Positions 1 through 64,000 of a DNA stretch of 64,000 bases are shown piece by piece. Position 1 is the first letter of the stretch, and the number at the start of each line of letters is the position of its first letter. Both the position numbers and the translations under genes were made by a program. Source of the DNA: a virus (lineage: Duplodnaviria; Caudoviricetes); the IMG/VR virus record IMGVR_UViG_3300037067_024922, positions 1 through 64,000 of that record. The stretch is one strand, 5' to 3'. The notes below the pieces were generated by a model. It searched no databases. It was not told where the DNA came from and saw only the letters and a list, made by a program, of their open reading frames with translations.

Positions 1-102
1 ACAAGGAAATTTTCTGTAGATGTGGCGCAATTAACGGAAGGAGACCCTGCAGATTTGTCAATCAATGATGTCATTGATTTGCGGGCTGAAGTATTTAAGT
101 AA
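1..102 (+). CDS. C-terminal end of a gene truncated by the window edge, possibly DNA primase (TOPRIM end)
   Basis: Frame 1 reads ...VAQLTEGDPADLSINDVIDLRAEVFK*. GDPADL resembles the DP(D/A) motif that ends TOPRIM domains, and it lies next to replication genes. Confidence 0.4.
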   Translation, partial: TRKFSVDVAQLTEGDPADLSINDVIDLRAEVFK

Positions 103-177
103 ATTTTTTCTTTTTAACACTCGGAAAATCCTATACTATAAACTTGCCGGGTATCAAAAATAAACAGGAGGTATATT

Positions 178-408
178 ATGGTCGGACCAGGAAGCGGAAG
201 GAGACCAGGCGGTGGTGGTGGTAGGAGACCAGGCGGTGGTGGGAGGAAAAGAGGTGGTGGAGTAAGGCGTCGGACCTCAAAGGTTGCAAGTTTGATGAAG
301 ACAAAAAGAGTTTCTGTTTGGGACTCAATGAGTTCTAAACAAAGAAATAGGGCAATGGGTAGAGATAGGGCTGATGCCAAGGCTGCCGCCAAAAGGAATT
401 GGCGATAA
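178..408 (+). CDS. Small very basic Gly/Arg-rich protein (76 aa)
   Basis: Strong RBS AGGAGGT, upstream TATACT at 132-137, GRRPGGGG repeats. Confidence 0.7.
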   Translation: MVGPGSGRRPGGGGGRRPGGGGRKRGGGVRRRTSKVASLMKTKRVSVWDSMSSKQRNRAMGRDRADAKAAAKRNWR

Positions 409-409
409 A

Positions 410-445
410 AAATATCTTTTATTGCCATGAAATAAAAATTATAAT
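410..445 (+). promoter_or_regulatory. Phage-specific promoter AAATATCTTTT-N19-TATAAT
   Basis: Same motif and spacing recur at five other intergenic positions. Confidence 0.7.
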
Positions 446-451
446 AGTCCC

Positions 452-630
452 AAAGGAAGGGATAAACTGGGCCAACAGTCCTTCCTTAGAAGCGAAGACA
501 AGCAAAGCAAAGATCCTTTTTGTGGAGGCTTGAGGTTATCTCCCTTTTAGATAGCCTCGGTTGGCCCTGAGTCTATTGTCGCTTGTCTTTGCAACGATAG
601 CCTCAAGCTCCTGCAAAAAGGATTTTTTAT
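452..630 (+). ncRNA. Structured leader, c4/CI-like antisense RNA element
   Basis: Long stem 513-540/596-623 followed by a T run, with internal hairpins. 560-567 is complementary to 469-476, and 581-592 is complementary to 492-503. Confidence 0.65.
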
Positions 631-656
631 TGGCTGAATGATTGTGGAGGTAAAAA

Positions 657-1214
657 ATGTCTGGCGATATTGATTTAGTTTACAGTCATTTTATGAAAAA
701 TATCAACGATGAGAGGCTTAAAAATATTCTCTCCCCTTGTAGTTTTGATGGGGTTTGCCTCCCAAGCAGAAAAGATTGTATAGAATTAATGAATTCTTTG
801 AAATGGTTTTTAGAATCTTATACAGACCAAGAGATTAATAACATTAATAATGATATTTTTATTGTCTTAAATGGAGGCCGAGATCTTGATGGTTCAAGAC
901 CATCTTATTTGCCCCACCTTTCAAAATCTTTTCTTAAAGAAAAAAGAAAACAATCTCCTGGTTACATATATTTTCTCCAAGATGATGCTGGGAGAATTAA
1001 AATAGGTAAGACAAAAGAACTCAATAAAAGAATTTTCCATATAGGAATCCGCCTACCAACAGAACCAATTTTATTTCACTTCTTTAAAACCTCTGATATG
1101 ACAACCTCAGAAAAATCGATGCATGAAAAATACAAAGGCCACCGGTTAGGCGGTGAATGGTTCAATATCCCAAAAGAAGAATTTCCTTTGATCAAGCGTA
1201 TGAGCGGGGCATAG
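657..1214 (+). CDS. T5orf172/MUG113-type GIY-YIG domain protein
   Basis: C-terminal GYIYF...IKIGKT...R...E..MHEKY..HR..GEWF pattern. Confidence 0.85.
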   Translation: MSGDIDLVYSHFMKNINDERLKNILSPCSFDGVCLPSRKDCIELMNSLKWFLESYTDQEINNINNDIFIVLNGGRDLDGSRPSYLPHLSKSFLKEKRKQSPGYIYFLQDDAGRIKIGKTKELNKRIFHIGIRLPTEPILFHFFKTSDMTTSEKSMHEKYKGHRLGGEWFNIPKEEFPLIKRMSGA

Positions 1215-1222
1215 GAGGAAAT

Positions 1223-2635
1223 ATGGAAAAAGGGTTTGCACTCAAGTATATAAATTTACCAGCAGAATTATTTCTAAATAAAAAAATAGATAAAACCTCT
1301 TGCATTGTTTTTGCAATGATCCATCTATGGGATACAAAACCAGATCATTGTTTTGCAAGTAACAAGGCTTTTTCCGAAAGACTCGGTTTATCAGAGGCAA
1401 CAGTAAGCGCTTCGATTTCTGTTCTGATAGAAGAGCAGTATGTCAAAAAAGTTAGTTTTAATGGCAGAAAAAGAGTATTAAAAATAAACGAAGAATTTAG
1501 AATCCTTTATAAAGAAAAAGCCGAAGAGATGTATGCAAAATCGATTGAAGAAGATGATCAAGAAGATGAGAAGTCCCCTTGGAGGCTGCCATCAAGTCCC
1601 CTTGGAGGCTGCCATCAAGTCCCCTTGGAGCATATTAATAATAGTATATTAAAAGAAGATATTAATACATCTTCTAAAGAAGATGATGGTTCGCCTGAAC
1701 CATCAGAGACTGAACAGATCTGTTTTGATAATCTGAGACCAATAAGAACAGATCCTTATAGGAATTTTACAGAAGGTGTAAAAGAACTTTTTCTTTATTG
1801 GAATAGTTTAGGTGATCCAATTCCTTACCACAAGACAGACCCAAAAGCAAAATCCTTTACAAGATCCTTATCAGAGTTAGACATCCTTCTCAAAAGAGAC
1901 TACTCAAAAGAGGAGATAAAACAATCAATGGCCAATTATAAATGGCTCTTAGGATTGGATTCTTTTTTACTGAGACGGGTTTCTGGTACGGTTGTTGGTC
2001 TTTGTGATTTTATCAAATTTTCCAATTTCCAAGTTGATCAAATCAAGAAGTTCAACAAATTGATTGTAGAAAAAGGTGTTGATTCCTGGTTTGTAGAATG
2101 TCTCAACGTCAGAGAGGTTCTTGAATCAAGATGGTCAAAACTAAAGCCAAATCCGTATCCAAAAGAGACAGAAAAGCTAAAACAGCTTTGGAAAGAGTTT
2201 GGTGGAAGGAAGTTGCACCCCGTCGATGATGAAAATATCTTCCGCCAAATATCAATCAAGGCTCATACTTACTTCGAGAATCTAAATGGAAAATATCAGT
2301 GGGGGACAGAAGAAAGACACATTATTGCAAGGCTTCACCATCTATTTGATGTTGGGCAGTCCGAAGGATGGACTTGGGCGCAGGCTCAACCAACCTTCCT
2401 TTTATCGCCAAAGATGTTTTCAGAGAAGTTGCCGGCCCATTGGGAGAAGATAGCAATGGCTGAAGCGTTGAGTGATGCTGAGATTGAAGAAATGAATAAT
2501 ACGCCAGAGGCGAGAGAGCGTATGGAATTTAACAGCCATATTAGTAACAAGCCAAGTACCAGGGCAGAGACAATGGCTATAATCGCGGCTCAAAAACAGA
2601 CAGAGGTAGCGGTGGAAGATTTAAAGGATTATTAA
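1223..2635 (+). CDS. Phage replication initiator with N-terminal winged HTH
   Basis: CFASNKAFSERLGLSEATVSASISVL HTH, internal iterons, directly upstream of the helicase. RBS AGGAGGA favours the ATG at 1223. Confidence 0.75.
   Translation: MEKGFALKYINLPAELFLNKKIDKTSCIVFAMIHLWDTKPDHCFASNKAFSERLGLSEATVSASISVLIEEQYVKKVSFNGRKRVLKINEEFRILYKEKAEEMYAKSIEEDDQEDEKSPWRLPSSPLGGCHQVPLEHINNSILKEDINTSSKEDDGSPEPSETEQICFDNLRPIRTDPYRNFTEGVKELFLYWNSLGDPIPYHKTDPKAKSFTRSLSELDILLKRDYSKEEIKQSMANYKWLLGLDSFLLRRVSGTVVGLCDFIKFSNFQVDQIKKFNKLIVEKGVDSWFVECLNVREVLESRWSKLKPNPYPKETEKLKQLWKEFGGRKLHPVDDENIFRQISIKAHTYFENLNGKYQWGTEERHIIARLHHLFDVGQSEGWTWAQAQPTFLLSPKMFSEKLPAHWEKIAMAEALSDAEIEEMNNTPEARERMEFNSHISNKPSTRAETMAIIAAQKQTEVAVEDLKDY
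1571..1630 (+). repeat. Iteron-like 23-bp tandem repeat (about 2.6 copies), probable replication origin
   Basis: AAGTCCCCTTGGAGGCTGCCATC at 1571 and 1594, partial copy at 1617, followed by an AT-rich tract. Confidence 0.8.
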
Positions 2636-2649
2636 AAAGGAGACCGGGA

Positions 2650-4197
2650 ATGGCGAAGATACATAGGTACAGTGTTGATAATGATGTAGAGAAGCGTATT
2701 GTGACAGGAATGATTGTCAGCGACCCGTTTTGTACCAGTATCCAAAAAATGATCAAATTACAATATTTCCAAATTGATTATGCAAAGATTGTTGCTGGCT
2801 GGGTTCAGGAATATTATAAAGCTTGGAAAAAGGCGCCTGGAAGTACTCTCCAAAGTGTTTTTCAGTCAGAGAAGGCCTCATTGGCTGAGGCGGATGCTTA
2901 TTTGATAGGTAAATTTCTTGCAGACTTGTCTAAAGAGTATGAAGATGGGGAACCCTTCAATCATGAGTACTGGTTGGATAAGGCCAGGGATTATTTTCGA
3001 GAGCGGTCTCTTTCTATTTTGAAAGAAAAAATAGAGGTGAATTTGATTAGAGGCAAAATAGACCAGGCTGAGATTGAAGTAAAAAATTTCAGTAAGGTTG
3101 TGAAAGAACTTGGTACGATGAGCAATCCTTTTGAAAAATCAACTATCTATAAAATATTCAATGCCGAAAACGATTTCATTCTTAGGTTGCCAGACGAGTT
3201 AGGTGATTTGGCGGGTGATCTTGAGAGGGAATGGTTTATTGCATTTATGGGGCCAATGAAGAGAGGGAAGAGTTGGATGTTACAAGAACTTGCTTTTCAG
3301 GCCCTTTGTTGTAAATTAAAAGTGGTTATTTTTAGTTTAGAAATGAGCCAAAAGGAAATGACAAAAAGAATTTATGAAAGACTGACGGGGTTGGCTGGAA
3401 AGGCAGGAAAGGTTTCGTGGTCAACGTTTGATTGCGAACGTAATCAAGATAATACTTGTAGCCGTCCAGAAAGGACCTGTTCAAAAGGTGTTAAGGCTCC
3501 CGGAGAGGTTGTTATTGAACCAAAAGAAGTGAAAGGATACAAGCCTTGTGTGGCGTGTAAGCCAGAGAAAAATGAGGCTGATAATGGGGAGTATAGGCAA
3601 GCTGTTTGGAAGGTTTGGAAGGATCAAAAAGAGCCGATGGATTCAAAGATGGTACTTAAGAAGACAAAAGATTTTGAAAGGCTCTATGGCTCCAACTTCA
3701 GAGTGAAAGCGTATCCGTCTTTTATTGCATCTTTTGATGATATCCTTGCAGATTTAGATGATCTTTGGTATACAGACGAATTTGTTCCGGATGTTATTTG
3801 TATTGATTCTCTTGATATTATGGCTCCTCAAGGTGGGAATAATCTTTCTGAGAGAGGTCAAATTGATTGGGCTTGGAAGAGAGCAAAAGGGTTGGGTGGA
3901 GAAAGGCATTGTCTGGTGGCTACTGTTCTCCAAAGCAATCGGGCATCTATTACACAAAAGAGCGTTCAACAGGAAAATACTTCTGAGGATATACGGAAGT
4001 TGGCCCATGTAGATATCATGTTTGGTCTAAACCAGACTCCTGATGAAAAGAAAAAAGGCATTATGCGGGTTAGTACAGTTGTCCATCGTCATAAAGGATT
4101 CCAGTTTGGTAAGGATGTAATGATTTTACAAGGTCTTGATATTGGCCAGCCTTTACTGGAATCTCAATGGTCACAAAAGGAAGAAAAGGAAGATTGA
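2650..4197 (+). CDS. DnaB-like replicative helicase with Cys-rich insertion
   Basis: Walker A GPMKRGKS, FSLEMS, Walker B ICIDSLD, QSNR motif. Confidence 0.9.
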   Translation: MAKIHRYSVDNDVEKRIVTGMIVSDPFCTSIQKMIKLQYFQIDYAKIVAGWVQEYYKAWKKAPGSTLQSVFQSEKASLAEADAYLIGKFLADLSKEYEDGEPFNHEYWLDKARDYFRERSLSILKEKIEVNLIRGKIDQAEIEVKNFSKVVKELGTMSNPFEKSTIYKIFNAENDFILRLPDELGDLAGDLEREWFIAFMGPMKRGKSWMLQELAFQALCCKLKVVIFSLEMSQKEMTKRIYERLTGLAGKAGKVSWSTFDCERNQDNTCSRPERTCSKGVKAPGEVVIEPKEVKGYKPCVACKPEKNEADNGEYRQAVWKVWKDQKEPMDSKMVLKKTKDFERLYGSNFRVKAYPSFIASFDDILADLDDLWYTDEFVPDVICIDSLDIMAPQGGNNLSERGQIDWAWKRAKGLGGERHCLVATVLQSNRASITQKSVQQENTSEDIRKLAHVDIMFGLNQTPDEKKKGIMRVSTVVHRHKGFQFGKDVMILQGLDIGQPLLESQWSQKEEKED

Positions 4198-4213
4198 AAA
4201 GGTGAAATAAATA

Positions 4214-4242
4214 TTGACCAAGGTTGAAAGGTGGTCTATAAT
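4214..4242 (+). promoter_or_regulatory. Canonical sigma70-type promoter
   Basis: TTGACC-17 nt-TATAAT in an intergenic region. Confidence 0.75.
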
Positions 4243-4304
4243 GGTTGTAATGGAGGCGTGATCCAAAGAAATTGAACCCAAAAAATAAAAAAGGAGGAAA
4301 GACA

Positions 4305-4781
4305 ATGTTGGTAGACATCAAAGAAATAAAATTTAAGGAGTTGGCGGCCGCAGTGGCGGTTCTGAACGAGAGTGGTCTGCTCAAGGAACTTATCAAAACG
4401 GTTGGAGTAACAAAAGAGGCGATTGTCAAATCTTTCGTTGCCGGGGTTCAGTCCATTTCTGACGATAAGGATGGGAATTGGACGGGGCCACAGGAAGCCG
4501 CCGATTACTACGGCAAGATCGTGATCCCGGATAAAACGAAAGAGGAAGAAAAGTCTTCGAAAAAGAAGGGATCAAAAGCTCCGAAAGAAAAGAAAGAGAA
4601 GGTAGTGAAAGAAAAAGCGATCTCTTCTCTCGAAGTCATGCAGGGGCTCCTCGAAAAGAAGGCTTCCGATAACGAGATCACCAAGGTCTTTACCGAAAGG
4701 CTTCGGAAGAAAGTGCCCACGGCGTCTGTCGATTTCATTGCCAAGAGGATCAAGATTTATAAAGCATTGGCAAAGAAGTAG
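4305..4781 (+). CDS. Hypothetical Lys-rich protein
   Basis: RBS AAGGAGG before the ATG at 4305; hairpin follows the stop codon. Confidence 0.6.
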   Translation: MLVDIKEIKFKELAAAVAVLNESGLLKELIKTVGVTKEAIVKSFVAGVQSISDDKDGNWTGPQEAADYYGKIVIPDKTKEEEKSSKKKGSKAPKEKKEKVVKEKAISSLEVMQGLLEKKASDNEITKVFTERLRKKVPTASVDFIAKRIKIYKALAKK

Positions 4782-4845
4782 CTCGGCGCCCTGGGCTCTG
4801 TCCAGATTCCGCCGCTGGGCTTTCTATAAATAGAAGGAGGATCAA

Positions 4846-5214
4846 ATGATTTCAATCTGCCGTCGGTTTGAATTTCACGCCGCCCATCACTTACCAAATC
4901 ATCAAGGAAAATGCAAAAATGTTCATGGGCATTCATATATCCTGGAGGTGGAGGTTACAGGAGGAGTCCAAAAGGCGGGCCATGCAAAAGGTATGATTAT
5001 AGATTTTGGATCTTTGAAGAAGATTGTTTCAGAAAAAGTGATTGATTTAGTTGATCACAAAGATTTGAATTTGATTTGGGAAAATCCTACGGCCGAAGTT
5101 ATGGTTCAGGAGTTTTCCATTATTCTGCGTAATTCTCTTCCCAGATATATTCTCTTACAAAGAATTCGTTTATGGGAAACGAGTAATTCCTACGCGCAGT
5201 GGAGGACGGAATGA
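4846..5214 (+). CDS. queD: 6-carboxy-5,6,7,8-tetrahydropterin synthase
   Basis: AAHHL, CKNVHGHSY, DFGSLK, DHKDLN, PTAE and LWET motifs. Confidence 0.95.
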   Translation: MISICRRFEFHAAHHLPNHQGKCKNVHGHSYILEVEVTGGVQKAGHAKGMIIDFGSLKKIVSEKVIDLVDHKDLNLIWENPTAEVMVQEFSIILRNSLPRYILLQRIRLWETSNSYAQWRTE

Positions 5215-5876
5215 AAATACATAGCATATTTAAAAGCATTAATGGAGAGGTTTGCTCGAGTCATCAAGGGAGCCTAACAGTTTTTGTTCGTACCTTTGGT
5301 TGTAATTGTCGCTGTTCTTGGTGTGATTCCCAGTTTAGTTACAATGGGGAGGCTCCGAGAGAAATGAAGGTCCGAGAGATTGTCCGAGAGGTTGTTAAAT
5401 TAAACACTATCAATGTTACAATTACAGGTGGGGAACCGCTTTTACAGAAAGGTACTCCTAACCTAATCAGAAAACTTTCATTCCATGGGAAAAAGGTCTC
5501 TATTGAAACAAACGGGACGGTTTTTATCCCGTTGATTTCTGATTCTGAAAGAGTAAAATGGGTGGTTGATTACAAATTGCCATCCTCTGGTTATGAGAAT
5601 GAAGATGTGATTTATAAAAATTTTAGAAATCTGTTGAGCCATGATTTTGTCAAATTTGTTGTTGCTGATCGTAAGGATTTTGATCGAGCAGTTGAGGTTA
5701 TTCCTTTGATTAGAAATGAAGTAAGTTATTCGTTTGGTCCAAAATTTGCCCTTTCCCCTGTTTGGGGATCCTTGAAGCCAGAGACTCTTGCTCAATGGAT
5801 GATAAAAAATGAAGAGCTGTGCAAAATTGGTGCAATTTACAGCCTTCAGATTCATAAAATCTTGAGCGTCAAATAA
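5211..5876 (+). CDS. queE: 7-carboxy-7-deazaguanine synthase (radical SAM)
   Basis: IFKSINGE, FVRTFGCNCRCSWCDS, TGGEPLLQ, IETNG and LQIHK motifs. Confidence 0.95.
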   Translation: MKIHSIFKSINGEVCSSHQGSLTVFVRTFGCNCRCSWCDSQFSYNGEAPREMKVREIVREVVKLNTINVTITGGEPLLQKGTPNLIRKLSFHGKKVSIETNGTVFIPLISDSERVKWVVDYKLPSSGYENEDVIYKNFRNLLSHDFVKFVVADRKDFDRAVEVIPLIRNEVSYSFGPKFALSPVWGSLKPETLAQWMIKNEELCKIGAIYSLQIHKILSVK

Positions 5877-5926
5877 ATTTCATTTGGATCTCAGAATCTC
5901 ATCTATAATGATTTCAAGAGGTTGAC

Positions 5927-6508
5927 ATGAAAGATAAATTGCTCGTTGCAAGTGCAGAACGCAATGTTCGAGAATTGTTAAAATTCATTGGGGAAGATCC
6001 TGACCGTCCAGGATTAAAGGAAACTCCCTATCGTGTAATCAAGATGTATCAAGAATTCTTTTGTGGTTATGACTCAAAAAGGCTTCCTCGTATTATGACC
6101 GTTAATAATGGTGAGGATGGGGTAGTATACAATGAGATGTTGATTGATCAAGGTTATTTCTTTTCTTTTTGTGAGCATCATTGCATCCCGTTTTTTGGTC
6201 AGTATTTTTATGGGTATATTCCTGATCAAAAGGTTATGGGAGCATCTAAGATTGGGAGAACCATTGATTACTATGCGGGAAGATTACAGATTGCTGAACG
6301 TCTTGTCAATCAAGTTGTTAACAGAATTGGAGATGTTGTTCGTCCAAAAGGTCAAGTGCTTGTAATGAATGCCAGACATCTCTGTAAAGAAATGAGGGGG
6401 CTGAAAAAATGGGACAGTCCTTATGAAGCGATTGCGGTCAGGGGAGCTTTTGCAAAGAATCTTAATGGTTGTAAGGAAGAATTTATGTTGAGAATTCAAA
6501 GGAGGTAA
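5927..6508 (+). CDS. folE: GTP cyclohydrolase I
   Basis: GEDPDRPGLKETPYRV, CEHH, GASKI, RLQI and HLCKEMRG motifs. Confidence 0.95.
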   Translation: MKDKLLVASAERNVRELLKFIGEDPDRPGLKETPYRVIKMYQEFFCGYDSKRLPRIMTVNNGEDGVVYNEMLIDQGYFFSFCEHHCIPFFGQYFYGYIPDQKVMGASKIGRTIDYYAGRLQIAERLVNQVVNRIGDVVRPKGQVLVMNARHLCKEMRGLKKWDSPYEAIAVRGAFAKNLNGCKEEFMLRIQRR

Positions 6509-6510
6509 TT

Positions 6511-6837
6511 GTGGGAAGGTCTTATGTTGTTATCAGAACAAGTTTTGAAGCTCTCCATGCCTGGCCAGAGTGTCCCTACAAAAGTGTTGATTTTTTAAAA
6601 AGTTCTCACCGTCATGTTTTTCATGTTGAGATGAAGATTAGAACCGATGGGGACAGACAGATTGAACTTATCCTTTTAAAAAGAAATGTAGATATTTTCA
6701 TTTGCGCGGAATTTAAAGGAAAGGATCTCGGTAGAACTTCTTGCGAAGTATTGGCAAGGAAGTTGGCCGAGGAATTTAATGCTGATTCAGTGTCGGTTTT
6801 TGAAGACGCAGAAAATGGAGCAATATATGAAACATGA
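6511..6837 (+). CDS. dpdL: QueD-paralog T-fold protein, DpdL-like (putative CDG decarboxylase)
   Basis: LKSSHRHVF fits the LxxxHRHxF signature I recall for DpdL. SCE and C-terminal VFED..NGA parallel QueD; operon context agrees. Confidence 0.75.
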   Translation: MGRSYVVIRTSFEALHAWPECPYKSVDFLKSSHRHVFHVEMKIRTDGDRQIELILLKRNVDIFICAEFKGKDLGRTSCEVLARKLAEEFNADSVSVFEDAENGAIYET

Positions 6838-8143
6838 TTTTGTGATTATCGATCCTTCTTCGCCAGAATTTAACAGAGGTTCATTCTGTTATCTCACTTT
6901 CATTCTTTTTTCTGCTTTAAAGAGTAGAGGATTTAATGTTGTCTTGTTAGAGGATTTTTCTTGTGCTGATATTGACAGTGTTCCAGAGGCAGAAACATAT
7001 TTGGTTGGTCTTTGGTCTTATCCCCAGATTGATTCTTGTTTGGTTCTTAATAGGTTTCTCCCTAAGAGGCCTTCCTTTTTTGGATATTATCCTCTTATTG
7101 AAATCTTCCGATTTCAGAAGTACCGAATTTCTGATCAGGAAATTCAGGAAGGTATCATGAGCTATGTTGAGTATTTCGAGTTTTTTGAGAGGATACTTCT
7201 TTCTGATTGTGATATGCATTTGACCAAATATGAAGGAACGGTTTATCCTCTATTTACATCATATGGCTGTGTAAACAAATGTAAGTTCTGTCCCGTCTCT
7301 GTCAATTGTGATAGTAAAAGGATAGTTGTTCCTTTGGTAGATGTAAAAAGAGTTTTGAATTACTGCGAATTTTGTAATTACAAGAATATTCATTTCACAG
7401 ATGAGGATTTTTTCTTTGATGCTGATCGGGCAGCTGAGATTTTGAGATATACGCAAGGGAAAGGTTTCAATTACATTGCTTTAGGCAGTGTTCATACAGT
7501 CACCAAGTTCATCGAGAAATTCGGCATTGATATTTTTGATGAGACAGGTATGAGGCTGATTGAAGTCGGGCTTGAATCGGCGGATTCTGACTTGAATAAG
7601 GCTATGGGTAAAGGTGGTGCCGACCGATATTCCACTCTCGCCGAGTTAGTAAAAGGCAAAGTGGATATTTTTTGGCTTACTATGACTTTTTTTCCTGGAG
7701 AGACAATTCAAACCTTGCGATCGACAGGCCTGTTTTTGGAGAAGTATGGATTTAAGTTGGAGGATTTGTATGGTAGGATCCAAACCAATTCTACTGTAGG
7801 TGGGCTTGGTCAATTCTTTCAATCTTATGTTGGGACAATAGAGGATCAGGATATTGATACGAAGGGGATTTGTTTATCAGCCAGGCCCGTGAGGCTCTTG
7901 CCAAGTTTTATCCCGTATTCTTTTCTTAATTGCAAAATCAATCAGTGTAGGCCAATTTCTGATAATGAAAAGAAATGGTACCGTCTTTATAGAATTGATG
8001 AAAAGATTTTTAATGAAGCGATGGAGGAAGTATCTTTAGCAGAAGATATCTATGATCTTTTTGAAATTTTGACGTGTGATTTCTCTGTTAATGATGTTGT
8101 TGCCTTTTTGGCCATCTCTGCAAGGTTAGGTGTCATCTCATGA
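6827..8143 (+). CDS. Radical SAM enzyme with probable N-terminal B12-binding domain
   Basis: TSYGCVNKCKFC preceded by a Rossmann-like N-terminal domain of about 140 aa; IHFTDEDFF, VGLES..D.LNKAMGK and FFPGET are typical of class B radical SAM enzymes. Confidence 0.8.
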   Translation: MKHDFVIIDPSSPEFNRGSFCYLTFILFSALKSRGFNVVLLEDFSCADIDSVPEAETYLVGLWSYPQIDSCLVLNRFLPKRPSFFGYYPLIEIFRFQKYRISDQEIQEGIMSYVEYFEFFERILLSDCDMHLTKYEGTVYPLFTSYGCVNKCKFCPVSVNCDSKRIVVPLVDVKRVLNYCEFCNYKNIHFTDEDFFFDADRAAEILRYTQGKGFNYIALGSVHTVTKFIEKFGIDIFDETGMRLIEVGLESADSDLNKAMGKGGADRYSTLAELVKGKVDIFWLTMTFFPGETIQTLRSTGLFLEKYGFKLEDLYGRIQTNSTVGGLGQFFQSYVGTIEDQDIDTKGICLSARPVRLLPSFIPYSFLNCKINQCRPISDNEKKWYRLYRIDEKIFNEAMEEVSLAEDIYDLFEILTCDFSVNDVVAFLAISARLGVIS

Positions 8144-9141
8144 AAATCTGGAATATTCCTATAGAATCACTGGAAGAACGCTACAGTAAAAGCTGGAATG
8201 AATACTTCCCTGTTGCTTTTGAAGAAGCGGATGTCGAGTTTGAGACCATCTATCCAGAGCCTCTCTCTGATAAAATCCGTGATGGATCCTTTTTGGATAT
8301 TTGTGGGACGAATTATTTCAAAGCTTTGCAGTTGGTTACCTTGTCGAAGAAGTTGTATGATGGAGAAATTAAGGCTGGAGATATTATCTTTGTCCAGGAT
8401 CTTTGGTTCCCAGGATTGGAAGGGTTGGCGTATATCAGACAGGGCTTGAATTTGGATTTTAAGATCTGTGGAATCCTGCATGCTGGGACGTATGACCCTC
8501 ATGATTTCTTGACAAAGTGTGGAATGAAATCTTGGGGAAGGCATCTTGAGGTCTGCTGGTTTGATTTTGTTGACAAGATCTTTGTGGCAACCAATTTTCA
8601 TAAGGAATTGATTTATCAGAACAGACGAGTGGATTATGAAAAAATCGTCGTAACAGGGTTGCCGATTTATAGTAATCAATGTCATGATATGTCCAAGAAA
8701 GAAAATATTGTTGTCTTCCCTCATAGGCTTGATTCTGAGAAGCAACCAGAGATGTTTGATCTATTATCAAAAGAGGCTGCAACAGATGGCTGGCAGTTTA
8801 TCAAATCCAAAGAGGTTTGTAAAAACAAAAAAGAATACTTTGAACTTCTAAATCGGTCTAAAATAGCAGTATCATTTGCTCAGCAAGAGACATGGGGGAT
8901 TGCTCAGCAAGAAGCGTTATTTGCAAACTGTTTTCCAGTGGTGCCAAGTAGGTTAAGTTATGAAGAAATGTACTCCAATGTTTTTAAATATTCCTCTTTT
9001 GCTGATGCTCTTCTTTTGGTAAAAAAACTTATGGAGCCGGATTATTCTGATTTGGAAAGGTTACGGCAGAATAAGAACTTTTTACTTCTGAAAGGGATAA
9101 AGGCTATTCCGAATATGATAAAAGAGATGAGGAATTTATGA
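8140..9141 (+). CDS. GT-B fold (GT4-like) glycosyltransferase
   Basis: FPHRLDSEKQP, ETWGIAQQEA (EX7E-type motif), PVVP..LSYEEM. Confidence 0.85.
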   Translation: MKIWNIPIESLEERYSKSWNEYFPVAFEEADVEFETIYPEPLSDKIRDGSFLDICGTNYFKALQLVTLSKKLYDGEIKAGDIIFVQDLWFPGLEGLAYIRQGLNLDFKICGILHAGTYDPHDFLTKCGMKSWGRHLEVCWFDFVDKIFVATNFHKELIYQNRRVDYEKIVVTGLPIYSNQCHDMSKKENIVVFPHRLDSEKQPEMFDLLSKEAATDGWQFIKSKEVCKNKKEYFELLNRSKIAVSFAQQETWGIAQQEALFANCFPVVPSRLSYEEMYSNVFKYSSFADALLLVKKLMEPDYSDLERLRQNKNFLLLKGIKAIPNMIKEMRNL

Positions 9142-10382
9142 AACTAATGTTAGATAGTGGAGCGCCAAGCCTTTATAACTATCTGGTTCGGAAAAAGCAA
9201 ACCAAAGGCATCATGGGTTCTTTCTTAAAGGATCGGGCCAATGATACTTTTGAGTTCTTAGAGACAAAAGATTACAAAGATTACAAAAAGGAATATATTG
9301 ATTTTCTTCAAAAGAATGCCCAGTATTTTGATACCTATGTCAATCTTGATATCATTAACAATGCTGAAGCGACATGGAAAAACCAACTCGAGTTAGAGGC
9401 ATGCGGCCTCAAGCCTATCCCGGTTTTCCATTTTGGTTCAAATATCAAATATCTTTATCGATATTTGGAAAAAGGTTACAATTACATTGCTATGGGAGGT
9501 TTTATTCCCAATCCCGTGTCTATGTTACAGCCCGCCTTAGATAATCTTTGGACGAATGTTTTGTGCGATACTAATGGATTCCCAAAGGTAAGGGTTCACG
9601 GATTTGCTGTTACGTCGGCCAGGTTGGCATCCAGGTACCCATGGTATTCAGTTGACAGTACAAGTTGGGCTAAAATTGGTATTTATGGGGCAATTGTTGT
9701 CCCGAGACATGATAGTGATGGGAATTGGATTTATGATGGCTCCCCTCATGTTATTTTTGTTTCCAATAAGAGCAAGGCAAAAGATGAAGTTGATGGCAAG
9801 CATATTGATACTGTTGCTGATGATGAAAAAAAATACATATTGAAGTATTTGAAAGATCAGAGAGTTCCTCTTGGCAAATCTTCTTTTAAGAAAGAAAAAA
9901 ATAGTGAAGGATATGAACCAAAGGAAAATGAAAGATGGGTTGATTTAGCAATAAAAGATGAGATTGAAATTATTGAAGAACAGGGTGTTAGTAATTTTTT
10001 TGAATTGAGAAATAGGATCAATCTCTTTTTCTTTATTGGTCTCCAAAAATCTCGTCCAGGTTGGCCTTGGGAGTTCCACCCAGTGATTGATGGTTTTGAT
10101 TTAGATGATTGTCGGAAAGCTTCGGAAAAAGTTGCTCCGGGCTTATCTAAATTTTATGATTTTTCTGGGAGTTGGAGGTTGTATATTGCTGGTGAAAATC
10201 CTCATGGGGTCGATCCGAATACTCCGAGAGGAAGGAGTGATAGAGATATCTATGATTTTATGGCAACTCAAGCTATGGAAATGAACAGGCTCGTCTCGAA
10301 TTATTACAAGGCGTCTGTCAATAGAAATATTTTGCTTAAAAAGGAATTGGAGGCTGAAGAACGTGGAAATAAAAAAGGCTGA
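9138..10382 (+). CDS. dpdA: TGT-fold DNA base-exchange enzyme, DpdA-like
   Basis: LDSGA, NLDII, IPVFH, YIAMGG, VHGFA and SVDSTSW motifs of the transglycosylase barrel; last gene of the que cluster. Confidence 0.8.
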   Translation: MKLMLDSGAPSLYNYLVRKKQTKGIMGSFLKDRANDTFEFLETKDYKDYKKEYIDFLQKNAQYFDTYVNLDIINNAEATWKNQLELEACGLKPIPVFHFGSNIKYLYRYLEKGYNYIAMGGFIPNPVSMLQPALDNLWTNVLCDTNGFPKVRVHGFAVTSARLASRYPWYSVDSTSWAKIGIYGAIVVPRHDSDGNWIYDGSPHVIFVSNKSKAKDEVDGKHIDTVADDEKKYILKYLKDQRVPLGKSSFKKEKNSEGYEPKENERWVDLAIKDEIEIIEEQGVSNFFELRNRINLFFFIGLQKSRPGWPWEFHPVIDGFDLDDCRKASEKVAPGLSKFYDFSGSWRLYIAGENPHGVDPNTPRGRSDRDIYDFMATQAMEMNRLVSNYYKASVNRNILLKKELEAEERGNKKG

Positions 10383-11429
10383 TTTGCAAAAGATACTTGA
10401 AGATCTCCGGCCAGGTCTTGCCAAGAGAGACATTGTTAATACTCTTTCTGACTTTACTTTTTTTGGTGATCGAATTGGGACATTTAATGACCAAATATCT
10501 ATTAGTTATCCTTTTGAGTTTGGCCCTTCATGCTCTGTCGATGGTCAGAGTTTTTATCAGGTGGTTATGAATAGTGTTGAAGGGGATATCGCTCTTAGGC
10601 TGAAAGAAGAAAAGGAGGTTTCTGAAGGAGAGAAGCCAAAATTGTTTTTGATAATTAAAAGTGGTGGAGGAAAAGAAGGTTCAAAAGCTTCCTTAAAGAC
10701 CTCAGAAGCGGTTGCCGTCAATAAAATTAAGGTCCCGTCAATGAAATCGAAACTTTGGAGAACAATTCCTGAGAGGTTTATTGAAGGAGTTAAGTTCTGT
10801 TCCTTTAGTGTTTCGACGGATTTGACAAGGCCTTATTTGACCTGTGTTGCTGTTAAAAAGGATAAGATTTATTCTTCTGATGGTCTTCGAATTTCTCAAT
10901 ATAGTTTGGATGGAGAGTTTGATGAAGATGATTTTTTGATTTTGGGAGAATCGGCGGCCATTTTGGCAAAATAAAAACCATCGAAAAATACGTGAAAGAT
11001 GACAATTGGATTCATTTTCGTACAGAGGAAAATATCATCTTTTCCTGCCGGGTTATCAAAGAGACTTTTCCTGATGTCAGTAAGCATTTTGTAATCAAGC
11101 ATGGGGTTTCATTTGTTTTGCCTAAGGGAGTGAAGGAAGTTGTTGATTCCGTTTCGACTGTTGCTGATGCAGAGTTTTCGGTTGATAGAGTTGTTAAGGT
11201 GTCCATTTCTGGTAATTCTATCGAATGTTCTGGGAGAGGTAGCCAAGGGTCTTTTGATAAATGGTTCACTTTGGAGAAGAAAGTTGAAGGGAATATTCAA
11301 TTTGGTATCAATCCTTTGTTCTTTTCCGAGATACTTTCTGAGTCTGATCTGAAGATGAAGCTTGATGAGAACCATGCTCTGTTTGAGACAGAGATTTTCC
11401 AACACGTTATGTGCCTCCCAAGAAAATAA
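10363..11429 (+). CDS. dnaN: DNA polymerase III beta sliding clamp-like protein, interrupted by a -1 frameshift near 10968-10974
   Basis: Two ORFs join into about 355 aa if one A is added to GCAAAATAA. Clamp-like motifs STDLTRPYLTCV, SSDGLRI, FPD and FGINP..F. Confidence 0.75.
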
Positions 11430-11456
11430 AGAATAGGATATAATTATTCTTGAGGA

Positions 11457-14400
11457 ATGAAAATGGAATTTTGTCATCTACATGTTCATACTGAGCATTC
11501 TCTTTTAGATGGATATGGGAATGCCAAACAATATATCTCTAAGGCGAAAGAACTTGGTTTTAAATACATTGCTTGTACGGATCATGGGAACCAAGATGGG
11601 TTGATTAAATTTCAAAAAGAGGCAGAGAAACAAGGTGTCTCACCTATTCTTGGTTGTGAACTTTATCTTGTTCCTGATGCTTCTATCAAAAAGGCTGGAG
11701 AATTTCGACATCATATAACAGTGTTAGTGAAGGATGAAGATGGCTGGCAAAATCTCTGTAAAATATTGACAGAGGCAAATCTGCATGGATTTTATTACAA
11801 GCCAAGGACAGATTTTGATACTCTGAAAAAATATCATAAAGGCTTGGTCTTTTTGAGTGGCTGTACTTCAAGCGTAATGATTACTAAGGAGGGCGTAGAT
11901 TTTTTTCTCGAGTTGTTTGATTTGTGTTCTGGTGATTGTTATCTTGAGGTGATGCCTCATTTATTTGATGACCAAATTAATCTTAATAAATTGTGTATTG
12001 GACAAACGATTCCGTTGGTCGCAACAAACGATTGTCATTATGTGAATGAAGAAGATGATAAAGTTCATGAAGTTCTTTTGTCAATTCAGACAAAGGCGAA
12101 GTGGACTGATAAAAATCGTTTTCGTTTTGAGACTAAAGGGTTATTTTTGCGATCGGCCGAACAGATGAAATTGGCTTTTCAGAAACAAGGCGTTTTGTTA
12201 AAATCTCAGTATTTGTCAGCTATGCGTAATACTATTGAGATTGCTGAAAAATGTTGCGATTTCAGGATTAAGAAACAAGATATATTCCTTCCATCCATTT
12301 TGGCGAAAGGCGAATCAGAAGATAGATTTCTAAAGAAACTTTGTTATAGTGGATACGAAAAGATCTTCGGGGTGCCAGAATGGAGCCAATCTTACATTGA
12401 CAGATTTGATGAAGAGTTCGATATGATCAAGCGTAAGAATTTTGTTCGTTATTTTCTGGTTGTCTGGGAATTAACAGAGTGGTGTAGAAAGAACAATATC
12501 ATGATTGGCCCTGGCAGAGGATCTGTTGGTGGCAGTTTGATTGCCTATCTCATGGGGATTACAACAGTTGATCCAATCAAATTCAATCTTCTCTTTTCCA
12601 GGTTTATTGCTGAAGATAGGATCGATTATCCTGATATTGATTTGGATTTTGAGGACGTGAAGAGATCATTAATCAGAGGTCATTTGGAAGAGATGTATGG
12701 AAAGAACAATATTGCTTCTGTTTCGACATTTATGGATATGAAAGGCAGAGCCGCTATCAGGGATGTTGCAAGGGTTTTTGAAATCCCGTATGGAGAGGTT
12801 GACGAGTTTGCTAAGATTATCCAAGATGAAGAGAATGGAGGAAATTCAATTGAGGCTGCTTCTAAGACTCCAGAAGGATTTTCTTTTGTGAGGAAGTATC
12901 CTGACGTTTTGAAGATTGCCGCCAAATTAGAAGGACAATGTAGAGGTGTTGGGCAGCATGCTGCGGCCCTTATTGTATCTGCCGATGATTTAACTTTAGG
13001 GACTCGGTGTAATCTTTCTGTTAGGTCGGGCCAAGAAGTAGTAAATTGGGATAAGGATGATACTGAGTATGTAGGTCTTATGAAACTTGATGTTCTTGGT
13101 CTTAACACTTTATCAATTTTGAATGAGACTCGTAGGCTTGTGGAACAAAATCATGGGAAGAAACTTGTTTTTGAAAAGATTGAGTTAGATAATCCGCAGG
13201 TCTTTGATATGCTATCCCAAGGTCAAACAGTGGGAGTATTTCAATTCAATACATGGCCAACGACAAAGTTATGTAAAGAGATCGGAATTAATTCATTTGG
13301 TTTGATGAGTGATGTTATTGCTTTAGTGAGGCCGGGACCTGCGGATAGTGGTATGACCGCCGATTTTATTAAAAGGAAACATGGTAGTAAATGGCAGAAA
13401 AAACACAGGATATACGAGCATATTACAAGAGATACTTATGGAATTGTTATCTATCAAGAGCAAGTGATGCAAGTGATTAGTGAGGTTGCTGGCTTGCCAT
13501 ATTCTACTGCGGATAAAATCAGGAAAATTATTGCTAAAAAAAGAGATGTCAAAGAATTTGAAAAATATCAACAGTTGTTTGTTGATGGATGTAAAAAAGA
13601 AGATACGCTTTCTACTAAAGAAGCTTTGGAGTTTTGGTCGGCATTAGAAAAGCATGCCAGTTATTCTTTTAATAGAAGCCATTCTGTTGAATATGCTATG
13701 ATTGCGTATTGGTGTGCATTCTGCAAGATTTATTTCCCGGCTGAGTTTCTTTGTGCCAATCTTACATATGGTTCTGATGGAAAAAAGGAGGAATTGGTTA
13801 AAGAGGCCAGAAGGCTTGGTCTTAAAATAGTTCTTCCAAAGGTTGGAGTTTCAAATTCTCATCATTGGGTTGTGAAAGATAATAATCTGTATGTTCCTTT
13901 CATCGAGATAAAAGGAGTTGGCGAAAAGGTTGCTAAGGATCTTTTGGAGTATCAACCTCCTGAGCCCAAGAGGGTTATTATCGACCAAAAAGTAGTAAGG
14001 ATGAAGCAGAAAGGATTTTTTGATGAGGATAAAGTTGAAGAGCCAAGAACAGTTTTAAAAGAACAAAAAGAGAGGAAGATAGATAAAATTCTGAAGGCAA
14101 TAGGTGCGGTTGGCAATGAACCTGAAGCGGACCTTTCCAAATATTTTTCTTTTGATGTGATAGGCGACAAACGGGATGAATACCCAAATCTTCATGGGCG
14201 TCTTGGCTTTGATTTCCCGCCTGAGGACCTTGACTCCATTTTGTCTTTGAACGTGCCAGAAGGCTTTATTCGTGGCAAAATACATCAAGCCAAGTTCCAA
14301 AATCCAGAACTTTTGTATTGTCGGGAATGTGACCTTGTTAAACAGTGTAAAAGGCCAGTGATGCCATCGTCGGGCAGGTATAATCTTGCTATTATAGGAG

Positions 14401-14846
14401 AGGCGCCTGGTAAGAATGAGGATGATGAAGGTCGAGGGTTTGTAGGGCGGGCGGGTGATTTAGTTTGGAAAGAATTAGGAAGACATGACTTGGTTAGAAG
14501 GTTTTTCCATGTTACAAATTGTACAAAATGTTATCCGGGAACAATTAAAACTCCTGGTGATCGACATTTGGCGGCTTGTAAAAGATGGTTGGACGAAGAG
14601 ATTAGAAAAGCAGACATAAGATTAGCTTTGGTGTTTGGCAATACTGGGTTAAAATACTTTGAAGGAGAAGATAGTGGTATTACCAAACGTAACGGAGAAA
14701 CAGAATGGCTTGAGGCGTATAGCATGTGGGTTTGCTGGTGCCTACATCCTGCGTCTGTCCTCAGAAACCCAGACAGTAAAAAGGATTTTCAGATAGGAAT
14801 TGCAAACTTTGCAGAAAAAATTCACCTTCTTGGAGGTTTGAAGTAA
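11457..14846 (+). CDS. dnaE: DNA polymerase III alpha subunit fused at the C-terminus to a family-4 uracil-DNA glycosylase
   Basis: HLHVHTEHSLLDG, GPGRGSVGGSL, PDIDLDF, KLDVLGL and YSFNRSH, followed by CREC, GEAPG, FVGRAG and HPASVLR. Confidence 0.95.
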   Translation: MKMEFCHLHVHTEHSLLDGYGNAKQYISKAKELGFKYIACTDHGNQDGLIKFQKEAEKQGVSPILGCELYLVPDASIKKAGEFRHHITVLVKDEDGWQNLCKILTEANLHGFYYKPRTDFDTLKKYHKGLVFLSGCTSSVMITKEGVDFFLELFDLCSGDCYLEVMPHLFDDQINLNKLCIGQTIPLVATNDCHYVNEEDDKVHEVLLSIQTKAKWTDKNRFRFETKGLFLRSAEQMKLAFQKQGVLLKSQYLSAMRNTIEIAEKCCDFRIKKQDIFLPSILAKGESEDRFLKKLCYSGYEKIFGVPEWSQSYIDRFDEEFDMIKRKNFVRYFLVVWELTEWCRKNNIMIGPGRGSVGGSLIAYLMGITTVDPIKFNLLFSRFIAEDRIDYPDIDLDFEDVKRSLIRGHLEEMYGKNNIASVSTFMDMKGRAAIRDVARVFEIPYGEVDEFAKIIQDEENGGNSIEAASKTPEGFSFVRKYPDVLKIAAKLEGQCRGVGQHAAALIVSADDLTLGTRCNLSVRSGQEVVNWDKDDTEYVGLMKLDVLGLNTLSILNETRRLVEQNHGKKLVFEKIELDNPQVFDMLSQGQTVGVFQFNTWPTTKLCKEIGINSFGLMSDVIALVRPGPADSGMTADFIKRKHGSKWQKKHRIYEHITRDTYGIVIYQEQVMQVISEVAGLPYSTADKIRKIIAKKRDVKEFEKYQQLFVDGCKKEDTLSTKEALEFWSALEKHASYSFNRSHSVEYAMIAYWCAFCKIYFPAEFLCANLTYGSDGKKEELVKEARRLGLKIVLPKVGVSNSHHWVVKDNNLYVPFIEIKGVGEKVAKDLLEYQPPEPKRVIIDQKVVRMKQKGFFDEDKVEEPRTVLKEQKERKIDKILKAIGAVGNEPEADLSKYFSFDVIGDKRDEYPNLHGRLGFDFPPEDLDSILSLNVPEGFIRGKIHQAKFQNPELLYCRECDLVKQCKRPVMPSSGRYNLAIIGEAPGKNEDDEGRGFVGRAGDLVWKELGRHDLVRRFFHVTNCTKCYPGTIKTPGDRHLAACKRWLDEEIRKADIRLALVFGNTGLKYFEGEDSGITKRNGETEWLEAYSMWVCWCLHPASVLRNPDSKKDFQIGIANFAEKIHLLGGLK

Positions 14847-15793
14847 TGCAGCAACCGCTCCATTTAAAGTACCGTCCAACAAATCTTGAAGAGATTGTTG
14901 GGAATAAAGGCGTAATCAGTTCTCTTAAAAGTGTCCTGGATCGCAAAGAAGGAACGCCTCATGCATTTCTTTTTTCCGGCCCAAGTGGTTGTGGTAAGAC
15001 GACTCTGGCCAGGATTATCAAAACCAACTTGGGTTGCTCTGATGTTGATTACCAAGAGATGAATGTCGCCAATGTTCGTGGTATTGATACGATTCGAGAG
15101 ATTGCCCAAAACTGCACTTTTGCTCCATACGATGGAAAGGTTAAGATATTCTTGTTAGATGAGGCGGCGAAATTAACAAATGACGCCCAGAATGCATTGT
15201 TAAAATTGTTAGAGGATACACCAAGTCATGTTTATTTCATTCTGTGTACTACAGATCCTGAGAAGTTGATCAAGACTATCAGAACCAGATGTACCACGTA
15301 TCAGGTACAGTCTTTGCCTGATCACGATATCAGAAAACTTCTTTCGTATGTTCTAAAAAAAGAGAGAGTCGAAGACTTCCCGGAAAAAGCTATCGCAGAG
15401 ATTTGTAAAACTGCCAATGGCTCCCCAAGACAAGCATTGGTTATTCTTGATGCCGTGATCGATATTCAAAATGATGATGAAATGTTAAATTCGATTTTGG
15501 ATTATAATTTTTCAGAAAAGAATGCAGTTGATCTGTGTAAGGCGTTATTAGAGAGGCAGAAATGGTCAGTTATCTCTGGTATTTTAAAGGCATTATTGAG
15601 CAAGGATGAAGAAGATAAGGATGCGGATAGGGCAGAGAAGATAAGGTATGCTGTTTTGGGATATATGACCTCTGTTTTGTTGAGTAATGATAACGATCTG
15701 GCGATGACCATTATAAGAGAGTTTTCTGATCCTTTTTTTAATAATGGGAAAGCAGGTCTTGTTGGAGCTTGTTATGAAGTTTACAAGAGATGA
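14846..15793 (+). CDS. dnaX: Clamp loader AAA+ subunit (DnaX gamma-like)
   Basis: KYRP, GPSGCGKTT, LDEA, NALLKLLED and TIRTRC motifs. Confidence 0.9.
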   Translation: MQQPLHLKYRPTNLEEIVGNKGVISSLKSVLDRKEGTPHAFLFSGPSGCGKTTLARIIKTNLGCSDVDYQEMNVANVRGIDTIREIAQNCTFAPYDGKVKIFLLDEAAKLTNDAQNALLKLLEDTPSHVYFILCTTDPEKLIKTIRTRCTTYQVQSLPDHDIRKLLSYVLKKERVEDFPEKAIAEICKTANGSPRQALVILDAVIDIQNDDEMLNSILDYNFSEKNAVDLCKALLERQKWSVISGILKALLSKDEEDKDADRAEKIRYAVLGYMTSVLLSNDNDLAMTIIREFSDPFFNNGKAGLVGACYEVYKR

Positions 15794-15832
15794 AATTTAG
15801 ATTCGGCATATAATAGTTGAAAGGGGATCGAA

Positions 15833-16336
15833 ATGGGAAATGATTTTGAGATAAATGAACATGATCTTGATGGGGAGTGGCTTAGACAGGCTCAGCTGTA
15901 TAATGATTGGGCCAGTAAGTCTGCTAATGCTGCCAAAGCGCAAGCCAAGTTGCGTTTAGAAAGGAAAATCCTCAAGGCAACACTTTATAAAGAGGTGAAA
16001 CTGAGACTCTCTGTTTCGGTTAAAGAGGGCAAAGAACCAACTGGGGCGGCGATAGAGGCAGAGATTAGAACAGATCCAAGGTATGAGGCTATTTCGAATA
16101 AGTTAATCGATGCCGAAGAACAAACGGGTTTGATGGATGCTGGGAAATGGGCAATGGTGGAAAAAAGTAAGGCTCTTGACCGGCTTTGTACTGACAGAGA
16201 TAATGGATTTTTTATGGCCTCTGGTTATAAATCAAAAAGAGAGCCTGGTCTTGATGAGCGGAGAGAACAGTTAAAAGAGATTGACAAAGGTTTGAGAGAA
16301 GAAATGCAATCCAAAAGAAAAATCAACAGAGGCTAA
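15833..16336 (+). CDS. UvsY-like recombination mediator
   Basis: Helical protein with a T..AIEAEI..DPRY pattern, next to SSB and recA. Confidence 0.6.
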   Translation: MGNDFEINEHDLDGEWLRQAQLYNDWASKSANAAKAQAKLRLERKILKATLYKEVKLRLSVSVKEGKEPTGAAIEAEIRTDPRYEAISNKLIDAEEQTGLMDAGKWAMVEKSKALDRLCTDRDNGFFMASGYKSKREPGLDERREQLKEIDKGLREEMQSKRKINRG

Positions 16337-16489
16337 AAATGCTTGATATTGACTTCCCTAAGACAATAGCACTGATAATTGTAATTATTTTCCTTGGCTA
16401 CATAGCCATTAGGATTTGGACCTATGGGTATTTCCGTAGTTATTTCGATGCAAAAAAACAACATAACATTAACAAAAAGGAGGATGATG

Positions 16490-17524
16490 ATGCCGAAGCC
16501 AAGTAGGAGAAGTGCAAAAGAAGAACTCATGAAGAGGTTGGAGGGTGATTACAATAAAACCAGAGGTGGTGGCTCCCTTTTTAAAGCTGACCTGAGGGGA
16601 GTTAATTTCTGGCAATGTAAAGAGACGGATCACATCATTGATATCATCCCTTACATCGCCGGAGAGAATGACCCTGATCACCCAAGGAAGGACAGTTACG
16701 TTCTTGAGATTTTTGTTCACAATAAGGTTGGTCAGTCCGGGGAGGGGATGATCATTTGCATGGCCGAGACTTTCAAGAAGCCGTGCCCGATTTGTGAAGA
16801 GAGACGGCGTCTGATCAAAAAGGATGGTGACGAGAATCGGATCAAAGAATTAACGCCAAGTAGGTATCCTCGATCGATATACAATATTGTTTGTTACGAT
16901 TCAAAGGAAGAAGAGAATAAAGGCGTTCAAATTTGGCATACCAGTAACTTCCTTTTCCAACAATACCTTTTGGCTCTTGCCAAACGCCCGGTCAGACCAG
17001 GATCCAAAAATGTCGAGCCTTACATTGCTTTCATGGATTTGGATGAAGGGAAATCTATTGCTTTCAAACGGGAAGGGAAGAAAGAAAATACAAAGTTTGT
17101 CGGTCTCCGGTTTGAGGATAGGGATTATCAAATCTCTGAAGAAATCGAGAAGTCGGCTCATGTTCTTGATGAGTTGATTTATTGGCCAACGTATAAAGAG
17201 GTGTATCAGGAGTTTTGGGGAACAGTGCCAGAAGTGGCTCCTACTGAAGATAGATCTTCTCGTGGCACCAAGTATGAAGAGAAGAAAGAGGATCCTCCTG
17301 AAGAGAAGAAAGAGGAAGAGGTTCCTCGCGGTCGTCGTGGGCGTAATGAAGGGGAAGAGAAGAAAGAGGATCCTCCTGAAGAGAAGAAGGATTCAAAGAA
17401 TAAGTGCCCGGTTGGTAAGCGGTTTGGTCATGATATTGATGATCTCAAGGAATGCGACAAGTGCGCAGTCTGGAAAGAATGTGCAAAAGAGGCTGATGCA
17501 ATCGAGAAGGCGAAAAGGAAGTAA
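16490..17524 (+). CDS. gp32-like single-stranded DNA-binding protein
   Basis: H...C...CPICE zinc site, YNIV motif, acidic repeat tail, C-terminal Cys4 module. RBS AAGGAGG supports a start at 16484-16490. Confidence 0.75.
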   Translation: MPKPSRRSAKEELMKRLEGDYNKTRGGGSLFKADLRGVNFWQCKETDHIIDIIPYIAGENDPDHPRKDSYVLEIFVHNKVGQSGEGMIICMAETFKKPCPICEERRRLIKKDGDENRIKELTPSRYPRSIYNIVCYDSKEEENKGVQIWHTSNFLFQQYLLALAKRPVRPGSKNVEPYIAFMDLDEGKSIAFKREGKKENTKFVGLRFEDRDYQISEEIEKSAHVLDELIYWPTYKEVYQEFWGTVPEVAPTEDRSSRGTKYEEKKEDPPEEKKEEEVPRGRRGRNEGEEKKEDPPEEKKDSKNKCPVGKRFGHDIDDLKECDKCAVWKECAKEADAIEKAKRK

Positions 17525-17528
17525 GGAC

Positions 17529-17624
17529 AGTCAGGCGGTAAAATGCTTTAGGATGGTTGATAGACAAGAATCTATCATTGGTCGGTTAAGCACCTTGACC
17601 AGCCACCACCGCCTGGCTTTTTTT
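17529..17624 (+). terminator. Multibranched stem-loop ending in a T7 tract (terminator or structured RNA)
   Basis: AGTCAGGCGGT/ACCGCCTGGCT closing stem encloses two hairpins. Confidence 0.6.
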
Positions 17625-17644
17625 GATCTTGGAGATTAGTTTAG

Positions 17645-18733
17645 ATGAAAATTGACAGAGGAATATCGACAGATCTTGAAGTGGCAGCAGAACAAGTGAA
17701 AGCTGCTGCCAAATCGATCAAAGAAGCTCCTGTAGAATTTATCAATACAGGTTCAATTGGTCTTAATCTTGCCGTCTCGGGTAAAGGAAGAGATGGCGGT
17801 TGGCCACGTGGGCGGATTATCAATTTGGTAGGTGATGGCTCAAGTGGCAAGACTCTCCTTGCTCTCGAATTTTGTGCTTATGTTTACCATAGGATGATGG
17901 GTAAGGAATCTGACCTTTTCCCAAAAGTAAAAAAGATCAGGATTGTTTATGACAATGGGGAGATGGTGATGGATTTCCCTGTTGCTTCAATGTATGGGAA
18001 GGATTTTGCTGATCATATAGAGTGGGAACATTCAAAATATGTCGAACAGTTTGGGAGAAGATTTACCAGAGAATGCCAGGAAATAAAAGAAGGTACTCTT
18101 GTGATTTATGTTTTGGATTCTCTTGATTCATTGACGTCAGAGGCTGGTCTTGAGAGGTTTGAAGAGGCGGCGAAGAAAGACAAAGCCGAGGATGGCTCTT
18201 ATGGGGTAGAGAAACCAAAATACTTGAGTGCAAGTTTTTTTGCCAATATTACTTCTCTTATGGCAGGAAAAGATATCACCCTCATAATCATCAGTCAAAT
18301 CAGATCTAAGATTGGCGTTACCTTTGGAGAGAAATACAGCCGAGCTGGAGGGAAAGCAATGGATTTTTATACTCATTGTGTCGTCTGGCTCGCTGAGGTT
18401 GAAAAGCTTAAGAAAACATTTCGTGGTGAAGAGCGGGTTTATGGTATCCGGACTCTCGCGAAAGTCAAGCGTAGTAAGGTTTGGAAACCATTTAGAGAGA
18501 TGGAACTTATCATTCTGTTTGATTATGGTATTGATGATATCGGTACAACAATTTCCTATCTTTGGGGACCAAAAGTTAAACTCCTCGAGTGGAATGGACA
18601 AGAATTCAAAAGAGAAGATTTGGTGAAGCATATTGAGGAGAATAATCTTCAGGACGAGTTGGCAGAGAAGGTGGAAAACTGGTGGGATGAAATAGAAGAG
18701 AACCTCAAGCCAGATCGTATAAGCAAATATTGA
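17645..18733 (+). CDS. recA: RecA-family recombinase
   Basis: INTGSIGLN, GWPRGRI, GDGSSGKT, VLDSL, ISQIR and GGKAMDFY motifs. Confidence 0.95.
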   Translation: MKIDRGISTDLEVAAEQVKAAAKSIKEAPVEFINTGSIGLNLAVSGKGRDGGWPRGRIINLVGDGSSGKTLLALEFCAYVYHRMMGKESDLFPKVKKIRIVYDNGEMVMDFPVASMYGKDFADHIEWEHSKYVEQFGRRFTRECQEIKEGTLVIYVLDSLDSLTSEAGLERFEEAAKKDKAEDGSYGVEKPKYLSASFFANITSLMAGKDITLIIISQIRSKIGVTFGEKYSRAGGKAMDFYTHCVVWLAEVEKLKKTFRGEERVYGIRTLAKVKRSKVWKPFREMELIILFDYGIDDIGTTISYLWGPKVKLLEWNGQEFKREDLVKHIEENNLQDELAEKVENWWDEIEENLKPDRISKY

Positions 18734-18743
18734 GGATTCTTCT

Positions 18744-18999
18744 ATGACTAAGATATACAGACCAAAACTTTGTGAATGTGGTTGCGGGCAAATGTCCTGA
18801 CTTTGTTAATGTTAATGGCCAGAAAAAGATAATTGAATTATTTGGTGATTACTGGCATAGAGGACAGAATCCACAAGATCGGATTGATGTATTTAAGCCT
18901 TTTGGTTATGAGACATTAGTTATATGGCAGAGAGAATTGGAGGATTTAAAATCGTTACGTCATAAAATCTTTGATTTTGCGGAATTAAGGAGTCATTGA
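18744..18999 (+). pseudogene. Internally deleted free-standing homing endonuclease remnant (Vsr/DUF559-like)
   Basis: ATG 18744 gives MTKIYRPKLCECGCGQMS*; an overlapping frame gives CPDF...IIELFGDYWH...GYETLVIW. Confidence 0.7.
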
Positions 19000-19919
19000 T
19001 GGTTCGTCTTTTAGTTGATTGCAATTGTCTTTGTTACAGATCGTTGTTTACAACAAACGATCTCTCCAATGACCAAAAGCGGGTGGGTGGTATTTTTGGT
19101 TTTATCAAACAGATATTTACGTTGGCAAAAAAGTTTGAGACGAACAGATTTATTTTTTGTTGGGACAGTAGAAATTCATACAGAAAATTAAGATGCCCTT
19201 CCTATAAAAGTAGCCGTAGGAAGGATCTTACAGAAGCCCAGGCAATTGATATGCAAGATGCTTTCCGTCAGTTTGATGAGATCAGAGAAATTCTTCTTCC
19301 ATGTATGGGGTTTAATAATAGCTATCAACAGAGTGGGTATGAGGCTGATGATTTAATTGCCCATATTTCTATGAGGCTTCCAGACAACACCATCATAGCA
19401 TCAACTGACAACGATCTTCTTCAGCTCATTCGTCATGATCGTTTTTGCCCAATTAAGATTTATAATTTCAAAGGAGTTACAGATGAGGCAGAGTTTAAGA
19501 AGGCTTGGTATGGTCTTGCTCCAATCAAATGGTCGGAGGTAAAGGCCATTGCGGGTTGCGGAAGTGATGAAGTAAAAGGGATCGTTGGAATTGGAGAGGC
19601 TACAGCGGCAAAATACTTGATGGGTTTGGTGAAAGGAAAATCTCTTGAGAAAATAGAATCTAAAGAAGGGAAAGCCATTGCTTACGGAAATATGTCCCTT
19701 GTTTGTCTTCCATATGCAGATGGGCTCAAGCCGATTAAAATTTGGGGGCTGTATGAAGATAGTCTTTCTCTTGATAAGTTTAAGGCAGTCTTTGGACAAT
19801 ATGGTTTTCGTTCCTTGTTAAAAGAAGAGGAAATCTATAAATGGTCAAAATCATTCTTTGGTGGAGACAATGGCGGAAAGTCTGGGACAAATTCCGTTCG
19901 GAAAATTCAAAGGGGTTGA
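18996..19919 (+). CDS. 5'-3' exonuclease / flap endonuclease
   Basis: LVDCN, CWDS..SYR....SYK..R, GYEADDLI, STDNDLLQL and GIVGIGEATA motifs. Confidence 0.92.
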   Translation: MMVRLLVDCNCLCYRSLFTTNDLSNDQKRVGGIFGFIKQIFTLAKKFETNRFIFCWDSRNSYRKLRCPSYKSSRRKDLTEAQAIDMQDAFRQFDEIREILLPCMGFNNSYQQSGYEADDLIAHISMRLPDNTIIASTDNDLLQLIRHDRFCPIKIYNFKGVTDEAEFKKAWYGLAPIKWSEVKAIAGCGSDEVKGIVGIGEATAAKYLMGLVKGKSLEKIESKEGKAIAYGNMSLVCLPYADGLKPIKIWGLYEDSLSLDKFKAVFGQYGFRSLLKEEEIYKWSKSFFGGDNGGKSGTNSVRKIQRG

Positions 19920-20064
19920 TATTGAAGACGTTCCCGATTCTTATCTGATCTGGGTATCGGGTGAACTTTGGTTCAGGACCAGAGAACCAAAGTTGTATGA
20001 GAACATTGTTAAAGAACTTAAGTACCGTGAAAAGTTTGATCTCCATGTTAAGGAGGAAAGATGA
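19870..20064 (+). CDS. Small DUF3820-like protein
   Basis: IPFGKFKG..IEDVPDSYLIW motif. Confidence 0.7.
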   Translation: MAESLGQIPFGKFKGVDIEDVPDSYLIWVSGELWFRTREPKLYENIVKELKYREKFDLHVKEER

Positions 20065-20741
20065 GTAAAGGGGGAGGATACGAGAATGAGATTGCTCGTC
20101 AGCTTTCTCTCTGGTTCACTGACGGCAAAAGAGATGATGTTTTTGGCCGTTCAGACGGGTCTGGAAGCAGATTTACATCGCGTTGGAAGAGAGGCAAGAA
20201 GACAGCGAACCAGCATGGTGATATCACCTTTACTGACGCCATTGGCGAGCCATTGATTAAGATTTGGAGTATAGAAGCCAAGACAGGCTATTCGAGCAAA
20301 AAGGTTGTTAAGGATGCCGATGGCGATGTGGTTAAAATTCCAATCTATGCCAAGCGAAAAATGAAAGACAAGAATGAAGAGAGAGTGATCAAAGGCTGGA
20401 AGAATAAAAAAGCTTTAGTGCCTTGGGGGGTTCTGGATTTTGTTGATTCCAATCAAAAGAAGCCTGTTCTCCAAATGATGTGGGAGCAATGTATTAGAGA
20501 TGCCGAGCTTTCAAACTGTGAACCAATTCTTATTTTCAGGAGAAATACTCGTTCTTCATGTATTTGTATGAAGAGGTCATATTACCATGAGATAGGTCAT
20601 TTTTATGGCAAATACCGATCAAGTATAATCACTCTTGATAGTAATGATCTTGATCAAACCATTGTAGTCATGTCTCTGAAAGGATTTTTTGAATGGGCTC
20701 AGCCAGTCTGTAAATTTTTATCCCACGTATCCGAAAAGTAG
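20061..20741 (+). CDS. Hjc-type Holliday junction resolvase (PD-(D/E)xK)
   Basis: KG..YE.EIA, SG, GDI and IEAK motifs. Confidence 0.75.
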   Translation: MSKGGGYENEIARQLSLWFTDGKRDDVFGRSDGSGSRFTSRWKRGKKTANQHGDITFTDAIGEPLIKIWSIEAKTGYSSKKVVKDADGDVVKIPIYAKRKMKDKNEERVIKGWKNKKALVPWGVLDFVDSNQKKPVLQMMWEQCIRDAELSNCEPILIFRRNTRSSCICMKRSYYHEIGHFYGKYRSSIITLDSNDLDQTIVVMSLKGFFEWAQPVCKFLSHVSEK

Positions 20742-20799
20742 AATAAAATAAGGAAGAAGATACTTGAATCTGTTACTAATCAGTTTGAAGGGATAATCA

Positions 20800-22029
20800 A
20801 TGTTCAAATTTCTTAGGTTAGAAAATTATAAAAGTCATGAAAATTCCTTGATTCATTTTGATCGAGGAGTGAATGTTATATTTGGGATGTCTCAGGCTGG
20901 GAAAACAAACTTTTTGAAAGCGTTGAGATTGTTAGCCAGTAATCGGCCACTTGGCGGAAAATTCTTTTCTGATTTTGCTGGGGACAAAGGCGAGACAAAA
21001 ATCACTCTTGGTCTTGAAGGCAGTGAAGATATTTCTCTTCTAAAAGAGATCCGCGTTACAGAGGATGATAAAAAAGTTATCAAGACTATGTATAAGATTG
21101 GTGATGTGCCTTTCTCTTCTCCGAAGGATCAGGTTCCTGATCGAATAGTTGCAGCATTAAATATTTCAGAGTTGAATATCCAAAGGCAGTTTGATCCTCC
21201 TTTTCTTGTTACTTCTTCTGGAGGAGATATCGCCAAAACTATTAATCGTTTGACAAAGCTTGAGGAGGTTGATGATTGGGTTTCTGAGTTAACCAGCGAG
21301 ATCAATGCTGAGAATCGTGATATAGTAAGGATGGAAAGCGAAGCGAAGGCATTAGTACAGGAACTTGAGATTTACAAAGACGTTGATGAGACAGAGAAAG
21401 CAATCTCTGAGTTGCAGGCCAATTCTGGTTCAATAGCAAAGTTACTTCTTCAGCAGAATGCTCTTGATAAAATGCTTATACAATTTGAAGAAGCGGTTAG
21501 ATCTTTAGAGCCTCTTGAGGAATTTTTATTGGCTGAACGTTATATCATTAAGGCCGAAAAAATTCAGATTGAGATTGATTTGTTTAATAGCCTTCAAGCA
21601 GATTTAAATAGATACAAGGAGTTGTCTGATACTATTTTAGAAAAGAAAAGTATATTGAATGATTTGTCTGTTTCAGATTCAGAGTTGGAATCTTCCGAAT
21701 TTGATACAGTGGTTTACGATTCCTTAAAGACTGCTTGCCACCGACTATCTTCCTGTCTTGAAGAGTTGGAAGTGTTAGAAGGCTATTTACAGGCAGAGAA
21801 ATATGCTGTTAAGGCCGAGAAGATAGATGCTGAGATTTCTGTCTTTTTTAATTTTAAACAACAATTGAGGATTTATGAAGAGGTCGCTGAGGTTGGTGAA
21901 AAAAAAGAGTTAAGATTATCAGAGGCTAAAATTGAGTATGTTAATAAATTGAAAGAGGTAAAGAAGTGCCCGATTTGTTTAGCAGATATTAACGTGGAAT
22001 GTATCAAAGAAATTGAGGCGGCCTTGTAA
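20800..22029 (+). CDS. Rad50/SbcC/gp46-like ATPase, N-terminal half ending at the zinc hook
   Basis: LENYKSH, Walker A GMSQAGKT, Q-loop, coiled coil, terminal CPIC. Confidence 0.88.
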   Translation: MFKFLRLENYKSHENSLIHFDRGVNVIFGMSQAGKTNFLKALRLLASNRPLGGKFFSDFAGDKGETKITLGLEGSEDISLLKEIRVTEDDKKVIKTMYKIGDVPFSSPKDQVPDRIVAALNISELNIQRQFDPPFLVTSSGGDIAKTINRLTKLEEVDDWVSELTSEINAENRDIVRMESEAKALVQELEIYKDVDETEKAISELQANSGSIAKLLLQQNALDKMLIQFEEAVRSLEPLEEFLLAERYIIKAEKIQIEIDLFNSLQADLNRYKELSDTILEKKSILNDLSVSDSELESSEFDTVVYDSLKTACHRLSSCLEELEVLEGYLQAEKYAVKAEKIDAEISVFFNFKQQLRIYEEVAEVGEKKELRLSEAKIEYVNKLKEVKKCPICLADINVECIKEIEAAL

Positions 22030-22961
22030 TGAAAGCAATTTGTATCAGTGATGTTCATTTATCGCCAGAAAATCCAGAAGCCAGATTGGACAATTTAGTA
22101 GATGTTCAATTTGATAAGTTTAAATTTGTTTTTGATACAGCCAAGAAAGAAAATGCGATTGTATTACAGGCAGGTGACTTATGTCACAAACCTCGTAGCT
22201 GGATGTTGTTGCCTTTGTTGATTGATTTTTTGAAAAGGTATCCAGAGGTGAAAATGTATAGCGTTAGAGGTCAGCATGACGACTATATGTTTTCAGAAGA
22301 AACGAAAGACAGGACCATTCTTGGGGTCTTGGTAAAGGCGGGATTGGTAATTCCTCTTGGGGATAAGCCAATCGAGGTCCAAGGTGTCTCGCTGTACGGG
22401 GCAAACTTCGGCCAGAATCTGCCTGAAATCAAAAGATCCTCTCGAACTTCCTTTAGTATAGGTGTTATCCATTCTTCTATCTCTGATGCGCCACTGTGGC
22501 TTGGCCATCAATTCACCTCTGCTGACAAGTTTCTCGATTTGCATCCAGGGTATGATTTTATTCTGGTTGGGGATATTCATCGTAAGTTTAAAACTGCCGA
22601 TGAAGGTGATCATATTCTTCTTAATACTGGTCCAATGTTGAGGCGGGAGGCAACTGAGTATAATTTTCAACATAACCCTTCAGTGTTTTTACTTGATACA
22701 GACGATTGTAGGAAAAACCGCTGGATCTCAATTCCGCATGCCAAAGCCGCGTCTGTTTTGAGTCGTGATCATATTGAAAGGCAAGCAGAGGCAGAGACAT
22801 TGCTTGATGACTTCGTTGTTGCCATTAAAAATGATGCTGGGGATGTTGGTGTTTCTTTTTCAGAAAATTTGCATGCTTTTTATAAAGCCAATGAAATTGA
22901 CGAAAAGGTGGTTGAGGCGATCGCCAGGTTTATTGAGAGATCCAAAAAGGAGGAGTTATGA
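22029..22961 (+). CDS. Mre11/SbcD/gp47-like metallophosphoesterase nuclease
   Basis: SDVH, AGDL, GQHD, GDIH and NTG motifs. Confidence 0.9.
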   Translation: MKAICISDVHLSPENPEARLDNLVDVQFDKFKFVFDTAKKENAIVLQAGDLCHKPRSWMLLPLLIDFLKRYPEVKMYSVRGQHDDYMFSEETKDRTILGVLVKAGLVIPLGDKPIEVQGVSLYGANFGQNLPEIKRSSRTSFSIGVIHSSISDAPLWLGHQFTSADKFLDLHPGYDFILVGDIHRKFKTADEGDHILLNTGPMLRREATEYNFQHNPSVFLLDTDDCRKNRWISIPHAKAASVLSRDHIERQAEAETLLDDFVVAIKNDAGDVGVSFSENLHAFYKANEIDEKVVEAIARFIERSKKEEL

Positions 22962-23203
22962 GTGAGCAGGAAATTTTAGTGGAGCTTAAAGAAACCATCG
23001 AGAAGATCAAAAGAGGTGTTGCGGTAAAAGAAGGTGAACGTAATTCTCTCCTGGAGCAGATCAAGAAGGATTTTGGTGTTAAGAATCTTAATGAGGCGTA
23101 TGAGAAGCTCAAAGTTCTCGGGACAGACATCGAGATTAAAAAGGAACGGCGGGAAGAATTGTTAAAAGAAGCTCAAGAGAAATTAAAATCCTATAGGCGG
23201 TAG
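22958..23203 (+). CDS. Small coiled-coil protein
   Basis: Heptad-rich 81 aa, translationally coupled within the sbcCD-like block. Confidence 0.65.
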   Translation: MSEQEILVELKETIEKIKRGVAVKEGERNSLLEQIKKDFGVKNLNEAYEKLKVLGTDIEIKKERREELLKEAQEKLKSYRR

Positions 23204-23204
23204 T

Positions 23205-23534
23205 ATGGATAAGCCAACCATTGTATGTCTATGTGGCTCCACAAGATTTTTAGACGCTTTTCGTGAAGCCAATCTCCGAGAGACACTTGCAGGGAAGATC
23301 GTTTTGAGTATTGGATGTGATCTGCGGTCTGATAATGAACTGTGGCCTGATGACCGTGTTCGTGAAAAAATGAAGATAATGCTTGATGAACTTCACAAGC
23401 GAAAAATTGATCTTGCTGATGAGGTTTTGATTCTGAATGTTGGCGGGTATATTGGTCCATCAACTCAGAGCGAACGGGATTATGCAATAAAACATGGCAA
23501 GGTGGTTCGTTTTCTTGTAGGAAGCCAGAAATGA
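23205..23534 (+). CDS. Nucleoside 2-deoxyribosyltransferase/TIR-like fold protein
   Basis: LCGSTRF...KIDLADEVLILN..GYIG.ST..E..YA...GK.V pattern. Confidence 0.6.
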   Translation: MDKPTIVCLCGSTRFLDAFREANLRETLAGKIVLSIGCDLRSDNELWPDDRVREKMKIMLDELHKRKIDLADEVLILNVGGYIGPSTQSERDYAIKHGKVVRFLVGSQK

Positions 23535-24199
23535 CAGTCGAAGAGATAACAGCCGAATTTGCTGAGGTTAAGGCCCGTAGTGGTCTTTTAAAAAAGGATC
23601 TTGATGCGAAGCTTGAGGCAATTCTCTCTAAGAAAGACAATGTTGAAACTCTTGTAAAAGCCAGGTGGGTCTTAACAGAAGTAGCAACAATGACCCAAAA
23701 AAGGTTCAAAGAGAAGGTTGAGACGTTAGTTACGATGGCGATTCGTTCTGTGTTTGACCGGCCGTTTCAATTTTTTCTTGAGTTTGAGCGTAAGAGGAAT
23801 AAAATGGAATGCCGACCGGAGATTAAAGAATTGGTCAAAGGTAAACTTAGAACATTTGATCCAGAGGAAGATATGGGAGGAGGGATTATTGACATTATTT
23901 CTTTTGCTCTTAGGGTTGTATTGTGGAGTCTTGAGATCCCCAGAAGCAGGAATGTTATCTGTCTTGATGAACCAATGAAGAATTTGGGGAAACTTGTGAC
24001 ATTGGCCGGGCAGGTGTTAAAAGAGATCAGTCATAAACTTGATTTTCAATTGATTGTTGTAACGCACGAAGATGAATTGATAGAGATAGCAGACCGGGCG
24101 TATCATGTATCTCATGATGGTGACAGATCCCATATAGAACTGGCAAAAGGAGATCCTATCAATGTCAAGAGGAAAGTTCGTATCGCGAGAAATTCTTGA
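23531..24199 (+). CDS. Rad50/SbcC-like ATPase, C-terminal half
   Basis: MGGG signature-like motif, Walker B ICLDEP, H-loop VVTHE. Confidence 0.88.
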   Translation: MTVEEITAEFAEVKARSGLLKKDLDAKLEAILSKKDNVETLVKARWVLTEVATMTQKRFKEKVETLVTMAIRSVFDRPFQFFLEFERKRNKMECRPEIKELVKGKLRTFDPEEDMGGGIIDIISFALRVVLWSLEIPRSRNVICLDEPMKNLGKLVTLAGQVLKEISHKLDFQLIVVTHEDELIEIADRAYHVSHDGDRSHIELAKGDPINVKRKVRIARNS

Positions 24200-24638
24200 T
24201 AAAGTTGACTCATTCGTTTGTGATGGTAAAAATGATCTCCAGATTTCGCTGGAGATGAAAATTCCAATCCAAGAAATTTATAGGATTAGAAGAAATATTC
24301 TCAAAATCAGCCTTTATGGCTCAAAGCGTAAATGCAACAGATGTGGCCAAAATAAATCGAAGACCTGTTTTAGTAAAAAATCAAAGTATACAGATTGGTG
24401 TATTATTTGTCGAAAGAAGTATGGAGGGGAAAGAGGGTCAGGTCGTCCTCCAGGGACAATAAATAACAACCAGAAAGAAAAAGTTAAAAAAGAAGAAACT
24501 GTAACGTGTTTATGTCTTAGATGCGACACGGGATTCGAGTCGCCTGTCTTTATAGGTCTGGGAGGAAAAAAAGATCATTATCGTCTTTGTAATAAGTGCC
24601 ATAAAATAGTTGTAGGCATGGAGGCGGTATCAATATGA
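24162..24638 (+). CDS. Putative transcription regulator (HTH plus zinc ribbons and an AT-hook-like GRP)
   Basis: N-terminal HTH-like segment, four CxxC pairs, GRPP. Confidence 0.5.
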   Translation: MSRGKFVSREILDKVDSFVCDGKNDLQISLEMKIPIQEIYRIRRNILKISLYGSKRKCNRCGQNKSKTCFSKKSKYTDWCIICRKKYGGERGSGRPPGTINNNQKEKVKKEETVTCLCLRCDTGFESPVFIGLGGKKDHYRLCNKCHKIVVGMEAVSI

Positions 24639-24892
24639 CAGATCGAATCAAGTATTCTATCATAAAGTTGGGAGATACGATTAGTTTTTGTGCTACTTGT
24701 GGAGCGATGCCTGTACCAGTTCCGTATGGTGGACACCCTTTGTCGCGGATATGGAATCGAGTTAATATTGGAGAAATTTTGATATGCTGTCCAAATGGCT
24801 GTAAAGATGGCGAGACTGTAAGGCCGAGGAAAATATGTCGTGGTGAGGTCGTTTTGATTAATGAAGGACAAGAGGAAGACTCTGATGAATAA
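24635..24892 (+). CDS. Hypothetical zinc-binding protein
   Basis: CATC...CPNGC; overlaps the upstream stop codon. Confidence 0.5.
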   Translation: MTDRIKYSIIKLGDTISFCATCGAMPVPVPYGGHPLSRIWNRVNIGEILICCPNGCKDGETVRPRKICRGEVVLINEGQEEDSDE

Positions 24893-24926
24893 GGCCCCCA
24901 AAAATTCAAGATAGAGGAGATTTGAT

Positions 24927-25490
24927 ATGTTGAAGTTGATTTTCATTGATGTGGAGACGACAGGGACAGATAGAGAGAAGAGCGGGATTTGGCAGATTGG
25001 TGGCATTATTGAATGCGGAAAAAGAAAAGAGGAGTTCGAATTCGAGTGTGATATTTTTGAGCAAAATACTTTTGATCCAAAAGTGACAGAGGTAACGGGG
25101 ATCACACTCGAGAAGTTGAACCAGATGGCTGACCCTGGCAAGACGTATGACAAGTTCATTGAGCTACTTGGTGGATATGTTGACAAGTATGATAAAAAAG
25201 ACAAATTCCAAGCCGTGTCTTACGGAGGCGATTTTGACCAAGAAATGCTGAGGGCCTGGTTCCTCAGAAACGATGATGATTATTTTGGTTCATGGTTTTG
25301 GCATCCATGGATCTGTATGATGTATGCAGCAGCGATAGAGCTTAGAAAAGAGCGGGCAGAGTTAAAAAACTTCCGTCTTGAGACTGTGGCGGATTATCTG
25401 GGCATCAAGGTTGATCCAACACAGACGCACAATGCTTTGTATGATGCGAAATTGGCGAGAGAGATTTATTACAAGGTTGTTGAGAAATAA
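24927..25490 (+). CDS. DEDDh 3'-5' exonuclease (DnaQ/epsilon-like)
   Basis: IDVETTG, FD and HNALYDA motifs. Confidence 0.92.
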   Translation: MLKLIFIDVETTGTDREKSGIWQIGGIIECGKRKEEFEFECDIFEQNTFDPKVTEVTGITLEKLNQMADPGKTYDKFIELLGGYVDKYDKKDKFQAVSYGGDFDQEMLRAWFLRNDDDYFGSWFWHPWICMMYAAAIELRKERAELKNFRLETVADYLGIKVDPTQTHNALYDAKLAREIYYKVVEK

Positions 25491-25535
25491 ATGAAGGCTG
25501 GTCTATAATAGAAGTATGGAAAAGGAGGTGGTTGA

Positions 25536-26268
25536 ATGGGAAGAAATATTGCTTATCTTCGCGTTAGTCACCCGTCGCAAGATGTAGAAAAAAAATAAAG
25601 CAGATATCATAAAATATTGTGATTTTCGGTCTTTTGGAAATGTTCAGTTTGTCGAAGAGACGGTTTCTGGAACTAAACCATGGCAAGATAGATTGCTTGG
25701 TGGAATTATAGATTCCCTTTGTCGTGGTGATCGTTTAATTGTTCCGGAATTATCCAGGATGGGAAGATCGATGTTAGATGTTGTGTCATGTTTAGCAACT
25801 GCCAAAGAAAAAGGTATTATTATCTATGATGTCAAGAACGGATTTGAATTGGATGGTCGGTTCCAAGGCGAATTGATGGCGATGGTCTTTTCTATGGTTG
25901 CGCAAATTGAGAGGGATCTCATTTCGCTTCGGACAAAAGAAGGCCTGCGGGCGGCCAGAGCTCAAGGCAAAATGCTTGGAAGGCCAAAAGGCCCCGGCAA
26001 ATCAAAACTCGATCCATACAAAGATGGTATTGTTAAGTTACTCGAAAACGGATCGACAAAAACTTATGTTGCGATGCGTTATGGTTGTACAGTTGCAAAC
26101 TTGTTTAACTGGCTCAAAAAAAATAAACTTAACGACGGATTGTTAATCAAAGAACCAATAGTTGTACACAAGTCAAAACAGAAATTACAGTTAGAGCAAC
26201 TTCAGAAATTAAATAATGATATCGCAACAATGAATGATGGCTCCAATCGGAAAATTCTCCGAGATTGA
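25536..26268 (+). pseudogene. Serine recombinase (resolvase/invertase) with a +1 frameshift in an A8 run at 25588-25595
   Basis: MGRNIAYLRVS..SQ carries the catalytic Ser and stops after GAAAAAAAATAA. The +1 frame continues ...VSG...ELSRMGRS...ER.LISLRTKEGL..AR..G..LGRP plus an HTH. Confidence 0.85.
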
Positions 26269-26307
26269 CAAACAAACTTACAGTAAAGGAAAACCAAAGG
26301 AGCCTGT

Positions 26308-26889
26308 ATGAGCAAAATCAAGGTTGGAGATATCGTTAGAATTGTTAGGCCAGATTTCTTTATCAAATGTGGTTATGAGAACAACCATCAGGCTGCTGTT
26401 GAGAAGATAGAAAATACATATTGGGAGCAGACCTTCAGATTCATTTATGATTGGGAGAAATCGTTGGTGAAGGAGAAAGGGGTTGATTTCATTTCTTGGG
26501 AAAGATACAGGTCCGAATTGGCCAACCCAAAGTCACTTCATAAGATTATCTCAGCCCTGGCATACGATCTTGTAAGCAAGAACAGGGAGGATGGTGCAAA
26601 GCGTGTCATTTTTCTCGAACGTCGAAAAGAAGACAAAGGTTTAATAGCAACGGTCAAGGCCATTAAAACTTGCCAGACGGGCATATACATTTCCCCAAAA
26701 GGTCATTGTACAGAGGAAGGCTGGGAGGTTGAGTCTGGCTATATTAAGGATCCCAAGTATCATCGCATATTGATCCTGGATTGTCCTGAGATTGACGAAG
26801 GTAATTTAATTTTGATTGAGGACATTAACGTCGAGAAAATAGGAAATTGTAATAAAATGTTAACCCTTATAGACACTACAACAGAATAA
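26308..26889 (+). CDS. Hypothetical protein
   Basis: 193-aa ORF with AGGAG RBS. Confidence 0.55.
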   Translation: MSKIKVGDIVRIVRPDFFIKCGYENNHQAAVEKIENTYWEQTFRFIYDWEKSLVKEKGVDFISWERYRSELANPKSLHKIISALAYDLVSKNREDGAKRVIFLERRKEDKGLIATVKAIKTCQTGIYISPKGHCTEEGWEVESGYIKDPKYHRILILDCPEIDEGNLILIEDINVEKIGNCNKMLTLIDTTTE

Positions 26890-26894
26890 GTTCA

Positions 26895-26957
26895 AAATAT
26901 CTTTTCTCAGTAACTGACAAAAAATATCTTTTAATCTATCTAAAATGTCTCTACAAT
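26895..26957 (+). promoter_or_regulatory. Tandem AAATATCTTTT boxes; the second is followed after 19 nt by TACAAT
   Basis: Boxes at 26895-26905 and 26922-26932; -10 at 26952-26957 lies 7 nt before the terS ATG. Confidence 0.7.
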
Positions 26958-26964
26958 TCGCGGT

Positions 26965-27600
26965 ATGAAAATATTCCGTGAAACCCTTCCAGAAGATCCC
27001 ATAAAAAAGAAGAAACGAGGCCGGCCCAAAGGCATAGGTAAAAGTGGCAGTCCTTTGAAGAGATATATTAAAATCAAAAGGTTTGTAAAAGAGTATTTGG
27101 TAGACCTGAATGCAGTAAGGGCGTTCCAACGATGTGGTTATGGTACAGGAAATGACCAGGCAGATAATGTTAATGCCGGTAAATTAATGGCAAGAGATGA
27201 TGTAATTGAACTCATACAAGAAGAGGAAAGAAAACGTTCAGAAAGAGTAGAGATTACTCAGGATATGGTTCTTAGACAATTGGCCTTATTGGCCTTTGCG
27301 AACATAAGAGACATCTCTACATGGGATGGTTATAACTTTGTTCTTAAGCCTTTCTCAGAGTTAACAAGGGATCAAACGGCTATCATATCAAGTATAAAGG
27401 TGATGCCCCGGGCGTTTGGTGGGGTGGACATAGAGTTTAAAACCCCATCCGCATCTGATCAAAGAACCGCGTTAGTTGATATTGGTAAACACCTTGGAAT
27501 GTTTTGGGAAGGGAATAAAGAGGTTGATCCCGTCGAGGCAGCCCGGAAAATCAGAGAAGCAATAAAAGAAAGCGGGGAAAGGACGGCACCAAAGGAATGA
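26965..27600 (+). CDS. terS: Terminase small subunit
   Basis: FVKEYLVDLNA..A....GY, EITQDMVLRQL..LAF and AL..IGKHLGMF motifs. Confidence 0.92.
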   Translation: MKIFRETLPEDPIKKKKRGRPKGIGKSGSPLKRYIKIKRFVKEYLVDLNAVRAFQRCGYGTGNDQADNVNAGKLMARDDVIELIQEEERKRSERVEITQDMVLRQLALLAFANIRDISTWDGYNFVLKPFSELTRDQTAIISSIKVMPRAFGGVDIEFKTPSASDQRTALVDIGKHLGMFWEGNKEVDPVEAARKIREAIKESGERTAPKE

Positions 27601-27601
27601 A

Positions 27602-27949
27602 ATGGGCATGGCAGCGGCCTTGTTTTCTGGAGCGGTCTCTTATAAGAGACCTATAAGGAGAATGAAAATGAAAATACCAAGAAAGATTTTTGGAGAATTG
27701 GCAGACTGTATTCTGGAAGGTGGTGCTTATAAAGCCGTCAAGTATTTTGATGAAACCACAACAGTCAAAGCAACAAGACGATTGTTCAAGTATAACAAAA
27801 GGAAGATTGATAAGCGAAGAAAATGCGTCGAAATTCTGTTTACAATTGGCATCCCAAATTATGAGGAGCGGGAATTTATTAAGAAAGTTAAGAAGGCAGG
27901 CGAACCGTTTCCGGTTAAGAAGATTCAATTGAAATTTCCAAAGCAATAA
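27602..27949 (+). CDS. Hypothetical basic protein
   Basis: ORF between the terminase genes; start uncertain. Confidence 0.5.
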   Translation: MGMAAALFSGAVSYKRPIRRMKMKIPRKIFGELADCILEGGAYKAVKYFDETTTVKATRRLFKYNKRKIDKRRKCVEILFTIGIPNYEEREFIKKVKKAGEPFPVKKIQLKFPKQ

Positions 27950-28016
27950 GGAAATGGCATAGGACCGGGACAAGCAAACTATGCAAGGCGCTGCCTGCCG
28001 ATTTGATGAGCAAAAA

Positions 28017-28196
28017 ATGAGTTACAGATACCGATGCCAAAAATGTCGTCATTGTTTTGAAAAGAGTAAACCTGGTCCTGTTGTATGCAATAACTGTGGC
28101 CATCTTTATATTGATTGGTTGAATTTTAAGGAAGTGTTGGAGAGCCTGGGTAATTATAAAAATGAAATCGTCAAGGAAACCCGTAACAGTACGTGA
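28017..28196 (+). CDS. Small zinc-ribbon protein
   Basis: YRCQKC...CNNCG. Confidence 0.55.
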   Translation: MSYRYRCQKCRHCFEKSKPGPVVCNNCGHLYIDWLNFKEVLESLGNYKNEIVKETRNST

Positions 28197-29544
28197 TTTA
28201 GATCTCCCTGGAATCCTTACCTCCAGATGGACTAAATTGAGACATCATCCAGAGCAGTATAGATTATGGCATTTCCCTGCTCGCTTTAATGTTAACCCTG
28301 CAGGAAGAAGGTCAGGGAAAACAGAATTGGCCAAGAGAAAATTGGTCAATAGGTCAATGGTGGGTACAACTTTCGATGATGCGAGATTCTTTGCTGCAGC
28401 CCCTACATACAATCAGGCCAAAAAGATTTATTGGGATGATCTTAAACGTCTTACACCGAGATGGTTCCAATCAAAACCTCCATCTGAATCAGAGTTGATT
28501 ATTTATGGTATAAATAATTCAACCATTCATGTTCTCGGTATGGATAAACCAGAGCGAATTGAAGGGCAGCCTTGGGATGGTGGTATACTTGATGAATATG
28601 GTAATATGAAAAAAGAGACCTGGCCACAACACGTCAGGCCTGCATTATCAGATAGAAGAGGATGGTGTGATCTGATTGGGGTGCCTGAAGGAAGGAATCA
28701 CTACTATGATATTGCCAAAGAAGCTCAATCAAATAAGTCTGGCGAATGGGACTATTTTTGGTGGAAGAGTGCAGATATACTTCCGCCATCTGAAATAGAA
28801 GCGGCTAAGCAAGATCTGGACGAATTGACATATCAGCAGGAGTATGAAGGTAGTTTTATCAATTTTGAAGGAAGGACTTATTATGCATATTTTGATTTTA
28901 CTCATAATGCCCGTATTGCTTATGATCCTAATCAACCATTAATCTTTACTCTTGATTTTAATGTTGCGCCGGGGACAGCCGCAGTGATTCAGGAAAAGCA
29001 GGTAAGGGATCTTCAGACTAATGCAGTATTGATTGGTGAGACTGTGACAGGGATAATAGGAGAGGTTTACATCCCTCGCAATTCAAATACCGTTCTTGTT
29101 TGTAATCGATTAATAAAAGATTGGGGTAATCATCAAGGGAGAGTTATCTGCTATGGTGATCCAACAGGAGGGAACAGAGGTACCGCTAAATTGCAAGGTA
29201 GTGATTGGGATCTTGTAAAGCAAATTTTGGGAGGCCATTTTGGGGATCGATTTTCTTTGGATGTTGCAAGGGGCAATCCATCTGAACGAGATAGGGTCAA
29301 TTCGGTTAATTCAAGGTTCCGAACTGTAACAGGGAAAATAAGAATGATGATTGACCCAAACAAAGCTCCTCATGTTGCCAAGGATTTTGAAGGTGTGCAA
29401 TGCGTAAAGGGCGGCAGTGGTGAGATAGACAAAAAGAAAAATCCCGAGCTGTCCCATTTATCAGATGGCGTTGGATATTACATCCATAGGAAATATCCAA
29501 TTAGGAAGATAGAGAGCGGGATGGTAGATGTGAAAGGAACTTAA
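28162..29544 (+). CDS. terL: Terminase large subunit
   Basis: AGRRSGKT, APTYNQAK, Walker B ILDEY, QEYEGSF, nuclease LDFN and DPTG, HLSDGVGY. Confidence 0.95.
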   Translation: MKSSRKPVTVRDLDLPGILTSRWTKLRHHPEQYRLWHFPARFNVNPAGRRSGKTELAKRKLVNRSMVGTTFDDARFFAAAPTYNQAKKIYWDDLKRLTPRWFQSKPPSESELIIYGINNSTIHVLGMDKPERIEGQPWDGGILDEYGNMKKETWPQHVRPALSDRRGWCDLIGVPEGRNHYYDIAKEAQSNKSGEWDYFWWKSADILPPSEIEAAKQDLDELTYQQEYEGSFINFEGRTYYAYFDFTHNARIAYDPNQPLIFTLDFNVAPGTAAVIQEKQVRDLQTNAVLIGETVTGIIGEVYIPRNSNTVLVCNRLIKDWGNHQGRVICYGDPTGGNRGTAKLQGSDWDLVKQILGGHFGDRFSLDVARGNPSERDRVNSVNSRFRTVTGKIRMMIDPNKAPHVAKDFEGVQCVKGGSGEIDKKKNPELSHLSDGVGYYIHRKYPIRKIESGMVDVKGT

Positions 29545-29561
29545 AAATCGTTGAAAATGAA

Positions 29562-29585
29562 AACAGGGATATAATAAGAAAAAGG
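29562..29585 (+). repeat. 24-bp direct repeat, copy 1 (contains TATAAT and leads into the RBS)
   Basis: AACAGGGATATAATAAGAAAAAGG, identical to 31540-31563. Confidence 0.85.
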
Positions 29586-29602
29586 GAAAGCCGAATGAGA
29601 AT

Positions 29603-31541
29603 ATGGAAAAGTGGGATAGCTTAACAGTTAAATCAAAGACCATTTCTATTCTGTCTGAAGCGGACCAACCAAAGTTGGGGCAATGGTATTGGGTAACGCA
29701 GATCAGCAGGTGGGATGGCGACCATGATCTCAAGAAAGGCGATTCTTATAAGTGGCTTGGCTGCGTCATGAAGATAGGCTCCAATTTTGTGGAGCTTCAT
29801 ACTCCTCATAACAATCACAAGGGACATGAATATACAAGGATTCATTTTGATGATTTTTTTAAGAGTCTTGAGCTTGAGAAGAATCCGCAATCGATAATGG
29901 ATGAAAACATCTCCCATTGGCAATTTGAAGTCAAGAGCTTATTAGGCAAAGTCAGGGATGTCACCGCAAGATTAGGAATCAGCCAGAAGAAAGCATTGCC
30001 TACCCAAGATGAAAACTCTACCGCTTTGATGGCAGTATCAGGCAAGGACAATATCGTTTCATATAAAAAGGATTTGATCCTTGCAAAAGAAGAGACTCTC
30101 CCGGAATTATTCGAGGCCATAAAATCAGCAGAAGGAGAATTGTGTGCATGGATGATGGCAGAAACCATGGAGACACGGGCTTCAATAATCCCAATGGAAA
30201 ATTCCATTGATGAAATAAACAACCGGATCTTTGCTGTTGGGCTGTATGCAGGACTTGAGGAACATATCAAAAAGATAAGTGACGGAGAGCCAGCAGCAAT
30301 CTCTGCCAAACTACATATCATGCAGCGTAAAGCATTCATGGATGAGGAATGCCTGCTCAATTACAAATCAGGAGGGATGGAGTTTAAAGATATCTCTGAA
30401 TTTGATAAATGGATTGCTCGTCCTAAGAACAGGGACAGGATATTGCCTTTCCCAAGGACGATGGTTGCCATGCAGGTCAGGAGGAAGGTTAAGGACCGGG
30501 ATTGGGAAGGCGATCTGCTTAAACTATTCATAAATTTTCACAGTGAAATATCAGATAAGTTTACTTACCTATATGTTCGGAATGGGGAGCAATTATCAAG
30601 GGTCTCTTGCGAGATTGAATTTGACGATATGATATTCCCTGACAAAAACATTTATGATCCTGCGGGATTGAAAATGGTCAAGATGTTTTGCGAGAAGGTT
30701 GACGAAATTATTCCCCTCTCTCTATATGAAGAGGTGTTGAAGGAGTATAAAACCAAGAAAGCAAAAAGTAAACAATGGGAGAAAGAGCATCCAAAAGAGC
30801 ATTACTTCAAAAATCCATTTAGAGATTTTGATCGTTTTAATCCTGACGACTGGGCACCATTTGATCAGAGCAATGTTCATTTTGACGAGTGCATGGAAAG
30901 CATCGCCAGTGAGGTCAGAAAATATAATCGTGTGGCCCTTATTGTTCAAGGGCTTTTTGACAGGTCCCTGATCTTGCATCCTCATCTGCCGGCGAAGACA
31001 TGGTCTCCAGCAGGATTTGATCAGGTTATAAAATTGGTTTACGATGGGGAGATGACTTTGCATTATGGGCAGGCTCCTGATTTTGAGGCATACAGAGCTG
31101 CCAAAAATAAATCTCTTATGAAAGGATCGGTGACTACAGGCCAGAATCTTTATTGGCAAAAGATGGAAGCCAAAAAAGAAAATGCCCGGATGGATGCCAG
31201 TTAGAGAAACAAAGCCACTTGGCGACATACGACATTCAAACCTTATGGCGATCCTGGGCCAAGCGATCCTGGGGGAGATATTCTTTTGGAGAAAAGGATT
31301 ACGCTTTGCAGTCTTTGAATGGTTAAGGGAGCGTCAGCATTTCAATTACAGATATGGCGCCAATAGATCCGAGACATTAAGAGCCACAGCAACTGTTCCG
31401 GAGAATCATTTGTTTAACATCTCCGCATATAAACCTGGCGAGTATCTCCAATTCTTTAATGACCCAAGGACCCGAGAGCAATACTTAAAATGGGCACCTA
31501 TACTTCTCACGGCAGAAGATTATTGGAGTGAAAATCAGTAA
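29603..31541 (+). pseudogene. Large hypothetical phage gene broken by an in-frame TAG and a frameshift
   Basis: After TAG 31202-31204 the frame continues RNKATWRHTTFKPYGDPGP, then plausible coding shifts to ORF 31182-31541. Confidence 0.55.
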
Positions 31542-31563
31542 CAGGGATATAATAAGAAAAAGG
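31540..31563 (+). repeat. 24-bp direct repeat, copy 2
   Basis: Identical to 29562-29585. Confidence 0.85.
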
Positions 31564-31571
31564 AGGAGCTG

Positions 31572-31700
31572 ATGTGGTGTGATTATTTACTTGCACTTAT
31601 GATTCTTGTTATTGTTATTGCTCTGACTGTAATCCTTAAACATGTTTTAAGCAAAATTTTCTCTAACATAGGCAAAGGAGGAACTGACGATGGAATTTGA
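31572..31700 (+). CDS. 42-aa single-pass membrane peptide (not in the ORF track)
   Basis: MWCDYLLALMILVIVIALTVILKHVL..., with AGGAGG RBS. Confidence 0.55.
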   Translation: MWCDYLLALMILVIVIALTVILKHVLSKIFSNIGKGGTDDGI

Positions 31701-31956
31701 AGAGAGCAAGGTTTACAAATATGTTAGGCTGGATACAGGGGAATTGAGATTTTGCCCGGGAGGATCAGCCGGGAGCCCTTCCCATAAATCCCTTGTCAAG
31801 GAAACAGACAGGGTTCTCTCTGCGGGGACAATCGGTGTATTGCCTGGGGACAAGTTACTGATGCTCGATGAAGGGTCGATGACGCTGAATCTTTGTGCAG
31901 GTCTGTCGTCTGATCGGCCTTTGATTGAGAAGGAGACAGGAAGGAAATTCAGGTGA
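31690..31956 (+). CDS. Hypothetical protein
   Basis: ORF with AGGAGG RBS. Confidence 0.5.
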   Translation: MEFEESKVYKYVRLDTGELRFCPGGSAGSPSHKSLVKETDRVLSAGTIGVLPGDKLLMLDEGSMTLNLCAGLSSDRPLIEKETGRKFR

Positions 31957-32134
31957 CAACATTTATGATAAAGCCTGTGGCCGCTCTGCGTGAGCCGCAT
32001 AAGGCAACCATTTATCGTGATGAAATCATTTGTAGGATTATCAGAGAGATGCGAAGACTTGGCAGCAGGCTGATTTTCTACAATGAAATAGAAGATGGGA
32101 CGACCATGATGCAATTTGAAGAAAGGTCTGTAGG

Positions 32135-32467
32135 ATGAAGACTTCCTATTTTGGGAAATCAAAGGACGATGCAAATGCGGTGGCGATTACAGCCTATTGT
32201 CCTTCCTGGTTCAGAGGCAGACATTATGCTCTCCTTGCTCCTCCTTGGAGCATAGTCTCGCAGTACAAGAAAAATTTGATAAATGAAGAGCAATATGAAG
32301 AGCTGTATTTCCGGCACGTTCTTAGCAATACAACACCCCAGCAGGTATTGAGGGATCTTGGCCCTGATGCGATTCTTTTGTGTTATGAGAAATCAGGATT
32401 CTGTCACCGGCATATTGTCGCTGAATGGCTCAGGGCGGCAGGGATAGAATGTGAGGAATTATCGTGA
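32135..32467 (+). CDS. DUF488-like protein
   Basis: TSYF, LAP, LLCYEK and FCHRHIVAEWL motifs. Confidence 0.75.
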   Translation: MKTSYFGKSKDDANAVAITAYCPSWFRGRHYALLAPPWSIVSQYKKNLINEEQYEELYFRHVLSNTTPQQVLRDLGPDAILLCYEKSGFCHRHIVAEWLRAAGIECEELS

Positions 32468-32603
32468 AGATGAATGAAGCGTTTCCCGACAGAAAAGAGG
32501 CTTTGGAGTTAGCCAAGAAATTCGCTTCATGAAGACAAAAATAATTTGCCTGTGGTTAAGGAAACAGGGGTATAATAAAAAAAAGAAAGGAGATTAGTAC
32601 AGT

Positions 32604-32783
32604 ATGGCAGGAAAAACGATGTTGAATAAGGTTGAGGACATGATTGTGATTCTTGAGGGAACTTGCGCGGACGCAAGCAAAGCGGACGAAGGGAACAAGG
32701 CAGCAGCACAGCGCCTTCGGGCTGGTATAGCCCAGATTCCTCCGACGATTAAGGATCTCAAGAAGCAGTCGCTCGGCAAGTAG
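32604..32783 (+). CDS. Histone H1-like Hc1-family small protein (59 aa, not in the ORF track)
   Basis: DASKADEGNKAAAQRLR...KDLKKQS matches the GNKAA.R.R core; has its own TATAAT, RBS and terminator. Confidence 0.75.
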   Translation: MAGKTMLNKVEDMIVILEGTCADASKADEGNKAAAQRLRAGIAQIPPTIKDLKKQSLGK

Positions 32784-32808
32784 ATTTGTCCTACTGCCGT
32801 GCGACATT

Positions 32809-32848
32809 CGGGAAGGGGAGCACTGGCACTCTCCCCTTCCCGGCTTTT
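32809..32848 (+). terminator. Intrinsic terminator
   Basis: CGGGAAGGGGAG/CTCCCCTTCCCG 12-bp stem plus T run. Confidence 0.75.
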
Positions 32849-32869
32849 AGATTAGGAGGACATTGCAGT

Positions 32870-33676
32870 ATGATCAAGTTTGGTCTGATAGGCAATGGTA
32901 AGATTGCGCAACGTCATAAAAATGCAATTAAACATGTTGGTGGTGAATTGGTATGGGTGAGTGATCCATTGTTAAAAGGACAAGAATTGATTGATGGGAC
33001 CATATATCAAGGAGATATTCCTTTGTGTGATATGAAAGGATTAGAAGGAGTTTGGGGCAACCAAATAGATTATGTTGTCATCTGTTCTCCGACATATCTC
33101 CATCGTCAGCAGACACAAGAAGCCTTGAAATATAATAAGCAAGTCATTTGCGAAAAGCCTCTCTGCTTACCTTGGGAGCCATTGATTGATGATGATAGGA
33201 TCAATGTATGTCTACAGTTGCGCTACATTGAAAATCTTCCCAAGGCGGCAGATCTTGTCAGGGCGGTGATGGTCAGGGATGAGGAATTTTTCAAGTCATG
33301 GAAGGGAGACCCAAGACAAGCAGGAGGAAACCTGTATGAGTTTTTTATTCATTATATTGATCTTGCCATCTTGCTTGGCGCAGGTTTTGAAGGCAGCGTG
33401 TTGCCGGAAGGGAAGCAAGTAAGGGAAATAATTTTTAACAAAGAGGCTTGTCAAGGGCCAAGTATTTCTCAAAATAAAGAATTTAAGCTGGACATCATGG
33501 CGATTGATATGCAATCCCTTTATAATCGCATGTATGAAGACATCTTGAATGGTGGCGGCATCAAGCCAAAGGATATTTTTTACCTCACCTGGGTGCTGAA
33601 TCAGAACAGCATCAAGCATGGTTTCAGGAAGAGTGGGATTGATAGCCCAATCGTTTTAGGCAAGGAACTGTTATGA
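32870..33676 (+). CDS. Gfo/Idh/MocA oxidoreductase, WbpB/WlbA-like UDP-GlcNAcA 3-dehydrogenase
   Basis: IGNGKIAQRH, ICSPTYLH, ICEKP, LQLRY and KSWKGDP motifs. Confidence 0.85.
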   Translation: MIKFGLIGNGKIAQRHKNAIKHVGGELVWVSDPLLKGQELIDGTIYQGDIPLCDMKGLEGVWGNQIDYVVICSPTYLHRQQTQEALKYNKQVICEKPLCLPWEPLIDDDRINVCLQLRYIENLPKAADLVRAVMVRDEEFFKSWKGDPRQAGGNLYEFFIHYIDLAILLGAGFEGSVLPEGKQVREIIFNKEACQGPSISQNKEFKLDIMAIDMQSLYNRMYEDILNGGGIKPKDIFYLTWVLNQNSIKHGFRKSGIDSPIVLGKELL

Positions 33677-33915
33677 TCAGCGATAAAGAGCTTACAACCG
33701 AAATGATGAAAATCATCGAGTCAGATGAGAGGTTGCGCACTGCTCGTAGAATATGTCACGATCTTCTCGGTTTTATACTTCATTTGATCAACCCCATATT
33801 GAAGCAAAGAGGATTTCCAGAGTGCGTTGTAATTGGTATCTCCGTATTTATTCCTAACAAGGACACTAAAAAATCAGATGAGGTCATTGTTCAAGGACCT
33901 TCAACAATACAATAA
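33673..33915 (+). CDS. Hypothetical protein
   Basis: Translationally coupled ORF. Confidence 0.45.
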   Translation: MISDKELTTEMMKIIESDERLRTARRICHDLLGFILHLINPILKQRGFPECVVIGISVFIPNKDTKKSDEVIVQGPSTIQ

Positions 33916-33969
33916 AATAGACGCAAAATTCCTGTTTAGGGATATAATATATTTGGAGAGGTGAGATTA

Positions 33970-34548
33970 ATGAAAGTTCCTGATGCATATATTTGCCCAG
34001 ATTGTGATGAAGTTTTTTCCTTTATAAGGACACCATTATCAAATCCGTCCCCTATTTGTCCGATCTGCGGTAATACGAACCTTTTGAGTCTTGGAAAGGT
34101 TCTCAACCGTAAGGAGGTCAAAAATGAAGATACTAACAATTTCTGTATCGGTGTTCTTGTTAGGGATTCAGATTCTTGCCACGGTATTGATTGTGCAACC
34201 TGTGGTGCCCTTGAAAGCCCAAAACAAACTCCAGGCTGCCTCGATCAAAGTGGGGTTGGGAGATCCGGGCGACAAGGTGCTGAAGGCGGTATCAATGGCA
34301 TCAAAGCAGACGGGATTGTCGGAATCGTTTCTTCTATCGCTGATGTACTCGGAATCCTCTTTCGATCCAAAAGCAATATCAAGCAAGCATTATCAAGGAT
34401 TAATGCAGATCCCGCCGAGCAACAACCATCTGCACCAGGAGGAGGATGTGAATACGCTGATCGGTGCGAAAATACTTTTAAGAAAGTTGGATGCCACCAA
34501 GGGGAATATAAGGAGCGCGATTGTTTTGTACAAGGGATGGCCGATTGA
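33970..34548 (+). CDS. Zinc-ribbon protein whose frame stays open through the downstream gene
   Basis: CPDC...CPICG in the first 40 aa; upstream TATAAT and RBS. Confidence 0.45.
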   Translation: MKVPDAYICPDCDEVFSFIRTPLSNPSPICPICGNTNLLSLGKVLNRKEVKNEDTNNFCIGVLVRDSDSCHGIDCATCGALESPKQTPGCLDQSGVGRSGRQGAEGGINGIKADGIVGIVSSIADVLGILFRSKSNIKQALSRINADPAEQQPSAPGGGCEYADRCENTFKKVGCHQGEYKERDCFVQGMAD

Positions 34549-34618
34549 TCACCCCGAAGGGAAAAGGCAAGCCGATAAGGTAATGAGATTGGCAAGGCTT
34601 TTGAAAAAGGAGGCATGA
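34124..34618 (+). CDS. SLT-domain lytic transglycosylase with N-terminal hydrophobic anchor (candidate SAR endolysin)
   Basis: ESSFDPKAIS, GLMQI, N..IGA.IL and A..LY motifs; RBS AAGGAGGT. Confidence 0.85.
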   Translation: MKILTISVSVFLLGIQILATVLIVQPVVPLKAQNKLQAASIKVGLGDPGDKVLKAVSMASKQTGLSESFLLSLMYSESSFDPKAISSKHYQGLMQIPPSNNHLHQEEDVNTLIGAKILLRKLDATKGNIRSAIVLYKGWPIDHPEGKRQADKVMRLARLLKKEA

Positions 34619-35555
34619 TGTCATTTGTAGAAGCTACTTTGATTAAGGCAAAGACAGATGACGGACTTTGGGAAATGAAGGATGAGATTCCTCTCGGAAA
34701 GGAGTACTTAGTTGATCCTGAGTCCATAATGGTTCTTGAGGCAATCCATATTCCAACCGGCCAGAAACATGCAAGACATATGATCAGATGTGATAACAGA
34801 GCTTGGATGCCATTTGAAATGATTAGTATCAAAGAATCACCAACCGGGCTTCCAATATATCCTTTATATCACAAGAGGTGTGGTCAGATTGCTTTTTATA
34901 CGACAGTGGAGTTTGCTGTTGGAGATGAACTTTCTGTTGATAAGATAATCTTATTGGATGGGAAGCATCCGGTAGAGGGAGATCTCATTATTTGTGGCTC
35001 GTGCAATGAAGAGATTTCTCCCGGTCCTGACGAAACTGAGTATCGGTAAAAGGAGGCATGAGATGGAGCCCTTTTTTACAGCAGAAAAAGTTGGTGAGTT
35101 TGTCCTTGAGGTTGTTTGTCCGTGTGTTGCTGTCTTCTGCATTGTTTTCGTTATTGGTTTCGTTATTTATAAGATATTTTCGACACCCGAGAACAGCAAG
35201 AGGGTGATTTTGGAAAGAAAAATGAATGACGGAAAATGTATAAGCATAGCTGTTCTTAAACACAGATTGGAGACCCTCTTTACTCTTTTTCAGGAAGGAT
35301 GGAGGGCTGTTCCTGATGATCCGGCAGATGATCGATAAGGAGTTTAGTATGGATAAATTCAGACCCGTATTCAAAACCGGCTTTTGGCCTGAGTTTTACA
35401 AGATCGGATTTATTTTCCTGGTTGCTTTGATGATTGGGATTAGCGTAGGTAACTATTATGCCTATATAGCGATGGATAATAGGCTTCAGGATGTTGCCAC
35501 ATACAAGGCGATCAGGATTGATGGCAAGGAATATGATCTAAAGGAGAGGCCATAA
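34615..35555 (+). other. Three small hypothetical genes (34615-35049, 35063-35338, 35316-35555); the last two have one TM helix each
   Basis: RBS-led, coupled ORFs with hydrophobic segments. Confidence 0.5.
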
Positions 35556-35660
35556 AGGGCGGGGCATGAGCGTGAGAGTTTTCAGAAAGCAGGGATAGGC
35601 TCGCTGACAAACCTGCCATAGCGCAATTGTCCCGCCCGACTTTGAAAGGAGAGAAGGAAC

Positions 35661-38027
35661 GTGGAAACACAGATCAGGGAAGCGTTGGCAAGGGGCTATG
35701 GCTCACCAGAAAACGAGAAAAAGGTTATTGACCCCGTTTTAATCGAAGCAATGGTGAAAGAAGTAATCGCTGCCTTCGAAGAGGAGGTGAGGGAGGCGAA
35801 TTCTAATATAAATTACCTTCTCGAGGTAACACTTCCGCAAGATGTTGTTGTTAGGGTTTGCCCAAGCGGATCTGCTGAGATACCTATTTTTTCCCTCGTT
35901 GTTTCGGTAAGCAATCTCGTAAAAAAGTTTGGCGAATCAGTCGACCGCATCACCGTCCTGACCGCCGAGAGGGATAAACTACGGGAGGCGTTGTTATCTA
36001 AGGGGCTTGACTATAATGGGAATTACATTAACCAACGGGAGCCTAAAGATATTACAGACGAAACGAAACAAAGGGCAATGGAGAGATTTTCCGACGCCCT
36101 TAAGGAGGAAACCGATGAGATGTAGAGAACACCACATGACGCTAAGAAATGGTATTGGTAGGTGCTCCGTCCCAATGTGGGTGGGTGGGGTTGAAGTATT
36201 CTGCGATGAGACTGCGTATGGAAAGCCACCGGAAAGCAAAACATTCTTTAATTATGCAGCAGGATGTAGGCAAAGGGTTGATGGCAGATATGATGGCTAT
36301 GTTCCGGGGTTGGCTTGTTTTGGTCATGGAGGCCCGAAAAAAGAAGAGGTTTTGAATCTATGTGAGTTTTGTTCCCGTGAATTTGCGACTTGTCAGTCTG
36401 CTCCTAAGTTTGGCTGTGGAAGGGGCAATGATAACGTCTTTGAATGTGGCTCTTTTGCTCTTAAGGAGGCCACCGATGAACCCACTTAACTATGCAAGCC
36501 TTGAGGCCAGTAAGAGGTTGTCAGAGGTAGGGATTGTTCTTCTCTTTGTTGATAAAGCCTGGATACATGACAAATGGGATGATACATGGGTACTTGGAGT
36601 CGTAACCCCAACAATTGAAGCCCGAAAGGAGCGATGGGAATTTTACATGGCCCCCTCAATGGCCGAAGCATGGAGGGAGTTGCCGGAGTGGAGATATGAT
36701 AAACGTAAAACTCTGATAGGGATTGAAGGGCTTGCTTGTGCTGGTTATACTAATTGGGAGAGTAGATTTACATCTGGAGAATCTTTTACAAGTAACAACC
36801 CCACCGATGCCTTGATCAACTTGCTGATTTGGGTAAAGAAGGAGAAGGCCGATGGACAGAAATAAGCGTTTTGCTGAACTGGCGGGTATTCACAGACATT
36901 CCGATGTCGGCTTTGTTGAGTTTAGGGAGCCGCCTATCGGATTTAAGCACATCTGTCATTCCTGTGGGGAAATAGTCCCTTTTATCAATTACAACTCCGA
37001 CTACACCGCCGATCCCTGTGAGGTGTTGAAGGTGATGATGACGAGAGAGGATTGGCCGGAATTTCAGGACAGGGTTGGCGGTGCAGACTTCAGGGATGGA
37101 GAACTGAGGATTTTGATTGATATTGACCTCATCCTCGACACCACCGGCAAACTTCTGGATATTGGAATTGACTGGCTATGGAGACTGTTTTCAGAATGGC
37201 TCGCAGAGTATCTGTTTTCAGAATGGCTTACAGAGCATCAGCCAGAACTACACTTTGATATTGACGCCTTCTTTGCCTATCCGGGACATGGAGAACTTTT
37301 GAAAGAATGGATGGAGGGAAGGAAATGACACGTGAGATGATGGAGCTGCTGATTTTATTGATATACAAACAAGCTGAAATTACCTTTAGATCAGGTAGGG
37401 ATTTTTGTACACTAGATGAACAGAAAAGCAGGGACAAAATAGAAAGAGAATTATTAGAAATGTGTGATAGTGATTGAATGGATGGAGGCGCACCATGACT
37501 GAACTAACCGACGCAGACAGGAAGGTGCTTATGGAGTTCTTGGGGGAGTGCGACCATAAATGGAAATTCACACGACTTAGTTCCATTGATGGTAAAAGCA
37601 CCTGCCAGATATGCGGGAAAGAAGTGTGGGATGGAGAGAAGATCGTGAATCGTCGCACCTTCACCACCCCTGACGACATGATGGCCCTCAAGGACAAGTT
37701 GGTGCAGAAGGGGATGTGGTGTGAGTTCTACTTCTTCTGTAACGAAAGATGGGAGTCTCCTATGGACGTAGATGATGATACACGATGGGGAGATCCCTCA
37801 TTTACTAACTGGCTCTTCGCGCCGCCCCGTTTCTGCTGGCTGGTGGGGGAGTGGCTAAAGGTGAAGTGATGACCGAGCCTTTAATTCGGATGTGCCATAC
37901 ATGCCATTGGGTAGGAACAGCAAAAGATATGACTAAAGAGTTTAAGTGTCCAAAGTGCGGGGAGTTTAGCAATGTCAAAGTAATGATATTTCTCCCCGCC
38001 AAGATAATGAGCGAGGCGATGGTTTGA
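35661..38027 (+). other. Array of small accessory hypothetical genes (35661-36125, 36115-36489, 36476-36865, 36852-37328, 37495-37869, and a zinc ribbon from 37869)
   Basis: Overlapping stop/start junctions, most with an (A)GGAG(G)-type RBS. Confidence 0.55.
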
Positions 38028-38104
38028 AAACGAAAGGGGATTGGAATAAATTACTTGAAAAGCAATTTTGAGGTTATAATAAAAAGAAAAAGGAGGATCC
38101 AAAA

Positions 38105-38689
38105 ATGAATAAAATCACATTGACCCTTGCGCAGATCATGGCGGCATCGCAGGCGTTGGCTTTGATTCTCAGGCAAAAGGGAATCCCTGCAAGAACCTCT
38201 TACTGGTTGAAGAGAAACTTTGATCATCTTTATCCGAAGGAGAAAAATTTTAGGGATCTCATCAAAAGGACATTCGAAGAGGACAAGAGGGCAATAGAAT
38301 CAGATGGTCTTTCTTTCATCCCGCCGGAGAAATACAAAGCGTTCAAAGCGGGTCTTGTCAAACAAATATCGGTTCGTGATGATGAGCAGCTGTTGGCCTA
38401 TATCCAGTCCTTTGAGATAGAGATCAAAAAAGGACAGCTCTTTATGTCTCCAAAAGACATGGAGGATTTTAATGTCGAGGCCAACAGGCTTGCAGAGGAG
38501 ATGAAGGACGAGATTGAATATACCCCGATTCTGATGGATGAGAAATTCGATGCTGCGTTGTCTGTAATACCTGCCGGAACTCTCGGAGACATTTGGTGGA
38601 TGATTACTATTGATGCAGAGAATGCAGAGGCTGATGCCCAAGAATGCGGTTTACGCAGAACAACCGTAGCGCTGCCCAAGAACTACTAA
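38105..38689 (+). CDS. Hypothetical protein
   Basis: Own TATAAT and AGGAGG RBS. Confidence 0.55.
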   Translation: MNKITLTLAQIMAASQALALILRQKGIPARTSYWLKRNFDHLYPKEKNFRDLIKRTFEEDKRAIESDGLSFIPPEKYKAFKAGLVKQISVRDDEQLLAYIQSFEIEIKKGQLFMSPKDMEDFNVEANRLAEEMKDEIEYTPILMDEKFDAALSVIPAGTLGDIWWMITIDAENAEADAQECGLRRTTVALPKNY

Positions 38690-38735
38690 TGTCGACGCGA
38701 GGCAGATGGTGAACAAAATAGGGGAGACAAATAAA

Positions 38736-39461
38736 ATGAGAGCAGTTTTGATTGGATATGGCGAGGTTGGGAAAGGACTGTACGAAGTTCTTTCTTTCTA
38801 TCACGAGATGGCGATTCATGATCCTGACCTTGAGTATTTGGCGTATGATGATTTTCTTGATCCCGACCTGCTTCTTATTTCCATTCCATACAACGAGAAA
38901 TTTATTGAGGTGGTGGGGAGATATCAATCATATTTTAAGCCAAAAGCGACAGTTGTTTTTTCCTCCGTCCCTGTCGGTACGTGCTCTTACCTTGGCGCAA
39001 TACATTCTCCGATTGAAGGTCAACACGATAATATGGCCAAGTCAATCCGGGCATTCCCAAGATGGATTGGAGGAGGAAGAGATTACTGGGAAATAGATCT
39101 TGCAGTAAATTTCTTCCTTCAAGCAGGATTGAAAATTGTAAGGGTTCAATCGGCGGACATAACAGAGTTCCTGAAACTTCAATCCACCACCATCTATGGC
39201 ATCAACATTGAGTGGGCAAGGTACTGTAAGCAGGTGCTTGATAGTCTTGGGGCAGGTTATGAGATGCTAAAAGATTACAATCGGCATTATAACAAGCTTG
39301 TCATGGAGAATGGGCAATGGGAATATCAGCGTTGCAATCTTGGTCCTCCTCCGGGGAAGATAGGAGGACATTGTGTTCTTCCCAATGCAAAGTTGCTGCA
39401 AAAGGGGTTTGGCCATTCATTTATACAGACGGTTTTGGATCTGAATGAGGCGAAGGAATGA
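38736..39461 (+). CDS. UDP-glucose/GDP-mannose dehydrogenase family protein (short form, WbpA-like)
   Basis: IGYGEVG, SSVPVGT, HSP, E..KL..T and IGGHC motifs; no C-terminal UDP-binding domain. Confidence 0.8.
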   Translation: MRAVLIGYGEVGKGLYEVLSFYHEMAIHDPDLEYLAYDDFLDPDLLLISIPYNEKFIEVVGRYQSYFKPKATVVFSSVPVGTCSYLGAIHSPIEGQHDNMAKSIRAFPRWIGGGRDYWEIDLAVNFFLQAGLKIVRVQSADITEFLKLQSTTIYGINIEWARYCKQVLDSLGAGYEMLKDYNRHYNKLVMENGQWEYQRCNLGPPPGKIGGHCVLPNAKLLQKGFGHSFIQTVLDLNEAKE

Positions 39462-39901
39462 TCAAGGAATTTCAAGGTGAGTACAGATGGCTGAGTAATT
39501 TTTATCCCGTGGCTATACGATTTCAAGGCTGGTTATTTCCTTCGGTTGAACATGCTTATCAATCGGCCAAGTCAGATGACATTCACTGGAAGAGATTCTG
39601 TTTAAATCCTGATGTAAGAGCCGGAGAGGTGAAAAAGAGGTCGCATCATATCGCCGTAGTGCCAGGTTGGCGACAAGGTCGTTTGAAAATAATGGAGGAA
39701 CTTGTAGATCTAAAATATGATCAGGAGCCTTTTAAGTCAAAACTGCTCGCTACGATGGAGGAGCATATACAGGAAGGGAACTTCTGGTATGACACATTTT
39801 GGGGTGTTGATTTGAGAACAGGTCGGGGTGAGAATAATCTCGGCAAGATCATAATGGAGAAGAGACAAAGACTGCAATACGTCTCATCGCAGGAGAGCTA
39901 A
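39458..39901 (+). CDS. NADAR (YbiA) family N-glycosidase
   Basis: LSNFY, SVEHAYQSAK, LLAT, EGN.W.DTFWG and GENNLGKIIM motifs. Confidence 0.92.
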   Translation: MIKEFQGEYRWLSNFYPVAIRFQGWLFPSVEHAYQSAKSDDIHWKRFCLNPDVRAGEVKKRSHHIAVVPGWRQGRLKIMEELVDLKYDQEPFKSKLLATMEEHIQEGNFWYDTFWGVDLRTGRGENNLGKIIMEKRQRLQYVSSQES

Positions 39902-39902
39902 A

Positions 39903-40336
39903 ATGGATGTAAGTTCTGTTAGTAAAAATTCGATTAAAATTTTGGACTTTTTAAAAGGAACAGATCTCAAGCCTGACGAGAAAATCGCCGCTCTTGATGT
40001 CGCATCGGCAACTATCAGGGCTGCTTTGTCCGCAGAAACCTTGAAGATTATGTGTGCAAACATTTTAGGAGGGAGACCGACATGAGCCGTTTGATTTTGA
40101 TGTACCCAATTCCTTTTATTGAGGCCAATTGCATTTATGCCAAGACACAGAGGAAGTATTTGCCTTTGCCTGCTTATCGGCAGGAAGATGGTACGGTGAC
40201 AACTTGCTGGAAGATGGGATTTCTGGAAAGACTGGAAGTCCTGTTATCGGGCAGAGTGTGGTTAAGTGTATCAACCTTTAATCAGCCCTTGCAGCCTTTG
40301 AGAATGATGATCAGGTCCCGGTTTAGGAGCCTGTAA
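39903..40336 (+). other. Two small hypothetical genes (39903-40085, 40082-40336)
   Basis: Coupled ORFs with RBS. Confidence 0.45.
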
Positions 40337-40466
40337 AAAAGAGGCGAAAGGTAAAAATGAATGCAGGTGTGTTTCAGGAGGTGCAAAAACTTCTTCATGT
40401 TCTCAGATTACAAAAAGATGGCGAGCCTATAAATGTTCAATTACTTTCAGGAAGGAAAATTGTTTT

Positions 40467-41438
40467 ATGAATATAGCAATCATATCAGATTTTAACATTG
40501 GTGGCCAGCCAACAGCATTGATGAGGGCCATCAATAAATACACGGCTCATAAGGCTCGTTGTATCATTGCTTACGATGATGGTTTTCAATACGATAAGGA
40601 TATCATCCTCAATACGCCAGAGGCAAAAGAGGAGGCTGCTGAATGGTGCAGGCATGCTGACTTCTTTCATTTTGGTCGCATGATATTCAACTGGCCGGGA
40701 ATTGATTTTAATACCCTTGTGAATTTTGATAATTGCTGTGTTAAATACTATGGTTCAGAGCTTCGGGATAATTTTGGGATAATCAGGAATTTCCATGAGA
40801 GGACAGGAGTTGTAGCAATCACAGGTACGGATTGGACAATCACCGGGAGATTGCCCAGTTCGTTTTATCATCTTGGTTCTTATTTCACGAAGTATGGGGA
40901 CATGGATGAGAAAGACATCCCTTTGTGTGATCAGGGAGATCTCCTAAGGATTTGTGCGGGCTCTGCCGGATCTCCATTGAAGGGGTATGATTTGCTGCAT
41001 CAGATTCTGAATGAGTCGAAGCAGGATATTGAATGGGAATTTATATCGCAGGTTTCAAATCAGGTCTGTCTTGAGAGGAAGCTGAAACACAATTGCACAT
41101 TTACTTCTGTTCATGGGGGCTGGGGGATCAGCGGGATCGAGAGTATGTATCAGGGGCATGTGGTGTTGAGCTGTCTTGACCCTTGGATAATGTCAATGTA
41201 TCCTGACAATCCAACCATCATTGTAACGAAAGACACCTTGAAGGGGAAGCTGAGGAATATGGCGGCTTGTCCTGAAATGAGACGATTGATCGGTCGGGAG
41301 AGCCGGGAATTCGCAATCAAAAATTTCAGCACCAAGACCATTTTGAAGAAATATCTGTACCTGATTGATCTGATCATGAATAGGAAAAAGTATCTTGATG
41401 GAGGAAGTGTTCCGTCCATCATTTACAATGAGTTTTGA
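40467..41438 (+). CDS. GT-B (GT4-like) glycosyltransferase
   Basis: KG motif, GWGISGIESM..G.VV and RRLIGRESREFA..NFS. Confidence 0.75.
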   Translation: MNIAIISDFNIGGQPTALMRAINKYTAHKARCIIAYDDGFQYDKDIILNTPEAKEEAAEWCRHADFFHFGRMIFNWPGIDFNTLVNFDNCCVKYYGSELRDNFGIIRNFHERTGVVAITGTDWTITGRLPSSFYHLGSYFTKYGDMDEKDIPLCDQGDLLRICAGSAGSPLKGYDLLHQILNESKQDIEWEFISQVSNQVCLERKLKHNCTFTSVHGGWGISGIESMYQGHVVLSCLDPWIMSMYPDNPTIIVTKDTLKGKLRNMAACPEMRRLIGRESREFAIKNFSTKTILKKYLYLIDLIMNRKKYLDGGSVPSIIYNEF

Positions 41439-41448
41439 GTGAGACAAA

Positions 41449-41485
41449 AAATATCTTTTACTGTTATTGAGAATAAGGTTATAAT
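41449..41485 (+). promoter_or_regulatory. AAATATCTTTT-N20-TATAAT promoter
   Basis: Copy of the recurrent motif. Confidence 0.65.
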
Positions 41486-41541
41486 AATAAAAAGAGGTTG
41501 AATATGGTTTTGATAAACAACAAGAAAGGAGGTAAGGGTAG

Positions 41542-41916
41542 ATGAAGAAAGTATGTTTTATGTTTTTGCTTCTCGTGATGGTGTTTGCCATTTTCGCGGG
41601 AACGGTGTGGGGACATAATGCCCCGATTGTCGTTGGCCAGGAGCAGGCCGTTGGTGCCTCTCCGCCCTGTCAGAATAATCTGACAACCTTAACTTATTTG
41701 AGCTCCGAATTTCAGCTGTCGGCACGAGAGTATGTCAAGGTCCTCTCGGCTTCGGCTCTTTCTCCGATGGCCATTGCATATGTGTCCTGTTCTTTGATGA
41801 TAGCAGGATCGCATATTGCAGTCCCCATTTCGAAAGACAATTTATTTTATAGAAATCCAGACCGGCTTCGGGTCGCCTGCGGTGCCTTTAACTGCAACTG
41901 TCGAAACTGTATCTGA
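41542..41916 (+). CDS. Secreted hypothetical protein
   Basis: MKK plus hydrophobic signal peptide; Cys-rich C-terminus. Confidence 0.55.
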   Translation: MKKVCFMFLLLVMVFAIFAGTVWGHNAPIVVGQEQAVGASPPCQNNLTTLTYLSSEFQLSAREYVKVLSASALSPMAIAYVSCSLMIAGSHIAVPISKDNLFYRNPDRLRVACGAFNCNCRNCI

Positions 41917-41954
41917 GTCAATGCCATAGAGATATGCTCTGTGGCGGACAACCA

Positions 41955-41992
41955 AGGAAGGGGAGAAGGGGGAAATCTCCCCTTCCTGTTTT
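41955..41992 (+). terminator. Intrinsic terminator
   Basis: AGGAAGGGGAGA/TCTCCCCTTCCT stem plus T run. Confidence 0.7.
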
Positions 41993-42022
41993 ATAAACCA
42001 GATTCTTTCCGGGAGAAATAAA

Positions 42023-42532
42023 ATGTCATCAATCACAGTACAGCAATCCTCTACCACAGAATCTTCCTGTCCCAAAGATCCAATCATTCATTCCGCTACA
42101 CAAATTTGGCATCCTCATCTTTGCAATATTTATGGCAATTGTATTATAGGCGCTCATTGTAACATAGGTGCTTTTGTTGAAATCGGTCCTGGCGTTATCA
42201 TTAAAGATTGGGTCAGGATTGGAGCCCATTGTTTTATACCAGAAGGGGTTACGATTGAGGAGGATTGTTTTGTTGGGCCGGGAACTATTTTTTGTAACGA
42301 TAGATATCCTCCTGGAGGAAAAGAGGCGTGGAGGCCTGTTCTCGTAAGGAAAAAGGCCAGTATCGGAGCAGGATCGGTTATTCTTCCGGGCGTGGAAATA
42401 GGGGAAGGTGCGATGATTGGCGCAGGGACAGTTGTGACAAGGAATATCCCTGCTGGATGGAGAGTTGTTGGCAATCCGGCCAGAAGAATATTGCCCCATA
42501 TTATGAATTGTGAGAAGGGAGAAATTGTGTGA
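42023..42532 (+). CDS. Left-handed beta-helix sugar N-acetyltransferase (WbpD/WlbB-like)
   Basis: Hexapeptide repeats, FCNDRYP, VVGNPAR. Confidence 0.88.
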   Translation: MSSITVQQSSTTESSCPKDPIIHSATQIWHPHLCNIYGNCIIGAHCNIGAFVEIGPGVIIKDWVRIGAHCFIPEGVTIEEDCFVGPGTIFCNDRYPPGGKEAWRPVLVRKKASIGAGSVILPGVEIGEGAMIGAGTVVTRNIPAGWRVVGNPARRILPHIMNCEKGEIV

Positions 42533-43704
42533 TACCATTCATAAAGCCATATTATGATGACGACGATTTTAATGCAATCAAGCAGGTTCTTCAATCAGGT
42601 TGGGTTGCCCAAGGCCCAAAGGTAGAAGAATTTGAAGAAGCAGCAGCAAAGTATCTTGGCTGTAAATATACGATCAGTGTATCCAATTGCACTACGGCAT
42701 TGACATTGGCTTTGATGGCATTGGAGATTGGGCCGGGAGATGAGGTGATTGTGCCTGATTTTACATTCCCCGCCACTGTGATTGCTGTTACAAATGTTGG
42801 GGCAACTCCTGTGCTGGTCGATGTCAATAGAGAAAATTACAACGTCTCTCCTCAGATGGTGGCTTTGGCAATCACAAGAAAAACAAAGGCCATTATTCCT
42901 GTTCATTTGTTTGGGCTGTCCTGTAACATGCACGAAATAAACAGCTTGGCGAGTACTTATGGCCTCTATGTGATTGAAGATGCCGCCTGTTCTCTTGGTA
43001 CGGAAATAGATGTTTATGGCAGTGAAGACGAGGACCAATTAAAAGCAGGGACAATGAGTGATATAGGCTGTTTCTCTTTACAGGCCAGCAAAGGTATAAC
43101 GACCGGAGAGGGTGGCCTTATTTGTACTAATGATTATGTGCTTGCAGACAGGATGAGAAGGCTATCGTGCTTTGGTGATGAACGAACATTTCGCAGATCT
43201 TTATTCAAACAGATTAATTCTGCGGATGCTCCTTTCTATTTTGATCCCAAGGCAGGCAATTATAAAATGTCTGATATCACGGCGGCTCTTGCTTTGTCGC
43301 AACTGCGCAAGATCGAAAAGATGATAGATTGGAGAATTAAAATTGCCAAAGAATGGGATGAAGTGGTTAATGGAGATCCATTCTTGCGTTCGGTCATCAT
43401 TTCCAAACCGGAGATCATGACAGATCATTCTCATATTTATCAATCATATGTTATGGTCTGCCAGCAGGGAAAACGACCGCTGGTTATGGAGTATTTCAAA
43501 GAGCATGGGTTTCAGACCGGGATTGGAACCCATGCCTGTAGTCGATATCCGAATTTGATGGAAAGACAATCAAAAGGACAAGAAAGATTGCCGCCGATTC
43601 TTGATTGTGGAGTTTCAAATTATCTTTATGAAAATGCAATTTCGCTTCCGAGATATTATGGTCTTGAGGTTTTGAGGGAATGGAAGAAGGCAAAGCTAAA
43701 ATAA
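42529..43704 (+). CDS. DegT/DnrJ/EryC1/StrS sugar aminotransferase (WbpE-like)
   Basis: GPKVEEFE, PVHLFG, IEDAA, FS...SK.ITTGEGG and NYKMSDI motifs. Confidence 0.95.
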   Translation: MIPFIKPYYDDDDFNAIKQVLQSGWVAQGPKVEEFEEAAAKYLGCKYTISVSNCTTALTLALMALEIGPGDEVIVPDFTFPATVIAVTNVGATPVLVDVNRENYNVSPQMVALAITRKTKAIIPVHLFGLSCNMHEINSLASTYGLYVIEDAACSLGTEIDVYGSEDEDQLKAGTMSDIGCFSLQASKGITTGEGGLICTNDYVLADRMRRLSCFGDERTFRRSLFKQINSADAPFYFDPKAGNYKMSDITAALALSQLRKIEKMIDWRIKIAKEWDEVVNGDPFLRSVIISKPEIMTDHSHIYQSYVMVCQQGKRPLVMEYFKEHGFQTGIGTHACSRYPNLMERQSKGQERLPPILDCGVSNYLYENAISLPRYYGLEVLREWKKAKLK

Positions 43705-43846
43705 GAAAGAAGAAAATCCCCAAAAGCAATTATTGTGCATTTTCCCATAATTGTGACAAAGAGATAAACTGCAGAGATGGGAATTTCTGCTCTGTTTTTC
43801 AGCACACAAAACTTTTCACAAGTCTTAGATTTGAAGGAGAAAAGAG

Positions 43847-44134
43847 ATGCCAAGTCCGGAAGAAATGACTGTAGAGTATTTCAGGCTGATGCAAATAGCA
43901 GGCCGTCAGATCAGCCTGTCTACTACAGGCCACTTGTGGTTTTCTGAGAGAGAGTGGTGGATATTGCATGATCGTGGCCGGGATAGAACCTTCGGGATAT
44001 TGGCAGATGGGAGAATCATTGAATATACAGAGATGATCTCCTTTGAAGCAATCATGGAAAATCCAGGAGACGTTTGCGGGTTTGCAGATGCAAGGTATTT
44101 GGGGATTGGCGAATTTCATCACTGGGAGAAATGA
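43847..44134 (+). CDS. Hypothetical protein
   Basis: RBS AAGGAG; coupled to the next gene. Confidence 0.45.
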   Translation: MPSPEEMTVEYFRLMQIAGRQISLSTTGHLWFSEREWWILHDRGRDRTFGILADGRIIEYTEMISFEAIMENPGDVCGFADARYLGIGEFHHWEK

Positions 44135-45075
44135 CAATGAAAAGAGCTCTGGTTGTTGGTGGCGCTGGATTTATAGGCAGCCATCTTGTTGATGCCCTGT
44201 TAAAGGAAGGGATAAAGGTATGCGTGGTTGATAATCTCTTTCTCGGCAAGGCTTCTAATTTGTCAAAAGAGGTTATGCTGCTCAGGATTGATGCTTGCAA
44301 AATTCATGCCCTTGATCAAGTCATATTGCAATTCAAGCCGGATACAATCTACAATCTTGCGGTGATGCCTCTTCCCCATTCCATTGGCCGTCCTTACGAA
44401 AATGTCAGGACCAATATTAAGATCGTCCAGAATCTATGCGAGATCATGAAAGATGGCATTGTTAAAACTCTGATACAGTTTTCCTCTTCTGAGGTTTATG
44501 GGTCAGCCAAATATGAACCAATGTGCGAAGATCATCCTTGGAGGGCATCGACTCCGTATGCAGCCAGCAAGGCGGCAGGAGACATGATTTGCCTTTCATA
44601 TTACAGGACATTTGGTTGTGATATCAAGATCCTTCGCCCATTCAACAATTATGGCCCTCGACAGAATGCGGGATCATATGCCGGAATAATTCCAATTACA
44701 ATAAACAGGATACGCAATGGAATGCCGCCGATTATTTTTGGGGACGGTCTTCAAACAAGGGATTATATTTATGTCAAGGATACTGCGAGAGCAGCTGTGA
44801 TGATTGGAAAAATGGAAGGGCTGAAAGGCGAGGTGATCAATATTGCCTCTGGCCATGACTATTCAATCTTTTGGCTGGTTAAGGAGATCATGAGATTGAT
44901 GCAGCATATAACTCCTTCTGTCGGTGAAATTGAATATCAGCCAGCCCGTTCAGGAGATATTCGGCGACATATCGCAAATGTTTTGAAGGCGAAAGATTTA
45001 TTAGGATTTGAGCATCAGGTATCAATGGAAGAAGGCTTGGTAGGGACTATCGATTGGTACTTGAAAAATGGATAA
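44131..45075 (+). CDS. NAD-dependent nucleotide-sugar epimerase/dehydratase
   Basis: GGAGFIGSH, SSSEVYG, YAASK, RPFNNYGP and GDGLQTRD motifs. Confidence 0.95.
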   Translation: MTMKRALVVGGAGFIGSHLVDALLKEGIKVCVVDNLFLGKASNLSKEVMLLRIDACKIHALDQVILQFKPDTIYNLAVMPLPHSIGRPYENVRTNIKIVQNLCEIMKDGIVKTLIQFSSSEVYGSAKYEPMCEDHPWRASTPYAASKAAGDMICLSYYRTFGCDIKILRPFNNYGPRQNAGSYAGIIPITINRIRNGMPPIIFGDGLQTRDYIYVKDTARAAVMIGKMEGLKGEVINIASGHDYSIFWLVKEIMRLMQHITPSVGEIEYQPARSGDIRRHIANVLKAKDLLGFEHQVSMEEGLVGTIDWYLKNG

Positions 45076-46285
45076 GCCAATATTTTGTATCACAAGTGAT
45101 ATCGACTGGGCAAGGTCTTCACACACAAAGTATCTGATAGATTTTTTTGAAAGGTTTGGAATAACCCCTACTCTGTTTGCTACTCATAATTGTCCTGTTG
45201 TGAATGCTTTCCTTGAATCTCATCCAAACGATGTTGGTATTCATCCAAACTTCCGCGTAAATTCAACCCACGGGAAGGACATGGTCTCTGTTATTGACCA
45301 TATGTTTGGGTTGTATCCGAACGTTAAGGTCTTTCGTTCTCATGCATTTTATGATAGCGCTGATATATGGCAGGAGATGGTCAAGAGAGGAATCAGGTAC
45401 GATAGCAACATCTGTCTTTATTTACAGAGAGACATCGTCCCATTGAAGTTAAGCGTTCCTGGACTTATTCGTTTCCCTGTATTTTGGGAGGATGATGATC
45501 ACTGGGCTAACGCGACTGATTGGAATTTTTATCATTTCAAAGACCAGTTTATGACTCCCGGGTTGAAGATAATAAATGTGCATCCCTCCTGGCTTTGGCT
45601 TTCTTTTAGCTGTCCTTCGTCTGAGCATATACATCACATGAAAGAGCTCAAGACTTTTCTTGAGAATATGATACGATTTGTGCAGTCACAAGGATTTATA
45701 TTCCATACATTGAATGAAATATATGATATGCATATTCGTCCGAAGGCGGTTGCATTTGTATCATGCCAGCGACCATCACAGAATATAGATTTGACTGCCA
45801 GGATCAGTACCTCGGTTATTATAGGTAGGAATGTCGTGATAGGTCCGAATTGTACGATTGGTTATGACGGGTTTGGGTTCGAAAGGAACGTTGAGAATGT
45901 TCCTGTGTACATTGAGCACAAAGGAATTGTTGTAATAGGGGACCATGTTGCAATCCAGTCTAACACTAATGTGGATAGGGCGGAAGGAAAAGATGAGGCT
46001 ACAACAATTGGAAGTTATACAAAGATTGATAGCCTTGTCCATATCGCCCATAATGATCATATTGGAGAGAGGAATCTCATTGCAGCAGGGGCAATCTTTA
46101 GCGGAGAGGTTTCTGTTGGTGACGATAATATGTTTGGTGTAAATTGCACAATAAAACCATCTATAAAAATAGGTAACCGCAACTTGATAGGCTCTGGTTC
46201 GGTTGTTATCTGTGATATAGGAGATGATGAGGTGTGGGCGGGCAACCCTGCCAGGAAGTTGCGAGACAATGAGTTTTTTAAGTAA
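45068..46285 (+). CDS. Fusion of a WbmS-like polysaccharide deacetylase and an LpxD-like acyltransferase
   Basis: N-terminal TSDIDWA, GIHPNF, RSH, FWEDD, NVHP; C-terminal IGYDGFG, DR, TKIDSLVHIAHN, GNPAR. Confidence 0.85.
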   Translation: MDKPIFCITSDIDWARSSHTKYLIDFFERFGITPTLFATHNCPVVNAFLESHPNDVGIHPNFRVNSTHGKDMVSVIDHMFGLYPNVKVFRSHAFYDSADIWQEMVKRGIRYDSNICLYLQRDIVPLKLSVPGLIRFPVFWEDDDHWANATDWNFYHFKDQFMTPGLKIINVHPSWLWLSFSCPSSEHIHHMKELKTFLENMIRFVQSQGFIFHTLNEIYDMHIRPKAVAFVSCQRPSQNIDLTARISTSVIIGRNVVIGPNCTIGYDGFGFERNVENVPVYIEHKGIVVIGDHVAIQSNTNVDRAEGKDEATTIGSYTKIDSLVHIAHNDHIGERNLIAAGAIFSGEVSVGDDNMFGVNCTIKPSIKIGNRNLIGSGSVVICDIGDDEVWAGNPARKLRDNEFFK

Positions 46286-46287
46286 AT

Positions 46288-46323
46288 AAATATCTTTTGT
46301 GTTATAAAAAAATAAGGTAAAAT
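46288..46323 (+). promoter_or_regulatory. AAATATCTTTT-N19-TAAAAT promoter
   Basis: Copy of the recurrent motif. Confidence 0.65.
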
Positions 46324-46342
46324 CCATTCAAAAGGAGAAGGT

Positions 46343-47404
46343 ATGAAAGTCGAATTGCTCAAGATAGAAGATCTGGATGCTTACAAGGAGTATATTCTAA
46401 AACACGAAAGGTCTTCATTTTTCTCTTCTCTTGCATTCGGAGATTTCATACGTTCCATCTGCCCCAATGTTATCCCATATTATTTTGTAGCAAAAGAGCA
46501 AGAAAAGATCGTTGGTATATTGCCGTCGTTTGTGAAAAAGGGATTTCTTGGTCCTGTTCTAAATTCTATGCCTTGGTTTGGGAGCAACCCTGGGGTCCTT
46601 GCTGATGATGATACAATTGCCATCTTTCTGCTACAAGCCTTTAAGCAAACAGCCAAATGGACAGGCTGTTATTCTTCTACATTTATTGCTCCTCCCGTTG
46701 ATAATGAGATCTATGATGTCTTTTTCAAACCGGAGCAGGAAGATGATGTCTTTTCAGATATGAGGATCGGCTTGATCACGCCTCTTCCTGAGTTCAAAGA
46801 GCCTGAGCAGTTTTCATCTGAGCTCTTAAAGAAGGTTCATCAAAAGACAAGGAATCAGATAATCAAGGCAAGCAAGGAATGCATGGTGTATGAATCCTAC
46901 GGCCAGGAGGATTGGGATTTTTTAAAAACCGTTCATAAGGATAATATCCAAGCTGTTGGTGGTGTCTCTAAGAACAAGGAGTTTGATATCATACAAAAGA
47001 CTCTCAGAAAAAAGATTGACTATAAACTTTACGTGGCCATTGCCGATGATGACAGCGCGACACGGATTGGGGCTTTGTTTGTTGAGTATTTTAATAAGAC
47101 GGTGGAGTACATCACACCAGCCGTCGTGTCAGAATATCGCCATTTGTGTCCAATGAATCTCTTGATCTTCTCGGCTATGGGTGATGCTGCTCAGAAAGGG
47201 ATGAAGTGGTGGAATTGGGGCGGGACAAATATTCCCCAGCAGGAAGGGCTTTATCATTTCAAAAAAAGATTTGGTGCAGAGGAATCCAAGTACAGATATT
47301 ACACGCAAATCTATGGTGCGCCTCTGCTTGATATTTCCAAGAAACAGATATTGGAAGGATATCCATTTTTTTATGTCCTTCCATTTTCTCTTTTGGGAAA
47401 ATGA
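46343..47404 (+). CDS. FemAB-like double-GNAT acyl/aminoacyl transferase
   Basis: KTRNQIIKA, P.NLL, NWGGT and GLYHFKKRFGA motifs. Confidence 0.8.
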   Translation: MKVELLKIEDLDAYKEYILKHERSSFFSSLAFGDFIRSICPNVIPYYFVAKEQEKIVGILPSFVKKGFLGPVLNSMPWFGSNPGVLADDDTIAIFLLQAFKQTAKWTGCYSSTFIAPPVDNEIYDVFFKPEQEDDVFSDMRIGLITPLPEFKEPEQFSSELLKKVHQKTRNQIIKASKECMVYESYGQEDWDFLKTVHKDNIQAVGGVSKNKEFDIIQKTLRKKIDYKLYVAIADDDSATRIGALFVEYFNKTVEYITPAVVSEYRHLCPMNLLIFSAMGDAAQKGMKWWNWGGTNIPQQEGLYHFKKRFGAEESKYRYYTQIYGAPLLDISKKQILEGYPFFYVLPFSLLGK

Positions 47405-47406
47405 AT

Positions 47407-47553
47407 ATGCCGGTAAGAGAGGTTCGAAGAAAAGGCAAGATAATAGGTTACAAGTGGGGGAAGACAGGGAAGTTGTATAGAGGCAAAGGAGCAAAAGGGA
47501 AGGCATACAAGCAGGGAGCTGCGGTTAGACACTCCGGGTGGAAAGGAAAATGA
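47407..47553 (+). CDS. 48-aa basic phage protein (not in the ORF track)
   Basis: MPVREVRRKGKIIGYKWGKTGKLY...A.KQG.A resembles a common small phage family. Confidence 0.65.
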   Translation: MPVREVRRKGKIIGYKWGKTGKLYRGKGAKGKAYKQGAAVRHSGWKGK

Positions 47554-47555
47554 AT

Positions 47556-47993
47556 ATGGCAAAATCAACCAGTGGTGATATGGAATATCAAGGGGAGATA
47601 GAAGCGGAGGTCGGGTCGGCAGATTACAAATCCCTTATGGATGCGTTCGGGAGCGGTAAGCCTATACAGTACAGTGATGATCACTATACCGGACTGGTAA
47701 AAGTTATTGATCTAAAGACAAAAGCGGCGCGTATTCCCGCTCGGACTGTTTTTACTGTGTTATCTTTTGTGCAGGGTATGGCCGAGCAATGCTATTTTCA
47801 CAAGGGCGTTGAAGCCCAGGTGTGGCGTGAGACGTTTGTTTTTGGGGAACCGCCACGAGTCCCGTTGTGCTGTGAATGTGCTGGAGAAGCAAGAAAGCTC
47901 CGGCTCTTGCTTTACCCTCTCAACGAGATCCACGTTGACCCTCCTGGATTCAAGATGACGGGGTGGTTTGTTGGTCCTTCAAAAATAATTTAA
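47556..47993 (+). CDS. Hypothetical protein
   Basis: Coupled ORF. Confidence 0.45.
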   Translation: MAKSTSGDMEYQGEIEAEVGSADYKSLMDAFGSGKPIQYSDDHYTGLVKVIDLKTKAARIPARTVFTVLSFVQGMAEQCYFHKGVEAQVWRETFVFGEPPRVPLCCECAGEARKLRLLLYPLNEIHVDPPGFKMTGWFVGPSKII

Positions 47994-48014
47994 AAAATAG
48001 AATTGGAGAAATCA

Positions 48015-48917
48015 ATGGCAAAGGTTTTGATTACAGGCGGCAAGGGATTTATAGGAAGATATCTGTCCCGTATGATGAGGGCTGAGGGATGGTATGTGGT
48101 AGATGCAGACCATAATGAGCTTGATGTGACAAGGCCGGAAACCTTTGATTGGCTCAGAGGGGCCAACTTTGATGCTATTGTTCATTTGGCCGCCCTCTTG
48201 ATGATCGATGGCAACAAATATAAACCCGTGGACTATTTCAAGGTCAATACCATTGGCACTTTTAATGTGTTGGAGTTCTGTCGCAAAGAAGGGATACCCA
48301 CCTTGATTTATGCAATGACGCACTCGGATGTAAATGCAAGAGGACCCATAATATCTCCTCATTGTGAACATTCATTTGTAACAGGATCTTGGGAAAACAA
48401 CTCTGTCCCTTTTATATCTTCGAAGATTGCTGCTGCCGATATGATTGAATCTTATAGCTTGAGTGGGGTCATTAGGGGGGTTATCCTCCGCTTGGCAAAC
48501 ATCCGGGGATATGGAAGTCGTGATGAGAAATACAATTGTGTGTTTCATCAGTTCATTCAAAAAGCATTGAGAGGCGAGTCGATTGAGATCTGGGGCGACC
48601 CTCCTAAAACAGTCAGGGATCTGATATATGTGAAGGATGTTTGTTCTGCGATTATGGCAGCAATATCGGAAGAATCAGAAGAAGGATATTTTAACATCGG
48701 CTCCGGAGTTGGTTTGACCATTGAGGATGAGGCCAAGGCGATCCTAAAAGTGTTTGGCAAAGAAGGTAGCGGCCTGATTTATCGTTCAGACATTCCGGAG
48801 GTCAGAAAGACCAGTTGTGTTTTTGATACCGGAGAGGCTTGTTTGAGTTTGGGCTGGGCTCCGGAATATGATTATGTTCAAGCAATGATGGATTACAAGA
48901 AAGAAGCCGGACTATAA
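48015..48917 (+). CDS. Second NAD-dependent epimerase/dehydratase with atypical catalytic motif
   Basis: TGGKGFIG, HLAA, RDLIYVKD; YxxxK is replaced by FISSK. Confidence 0.88.
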   Translation: MAKVLITGGKGFIGRYLSRMMRAEGWYVVDADHNELDVTRPETFDWLRGANFDAIVHLAALLMIDGNKYKPVDYFKVNTIGTFNVLEFCRKEGIPTLIYAMTHSDVNARGPIISPHCEHSFVTGSWENNSVPFISSKIAAADMIESYSLSGVIRGVILRLANIRGYGSRDEKYNCVFHQFIQKALRGESIEIWGDPPKTVRDLIYVKDVCSAIMAAISEESEEGYFNIGSGVGLTIEDEAKAILKVFGKEGSGLIYRSDIPEVRKTSCVFDTGEACLSLGWAPEYDYVQAMMDYKKEAGL

Positions 48918-48947
48918 AACTTCTGGGATTGATGGAGGATCTTAAAT

Positions 48948-50414
48948 ATGAATTTTATACCAGATACAAAAGGGCTTTTTTATGAGAAGCAGAGAAATAA
49001 ATGGGCAATGATTGAAGCTCTCCTTGGAGGAGAGGAGGCAATCAAAGAGGCTGGTAAATTGTATTTGCCGCAATTGTCCGGGCAAACTGAAACACAGTAT
49101 AAGACATATAGAGACAGGGGAAGCTTTTTTAATGCATTCGCAAGGACGATAACAGGATTGACAGGTGCCATAATCCGCAAGGAGCCTTCTATCAAGACAA
49201 GCCCAGAAATTGATAAATCGCTTTCATCGATCACGCTTGCAGGAGAATCAATTCAGGAAGTGATTAGGATGATCACCCAGGAGGTTCTCTCGTATGGATA
49301 TTACGGCATTTTGGTCGATATGCCTTTTGTGGCTGAAGATAAAATATCACCTACCAATACAAATCCGTATTTTGCTTTGTATCCCTGCGCATCGATTTTG
49401 AATTGGGAGACAGTACAGGTTGGTGATGAGTCAAAATTGATTATGCTGACCTTGGCCGAGACTGTTTATAAGAAGGACCCTGAAAATGTTCTTTCCCTTA
49501 TCGCAGTAGATCAGGTCAGGCTTCTTAACATAGACAAGCAAGGTGTTTTGGTTGTAAGTATATTCCAAAAAATTGAGAAGCCAAACAAGCAAGGTGATGC
49601 TGAATGGGTTCAGTATGGAGACGATATTTATCCAAAAGTGAGAGGGAAAAACATGGATCATATTCCCTTTGTCTTTTTTGGGGCAGTATCAAACAATCCC
49701 ATTCCGACTGCACCTCCTTTGGTGGATCTCGCCAATTTGAATATAAAGCATTGGCAAGTCAATGTTGATTATTATCACGGCCTTCATTTTTGTGCAATGC
49801 CGACTCCTTGGGCATCAGGATTTGGCAAGGAAACAGATTTGTATGTCGGATGCGAGAAGGCTTGGGTTTCTGATGATCCTCAAGCGCAGTGTGGGTTCCT
49901 TGAATTTACAGGAACCGGTCTTGGCGCGATAGAAAAAGCATTGGATAAACTTGAGTGCCAAATGGCCATTATGGGAGCAAGGATGCTCGAAGAGCAGAAG
50001 AAGGCAGCCGAAGCGGCAGAAACTGTGGTGATGAGATATTCGGGTGATACCGCGACATTGTCAAGCATCGTTACCTCTGTTGAGCAAGGGGTCATCAAAG
50101 CAATTGATCTGATCGGTGATTGGAAGGGGATTGAAGCAAAGACAGAGGTCAGGATGAATAGAGATTTTGTATCCATCAAGCTCTCTGCTCAGGACATCAC
50201 GGCTCTGCTTCAGGCAAGACAGGCTGGCGAGATCAGCCAGGGCACTTTCCTGTACAACTTGCAGGTCGGTGAGATCCTGCCGCCTGATAGGACAATTGAA
50301 GACGAAAAGGCTTTGATTGAAAACGAATACAATGCCTTTTCCAGCAAGCGTATGTATGATGAGGATGGCAACGAGATTGATGAAAATGGGAACATCATAA
50401 CTCCTGCAGAATAG
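48948..50414 (+). CDS. Portal protein (DUF4055-like)
   Basis: YLP...Y..Y..R..F.N...RT..GL.G, PPLVDLANLN.KH and FLEFTG motifs; position before MuF. Confidence 0.88.
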   Translation: MNFIPDTKGLFYEKQRNKWAMIEALLGGEEAIKEAGKLYLPQLSGQTETQYKTYRDRGSFFNAFARTITGLTGAIIRKEPSIKTSPEIDKSLSSITLAGESIQEVIRMITQEVLSYGYYGILVDMPFVAEDKISPTNTNPYFALYPCASILNWETVQVGDESKLIMLTLAETVYKKDPENVLSLIAVDQVRLLNIDKQGVLVVSIFQKIEKPNKQGDAEWVQYGDDIYPKVRGKNMDHIPFVFFGAVSNNPIPTAPPLVDLANLNIKHWQVNVDYYHGLHFCAMPTPWASGFGKETDLYVGCEKAWVSDDPQAQCGFLEFTGTGLGAIEKALDKLECQMAIMGARMLEEQKKAAEAAETVVMRYSGDTATLSSIVTSVEQGVIKAIDLIGDWKGIEAKTEVRMNRDFVSIKLSAQDITALLQARQAGEISQGTFLYNLQVGEILPPDRTIEDEKALIENEYNAFSSKRMYDEDGNEIDENGNIITPAE

Positions 50415-50433
50415 AGGATCTTAGGAAACGCCA

Positions 50434-52830
50434 ATGCCCAAAAAGATACCAAACAAGATCCTTGATGCTACATTGAAAGATACCATCCTCACTGATCGGT
50501 ATGGCGTTGGTCTCAACAGCAAAATTCAATCTCTTCTCAAATCGACCGAGGATGAGATTGTTGCTGCCATTGCGAAGATAGACCCTACTTCGCCGACAAT
50601 GACCAAATGGAAGCAGCAGCGTTTAGAAAAATTACAATCACAGATTTCAGATATCGTCAAGACAGGGTACAAAGATATTTCTTCCTTAACAAGTGGCGAG
50701 CTTACTGCCTTGGCCAAAACTCAAGCCAAAAATGTAGTCAGTAAATTCAACAATGCGGTGGGAGCGGATCTCTTTCAGGTTACGCTCACCCCAGACAATG
50801 TTAAAAGCATTGCCCAAAACACCCTAATCGATGGTGCCACGATAAAGGATTGGTGGAACAAGCAAAGCTCTGATACCCAGAACCGATTAAGAAAGGCGAT
50901 GGCGGCAGGTACTCAGGCTTTACAAATTGGGATGATGCAGGGCGAATCTGTAGGAGATTTAATAGGAAGAATACGGGGCACTGCTTTGACCCCAGGTGTA
51001 ATGAGTATCTCCAAGCGAGAGGCGACAGCCCTTGTCAGAACCAGCGTCATGCAGGTTGCCAATGTAACGAGGCAGGAGACGTACAAGGCCAATGCCGATG
51101 TGTTGGATGGATTTGAATTCATCGCCACTCTTGACTCAGCTACCTGTCCTCGCTGTCGGGTCTATGATGGGAAAAAGTACGATATGGATATGCAGCCGAT
51201 TGGGCATGAGCTTCCTTTCCCGGGGACTCCCGTTCATTTTAATTGCTTAATTGATTATCAAGTACCTGTTTATACTTTAAAAGGATGGAAGCCAATCGGT
51301 GAAATTGAAAAAGGAGATTTGGTTTTAACTCATAAAGGCAGATTTAGAAAAGTAACAAAATTGATTTTTGCTCACAGCCAACAACCAGAGGTCGTTAAAT
51401 TTTCTTTGGAAGGATTGGGTTGGAGGAATAATTTAACGATAACAGAAGATCATCCTGTTATGATTAATGGGAAATGGTGTCCAGCTAAAGATATAAAAAG
51501 TGGAGATAAAATTTTGTTTTTATCTCATAAGTGCGGAAGGAAAGAATGTCAGAAACAAATTCCTTATTTTAGGAAATATTGTAGTTTCTCTTGCCGTTCT
51601 AAAGAAATGGTTCCAGGAACTTGGACTGATGAGAGAAGAAAAAGTGTTTCAATTAAAAATAGTGAATCCAATCTTAGGCAGTATGAATCGGGATTAAGAG
51701 ATGCAAAAAAAGGAACTGCTGCCGCGAATATTAAAACAAGACAAATGGTAGCTGATGGAATTCATCCTTTTCAGAGAAACGATGTTAAAGAAAATTCTAA
51801 AAAACGAAGACATAGTGAAAAATGGAAAACCAGCATCCATCAATATATGACGACAAGAAATCCAAGTTATAACCCGGAATTTGTGGAAAAACAAAGAAAA
51901 TCAAGAGAAGCAACAATGCTTGCCCATCCTGAACTTCACCCAAATGTTATAATGGCTCAAAAAGGTTTTATGAGTTCTTTGGAAAAAAAGATGCAATTGG
52001 TTTTGGATAATCTTGGGATTGATTATATTAGACAATGCCCTATTGGCCGATATTTTGCAGATTTTGCAATTCCAGATTTGATGATTGTTATTGAGGTTGA
52101 TGGTATTTTTTGGCATAAGGATACTAAAGACAAAGATTTAAGGAGACAAAAAATTCTTGAAAAAATGGGATGGCAAGTAGTAAGATACGATGATAATCAA
52201 TTATCAAATATGTTATCTGTTCAAGAAGAGCTTAATCGACTATTTGCAAATCATGAAGGGAAATATGAATTTACCGAATTTGAAGTTTCAGTTATAAAAA
52301 AGTGGAAGGTTAGAAGGCCTAAAAGACTTTATAATTTCAGTGTAGAGGAAGATGAAAGTTATATTGTTCAAGGGTTTGTTGTTCATAATTGCAGGTGTAC
52401 CACCGCGCCAATCACAAAATCATGGGCTGAATTGGCAGGGACAGATTCTCCCTTATCAAAGAAACAATTGGGGATTCTTGACAGCATCCCGGTCGGCCAA
52501 CGATCATCGATGAATGGACAGGTAAGCGGCAATGTAACATATAATGAATGGCTCAAATCTCAACCTGTCGATATCCAGCAAGAGATCCTTGGTCCTGGGA
52601 AATTCAGGCTGTGGTCTGAGAATAAACTTGATATGGTGGATCTTGTCAACAACAATGGTAGCCCATTGACGATTAAAGAATTGCAGGCCAAATTAGGGAC
52701 TGGTGTTACAACAAGCAGAGCAGAGTTGGTCAAAGAAGCAGAGAAGATAAAAGCAACCAATGAATCGCTTGTCGCTGTTGATAAAGAGCGAGTGGCCGAT
52801 TTCATTGGTGATTGTTTTGTGATGGAATGA
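50434..52830 (+). CDS. MuF/SPP1 gp7-type minor head protein containing an intein
   Basis: ATLD..TC..C...DG, PVHFN/CRC split by the intein, TYNEWLKSQP...Q.EILG. Confidence 0.9.
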   Translation: MPKKIPNKILDATLKDTILTDRYGVGLNSKIQSLLKSTEDEIVAAIAKIDPTSPTMTKWKQQRLEKLQSQISDIVKTGYKDISSLTSGELTALAKTQAKNVVSKFNNAVGADLFQVTLTPDNVKSIAQNTLIDGATIKDWWNKQSSDTQNRLRKAMAAGTQALQIGMMQGESVGDLIGRIRGTALTPGVMSISKREATALVRTSVMQVANVTRQETYKANADVLDGFEFIATLDSATCPRCRVYDGKKYDMDMQPIGHELPFPGTPVHFNCLIDYQVPVYTLKGWKPIGEIEKGDLVLTHKGRFRKVTKLIFAHSQQPEVVKFSLEGLGWRNNLTITEDHPVMINGKWCPAKDIKSGDKILFLSHKCGRKECQKQIPYFRKYCSFSCRSKEMVPGTWTDERRKSVSIKNSESNLRQYESGLRDAKKGTAAANIKTRQMVADGIHPFQRNDVKENSKKRRHSEKWKTSIHQYMTTRNPSYNPEFVEKQRKSREATMLAHPELHPNVIMAQKGFMSSLEKKMQLVLDNLGIDYIRQCPIGRYFADFAIPDLMIVIEVDGIFWHKDTKDKDLRRQKILEKMGWQVVRYDDNQLSNMLSVQEELNRLFANHEGKYEFTEFEVSVIKKWKVRRPKRLYNFSVEEDESYIVQGFVVHNCRCTTAPITKSWAELAGTDSPLSKKQLGILDSIPVGQRSSMNGQVSGNVTYNEWLKSQPVDIQQEILGPGKFRLWSENKLDMVDLVNNNGSPLTIKELQAKLGTGVTTSRAELVKEAEKIKATNESLVAVDKERVADFIGDCFVME
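51244..52389 (+). mobile_element. Intein (382 aa) with a DUF559/Vsr-like homing endonuclease
   Basis: Starts CLIDY...GWKPI.EI..GDLVLTH, ends YNFSVEEDESY...VVHN followed by Cys; internal DF...IEVDG.FWH; AT-richer than its flanks. Confidence 0.92.
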
Positions 52831-53561
52831 TGGCAGATAATCCACGACAGGAATATGTCCGCAAGAATGTAGCCAGACTCGAGAAAGTCCAGTTGGGATA
52901 TAAGGCCGAGGAGCTTACAGCCAAGTTGGAGGGAGGCATAACAACAGCCCATACCTTTACGATGGATGTTATAATCGCTGCTGAGAAACGAGCTATTGAG
53001 GTAAAGGCACAGCATGTCCTTGCAAAGAAATATGCCTGTCGGATGGAAAGGGATGCTCTTGCCGATAAAATTGCCTTTGGTAAGAAGATGGGCTATAAAC
53101 TTGAAACAAGACTTATAATAATAGATGATAGTACGCCAGACCATATCATGGCAGTCTATAAAAAAGCTGGGGTTGGAAATTTTGATGTGCAGGCAATGGA
53201 ATTTGTTGGCTCTTACGACAGGTATGGGAAGGAGCTTGGTATTAAGTTTGATAAATGGGGAAAGAGAGTTGGGGATATTTCTGCTGTGACAGAAAAGCAA
53301 GAAGTCATTACGATGAGCTTAAATAAATTTAAGTCCATCATCAAGAAAGAAGGGGATTATTTAACGATGTATCCCTCCAGCATGAGCCGAAATTGGGATG
53401 GTACAAGCTGGCAAGCACAATGGGGACACGGAGAGAGTTTTTATGTTAAAACCTATGCTGCAAAACAAGACCATGGCCTTGCATTTAGCAGAAAAAAGGC
53501 GACAGAGGAAGCATATAGGCAATACGCAAAACAGAGAAATATAGCCTTGAACATGGATTAG
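52827..53561 (+). CDS. PD-(D/E)xK nuclease-like protein, candidate MuF-associated toxin
   Basis: G..AE...MDVI...AIEVK pattern; overlaps the MuF stop codon. Confidence 0.6.
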   Translation: MMADNPRQEYVRKNVARLEKVQLGYKAEELTAKLEGGITTAHTFTMDVIIAAEKRAIEVKAQHVLAKKYACRMERDALADKIAFGKKMGYKLETRLIIIDDSTPDHIMAVYKKAGVGNFDVQAMEFVGSYDRYGKELGIKFDKWGKRVGDISAVTEKQEVITMSLNKFKSIIKKEGDYLTMYPSSMSRNWDGTSWQAQWGHGESFYVKTYAAKQDHGLAFSRKKATEEAYRQYAKQRNIALNMD

Positions 53562-53574
53562 AAAAGGTGATTAA

Positions 53575-53889
53575 ATGAGCATCTCATTATTTTACAGCAA
53601 AGACCGAGGATTTTACCTTGGCAGTGCAGCAGTGATCAATGAATTCATGAATGAGATTTGCAAGTATGGTCATTATCCCTCCTTAGTCAAAAGGAATTGC
53701 AACTGGGGTGTAATTCATTTTGAAGACCAGCCTGTCGATCTTGATAACACAAATCTGACAAAGACTCTGGAAGAGATAGAGGATTTATTAACAAAGCCTT
53801 TGTCAAGCCAATCGATGGCGATAGCTTTGACAATACATCGAGCCTGTGAATATGCCAAAGAGCATAAGTTGGATCTCGAATTTGCATGA
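53575..53889 (+). CDS. Small hypothetical protein, candidate immunity protein
   Basis: 104 aa, immediately downstream of the nuclease-like gene. Confidence 0.45.
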   Translation: MSISLFYSKDRGFYLGSAAVINEFMNEICKYGHYPSLVKRNCNWGVIHFEDQPVDLDNTNLTKTLEEIEDLLTKPLSSQSMAIALTIHRACEYAKEHKLDLEFA

Positions 53890-53933
53890 TATCAGCATTC
53901 TGTTGGCTGTAAAAATAAACGGTTGTGATGAAG

Positions 53934-53969
53934 AAATATCTTTTATTTTGTAAAAATAACAATTATAAT
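53934..53969 (+). promoter_or_regulatory. AAATATCTTTT-N19-TATAAT promoter for scaffold and capsid
   Basis: Copy of the recurrent motif. Confidence 0.7.
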
Positions 53970-54002
53970 CACCTTAACAAAAAACCGGGAGGAGGAAAAT
54001 AT

Positions 54003-54770
54003 ATGGCATTGAAGTTGGTTATCGACAAGTTGGAGGACGTTGCGGAGGGTCTTCGCGATCAGTATAAGCTGGCCGGAGATGGCAAATTTCACCTTCAAAC
54101 AGACGAGGACATGGAATCCAAGAAAAAGATCGAGGAGTTCCGAACCACCAATATCACTTTGATGAAGAAGCAGAAGGAGTTGGAGGATCAGCTGAAGGAT
54201 CTTGGCGATCCAAAAGAGATCGTGGCCATGAGGCAAAAGATCCAGCAGATCGAAGACAAAAAATTGATCGAAGCCGGGAAGCTTGATGAACTCGTTGAGC
54301 AGAAGGTTGAGCGGATGCGGAACGATTTCCAAGCCCAGCTCGAAGCCTTAAAAAAGGCAAACGAGACCAAGGAGGCCGAGCTTCAGAAAACCACCGCCAG
54401 ATTGTCTGAAGTCCTGATTGATTCGGAGATCACCAAGGCCGTGACTGCTGTGGGCACTGTTCGGAAAGACGCCATGCAGGATATTATCTCCAGAGGGAAG
54501 AGGGTATGGCGGCTCGAAGATGGCAAGCCCATTCCAAAAGATGGGGACAAGCTCCTGTTTGGCAAGGACGGGAAAAATCCTCTGACATTTGAGGAATGGG
54601 CAATGATCCTTTCTCAGACAGCCCCGTTTCTATTTGAAACGACAACCGGTGGCGGCGGGACAGGTGGTCAGCATCAGGATCTTTCTAAAGGCAAGGAGGA
54701 TCTGTCAAAGATCAGTCCTGAGGAAAGATTGAAAAGAATCCATGAGAGGCAAGACCAGAAGAAGGCATAA
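54003..54770 (+). CDS. Capsid scaffolding protein
   Basis: MALKL...Y....DGKF.L, long coiled coil, APFLF...GGG tail; precedes the capsid gene. Confidence 0.85.
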   Translation: MALKLVIDKLEDVAEGLRDQYKLAGDGKFHLQTDEDMESKKKIEEFRTTNITLMKKQKELEDQLKDLGDPKEIVAMRQKIQQIEDKKLIEAGKLDELVEQKVERMRNDFQAQLEALKKANETKEAELQKTTARLSEVLIDSEITKAVTAVGTVRKDAMQDIISRGKRVWRLEDGKPIPKDGDKLLFGKDGKNPLTFEEWAMILSQTAPFLFETTTGGGGTGGQHQDLSKGKEDLSKISPEERLKRIHERQDQKKA

Positions 54771-55009
54771 GAAGCAGACATAACTTCCTATCACATATCT
54801 TTGCGGCGCGAAGCGATCTGATGGGAAGAATCCATGAGAGGTAGGTATGATAAAAGGCTCGGTGAGCCGAAAGAGTAAATAAAATTAGTTTCAAAGCGGA
54901 GCAGCGAAACGAGATCCCGGTGGGATTTAACCTTAATTGGTTTTATTCTGCCGGGATTTTTGTTTGCGGAGAATGAACCAGAAAATTCAAGAATAGGAGG
55001 TTGGAAAAA

Positions 55010-55948
55010 ATGGCACTGACACTTATCGAAGCTGCAAAAGAAGCATTGGGAAGGGATGAAGATCTTCAGGCGACAGTCATGCAGCTGTTTGCAAAAAACA
55101 GCGATGTTCTGTTGAACATGCCTTTTGAAAACATCCAGGGGAATGCACTCAAGTTCAACAGGGAGAAAATGCTTCCTGGGGTTGCATTCAGGGGCGTAAA
55201 CGAGGCCTACACGGAAAGCACCGGAGAGCTCGAGCCGGTCGTTGAATCTCTGGCCATTGCCGGAGGCGATCTGGATGTCGATGTCTTCTTGGTGAAGACC
55301 GGTGGGGCCAACCAGCGAGGGACTCAGGAAGGGCTCAAGATCAAGGCTTTGTCCCTGAGTTTGACAAAAGCGATGATCAAGGGAGATGTGACCTCTGATC
55401 CGAAGTCCTTCGATGGATTGCAGGTCCGTTGTACCGGAGATCAGCTCATCGAGTCATCGGCAACCACGATCTATGCAGCTTTGTCTCTGGCCAAGCTGGA
55501 CGAGACAATTGACGCGGTGGAGGATGCGACCCATCTGCTGATGAACAAGACAATGCGTCGGTTGCTTTCGGCAGCGGCCAGAAGCGCATCTGTCGGTGGG
55601 TACATCACCTACGATCTGGATGCATTCGGTCGCAGGGTGACGCGATACAATGATCTTCCGATTATGATCGCGGACAAGGATGAGGACAACTCGGACATCA
55701 TGGCCTTTGACGAGCTTGGTCCTTCGACCTCAACCAAGGCGACATCAACTTCCATTTACTGCATCAGCTTTGCACCGAATGGGGTGATGGGGCTTCAGTC
55801 CTCGCCGATGGATGTCAGGGATCTCGGAGAGCAGCAGGATAAGCCTGTCTACAGGACGAGGGTTGAGTGGTATCTCACTCTCGGAATGTTGCGGCCACGT
55901 GCTGCTGCTCGGCTGCGTGGGATCAAGAATACCACGGTGGCGGTGTAA
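55010..55948 (+). CDS. Major capsid protein
   Basis: MALTLIEAAK, LP.VAFR.VNE.Y, FDGL, SIY, YRTRVEWY, AARL.GI. Confidence 0.9.
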   Translation: MALTLIEAAKEALGRDEDLQATVMQLFAKNSDVLLNMPFENIQGNALKFNREKMLPGVAFRGVNEAYTESTGELEPVVESLAIAGGDLDVDVFLVKTGGANQRGTQEGLKIKALSLSLTKAMIKGDVTSDPKSFDGLQVRCTGDQLIESSATTIYAALSLAKLDETIDAVEDATHLLMNKTMRRLLSAAARSASVGGYITYDLDAFGRRVTRYNDLPIMIADKDEDNSDIMAFDELGPSTSTKATSTSIYCISFAPNGVMGLQSSPMDVRDLGEQQDKPVYRTRVEWYLTLGMLRPRAAARLRGIKNTTVAV

Positions 55949-56012
55949 TCATCATCTTTTGGTGGTGATCTTGATTTTGTTTTATAAAAAATAACAGAAG
56001 GAGGTATCAGAC

Positions 56013-56495
56013 ATGTTGGATAATAGGAAAGTGATCATCGATGATGAATTGCTCATCGCGGATACCGGCTCGGCGGCAATCGATGCCACGGCGGCGGCAA
56101 CAGTTGATGCTGTGGCCAAGGTCATCGACACCGGTGGCGGTCTTACAAAAGGGATGTTTGTTGTTGATGTTGCCTCTATCGCAGGTAGCGGTCAGGCAAC
56201 CAACTGCCAGCTGATCCAGGTGGAGCTGGAAGGATCAACGACAAGCACATTTACGGCATGGGTTCGGCTGGCGGGATTCCGGCTCGGGCCAGTGGCTGTC
56301 GGCCATGGAAGACAGTCCGCGGATGCTTCGGCGGCATCGTCCACCACCGGTCGTTATATGACGCCGTTCCATAACGACTTCCACGGTACGGTGTATCGTT
56401 GGCTGAGGGTTTATGTAACCTTCAATGGATCGGCAAACGCTGCCGTTCAGACTCCGACAATCAAGTTCAAGGCTTGGCTGTCGAAGTTGTCATAA
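56013..56495 (+). CDS. Capsid decoration/cement-like beta protein, Ala/Thr/Ser-rich
   Basis: Follows the capsid gene; YRWLRVY beta motif. Confidence 0.65.
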   Translation: MLDNRKVIIDDELLIADTGSAAIDATAAATVDAVAKVIDTGGGLTKGMFVVDVASIAGSGQATNCQLIQVELEGSTTSTFTAWVRLAGFRLGPVAVGHGRQSADASAASSTTGRYMTPFHNDFHGTVYRWLRVYVTFNGSANAAVQTPTIKFKAWLSKLS

Positions 56496-56514
56496 GGAAA
56501 GGAGCAAGCATACA

Positions 56515-57744
56515 ATGAAAACCGGGATTTTATTGTCAGCCTGCATGATAGTAAAAAATGAGGAGAAAAATCTTGAGCGATGCCTGAAGTCGATTAAGAA
56601 ATTGGTCGATGAGATCGTGGTGGTGGATACCGGCTCAACAGATCAGACCGTGTCGATAGCAAAACATTTTGGAGCACGGGTCTACCATCACGAGTGGCAA
56701 AATGATTTTTCTCTTCATCGTAACCAGGCAATCTCTTATGCTCAAGGTCGGTGGGTAATGACGATCGATGCAGATGAGGAACTCGTTTTGGAAAACAATG
56801 TGGACAACAAACAGATCCGGGAATTTCTCAGATCAATGGATAATCGATATCCTGCTGTGTGTATTACTTTCCATGATATCCAGAAGGGGAGCGATATTCT
56901 CCAATTCAACTCTGCCCGGATTTTTCGGAGAGGCTTAGTTGAATACAAAGGGATGGTTCATAATCAGCCAACATTGAAGATCGAAGGGAACTCGGTCTTC
57001 TGTCCGGGAATCCATTTGAAGCATTACGGATACGATCTTACGCCAGAGCAGAAAGCGGCTAAATTTGAAAGGACGCATACCCTGCTCATGAAGCAGATCG
57101 AGACCGGCCAGATGGACGATATGCTCCCATACTTTTTCCTGTCCCAGCTTTATGCTGACAATCAGCAGATTCATGAGTCGGTGGCTTGGGCGGAGAAGTA
57201 TTGGGAGAACAAAGACAAGATTGAAAAGAGCCATTTTTGTGACTCTGTTTATTTCACCACAACCAGACAATACATGAAAATTGGAGATCGTGATAAGGCA
57301 TATGAATGGTTGACCAGAGGGATTGCGGCTCTTCCTGGCGATCTGGATATGGCTCTTATTGCTCTTGAGTTTGGAGTTTGGACAAAAAATACTGACCTTC
57401 AAATTCAGGCCTGCAAGGATTTCCTTCTTTCATATAGCCTGTTTCAGAAGAATCCGATGATGAAGGGTAACAGATTTGTCTATGCATTAAGACCAGAGGC
57501 ATTGGCTTATGTCTACCTTCATCAGACGTTGTCGCAAATAAAGGACGGAACTCAGGCGCTGATGAATTTGATGAAGCTGATCCCGAGCCTGCACCCTTCT
57601 TATGGCCAAGGGATGATGAAGACCTTAGAAGAGGAGCTTTCAACCTCAGCATTTCCTGTTCATTTTGTAAAAGATTTGGCGGAGAGTCCGGTGGGAGATC
57701 TAAAGGACAAGAAAGAAAATTTTGTATCGTCAACAATTCATTGA
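56515..57744 (+). CDS. GT2 glycosyltransferase with TPR-like helical C-terminus (protein-glycosyltransferase type)
   Basis: SACMIVKNEE..L.RCL, VDTGSTD, W.NDFS..RN, IDADE, VHNQ and HYGY motifs. Confidence 0.9.
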   Translation: MKTGILLSACMIVKNEEKNLERCLKSIKKLVDEIVVVDTGSTDQTVSIAKHFGARVYHHEWQNDFSLHRNQAISYAQGRWVMTIDADEELVLENNVDNKQIREFLRSMDNRYPAVCITFHDIQKGSDILQFNSARIFRRGLVEYKGMVHNQPTLKIEGNSVFCPGIHLKHYGYDLTPEQKAAKFERTHTLLMKQIETGQMDDMLPYFFLSQLYADNQQIHESVAWAEKYWENKDKIEKSHFCDSVYFTTTRQYMKIGDRDKAYEWLTRGIAALPGDLDMALIALEFGVWTKNTDLQIQACKDFLLSYSLFQKNPMMKGNRFVYALRPEALAYVYLHQTLSQIKDGTQALMNLMKLIPSLHPSYGQGMMKTLEEELSTSAFPVHFVKDLAESPVGDLKDKKENFVSSTIH

Positions 57745-57760
57745 GGGGAGGATTAAGAAC

Positions 57761-58096
57761 ATGGCGAAAAAGATAGCAGAGCCTTTGCTGGCGTATTTGG
57801 CGGACGGGACTCAGATCACATTCAAACATGCAGTTGATCGCAGAGACGCACTCAACAGGGGAATGTTACAATTCCCTCCCGGCCAGAAGCCTCCGGAAAA
57901 GGCCGTGGTCGTCGAAGGTGAGAAAGCGACAGGGATCGAACCTATCGGCAGTCCTGTGAAAAAAGAGGAAGAGAGTTTGGATGACATGACCGTTGCTGAA
58001 CTCAAAACGGCCATTCTGAAACTCGATCCCGACGAGACCTTCAAGGACATGAAAAAAGCAGACCTGATAATTCTGCTGCAGAATTTGAGAAGTTAA
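57761..58096 (+). CDS. Small protein with Rho-N/HeH-like C-terminal domain
   Basis: LDDMTVAELK...MKKADLI. Confidence 0.6.
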   Translation: MAKKIAEPLLAYLADGTQITFKHAVDRRDALNRGMLQFPPGQKPPEKAVVVEGEKATGIEPIGSPVKKEEESLDDMTVAELKTAILKLDPDETFKDMKKADLIILLQNLRS

Positions 58097-58135
58097 TTGG
58101 GTCACTGATGGTGGCCATTTTAGGGAGGACGATAT

Positions 58136-58660
58136 ATGGCAGGACCTACTTTAGTCATTGAAGACGGAACAGCATCAACCCCTTCCGCAAATTCCTACGT
58201 GACTGTAGATGAGGTCGTAACTTTCTGCGTCCAATATGGATTGAGCTCTTGGGCCTCCCTTGCCACTACAGACATGATAACCTCAATCCTGAGAGGGATG
58301 GCCTTTGTTGAATCTGAGTTTAATTTCAAGGGAGTGAAAATGTCTTATGATGATCCTCTTGAATGGCCAAGATTCGGCATCTATGATGAGGCTGGGGTTG
58401 ATCCTTCTCAGGATCTTCTGTATTATGAAGAGATCCCCAAAGGGCTGAAGAATGCTGTTTGCAGGGCTGCTTATGAAGAGTCGGTTGTTCCAGGAGTCCT
58501 TCAAGCCAATGTCACTTCAAATATAAGGAGAGAAAGGATTGATGTCATTGAGACTGAGTTTTTTGGGACCCAACCATCCAAAGTGATTTACAGAACCATT
58601 CAAGGATTTCTCAAAGGACTCATCGCAAACACCAATACGGCAAATGTGAAGAGGACGTAA
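58136..58660 (+). CDS. Head-tail adaptor
   Basis: LVIEDGT....ANSYVT, L.WPR, IP..LK.A, IDVIETE. Confidence 0.85.
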   Translation: MAGPTLVIEDGTASTPSANSYVTVDEVVTFCVQYGLSSWASLATTDMITSILRGMAFVESEFNFKGVKMSYDDPLEWPRFGIYDEAGVDPSQDLLYYEEIPKGLKNAVCRAAYEESVVPGVLQANVTSNIRRERIDVIETEFFGTQPSKVIYRTIQGFLKGLIANTNTANVKRT

Positions 58661-59014
58661 ATGGATTGGAATAGCAAAATAGCCTCTGCAAAAAGGATGA
58701 TCGCTGACAAAGGGATCGCGATGACCATTTGTAAGATCGTCCCTGGCACTTATAATGCCACGTCCGATTCAATTTCTGCCACTCTTACTTCATACAGCAC
58801 GATTGGGGTAATTACAAATCCTGTCGTCCGTAATACAGATGGCGAATACAGCAGATCGGACAGTGTCAGGCTTATTCTTCCTGCCTCTGGATTGCCGACG
58901 CTTGACAGGATAGCATACAAAGTTGTATGTGGGGAAGATACTTGGTTTCCCAAAAGCACCAGAGCAGTGAAACCGGGAGGAGTCGTAATAATTTATTTAG
59001 CTGATTTGAAATAA
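58661..59014 (+). CDS. Head closure / head-to-tail joining protein
   Basis: A.RMI..KG, G.Y, VKPGG; position in the neck module. Confidence 0.7.
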   Translation: MDWNSKIASAKRMIADKGIAMTICKIVPGTYNATSDSISATLTSYSTIGVITNPVVRNTDGEYSRSDSVRLILPASGLPTLDRIAYKVVCGEDTWFPKSTRAVKPGGVVIIYLADLK

Positions 59015-59023
59015 GGAGGCTCT

Positions 59024-59356
59024 GTGTTTGGATTTATAGCTCGATGCTGGAAAGGGATCGCTACGATAATGGGTATGATTGCCATCGCTGGTGGGATTAT
59101 GACCATTCCTACATTTGTGGCTACTCCCGCAGATTTAAAGCAGCTGAAGGAAGAGCTTACCACAGAGTTCAAGAAGTCTATGGAACTGGATCGAAACATT
59201 GTCCGGCTTAATCAGATCAATGACTCTCTTATTAGGGCAAGGATTCAGCAAAGACAGTATCCGAAGGACAAGGATATCGCAGAGGACGTTGAGAGTTTAA
59301 AAGCCGATAAAGCTGAGATCCAGAAACAGATTGATGATAGAAACAAACAAAAGTAG
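59024..59356 (+). CDS. Membrane-anchored coiled-coil protein
   Basis: N-terminal TM helix followed by heptads. Confidence 0.55.
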   Translation: MFGFIARCWKGIATIMGMIAIAGGIMTIPTFVATPADLKQLKEELTTEFKKSMELDRNIVRLNQINDSLIRARIQQRQYPKDKDIAEDVESLKADKAEIQKQIDDRNKQK

Positions 59357-59367
59357 GAGGTGCTGAA

Positions 59368-59544
59368 ATGGCAGACGATAGATCAAGCAGAAAATTTCTT
59401 GTTCACGAGAATGACAGGCTCAGGGATGCTCTGAAAACGAGGGATGAAGAAAAGGCAGCATTGGTCGAAGAGATCAGCGCCTTGAAGACGGAAATAAAGC
59501 AGCTGAAGAGGTCAGATTTTGGGAAGAAGTCCAAAGGAGAGTAA
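59368..59544 (+). CDS. 58-aa coiled-coil protein (not in the ORF track)
   Basis: AGGAGGT RBS; fills the gap between neighbouring genes. Confidence 0.55.
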   Translation: MADDRSSRKFLVHENDRLRDALKTRDEEKAALVEEISALKTEIKQLKRSDFGKKSKGE

Positions 59545-59550
59545 TCGGAA

Positions 59551-60066
59551 ATGGGACAATATTCTCGAGACTTAGAAGAGCAGTTGTGGTTAAGCTCTTC
59601 CATGGAACTCGGTGAAGAGCTTACCGAGTCAGCAAGTCAATTTTCTGCGGCACTGCGAAAGATGGCGGTTGTAATTGATGCCAACATATCCGCAGTCATC
59701 AGAAAAGGAGTGCTGGATGTCTTTAGGTCGATCATTAAAAGATCGCCAGTTCTCACCGGAGCATATCGTGCCAGCCACGGCATTGCAAATATGGAGCCGG
59801 CAGGAGATGAGGATATTGTCAAAGGCAGTAAAGGCGCAGTTATTTCAGCAGAGGTCGCTCTTAAAAAAGGCGCAAGGTGGACATGGAAGGTCGGTGATGG
59901 TGATATTTATCTGTTTAACAATCTGCCTTATGCCGAGAAGTTGGAAAATGGATGGAGCAAGCAAGCTCCCGCAGGGTGTTATAGAGTCTCCCTTGCAGAG
60001 CTTACACAATATTTAAACCAGAAATTGACAAAGATTCAAGGACTGGAACCGATGGGTGGCGAGTAA
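59551..60066 (+). CDS. HK97 gp10-like tail completion protein
   Basis: SPVLTG.YR, NNLPYA.KLE.GWSKQAP.G motifs. Confidence 0.85.
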   Translation: MGQYSRDLEEQLWLSSSMELGEELTESASQFSAALRKMAVVIDANISAVIRKGVLDVFRSIIKRSPVLTGAYRASHGIANMEPAGDEDIVKGSKGAVISAEVALKKGARWTWKVGDGDIYLFNNLPYAEKLENGWSKQAPAGCYRVSLAELTQYLNQKLTKIQGLEPMGGE

Positions 60067-60464
60067 TGTTAGTAGAAGAAATAAGATCGGCAATCATGGC
60101 AAGTTTGGTAGCATCATGGGCGACCTGCACTGTTATTGATTTGCCAAACTTTCCTTTTAGCGCTCCCGTTGCATCTGCATGGATAAGGCCGAGAATAAAG
60201 CTGGGTAAAAGTTTTGTTGGTGAGATTGGGGACGATGGGATCGGTCTGAGGACTGGAGTAATAATGATCTCTGTATTTGTTCCACCGGGAGGAGGTTTGA
60301 AAACTGCAAATGGATATGCAGACCGACTGGAGAAATTGTTTAAGAGAGCGGACATTGGAGGAGCAAGGTTTGACGAGCCAAGCACAGAAGATTTAGGGAT
60401 CGATGAAGAGAATGGATTTTATCATTTGATGGTTTCTTGTGATCTGAATGCTTGGACAGGATAA
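60066..60464 (+). CDS. Tail terminator (DUF4128-like)
   Basis: PN.PF..P...WIR, G.I.ISVFVP.G.G, AD.L..LF. Confidence 0.8.
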   Translation: MLVEEIRSAIMASLVASWATCTVIDLPNFPFSAPVASAWIRPRIKLGKSFVGEIGDDGIGLRTGVIMISVFVPPGGGLKTANGYADRLEKLFKRADIGGARFDEPSTEDLGIDEENGFYHLMVSCDLNAWTG

Positions 60465-60512
60465 AGATTTTAAACACAAATTTTCCGTACAGGAAAGAGC
60501 AGGAGGTGGGAA

Positions 60513-61922
60513 ATGTCAACGAAAGAAGATATTGGGTTATCAAGAAAACAGCGCGTCTTCGCCAGAATCGAAAGTGTGGTGGGAACAATGGTGTTCCCGG
60601 TTGGGACGACCGACTTCATCAGGCCGGTCGGAAATGCAGGCATCAACCAAACTCCTGCATTTGCTGACTCTGAGGAACTTTCCAATACGTTGGATGTTCT
60701 CGATCAGTTTCAGAACGCAACGCCGGCAGGGAAATGGAATTTGGCAATGTATCTGAGGCCAACAGGAGTCCTTGGAGCAGCGGAGCTTATTCAGGGATCA
60801 GTCCTTTTGAAGGTTCTGCAAGGACTCGCAAATGAAGCAACGACGGCAGTGGTCAAGGATGCTGTGGCAAGTGCGACAATATCTACGATCACAATCCAGA
60901 CGATTGCCGGTGGGGTCATGCCCGTGAATGGGGCGATCAATATCGCAGAGGCTGGCGCCGGAGGCAAGGTGGAGAAAATCCACTACACTGGAATCACAAG
61001 GGTGTCGAGAACGGCCACTGCGGCCACTCTGACCGGATGTGTGAGAGGATATTATTCTTCAACAGCAGCCACTCATAGTGCAGCCAATGTGATTACGTTG
61101 GTTTCTCCGTTTTATCGGCAGGCAACCGATTCTCCGACCTTCTCCCTATGGATTGAGACAGACCATTTCGTTCAGGGGCTGTCGGGCTGCAGTATCGAGA
61201 ATGCAACCTTTGACATATCCAATGATGGAGCAGTGAAGGTCACGATGGATGGGCAAGGGATGCAAATGGTTTATGCCGGTACGGCCACTCTTACCCATGC
61301 ATGTGCCGCCACCACGCAGATTATCCAGGTGTCTGACGCCAGCCGATTCTCCGCAGGGGCATATATCTATAATTCATCGGCAGGAACGCCGGTTCGCTTG
61401 ATCAGCACTGTGGATCAGACCCTCAATCAGATCACCTTGTCGACAACCGTTCAGGCTGCAACCTGGGCTTCCGGGTCTATCGTCAGAGGGTACTTGCCTC
61501 CCGGAACAGAGATCGGAGATCCTATTGAGTCGAAGGATACGGTGGCAAAGATCGACTCTGTGCTTGCGAAGATCAAGACCGGATCTATCGCATTCAAGAC
61601 GCCGAAGAAATACATCGAGGATGAGGTCGGAACCGAGTATCCTGAAGACTTCCTTGAGGACAAGAGAAGCATCTCTTCGTCCTTGGGTCTGTACTTCAGA
61701 AAATCTGCCGCTGAGTATTTTACGAAAGGTTTTGATGGTGACGAATCAGCTGTCCTCATAACCTTCGGGGATACGGCAGGATCAATCGTGGATATTTATT
61801 TGCCCAAGTGCAAGCTGACAGTTCCTACGGTCAACTTCGCTTCTCCTGCTGTGGAATTGACGATTCCGATTTCAGCACTTGGGACTGTCGGGGAAGATAG
61901 TGCGGAGATTGTTGTGAGGTAA
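60513..61922 (+). CDS. Tail tube protein with two inserted Thr/Ala/Ser-rich domains
   Basis: Position, E...GT start, SGC, R.ISSSL.LYF and IYLPK tube motifs. Confidence 0.8.
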   Translation: MSTKEDIGLSRKQRVFARIESVVGTMVFPVGTTDFIRPVGNAGINQTPAFADSEELSNTLDVLDQFQNATPAGKWNLAMYLRPTGVLGAAELIQGSVLLKVLQGLANEATTAVVKDAVASATISTITIQTIAGGVMPVNGAINIAEAGAGGKVEKIHYTGITRVSRTATAATLTGCVRGYYSSTAATHSAANVITLVSPFYRQATDSPTFSLWIETDHFVQGLSGCSIENATFDISNDGAVKVTMDGQGMQMVYAGTATLTHACAATTQIIQVSDASRFSAGAYIYNSSAGTPVRLISTVDQTLNQITLSTTVQAATWASGSIVRGYLPPGTEIGDPIESKDTVAKIDSVLAKIKTGSIAFKTPKKYIEDEVGTEYPEDFLEDKRSISSSLGLYFRKSAAEYFTKGFDGDESAVLITFGDTAGSIVDIYLPKCKLTVPTVNFASPAVELTIPISALGTVGEDSAEIVVR

Positions 61923-61923
61923 A

Positions 61924-61974
61924 GGCGGACCATTGGCAACAGTGGGGAGGGAGATCCCGGCTCCCTCCACCGCC
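61924..61974 (+). terminator. GC-rich hairpin after the tail tube gene
   Basis: GGAGGGAG/CTCCCTCC stem; GGCGG/CCGCC outer pairing possible. Confidence 0.5.
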
Positions 61975-62018
61975 GTTATTTAAAATGACCGGGAAGAATT
62001 TTCCGGGAGGATTGAAAG

Positions 62019-62435
62019 ATGAAGCTGAGAACGAAACGTATCGAGGAATGGATCATCATTGAGGGAGCCGATCCGGGCGAAAAGGCAGAATTTTTGGTGC
62101 ATCCTTTGTCACCAAAAGAAGTAAATGCCATGCTCGAAAAGGTTAAGATTGTGGAGTGGGACAAAGGGCAAAGGTTTGTTGATCACAACTTTTACAAATT
62201 CAAGCTCCTCAAAATCTTTGCAACCATCATCAAATGGAAAGGGGTTGAGGACGAAGACGGGAATGAGCTCGGATGTATCGACGCAAACAAAGAGATCATT
62301 TATCTTGGCAATTCCGAGTTGATTGACCAGGTGCTTGAAAAGGCGGATGCTCTCTATAAAGCAGTTCAGGAGAGTGTGGAGAAAGAAGCAAAAAACTCAT
62401 TGCCTGCGCCGGATGGTACAGCAACCCTAATGTAG
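62019..62435 (+). CDS. Tail assembly chaperone (gpG-like)
   Basis: I.KWKGVEDEDG.EL, ending near EAKN; position before the tape measure. Confidence 0.85.
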   Translation: MKLRTKRIEEWIIIEGADPGEKAEFLVHPLSPKEVNAMLEKVKIVEWDKGQRFVDHNFYKFKLLKIFATIIKWKGVEDEDGNELGCIDANKEIIYLGNSELIDQVLEKADALYKAVQESVEKEAKNSLPAPDGTATLM

Positions 62436-62773
62436 CAGACTGCGCAGATTGTAAGAAAGTTTTTGATGGAAATCCGCCATGCGGTACGGAAGAATGTACA
62501 AAGCAGGATCTTCTTCCCGAGAACTCATTAGCATGGCGGATATGGGAGATTGCGAACACTCGGGATAGGCCAATTACGATGAGTGGTCTTGGGCCTATCC
62601 CGAGCACAGCAATCATAGCTTTATGTGAAGTGTACGGAGCGACTCTTGAAGATTTTGAAAAGGTGCTGTTGATTGAGAGTCTTCGTTATAAAGAATTGAC
62701 CGCAAAGAAAAAGAAAGAACCAAAAGATCCAGAAAAGATCCCAGGTCTCGCAAAGAGAAGGAAGAAAAAATAA
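62390..62773 (+). CDS. -1 frameshift extension of the tail chaperone (gpGT-like); slippery site A AAA AAC at 62390-62396
   Basis: The -1 frame is open from the slip site through ORF 62579-62773 to the tape measure start. Confidence 0.85.
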   Translation, partial: KKLIACAGWYSNPNVADCADCKKVFDGNPPCGTEECTKQDLLPENSLAWRIWEIANTRDRPITMSGLGPIPSTAIIALCEVYGATLEDFEKVLLIESLRYKELTAKKKKEPKDPEKIPGLAKRRKKK

Positions 62774-64000
62774 TGGCAGGGATCAAAATCAAAATTTCAA
62801 CCGAGGAGGCCCAAACTGCTACAAGGAAATTGTATGCAGATTTGGAGAAGCTTGGCGCGACCACCAAGTTAACCACAATGGAGGTTGATAAACTCCGTCA
62901 GCGCATGCTTGACAAAATGGGTGCGGATAAAGCTGTTGATGCAGTAGATCGACTCGCCAAATCAGTAGGTATGACAAGGTCAGAGGTTGCCAAATTTAAT
63001 CAGACCCTTGCCCCTGCCAATTTCTCCGACAGGATCACAGCTGGATACAAATCAATCAAGTCGCATTGGATGGCGATATCTGTCGCTGCAGCCGCTGCCG
63101 GAATAGCCATAAGTAAGGCTCTTGATTATTCTGTGCAAGGTGCAAAGGCCAAACAGGCAGAGGAGTCTTTCAGGCAGGTTGCGACTGCTGCTAATGAGAG
63201 CGCCGATAAAATTATCAGTGCTATGAAAAGAGCTTCTGCGGGAACCATCGATGACAGTGATTTGATGCAGAAGGCAGTTAAGGGCATGGTGCTTGGGTTT
63301 TCCGGTGATCAAATCATAAAGCTGACTGAGATTGCTCGTGTGTCTGCTCGTGTTGCAGGAGAGGATGTCAGAGATGCTTATGAAAATATAACCGATGCAA
63401 TCAGCACCAATATGCCCCGTGCATTGAAAAGATATGGTTTGATTACAAAGGAAGAAATGTCTTTGGTCACTAAAGCGGCAGCCGCAGGGATTGAAGATGT
63501 AAATCTTTATTCTTTGGTAACTGCCAGAGCTGCTCTTCAATCTGCAAAAATGGGGCCAGCTGTTGCGAATGCCGCTGAAAAACTGCAAGTATTTCATGCC
63601 CAAATTTCTGAAACAAAAGAGACTATGGGGATCTGGATCAATACCGGATTGCAGAAAGCCTATGGCGTTTTACAAGGCTTTGCCGCTGCTGGCCTGAGTG
63701 CTGCTGGCGGGATTGCAATGATTATTACCAAGATTCATGAACTCAATCTCTTTATTGAAGAGCATACAGGAAAAAACGAGAAGGCAATTGCCGCTGCTAA
63801 AAAATTGGCTGCCGAGAGCAGAGGGACAGCCGATATGTTGCTTGGCGCAGCGGGAGATCTGTTGGGTAAGGCGGCTAAGAATATTGAAAATTTAGAAAAG
63901 GCTGCCGGAAAATCAGACGCGGCTGCAATCAAGAGAGCTCAAGCTGATTTGGATAGATGGACAAAAGAGGCTAATGCAAAACTCGCATCAGAAAAAGCCA
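62773..64000 (+). CDS. Tape measure protein, truncated by the window end
   Basis: ATG overlaps the preceding TAA; Ala-rich helical ORF that appears open to the end of the window. Confidence 0.88.
   Translation, partial: MAGIKIKISTEEAQTATRKLYADLEKLGATTKLTTMEVDKLRQRMLDKMGADKAVDAVDRLAKSVGMTRSEVAKFNQTLAPANFSDRITAGYKSIKSHWMAISVAAAAAGIAISKALDYSVQGAKAKQAEESFRQVATAANESADKIISAMKRASAGTIDDSDLMQKAVKGMVLGFSGDQIIKLTEIARVSARVAGEDVRDAYENITDAISTNMPRALKRYGLITKEEMSLVTKAAAAGIEDVNLYSLVTARAALQSAKMGPAVANAAEKLQVFHAQISETKETMGIWINTGLQKAYGVLQGFAAAGLSAAGGIAMIITKIHELNLFIEEHTGKNEKAIAAAKKLAAESRGTADMLLGAAGDLLGKAAKNIENLEKAAGKSDAAAIKRAQADLDRWTKEANAKLASEKA

Follow-up and report, generated by a model that had tools for sequence, protein, structure and literature searches.

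We analyzed a 64,000-nt stretch of DNA (hereafter the window), which corresponds to positions 1 to 64,000 of the virus record IMGVR_UViG_3300037067_024922 of IMG/VR (Duplodnaviria; Caudoviricetes). Based on the list of open reading frames, seven co-directional genes were found at positions 4846-10382 of the + strand, in the order queD-queE-folE-dpdL-radical SAM gene-glycosyltransferase (GT)-dpdA:

4846..5214, + strand: queD, 6-carboxytetrahydropterin synthase, 122 aa (PF01242, E 3e-29; motif CKNVHGH, matching CxxxHGH)
5199..5876, + strand: queE, 7-carboxy-7-deazaguanine synthase, a radical SAM enzyme, 225 aa (phrog_2076, E 1e-36)
5927..6508, + strand: folE, GTP cyclohydrolase I, 193 aa (PF01227, E 4e-47; NF006826 above cut-off)
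6511..6837, + strand: dpdL, 108 aa, QueD paralogue proposed to decarboxylate CDG (LxxxHRHxF signature; phrog_17812, E 2e-16)
6815..8143 (reading frame open from 6779), + strand: AprD4-like radical SAM enzyme, 442 aa (PF04055; invariant CX3CX2C)
8140..9141, + strand: putative GT4-like retaining GT-B glycosyltransferase, 333 aa (fold; invariant E250-x7-E258 and R196/K201)
9138..10382, + strand: dpdA, DNA guanine transglycosylase, 414 aa (phrog_887, E 4e-41)

A first-pass annotation of this DNA had described the same seven packed genes, and our analysis confirms this arrangement. The overlapping junctions that it reported from dpdL to dpdA were likewise recovered: dpdL and the radical SAM gene overlap by 23 nt when the ATG at 6815 is taken as the start (in agreement with the database gene call P0006 of 442 aa), and overlaps of 4 nt are found at both the radical SAM/GT and the GT/dpdA junctions. 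Further upstream, queD and queE overlap by 16 nt and a gap of 2 nt separates folE from dpdL. The product of queD scored marginally below the cut-off of TIGR03367 (E 2e-25, 89.0 bits against 89.25 bits); the top NCBIfam models for queE were those of QueE (E 2e-46), yet with 158 bits for a curated cut-off of 300. Scanning positions 4000-11600 for promoters and terminators yielded no more sites than in shuffled sequence, and at the nucleotide level the operon had no match among 50,697 phage records.

The FolE, QueD and QueE families are established to convert GTP into 7-carboxy-7-deazaguanine (CDG), and the DpdA family to replace the guanine of DNA with a deazaguanine. DpdL of the window bears the sequence FLKSSHRHVF. 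This matches LxxxHRHxF, the motif that replaces the CxxxHGH of QueD and that was defined as the signature of DpdL (PMC10516641); it was kept in 90 of the 94 distinct DpdL homologues. No match to QueC (PF06508) or QueF (PF14489) was detected across the whole virus record of 92,765 bp, which CheckV rates 100% complete, so that the phage genes alone cannot reach preQ0 or preQ1. QueC was also found in none of 50 GT-bearing records tested, six of which are at least 90% complete. The locus thus presents FolE, QueD, QueE, DpdL and a DpdA-family transglycosylase in the absence of QueC and QueF, as expected of the 7-deazaguanine (DG, or DpdL) branch, and these results support the CDG/DG branch to which the first-pass annotation had assigned the pathway.

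A similar system was described in Cellulophaga phage phiST, where dDG was measured in a phage carrying FolE-QueD-QueE-DpdL-DpdA3 (Cui et al. 2023, PMC10516641). The window resembles phiST by its precursor genes, its homologous DpdL (38% identity across 94% of the length by tblastn), its lack of QueC and its DpdA-family transglycosylase. However, phiST possesses neither a GT nor a second radical SAM enzyme and its product is plain dDG, whereas the window encodes both; we counted this difference in favor of an added sugar. The DpdA of the window is also closer to the CAjan type than to the DpdA3 of phiST. By tblastn, it matched annotated DpdA genes of 239 phage records, including CAjan and WildeMaa, at 35% identity. 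Its alignment displays conserved DSG, HGF and SVDS columns, and its C-terminal extension is missing from most relatives.

The radical SAM enzyme combines a Rossmann-like domain at its N-terminus with a radical SAM barrel (AF2 model, pLDDT 92), with C152, C156 and C159 invariant; more than 225 homologues were found. Its closest structure is AprD4 (PDB 6FD2; VIA Z 22.8, rmsd 3.4 A, 358 residues aligned), about 4 Z units above the next family, and AprD4 is also its best PDB profile match (hmmsearch, E 4e-11). AprD4 is the aminosugar 1,2-diol dehydratase of apramycin biosynthesis and operates with a partner reductase, AprD3. The two enzymes share the Rossmann-like N-terminus without a recognizable B12 signature, but they are only 13-15% identical and no AprD3-type reductase is conserved in the module across loci identified from the GT or from the radical SAM enzyme. 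If the enzyme of the window acts on a sugar, this sugar would sit on a nucleobase, unlike that of AprD4. The first-pass annotation had labeled the enzyme as B12-type, which our results do not support. The class B enzymes TsrM, CysS, MgmA/QCMT, OxsB and TokK present the same two-domain architecture (Z 12-19) but score below AprD4, even for the B12 enzymes MgmA, CysS, TsrM and OxsB (Z 17-19), and the PF02310 signature of this class was missing in all 29 homologues searched, even at E<=1. No B12-binding domain appeared in the precomputed domains of 120 homologues, and AprD4 itself has been listed as a radical SAM enzyme that binds no cobalamin (PMC12931638). A MiaB/RimO-like methylthiotransferase was rejected as an identity: the fold scores Z 16-17, but the N-terminal domain lacks the conserved cysteine triad.

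The GT model (AF2 pLDDT 90) adopts the two-Rossmann GT-B fold, with BshA, MshA, GlgM and LmbT as top structural matches of Foldseek and VIA (Z 25.9 for BshA and 24.4 for MshA and GlgM). Columns E250-x7-E258, R196 and K201 are invariant across 26 aligned sequences, and we infer that they represent the EX7E motif and the R/K phosphate-binding pair of GT4 enzymes. From its fold and these columns, the GT looks catalytically competent. PF00534 did not match the GT of the window at E<=0.01, and many homologues that are 50-60% identical to it carry this domain. The alpha- and beta-glucosyltransferases of T4 also combine a GT-B fold with a role in a phage base-modification pathway; they are absent from the top 50 structural matches of the GT, which remains compatible with a distant relationship. 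The T4 enzymes differ by their acceptor, the hydroxymethyl of 5-hydroxymethylcytosine, whereas 7-deazaguanine has no evident hydroxyl. For both the GT and the radical SAM enzyme, likeness of fold to known enzymes does not fix the substrate. The median pI is 5.9 for the GT and 5.5 for the radical SAM enzyme, compared with 8.6 for the basic DpdA, which weakly suggests small-molecule substrates for the two acidic proteins. A predicted complex of DpdA residues 1-310 with the GT scored 0.00, an outcome that gives no answer and carries no weight either way.

The phage of the window has separate sugar-nucleotide pathway genes at 32.8-48.9 kb. These genes were rejected as a general source of donor for the GT: DegT was found in one of 26 other GT-bearing records.

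We searched for the co-occurrence of dpdL, the GT and the radical SAM gene. Recurrence of this set in about 100 independent loci indicates that the arrangement is far beyond chance; IMG/VR alone holds approximately 90 distinct loci, and metagenomes contain hundreds of homologues. Among the 49 distinct IMG/VR loci found with the GT and flanked by 4 kb or more on each side, DpdL was present in 49, DpdA in 47, FolE in 46 and QueE in 45. Starting from the radical SAM enzyme, all loci uncut by a contig end presented DpdL, and all but two (L135 and L136) presented the GT. The linkage of both enzymes to dpdL/dpdA holds down to 30-40% identity, and the module was found beside differing replicative polymerases (PolIII-alpha or PolA). 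From this conservation we conclude that the two extra enzymes belong to the module, as the first-pass annotation had anticipated.

The radical SAM enzyme is nevertheless an optional accessory of this module. When requiring at least 5 kb of flank, 51 modules were retained: 22 contained the AprD4-like enzyme, 16 a BtrN-like enzyme of the SPASM/twitch type that is absent from the window, 13 neither and none both. The nearest solved relatives of this alternative are BtrN (E 2.6e-12, the closest in sequence) and then BlsE. Both are carbohydrate-modifying radical SAM enzymes, BtrN being a 2-deoxy-scyllo-inosamine dehydrogenase. The GT is abutted by the AprD4-like type in 35 of 42 cases and by the SPASM type in 14 of 23, and close relatives of the GT adjoin the unrelated BtrN-like enzyme or none. 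In the GT tree the two types are interleaved, and at least seven gains or losses are needed. Phage records searched by tblastn presented no match to the AprD4-like enzyme and none to the SPASM type at E<=1e-8; both tailored variants are thus limited, so far, to uncultured phages. The GT is found without the AprD4-like enzyme in 29 of 51 modules, more than half, which indicates that its acceptor cannot depend on the product of that enzyme. The order proposed in the first-pass annotation, an alkylation of C7 followed by the addition of a sugar, is not supported by this distribution, and a plain alkyl group is no glycosyl acceptor.

Based on sequences and structural models, we estimate at about one in two the chance that the operon directs a DG-branch 7-deazaguanine hypermodification of DNA to which a glycosylation and a radical tailoring have been added. 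Under this model, DpdL would divert the pathway to 7-deazaguanine, as suggested by its homology to the phiST protein and because QueC is absent. The GT, whose nucleotide-sugar motifs appear intact, would glycosylate the deazaguanine with a host NDP-sugar, either on the free base before insertion by DpdA or on DNA after insertion. The AprD4-like enzyme might then alter the sugar by abstracting a hydrogen at a carbinol carbon, leading through dehydration or oxidation to a deoxy- or keto-sugar without cobalamin. This last step would be optional and interchangeable, with sister modules relying on the BtrN-like enzyme or on none. The expected product would be a glycosylated 7-deazaguanine in virion DNA, and it would presumably block restriction enzymes or deazaguanine-sensing defenses. 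Sugar decoration of the T4 type is likewise expected to shield DNA from restriction. A tailoring of the sugar is favored by the likeness to AprD4 and to BtrN/BlsE, by the mutual exclusion of the two types and by their adjacency to the GT. Several observations speak against the model as a whole: 7-deazaguanine offers no hydroxyl, and C-glycosylation at C7/C8 or glycosylation at N2 would be atypical of GT4 enzymes; no AprD3-like reductase accompanies the module; a GT homologue (41% identity) is encoded on a Paenibacillus chromosome in a neighborhood devoid of deazaguanine genes; and dpdL directly precedes the radical SAM gene, often overlapping it, in 30 of 39 loci.

This last adjacency would also be expected if the radical SAM enzyme and DpdL worked jointly, with the base or a pterin intermediate as substrate, to aid anoxic decarboxylation or to form another 7-substituent, while the GT acted independently. 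The loci L135 and L136 fit such a role on the base better than one on the sugar: these incomplete contigs carry a DpdL-like gene and a radical SAM enzyme without a GT, and L136 additionally encodes QueC and DpdA. Moreover, DpdL and DpdA alone did not yield dDG in E. coli, and it was suggested that other enzymes were possibly missing (PMC10516641). However, the enzymes of L135 and L136 are only about 30% identical to that of the window and may have diverged in function, phiST makes dDG with DpdL and without an AprD4-like enzyme, and most DpdL modules lack this enzyme. Its replacement by a BtrN-like enzyme and its frequent adjacency to the GT rather point to a sugar, and we consider a partnership with DpdL unlikely.

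We regard as very unlikely that a cobalamin-dependent class B enzyme alkylates C7 of 7-deazaguanine and that the GT then adds a sugar to this group. The shared two-domain architecture, weak matches of the core to NCBIfam models (PhpK, HpnJ and B12-binding radical SAM) and the methylation by TsrM of an indole carbon, chemically near the pyrrole ring of deazaguanine, are in line with this chemistry, but PF02310 is lacking, the best relative is free of cobalamin, and close GT relatives switch between states with and without the enzyme. Finally, it is highly improbable that both enzymes leave DNA and deazaguanine untouched, act for example on a small metabolite, a protein or a glycan of the host envelope, and merely share a transcript with early genes of DNA metabolism: the acidic GT does resemble GT4 enzymes of small molecules and polysaccharides, has the bacterial homologue mentioned above and coexists with an unrelated sugar-nucleotide pathway, but those pathway genes are unlinked to it elsewhere, its association with DpdL and DpdA persists despite shuffled gene order and differing phage backbones, and one locus (L145) retains the GT-DpdA pair next to a YhhQ-type precursor transporter although the biosynthetic genes are gone.

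Eight 7-deazaguanine derivatives are known from phage DNA; to our knowledge, none carries a sugar and none requires a radical SAM enzyme besides QueE. The literature that we searched contained no paper describing such a sugar-bearing base or such a module, in line with the statement of the first-pass annotation that no described phage base is known to be made this way. The module adds two enzyme classes to the phage 7-deazaguanine pathway. If our model of a glycosylated deazaguanine is true, natural DNA would for the first time be seen to contain a purine analogue with a sugar, and DNA glycosylation would no longer be a chemistry of pyrimidines only. DpdL, whose activity is not known to have been reconstituted, could then be assayed together with a set of obligatory partners. 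The exchange of AprD4-like for BtrN-like enzymes, or the reverse, constitutes a natural experiment in tailoring enzymes, and it is probably driven by an arms race with modification-sensing defenses.

The module is widespread among uncultured phages, and its core also occurs in unrelated cultured ones. The GT adjoins DpdL in the cultured phages ACP17 and BUCT-ZZ01 and in the PA5oct group, and it is found together with deazaguanine genes in Phosso and BUDD. Sequences and models lead us to suggest, tentatively and at somewhat less than even odds, that phages make a glycosylated 7-deazaguanine whose sugar would be attached by the GT4 enzyme, possibly as a C-glycoside at C7/C8, and tailored where either radical SAM enzyme is present. 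The DNA of PA5oct bears a modified G, reported without an assigned structure, and nucleases that sense hypermodified DNA target it (PMC12191111). A glycosylated deazaguanine would account for this modified base in jumbo phages of the PA5oct type, which are being investigated for use in therapy, and because growable phages carry the core, the product is open to direct identification. Pairwise BLASTP did not relate the genes adjoining the GT in ACP17 (gp123), PA5oct (gp168) and BUCT-ZZ01 to the DpdA of the window. Both ACP17 gp123 and PA5oct gp168 show DSGG-like motifs and are candidate DpdA relatives, and ACP17 has been stated to encode dpdA (PMC10516641).

The window covers positions 1 to 64,000 of an IMG/VR virus record of 92,765 bp, rated complete by CheckV. 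Seven co-directional genes are packed into positions 4846-10382; neighbouring genes overlap or stand no more than about 50 nt apart. The ORF list, the domain and profile matches and the DpdL motif bear out the seven-gene deazaguanine operon as first described. Three of the module genes have an unambiguous identity:

plus strand, QueD: PF01242 match and CxxxHGH motif
plus strand, QueE: phrog_2076 match
plus strand, FolE: PF01227 match

The fourth gene (108 aa) presented no match to the Pfam PTPS model. It contains FLKSSHRHVF, which corresponds to the signature LxxxHRHxF that defines DpdL in Cui et al. (PMC10516641), and 94% of its length aligns with the phiST DpdL gene at 38% identity. The seventh gene is DpdA (phrog_887, E 4e-41); genes annotated as DpdA in 239 phage records are about 35% identical to it. 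The first-pass annotation had left QueC to be sought in the rest of the genome; neither QueC nor QueF found a match anywhere in the 92,765-bp record.

From IMG/VR we collected 80 loci with the glycosyltransferase (GT) as seed and 52 with the radical SAM enzyme (rSAM) as seed; iterative HMM searches, with the seven proteins of the window's operon as queries, served to annotate them. Linkage of the rSAM and GT genes to dpdA and dpdL in related phages, set beforehand as a test, proved to be conserved. Forty-nine distinct GT loci had 4 kb or more of flanking sequence on each side; of these, all 49 presented DpdL, 47 DpdA, 46 FolE, 45 QueE and 42 QueD. DpdL was likewise present in all rSAM-seeded loci that a contig end did not truncate, with GT in all but two, and its signature is retained in 90 of 94 distinct DpdL ORFs. 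GT lies beside DpdA in 55/80 loci. QueC was not found in any of the 50 GT-bearing records searched for it; six of these records have a completeness of 90% or more. The complete order queD, queE, folE, dpdL, rSAM, GT, dpdA is common to three metagenomic contigs, whose rSAM is 56%, 49% and 41% identical to that of the window and whose module lies beside a replicase (PolIII-alpha or PolA).

The window GT (333 aa, 8140-9141) has no Pfam match of its own; it has more than 700 homologues, many with PF00534. Its AlphaFold model, built from 26 sequences (pLDDT 90), aligns along its entire length with retaining GT-B enzymes of the GT4 type, with structural Z scores of 25.9 for BshA, 24.4 for MshA and GlgM, and 23.8 for LmbT. 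Two features are invariant in the GT alignment: E250-x7-E258, which reads as the GT4 EX7E motif, and the pair R196/K201, which reads as phosphate-binding residues. Because of this invariance, the enzyme looks catalytically competent.

The rSAM gene is called in the database as 442 aa from the ATG at 6815, overlapping the end of dpdL. CX3CX2C is invariant among its homologues. The model (pLDDT 92) shows a radical SAM barrel preceded by an N-terminal Rossmann-like domain, as in class B enzymes. The closest structure is AprD4 (Z 22.8, 358 residues aligned), ahead of MgmA (18.6), CysS (18.2), TsrM (17.7) and OxsB (17.3), and AprD4 is also the top PDB profile match (E 4e-11). In apramycin biosynthesis, AprD4 acts as a 1,2-diol dehydratase on an aminosugar, which it deoxygenates. 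A 2026 review places it among non-cobalamin-binding radical SAM enzymes despite its Rossmann-related domain (PMC12931638). None of 29 rSAM homologues matched the Pfam B12-binding model, even at E<=1. The earlier designation of this enzyme as B12-type thus holds for its architecture only, and cobalamin dependence is not the most likely reading. Some rSAM homologues of 722-747 aa match the Pfam intein model PF14890, and QueE homologues of about 400-600 aa gave faint PT-HINT matches; judging from these matches, some members of both families appear to carry inteins (loci L011:5078-7321 and L037:4830-6635; database protein P0015). Homing-endonuclease genes (HNH/NUMOD, GIY-YIG) lie between module genes in several loci.

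The rSAM is present in only about half of the GT modules. Its presence is scattered on the GT tree, whose well-supported branches require seven or more gains or losses. In many modules that lack it, the gap is filled by another kind of radical SAM enzyme, about 290-330 aa long and with a SPASM/twitch domain; its closest solved relatives in sequence are BtrN (E 2.6e-12), followed by BlsE, and both act on carbohydrates. Of 51 distinct GT modules whose flank reaches 5 kb or more, 22 presented the AprD4-like enzyme, 16 the SPASM type, 13 neither and none both. The accessory abuts GT in 35/42 cases for the AprD4-like enzyme and 14/23 for the SPASM type; neither was found in any of 50,697 phage records. 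The rSAM is therefore an interchangeable accessory of the GT module.

These distributions bear on the order of the reactions. The first-pass annotation proposed that the rSAM could alkylate the base and that GT could then add a sugar. This order is ruled out: GT occurs with DpdL in every well-flanked locus and close GT relatives occur with or without a radical SAM enzyme, so the GT acceptor must be available even where the radical enzyme is missing. For both radical SAM types, the nearest characterised relatives take hydrogen from sugar carbinol carbons. Together with the alternation of two unrelated families beside GT, this suggests that the radical SAM enzyme tailors the sugar transferred by GT. 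GT and rSAM are acidic and DpdA is basic, which is weak evidence that they act on the free base, before it is inserted. We therefore propose that FolE, QueD and QueE would convert GTP to 7-carboxy-7-deazaguanine (CDG), which DpdL would convert to 7-deazaguanine (DG). GT would then form glycosyl-DG and the radical SAM enzyme a tailored glycoside. DpdA would place the base into DNA at a step whose position in the route is not fixed.

Several observations count against this route. The rSAM gene directly follows dpdL in 30/39 loci. A GT homologue with 41% identity lies among unrelated genes, outside a deazaguanine context, on the Paenibacillus polymyxa chromosome. In loci L135 and L136, an rSAM about 30% identical to the window's stands beside a DpdL-like gene, and GT was not found on either of these incomplete contigs. 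This divergent rSAM branch (L136:1-6900 and L135:6400-12800) sits in a different deazaguanine cluster:

L136:1-6900: QueD, QueE, 179-aa DpdL-like protein, rSAM, FolE, papain-like protein (Peptidase_C1), QueC, DpdA, ParB-N

A phage-like contig of 64.8 kb from a Ructibacterium sp. MAG (L145) presents yet another arrangement:

L145:5246-11760: PolA, 150-aa unknown protein, GT, DpdA, Vut_1/YhhQ-type transporter, clamp

No biosynthetic genes lie beside GT-DpdA on L145 and no QueD was found in the MAG. This marks GT-DpdA as the tightest pair, implies that the GT acceptor may not be specific to DG, and suggests that an imported deazaguanine precursor is salvaged and used together with the GT-DpdA pair. 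Finally, 7-deazaguanine has no hydroxyl, so the sugar could be attached only by a C-, N- or O6-glycosidic bond, a putative chemistry for a GT4 enzyme.

The module falls within the DG branch of the known phage deazaguanine family, to which it adds two enzyme classes. Full-text searches, over sources available in part, returned no paper that connects DpdA or DpdL with a glycosyltransferase or with an additional radical SAM enzyme. The phage phiST, which shares DpdL with the window, carries plain dDG, the deoxynucleoside of DG, and unlike the window it has neither GT nor a second radical SAM enzyme. By tblastn, GT was found in 23 phage records. It directly adjoins DpdL, near QueE, in Acidovorax phage ACP17, PA5oct and Synechococcus phage BUCT-ZZ01, and it lies inside the deazaguanine cluster in Phosso and BUDD, immediately before the annotated transglycosylase in the latter. 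QueE is the sole match to the radical SAM family in ACP17, and PA5oct and BUCT-ZZ01 presented no match to it at all. In the accessible part of PMC10516641, ACP17 is one of the two phages with dpdL tested by Cui et al., and no glycosyltransferase is mentioned there. PA5oct DNA is described in PMC12191111 as resistant to several restriction enzymes, attacked by nucleases sensing hypermodified DNA and containing a modified G of unknown identity. The interest of the module is high because these cultured phages with its core permit a direct mass spectrometry test. BUDD, a Xanthomonas phage, also encodes a 165-aa protein annotated as 'PAPS reductase family' between FolE and the GT-DpdA pair (L150:5365-5859). 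This family has the PP-loop fold of the superfamily that includes QueC, and the protein could be QueC-like or catalyse another ATP-dependent step in that variant.

Other genes of the window and its relatives deserve mention. The sliding-clamp homologue (phrog_947) lies in two ORFs in different frames, 10363-10974 and 10992-11429, covering profile positions 5-203 and 217-331; L004 and similar relatives have a single clamp ORF of about 355 aa at the same place. The split may be a frameshift, a sequencing error or genuine. A 1129-aa ORF lies at 11457-14846. PolA replicases with a fused or preceding UDG domain occur among phages with the deazaguanine module (L006:13389-16027; context of protein P0054), and UDG-PolA fusions have been described as typical of phages with T-modified genomes (PMC13697223, 2026). 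Between the terminase (28162-29544) and later structural genes, positions 32786-33676 and 42023-48917 hold a sugar-nucleotide pathway similar to a diacetamido-sugar route. Its genes encode a GFO/IDH/MocA oxidoreductase, a hexapeptide acetyltransferase, a DegT aminotransferase, two NAD-dependent epimerase/dehydratases, a WbmS-like deacetylase fused to a hexapeptide acyltransferase, and a FemAB-like protein. DegT was found in one of 26 records, which indicates that these genes are not linked to the GT module elsewhere. Upstream of them, a NADAR-domain protein is encoded at 39458-39901 (PF08719, E 1e-14).

Follow-up and report, generated by a model that had tools for sequence, protein, structure and literature searches.

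What might a phage make with sugar-biosynthesis genes lodged among its packaging and head genes, and to what would the product be attached? The window analyzed here (64 kb) is the first part of a complete 92.8-kb genome (∼93 kb) of an uncultured phage. The original prediction held that this phage glycosylates its own virion. We favor the same answer, glycosylation of virion proteins by a phage-encoded system, and judge it somewhat better than an even bet. Genes were assigned to families by Pfam, NCBIfam and PDB sequence searches, with profile comparisons and Foldseek used where these failed. By these assignments, the genome encodes about ten soluble rare amino-sugar enzymes plus a protein-type GT2. 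Thus the predicted gene set is real, although several of the identities had to be corrected. The sugar region and its boundaries are as follows:

28162–29544, + strand: large terminase, the upstream boundary (Pfam Terminase_6N, E = 3.9e-7)
32786–33676, + strand: Gfo/Idh/MocA oxidoreductase, WbpB-like (PF01408, E = 3.7e-14; best PDB match WbpB, E = 5.8e-12)
38706–39461, + strand: truncated UDP-sugar 6-dehydrogenase (UGDH)-like protein, 251 aa (profile and fold)
40052–40336, + strand: 94-aa protein accompanying the cluster (copies 44–48% identical beside the cluster in relatives G002, G003 and G004)
40467–41438, + strand: soluble GT-B (GT4-like) glycosyltransferase (profile and Foldseek)
42023–42532, + strand: left-handed β-helix N-acetyltransferase, 3-amino-sugar class (Hexapep, E = 7e-22)
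42529–43704, + strand: DegT/DnrJ/EryC1 PLP-dependent sugar aminotransferase (PF01041, E = 7.6e-91)
44134–45075, + strand: extended SDR 1 (PF01370, E = 2e-59)
45068–46285, + strand: WbmS-like deacetylase fused to an LpxD-like N-acyltransferase (PF22537, E = 2e-35, plus Hexapep)
46343–47404, + strand: FemAB-family (GNAT-fold) transferase (PF02388, E = 4e-11)
48003–48917, + strand: extended SDR 2, atypical (PF01370, E = 2e-38)
48948–50414, + strand: portal protein, the downstream boundary (DUF4055, E = 2.6e-36)

The sugar genes do lie between terminase and portal, as described originally, but this interval also holds ∼10 kb of unrelated ORFs (an SLT lysozyme, NADAR and unknowns).

WbpA, WbpB, WbpE and WbpD of Pseudomonas and WlbA, WlbB and WlbC of Bordetella define the route to UDP-2,3-diacetamido-2,3-dideoxy-glucuronic acid. 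The phage set resembles this route in its Gfo/Idh/MocA protein, a candidate nucleotide-sugar 3-dehydrogenase, its DegT aminotransferase and its WlbB/QdtC-class 3-N-acetyltransferase, and also in a WbmS-like domain, the family of which is named after a Bordetella O-antigen gene. The first three of these enzymes were correctly named in the original prediction. Top PDB matches of the acetyltransferase are FdtD (4mzu), 7s3u, QdtC and WlbB (E = 5e-26 to 4e-18), all of which act on 3-amino sugars; given this, and given WbpB as the best match of the oxidoreductase, a 3-amino route is indicated. The evidence falls short, however, of identifying the sugar specifically as UDP-GlcNAc3NAcA. The counterpart of WbpA is truncated, SDR1 resembles enzymes that form 4-keto intermediates, and the DegT protein, present in single copy in the genome, is no closer to WbpE (E = 9e-45) than to 4-aminotransferases, scoring better against ArnB (2.8e-50) and perosamine synthase (1e-46). 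Moreover, the extra phage enzymes (two SDRs, the deacetylase-acyltransferase and the FemAB-like protein) imply another final sugar, and the lipid-carrier assembly of the Wbp/Wlb systems is missing.

The 6-dehydrogenase belongs to its family by profile and fold but is a short form, in which the Rossmann domain and central helix are present and the C-terminal UDP-binding domain is absent. PF03721 has no match anywhere in the genome, this protein included, and the Atlas look-alikes bear PF00984. In the PDB, its profile matches UDP-ManNAc dehydrogenase (E = 1.2e-5), and its model (pLDDT 93.5) aligns with the N-terminal and central parts of UGDH-family proteins with query-normalized TM-scores of 0.71–0.78. 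GxGxxG, E154, K157 and GGHC are invariant. The predicted GT4 is likewise GT-B/GT4-like by profile (TreT and PglA, E = 1.7e-4) and by fold (model pLDDT 91; PimA, PglA and BshA, E = 5e-11 in Foldseek), but it is divergent and has no Pfam match. Seven homologues of this GT-B bear Pfam TPR domains, N-terminal to the GT-B in their alignment, which we read as pointing toward protein substrates.

Two SDR epimerases had been predicted, and two extended SDRs are indeed present. SDR1 carries Ser-Ser-Glu and YxxxK, as do 4-keto-forming decarboxylases and dehydratases, rather than plain epimerases, in the PDB alignments, and probably forms a 4-keto intermediate; its NCBIfam matches, dTDP-Glc 4,6-dehydratase and LegB (E = 1e-57 to 1e-58), both fall under the cut-off. 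In SDR2, the catalytic Tyr is exchanged for Phe (FxxxK for YxxxK), a substitution conserved in G000, G003 and G004. Because SDR2 lacks this Tyr and the UGDH-like protein lacks the UDP-binding domain, some parts of the pathway may be nonfunctional or proceed in another way. The deacetylase-acyltransferase fusion is found as predicted in one ORF, with LpxD as its NCBIfam match (E = 1e-37, under cut-off); the deacetylase half is kept in G003 and G004, while the LbH half occurs only in this phage. The FemAB-like assignment stands as well (TIGR03019, E = 2e-19, under cut-off; 42–60% identity in G001–G004), and this protein is a candidate for aminoacyl-tRNA-dependent N-aminoacylation. No family match was found for the 94-aa protein.

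How might these enzymes act together? No nucleotidyltransferase turned up in the scanned ORFs. The pathway would therefore have to draw on a nucleotide sugar of the host, UDP-GlcNAc being the most likely, and the description of the system as self-sufficient was overstated. The WbpB-like oxidoreductase would generate a 3-keto sugar, to be aminated by the sole DegT protein, and the new amine would be N-acetylated by the QdtC/WlbB-class enzyme. Further tailoring could involve the truncated UGDH-like protein, the SDRs, the WbmS-like deacetylase with its fused LpxD-like acyltransferase, and the FemAB-like transferase. We would expect this to yield an N-acylated, possibly aminoacylated, 2,3-diamino sugar, perhaps a uronic acid. 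The SunS/GmaR-like GT2 would then attach this sugar to a virion protein in the cytoplasm, with the cement, capsid and tail tube proteins as candidates, and the GT-B may add or extend a residue. The GT2 gene and the relevant structural genes are:

53925–54770, + strand: head scaffolding protein (phrog_206, E = 2.7e-33)
55001–55948, + strand: major capsid protein, MCP (phrog_212, E = 2.8e-82; PF20911)
56013–56495, + strand: presumed cement/decoration protein, 160 aa (position after the capsid gene, and size)
56515–57744, + strand: soluble GT2 of the SunS/GmaR protein-glycosyltransferase type, with TPR-like tail (PF00535, E = 3e-23)
60513–61922, + strand: tail tube protein (PF18906, E = 3.8e-11)

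A GT2-TPR protein had been placed directly after the capsid and decoration genes. The GT2 and its location are as described, while a TPR identity for the tail is moderately supported (Pfam E = 0.035–0.09; hhalign against a TPR region, probability 87.5%, E = 3.6e-6). Translation likely starts at the Met encoded at 56515, since relatives align only from about residue 28. The motifs DTGSxD and DADE are invariant, and no membrane segment was detected in a hydropathy scan. SunS is the sublancin S-glycosyltransferase and GmaR the Listeria flagellin O-GlcNAc transferase; both modify folded or helical proteins or peptides in the cytoplasm. GmaR (1e-31) and SunS (5e-22) are the best PDB matches of the phage enzyme, and in all three, a soluble GT-A GT2 domain containing DxD precedes a helical repeat domain. 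That the closest characterized relatives of the phage GT2 are cytoplasmic protein glycosyltransferases counts in favor of a virion-protein target. The phage GT2 differs from them in its lineage-specific tail and its gene position within a phage head module, and its donor is presumably not UDP-Glc or UDP-GlcNAc but a rare amino sugar. Although the top NCBIfam model is the SunS family (TIGR04195), the score of 88.8 bits is far under the equivalog cut-off of 350. The SunS resemblance does raise the idea of a small secreted glycocin-type peptide as the GT2 substrate, by analogy with SunS and sublancin of the SPbeta prophage, and a 124-aa ORF (41542–41916) has a signal-peptide-like start and a Cys-rich end. 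We find this idea hardly credible, as that ORF is missing in G001, G003 and G004 and lies 15 kb away from the GT2 gene, which is itself followed by a variable small ORF and then connector genes; in addition, no ABC exporter or thiol-disulfide oxidoreductase turned up in the scanned ORFs.

A target on the host cell must also be weighed, since GmaR acts on flagellin. The sugar could go to a host surface protein (flagellin, pilin or S-layer) or, because host enzymes could use a soluble nucleotide sugar, to a surface polysaccharide via host transferases and flippases. Receptors would thereby be masked, which would keep progeny from being lost on debris or block superinfection. It is well known that phages can change host serotype by means of glycosyltransferases (reviewed in PMC12619734). 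The promoter-like motif GGDTATAATA fits this scenario too. It is found upstream of several genes in the sugar region and of the DNA polymerase gene, and upstream of none of the capsid genes; this distribution suggests that the sugar genes may be transcribed apart from the head genes. Nevertheless, we consider a host target unlikely. A hydropathy scan of the whole 92.8-kb genome showed that 0 of 121 ORFs exceed three predicted membrane segments. Hence, in line with the original prediction, nothing flippase-, polymerase- or polyprenyl-phosphate-transferase-like is encoded, and neither is a membrane transferase or Gtr-like protein. Among the scanned ORFs we detected no integrase, and with a full set of replication genes, this makes lysogenic conversion unlikely. 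The cluster, moreover, sits within the packaging/head region. These data support a soluble, lipid-carrier-free system in which a pathway for a rare amino sugar is combined with a protein-type GT2 encoded in the head module.

If virion proteins are the target, which of them is modified? In mycobacteriophages, the acceptors of virion glycosylation have long Ser/Thr-rich tails. The candidate acceptors here lack such C-terminal tails and show only single clade-specific Thr/Ser positions. One of these, Thr45 of the cement candidate, lies in a DTGGGxTxG loop and is specific to the GT2-positive clade, which makes it a lead only. The predicted decoration role of this protein fits its position and size, but no family match was found; it is kept at the same position in relatives with and without GT2. 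The tail tube protein is a further candidate acceptor by analogy only. According to Freeman et al. (2023), as cited in PMC12619734 and PMC12363180, the virions of Che8, Corndog and Myrna are glycosylated and phage-encoded glycosyltransferases modify the phages' own capsid and tail tube subunits, a modification believed to shield the particle. Our phage differs from these in its capsid-side transferase, a predicted SunS/GmaR-type GT2 with TPR-like tail, and in encoding about nine sugar-tailoring enzymes besides. Giant viruses also encode rare-sugar biosynthesis and transferases and glycosylate their own particles outside the host secretory route, examples being the capsid glycans of chlorovirus PBCV-1 and mimivirus fibril sugars such as viosamine and bacillosamine. 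Those viruses, however, infect eukaryotes, and their capsids are unrelated and their enzyme families different. The phage system is probably a variant on this known theme of virus-encoded virion glycosylation.

Further evidence came from relatives, in which the large terminase is 74–78% identical to that of this phage. All eleven genes (Gfo, short UGDH, 94-aa protein, GT-B, acetyltransferase, DegT, SDR1, WbmS, FemAB, SDR2 and GT2) are present in the complete genomes G000, G003 and G004, of which the last two are relatives. In the complete relative G010, 0 of 11 are present, MCP and cement are retained, and terminase abuts portal. The Gfo gene, for instance, lies immediately 3′ of the terminase gene in G001, is found in G003 and G004, and is missing in G010. 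These comparisons bear on another proposal, that the pathway supplies a donor for a DNA glycosyltransferase and so yields a sugar-bearing DNA base. The region from 4.8 to 10.4 kb does encode a 7-deazaguanine module, with QueD, QueE, FolE, a second radical SAM enzyme and a weak GT-B-like protein (8140–9141). Yet G003 and G004 keep all eleven genes, and neither the 8140 protein nor the 454-aa radical SAM enzyme has a homologue there (blastp and unfiltered HMM searches, best E = 0.067), the entire deazaguanine set is absent from G003, and the two modules lie >22 kb apart. We therefore regard DNA modification as quite improbable.

An MCP-cement-GT2 block occurs in every relative with an MCP at least 62% identical and a locus reaching far enough downstream. 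It is also found on a different backbone, G005, in which no portal, MuF or scaffold was detected. This fixation of GT2 in the block across backbones further argues against a host target. The suggestion that GT2 and the sugar genes are gained and lost jointly is borne out, in that they are together or absent together in the complete relatives. However, because the GT2-positive phages form a single clade on the MCP tree (support 100/100), this co-inheritance is one evolutionary event and not independent replication. Beyond these relatives, the GT2 family occurs at 58 viral loci that are otherwise unrelated; its gene adjoins a tape-measure gene at 11 of them and a terminase gene at 4.

The glycosyltransferase gene of the head operon is flanked by the cement gene on one side and the connector genes on the other. 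Relatives keep this position, and it puts a phage glycosyltransferase within, or next to, the virion structural operon. Family searches confirmed the assignments made in the original prediction for the Gfo/Idh/MocA oxidoreductase, hexapeptide acetyltransferase, DegT aminotransferase, two extended SDRs, WbmS-LpxD-like beta-helix fusion, FemAB-like protein, portal, capsid and GT2, and also identified the scaffold and a Mu F-like head protein. Genes discussed below include the following.

26965-29544: small and large terminase genes
32786-33676: Gfo/Idh/MocA oxidoreductase (Gfo)
38706-39461: short UDP-sugar dehydrogenase (UGDH)-like protein, 251 aa
40467-41438: GT-B glycosyltransferase, 323 aa
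44134-45075: SDR1
45068-46285: WbmS-LpxD-like fusion
46343-47404: FemAB-like protein
48003-48917: SDR2
48948-50414: portal
55001-55948: major capsid protein (MCP)
56013-56495: cement, the presumed decoration protein
56515-57744: GT2

The catalytic domain of GT2 belongs to PF00535 (E 3e-23) and is of the GT-A type with a DxD motif; its DTGSxD and DADE sequences are invariant among 14 homologues. Among PDB structures, GT2 is closest to two protein glycosyltransferases of the cytoplasm, GmaR (1e-31) and SunS (5e-22), and no membrane segment was found in GT2 itself. The best NCBIfam model is that of the SunS family (TIGR04195), yet the score of 88.8 bits falls far below the equivalog cut-off of 350, which is not enough for membership of that family. 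Translation probably starts at the Met at 56515, directly downstream of the cement gene. Pfam detects TPR repeats in the 210-residue tail only weakly (E 0.035-0.09), and PF00535 is the sole domain listed for close homologues; aligned with the TPR region of TPR-GT-B fusion proteins, the tail matches over 85 columns (hhalign probability 87.5%, E 3.6e-6).

A portal search returned three relatives (G001-G003), all of which carry the sugar cluster and GT2. The Gfo gene directly follows the terminase in G001, from which we take the compact ancestral order to be terminase, sugar cluster, portal. The capsid search comprised 80 loci. Every relative with an MCP identity of at least 62% and enough downstream sequence has the cement gene followed by GT2; at identities of 60% or less, the cement gene is kept, GT2 is absent and the terminase abuts the portal gene. 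In complete genomes searched by blastp and unfiltered HMMs, GT2 and the sugar genes are either all present or all absent. G003 and G004 contain 11/11 of the genes (Gfo, short UGDH, a 94-aa protein, GT-B, acetyltransferase, DegT, SDR1, WbmS, FemAB, SDR2 and GT2), and G010 contains 0/11. When the fusion gene was searched by halves with blastp, the relatives' match proved to be to the WbmS half, and the LbH half was ruled out. In the MCP tree, GT2-containing phages form one clade with 100/100 support and a long stem. The pattern thus goes back to one gain or loss event and does not show recurrent co-variation.

The same genomes bear on an alternative destination for the sugar. The genome encodes a 7-deazaguanine module at 4.8-10.4 kb (4846-10382), consisting of QueD, a QueE-like radical SAM protein, FolE, a 454-aa radical SAM protein, a weak GT-B-like protein of 333 aa (the 8140 protein) and a 414-aa protein, so that the pathway could in principle feed the 8140 transferase and yield a sugar-bearing 7-deazaguanine in DNA, as had been proposed. 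However, G003 lacks the entire deazaguanine set, including the 414-aa protein, yet has all eleven sugar and glycosyltransferase genes. G004 has QueD, QueE, FolE and the 414-aa protein but neither the 8140 protein nor the 454-aa radical SAM protein, and it too keeps the eleven genes. Since both phages carry the full set without a homologue of the 8140 protein, the sugar cluster is independent of the DNA module, and supply of a DNA glycosyltransferase becomes improbable. Phages that share the 8140 transferase are represented by three fragmentary contigs only, 5-45% complete.

Modification of the host surface or of host proteins, instead of the virion, is disfavoured on three counts: membrane machinery is absent, no integrase was seen among the ORFs scanned, and GT2 is fixed in the head block. 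On the first count, a hydropathy scan of the whole genome agreed with the predicted lack of a flippase, a polymerase and a lipid-carrier transferase. None of 121 ORFs has more than three predicted membrane segments, and the scan brought up no membrane protein of the Wzx/Wzy, ABC or Gtr type. ORFs with two or three predicted segments encode proteins of 103-151 aa, except for one tape-measure-sized ORF of 1812 aa. GT2 might otherwise glycosylate a glycocin-type peptide, but among the ORFs scanned we found no exporter, and no precursor gene is conserved.

Two patterns beyond the close relatives add weight to virion proteins as the likely targets of GT2. The genome of G005 has only the MCP-cement-GT2 block in common with this phage, with two SDR genes nearby and an otherwise different backbone. 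Of 58 otherwise unrelated viral loci with a member of this GT2 family, 11 have a tape-measure gene and 4 a terminase gene directly beside it, the tape-measure call coming from PHROGs matches for 11 neighbour ORFs across the locus set and not being tied to individual loci. Where the neighbour is a tape measure, GT2 would occupy the usual place of the tail assembly chaperone genes. In L036, L038, L039, L042, L047, L049, L056, L071, L076, L077, L080, L083 and similar loci, an ORF of 110-130 aa is followed by GT2 and then by an ORF of ~800-1,400 aa. In two relatives, L008 (640-1718) and L009 (6389-7470), the stretch from the Mu F-like gene to the scaffold gene holds an additional acetyltransferase-like gene and an additional SDR2-like gene; sugar-tailoring genes are therefore also found inside the head operon proper.

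Which sugar is made can be narrowed in part. The Gfo/Idh/MocA oxidoreductase is a PF01408 member whose best PDB match is WbpB, but because that match reaches only E 6e-12 over residues 29-196, its substrate cannot be assigned. The five best PDB matches of the acetyltransferase (FdtD, two 7s3u/7s43 sequences, QdtC and WlbB) all act on 3-amino sugars, which places the enzyme with the 3-N-acetyltransferases of the WbpD/WlbB class; none of its PDB matches at E < 1e-8 is of the PglD or PerB type. The genome has a single DegT aminotransferase. In combination, the WbpB-like enzyme, the 3-amino acetyltransferase relatives and the lone DegT protein point to amination at C3 by way of a 3-keto sugar, the chemistry of the WbpB/E/D route. 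A pure 4-amino route (4,6-dehydratase, 4-aminotransferase and PglD-type acetyltransferase) was considered but is less likely, given the 3-amino-type acetyltransferase and the conserved WbpB-like enzyme. The ORFs scanned yielded no nucleotidyltransferase, and the pathway must therefore begin from a host nucleotide sugar.

Other signals are less tidy. The DegT protein clearly belongs to its family, and in PDB searches ArnB (2.8e-50) and perosamine synthase slightly outscore WbpE (9e-45). SDR1 has Ser-Ser-Glu; at the matching positions, its closest solved epimerases lack the Glu, and a dTDP-glucose dehydratase has Asp-Glu. Ser/Thr-Glu marks enzymes of the UXS, ArnA and GMD type, which form 4-keto sugars. 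In SDR2, the catalytic Tyr is replaced by Phe in all three complete genomes (this one, G003 and G004). An N-acyl group may be exchanged, and aminoacylation is perhaps added, judging from the deacetylase-acyltransferase fusion and the FemAB-like protein. Given these ambiguities, we go no further than predicting an N-acylated 2,3-diamino sugar, possibly a uronic acid, as the product.

Two of the predicted enzymes exist in unexpected forms. The gene proposed to encode a UDP-sugar 6-dehydrogenase is present, but its product is truncated to 251 aa and lacks Pfam support, PF03721 having no match anywhere in the genome. The model of this protein (pLDDT 93.5) can be overlaid on UDP-ManNAc and UDP-glucose dehydrogenases in their N-terminal and central parts. 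The protein retains the Rossmann domain with GxGxxG, the Glu and Lys of the central helix and an invariant GGHC, which we take to be the catalytic cysteine motif, and it ends there, without the C-terminal UDP-binding domain; it is thus not a three-domain UDP-GlcNAc 6-dehydrogenase like WbpA. Short UGDH-like proteins of ~215-250 aa that end just past GGHC (the protein here and P0085-P0184) make up a sizeable family, mostly viral by Atlas taxa, with some members annotated as UDP-ManNAcA dehydrogenase. Similarly, the predicted GT4 gene is there, and the 323-aa product has a confident GT-B fold with the GT4 enzymes PimA, PglA and BshA as nearest structures, but it is divergent and without Pfam support. 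Seven of its homologues (P0054, P0057, P0058, P0061, P0065, P0068 and P0071; identity 50-56%) have a TPR array of ~140 residues N-terminal to the GT-B, an architecture also found in O-GlcNAc transferase.

The sequence leads to an acceptor are limited to two candidate sites, a clade-specific Thr in the DTGGGxTxG loop of the cement protein and a clade-specific Thr/Ser at capsid position 293, both confounded by phylogeny. Between phages with and without GT2, the cement protein shows only a slight difference in Ser/Thr content. Upstream of the head genes, a promoter-like motif, GGDTATAATA, occurs 6 times in the window against 0.31 expected, always on the + strand and between 29.5 and 41.5 kb.

29567, 31545, 32568, 33940, 38072 and 41477, + strand: GGDTATAATA promoter-like sites (relaxed form also at 11436 and 46315)

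These sites lie ~20-30 nt ahead of the start codons of genes between the terminase and the sugar cluster. The Pol III gene has a related site in front of it, and the capsid genes have none. From this distribution, the sugar genes may have their own transcription timing. Inside the sugar cluster, a 124-aa ORF (41542-41916) has its own promoter-like site; its N-terminus resembles a signal peptide, its C-terminus is rich in Cys, and G001, G003 and G004 lack it.

Glycosylation of mycobacteriophage virions alters the antibody view of the particle. If environmental tailed phages likewise make rare amino sugars and place them on their heads, particle glycans would be a widespread, variable trait, with possible effects on adsorption, stability, aggregation, grazing and defence. 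For the SunS/GmaR family this would mean a new substrate class, for the short UGDH-like proteins common in viruses a testable role, and for protein cage glyco-engineering a set of soluble, lipid-independent enzymes. In the literature searched (WbmS; SunS/GmaR in phages; glycosylated capsids), a SunS/GmaR-type GT2 in a phage head module is not described. Demonstrated virion glycosylation is known only from a few mycobacteriophages. Those phages, as cited in PMC12619734 and PMC12363180, are the nearest documented system, and ours differs in its transferase family, its multi-enzyme rare-sugar pathway and its lack of Ser/Thr-rich acceptor tails.

The sugar genes that accompany MCP-cement-GT2 vary, with the full amino-sugar set here, two SDRs only in G005, and, in L008 and L009, additional genes of the acetyltransferase and SDR types. 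It is conceivable, though we think it improbable, that the block is a mobile 'self-glycosylating capsid' cassette paired with exchangeable sugar clusters, which would create O-antigen-like serotype diversity on virions. Were that so, the truncated UGDH-like protein, conserved in many viruses, may oxidise the sugar after its transfer to protein, not on the nucleotide.

The virus is known from a single IMG/VR record of 92,765 bp (100% complete by CheckV), of which the window is the first 64 kb. Nearly all credible genes are on the + strand, and the phage has its own replication set: a Pol III alpha-UDG fusion, clamp loader, gp32-like and RecA-like proteins, 5'-3' exonuclease, primase and helicases. 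The Pol III alpha protein (11457-14846) has PHP, NTPase and finger domains and a C-terminal domain of the uracil-DNA glycosylase superfamily (residues 977-1110). The search for tRNA genes was negative, no GenBank phage matched 40-58 kb by megablast, and PHROGs gave no useful match for ten ORFs (a 533-aa ORF after the terminase and nine at 34.6-41.9 kb). The nearest MCPs fall in MAG bins of Omnitrophota, Paceibacterota and Sulfuricurvum, probably as mis-binned phage contigs.

The terminase-portal interval also carries ~10 kb of unrelated ORFs, including an SLT lysozyme, a NADAR protein and several unknowns. The NADAR-domain gene (39458-39901) sits between the UGDH-like and GT-B genes; as its G003 homologue is located elsewhere, upstream of the terminase, we place it outside the sugar set. 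At 33961-34618, two long ORFs overlap in different frames and both appear 'conserved' in G001, the SLT lysozyme frame (34091-34618) at 53% identity and the other at 36%. Probably only a short zinc-ribbon gene and the SLT gene after it are real, the remainder of the first frame being open by chance. The Mu F-like head protein (50434-52830) is split by an intein (Hint and intein-splicing domains) that carries a DUF559/MTES_1575 endonuclease, and its alignment to relatives is limited to ~270-370 residues. From the Mu F region to the scaffold gene, several relatives have ~8 kb, compared to ~1 kb in the window; in G003 (L004 11422-19015), this interval encodes a 1,020-aa Mu F fusion and a 1,500-aa ORF.
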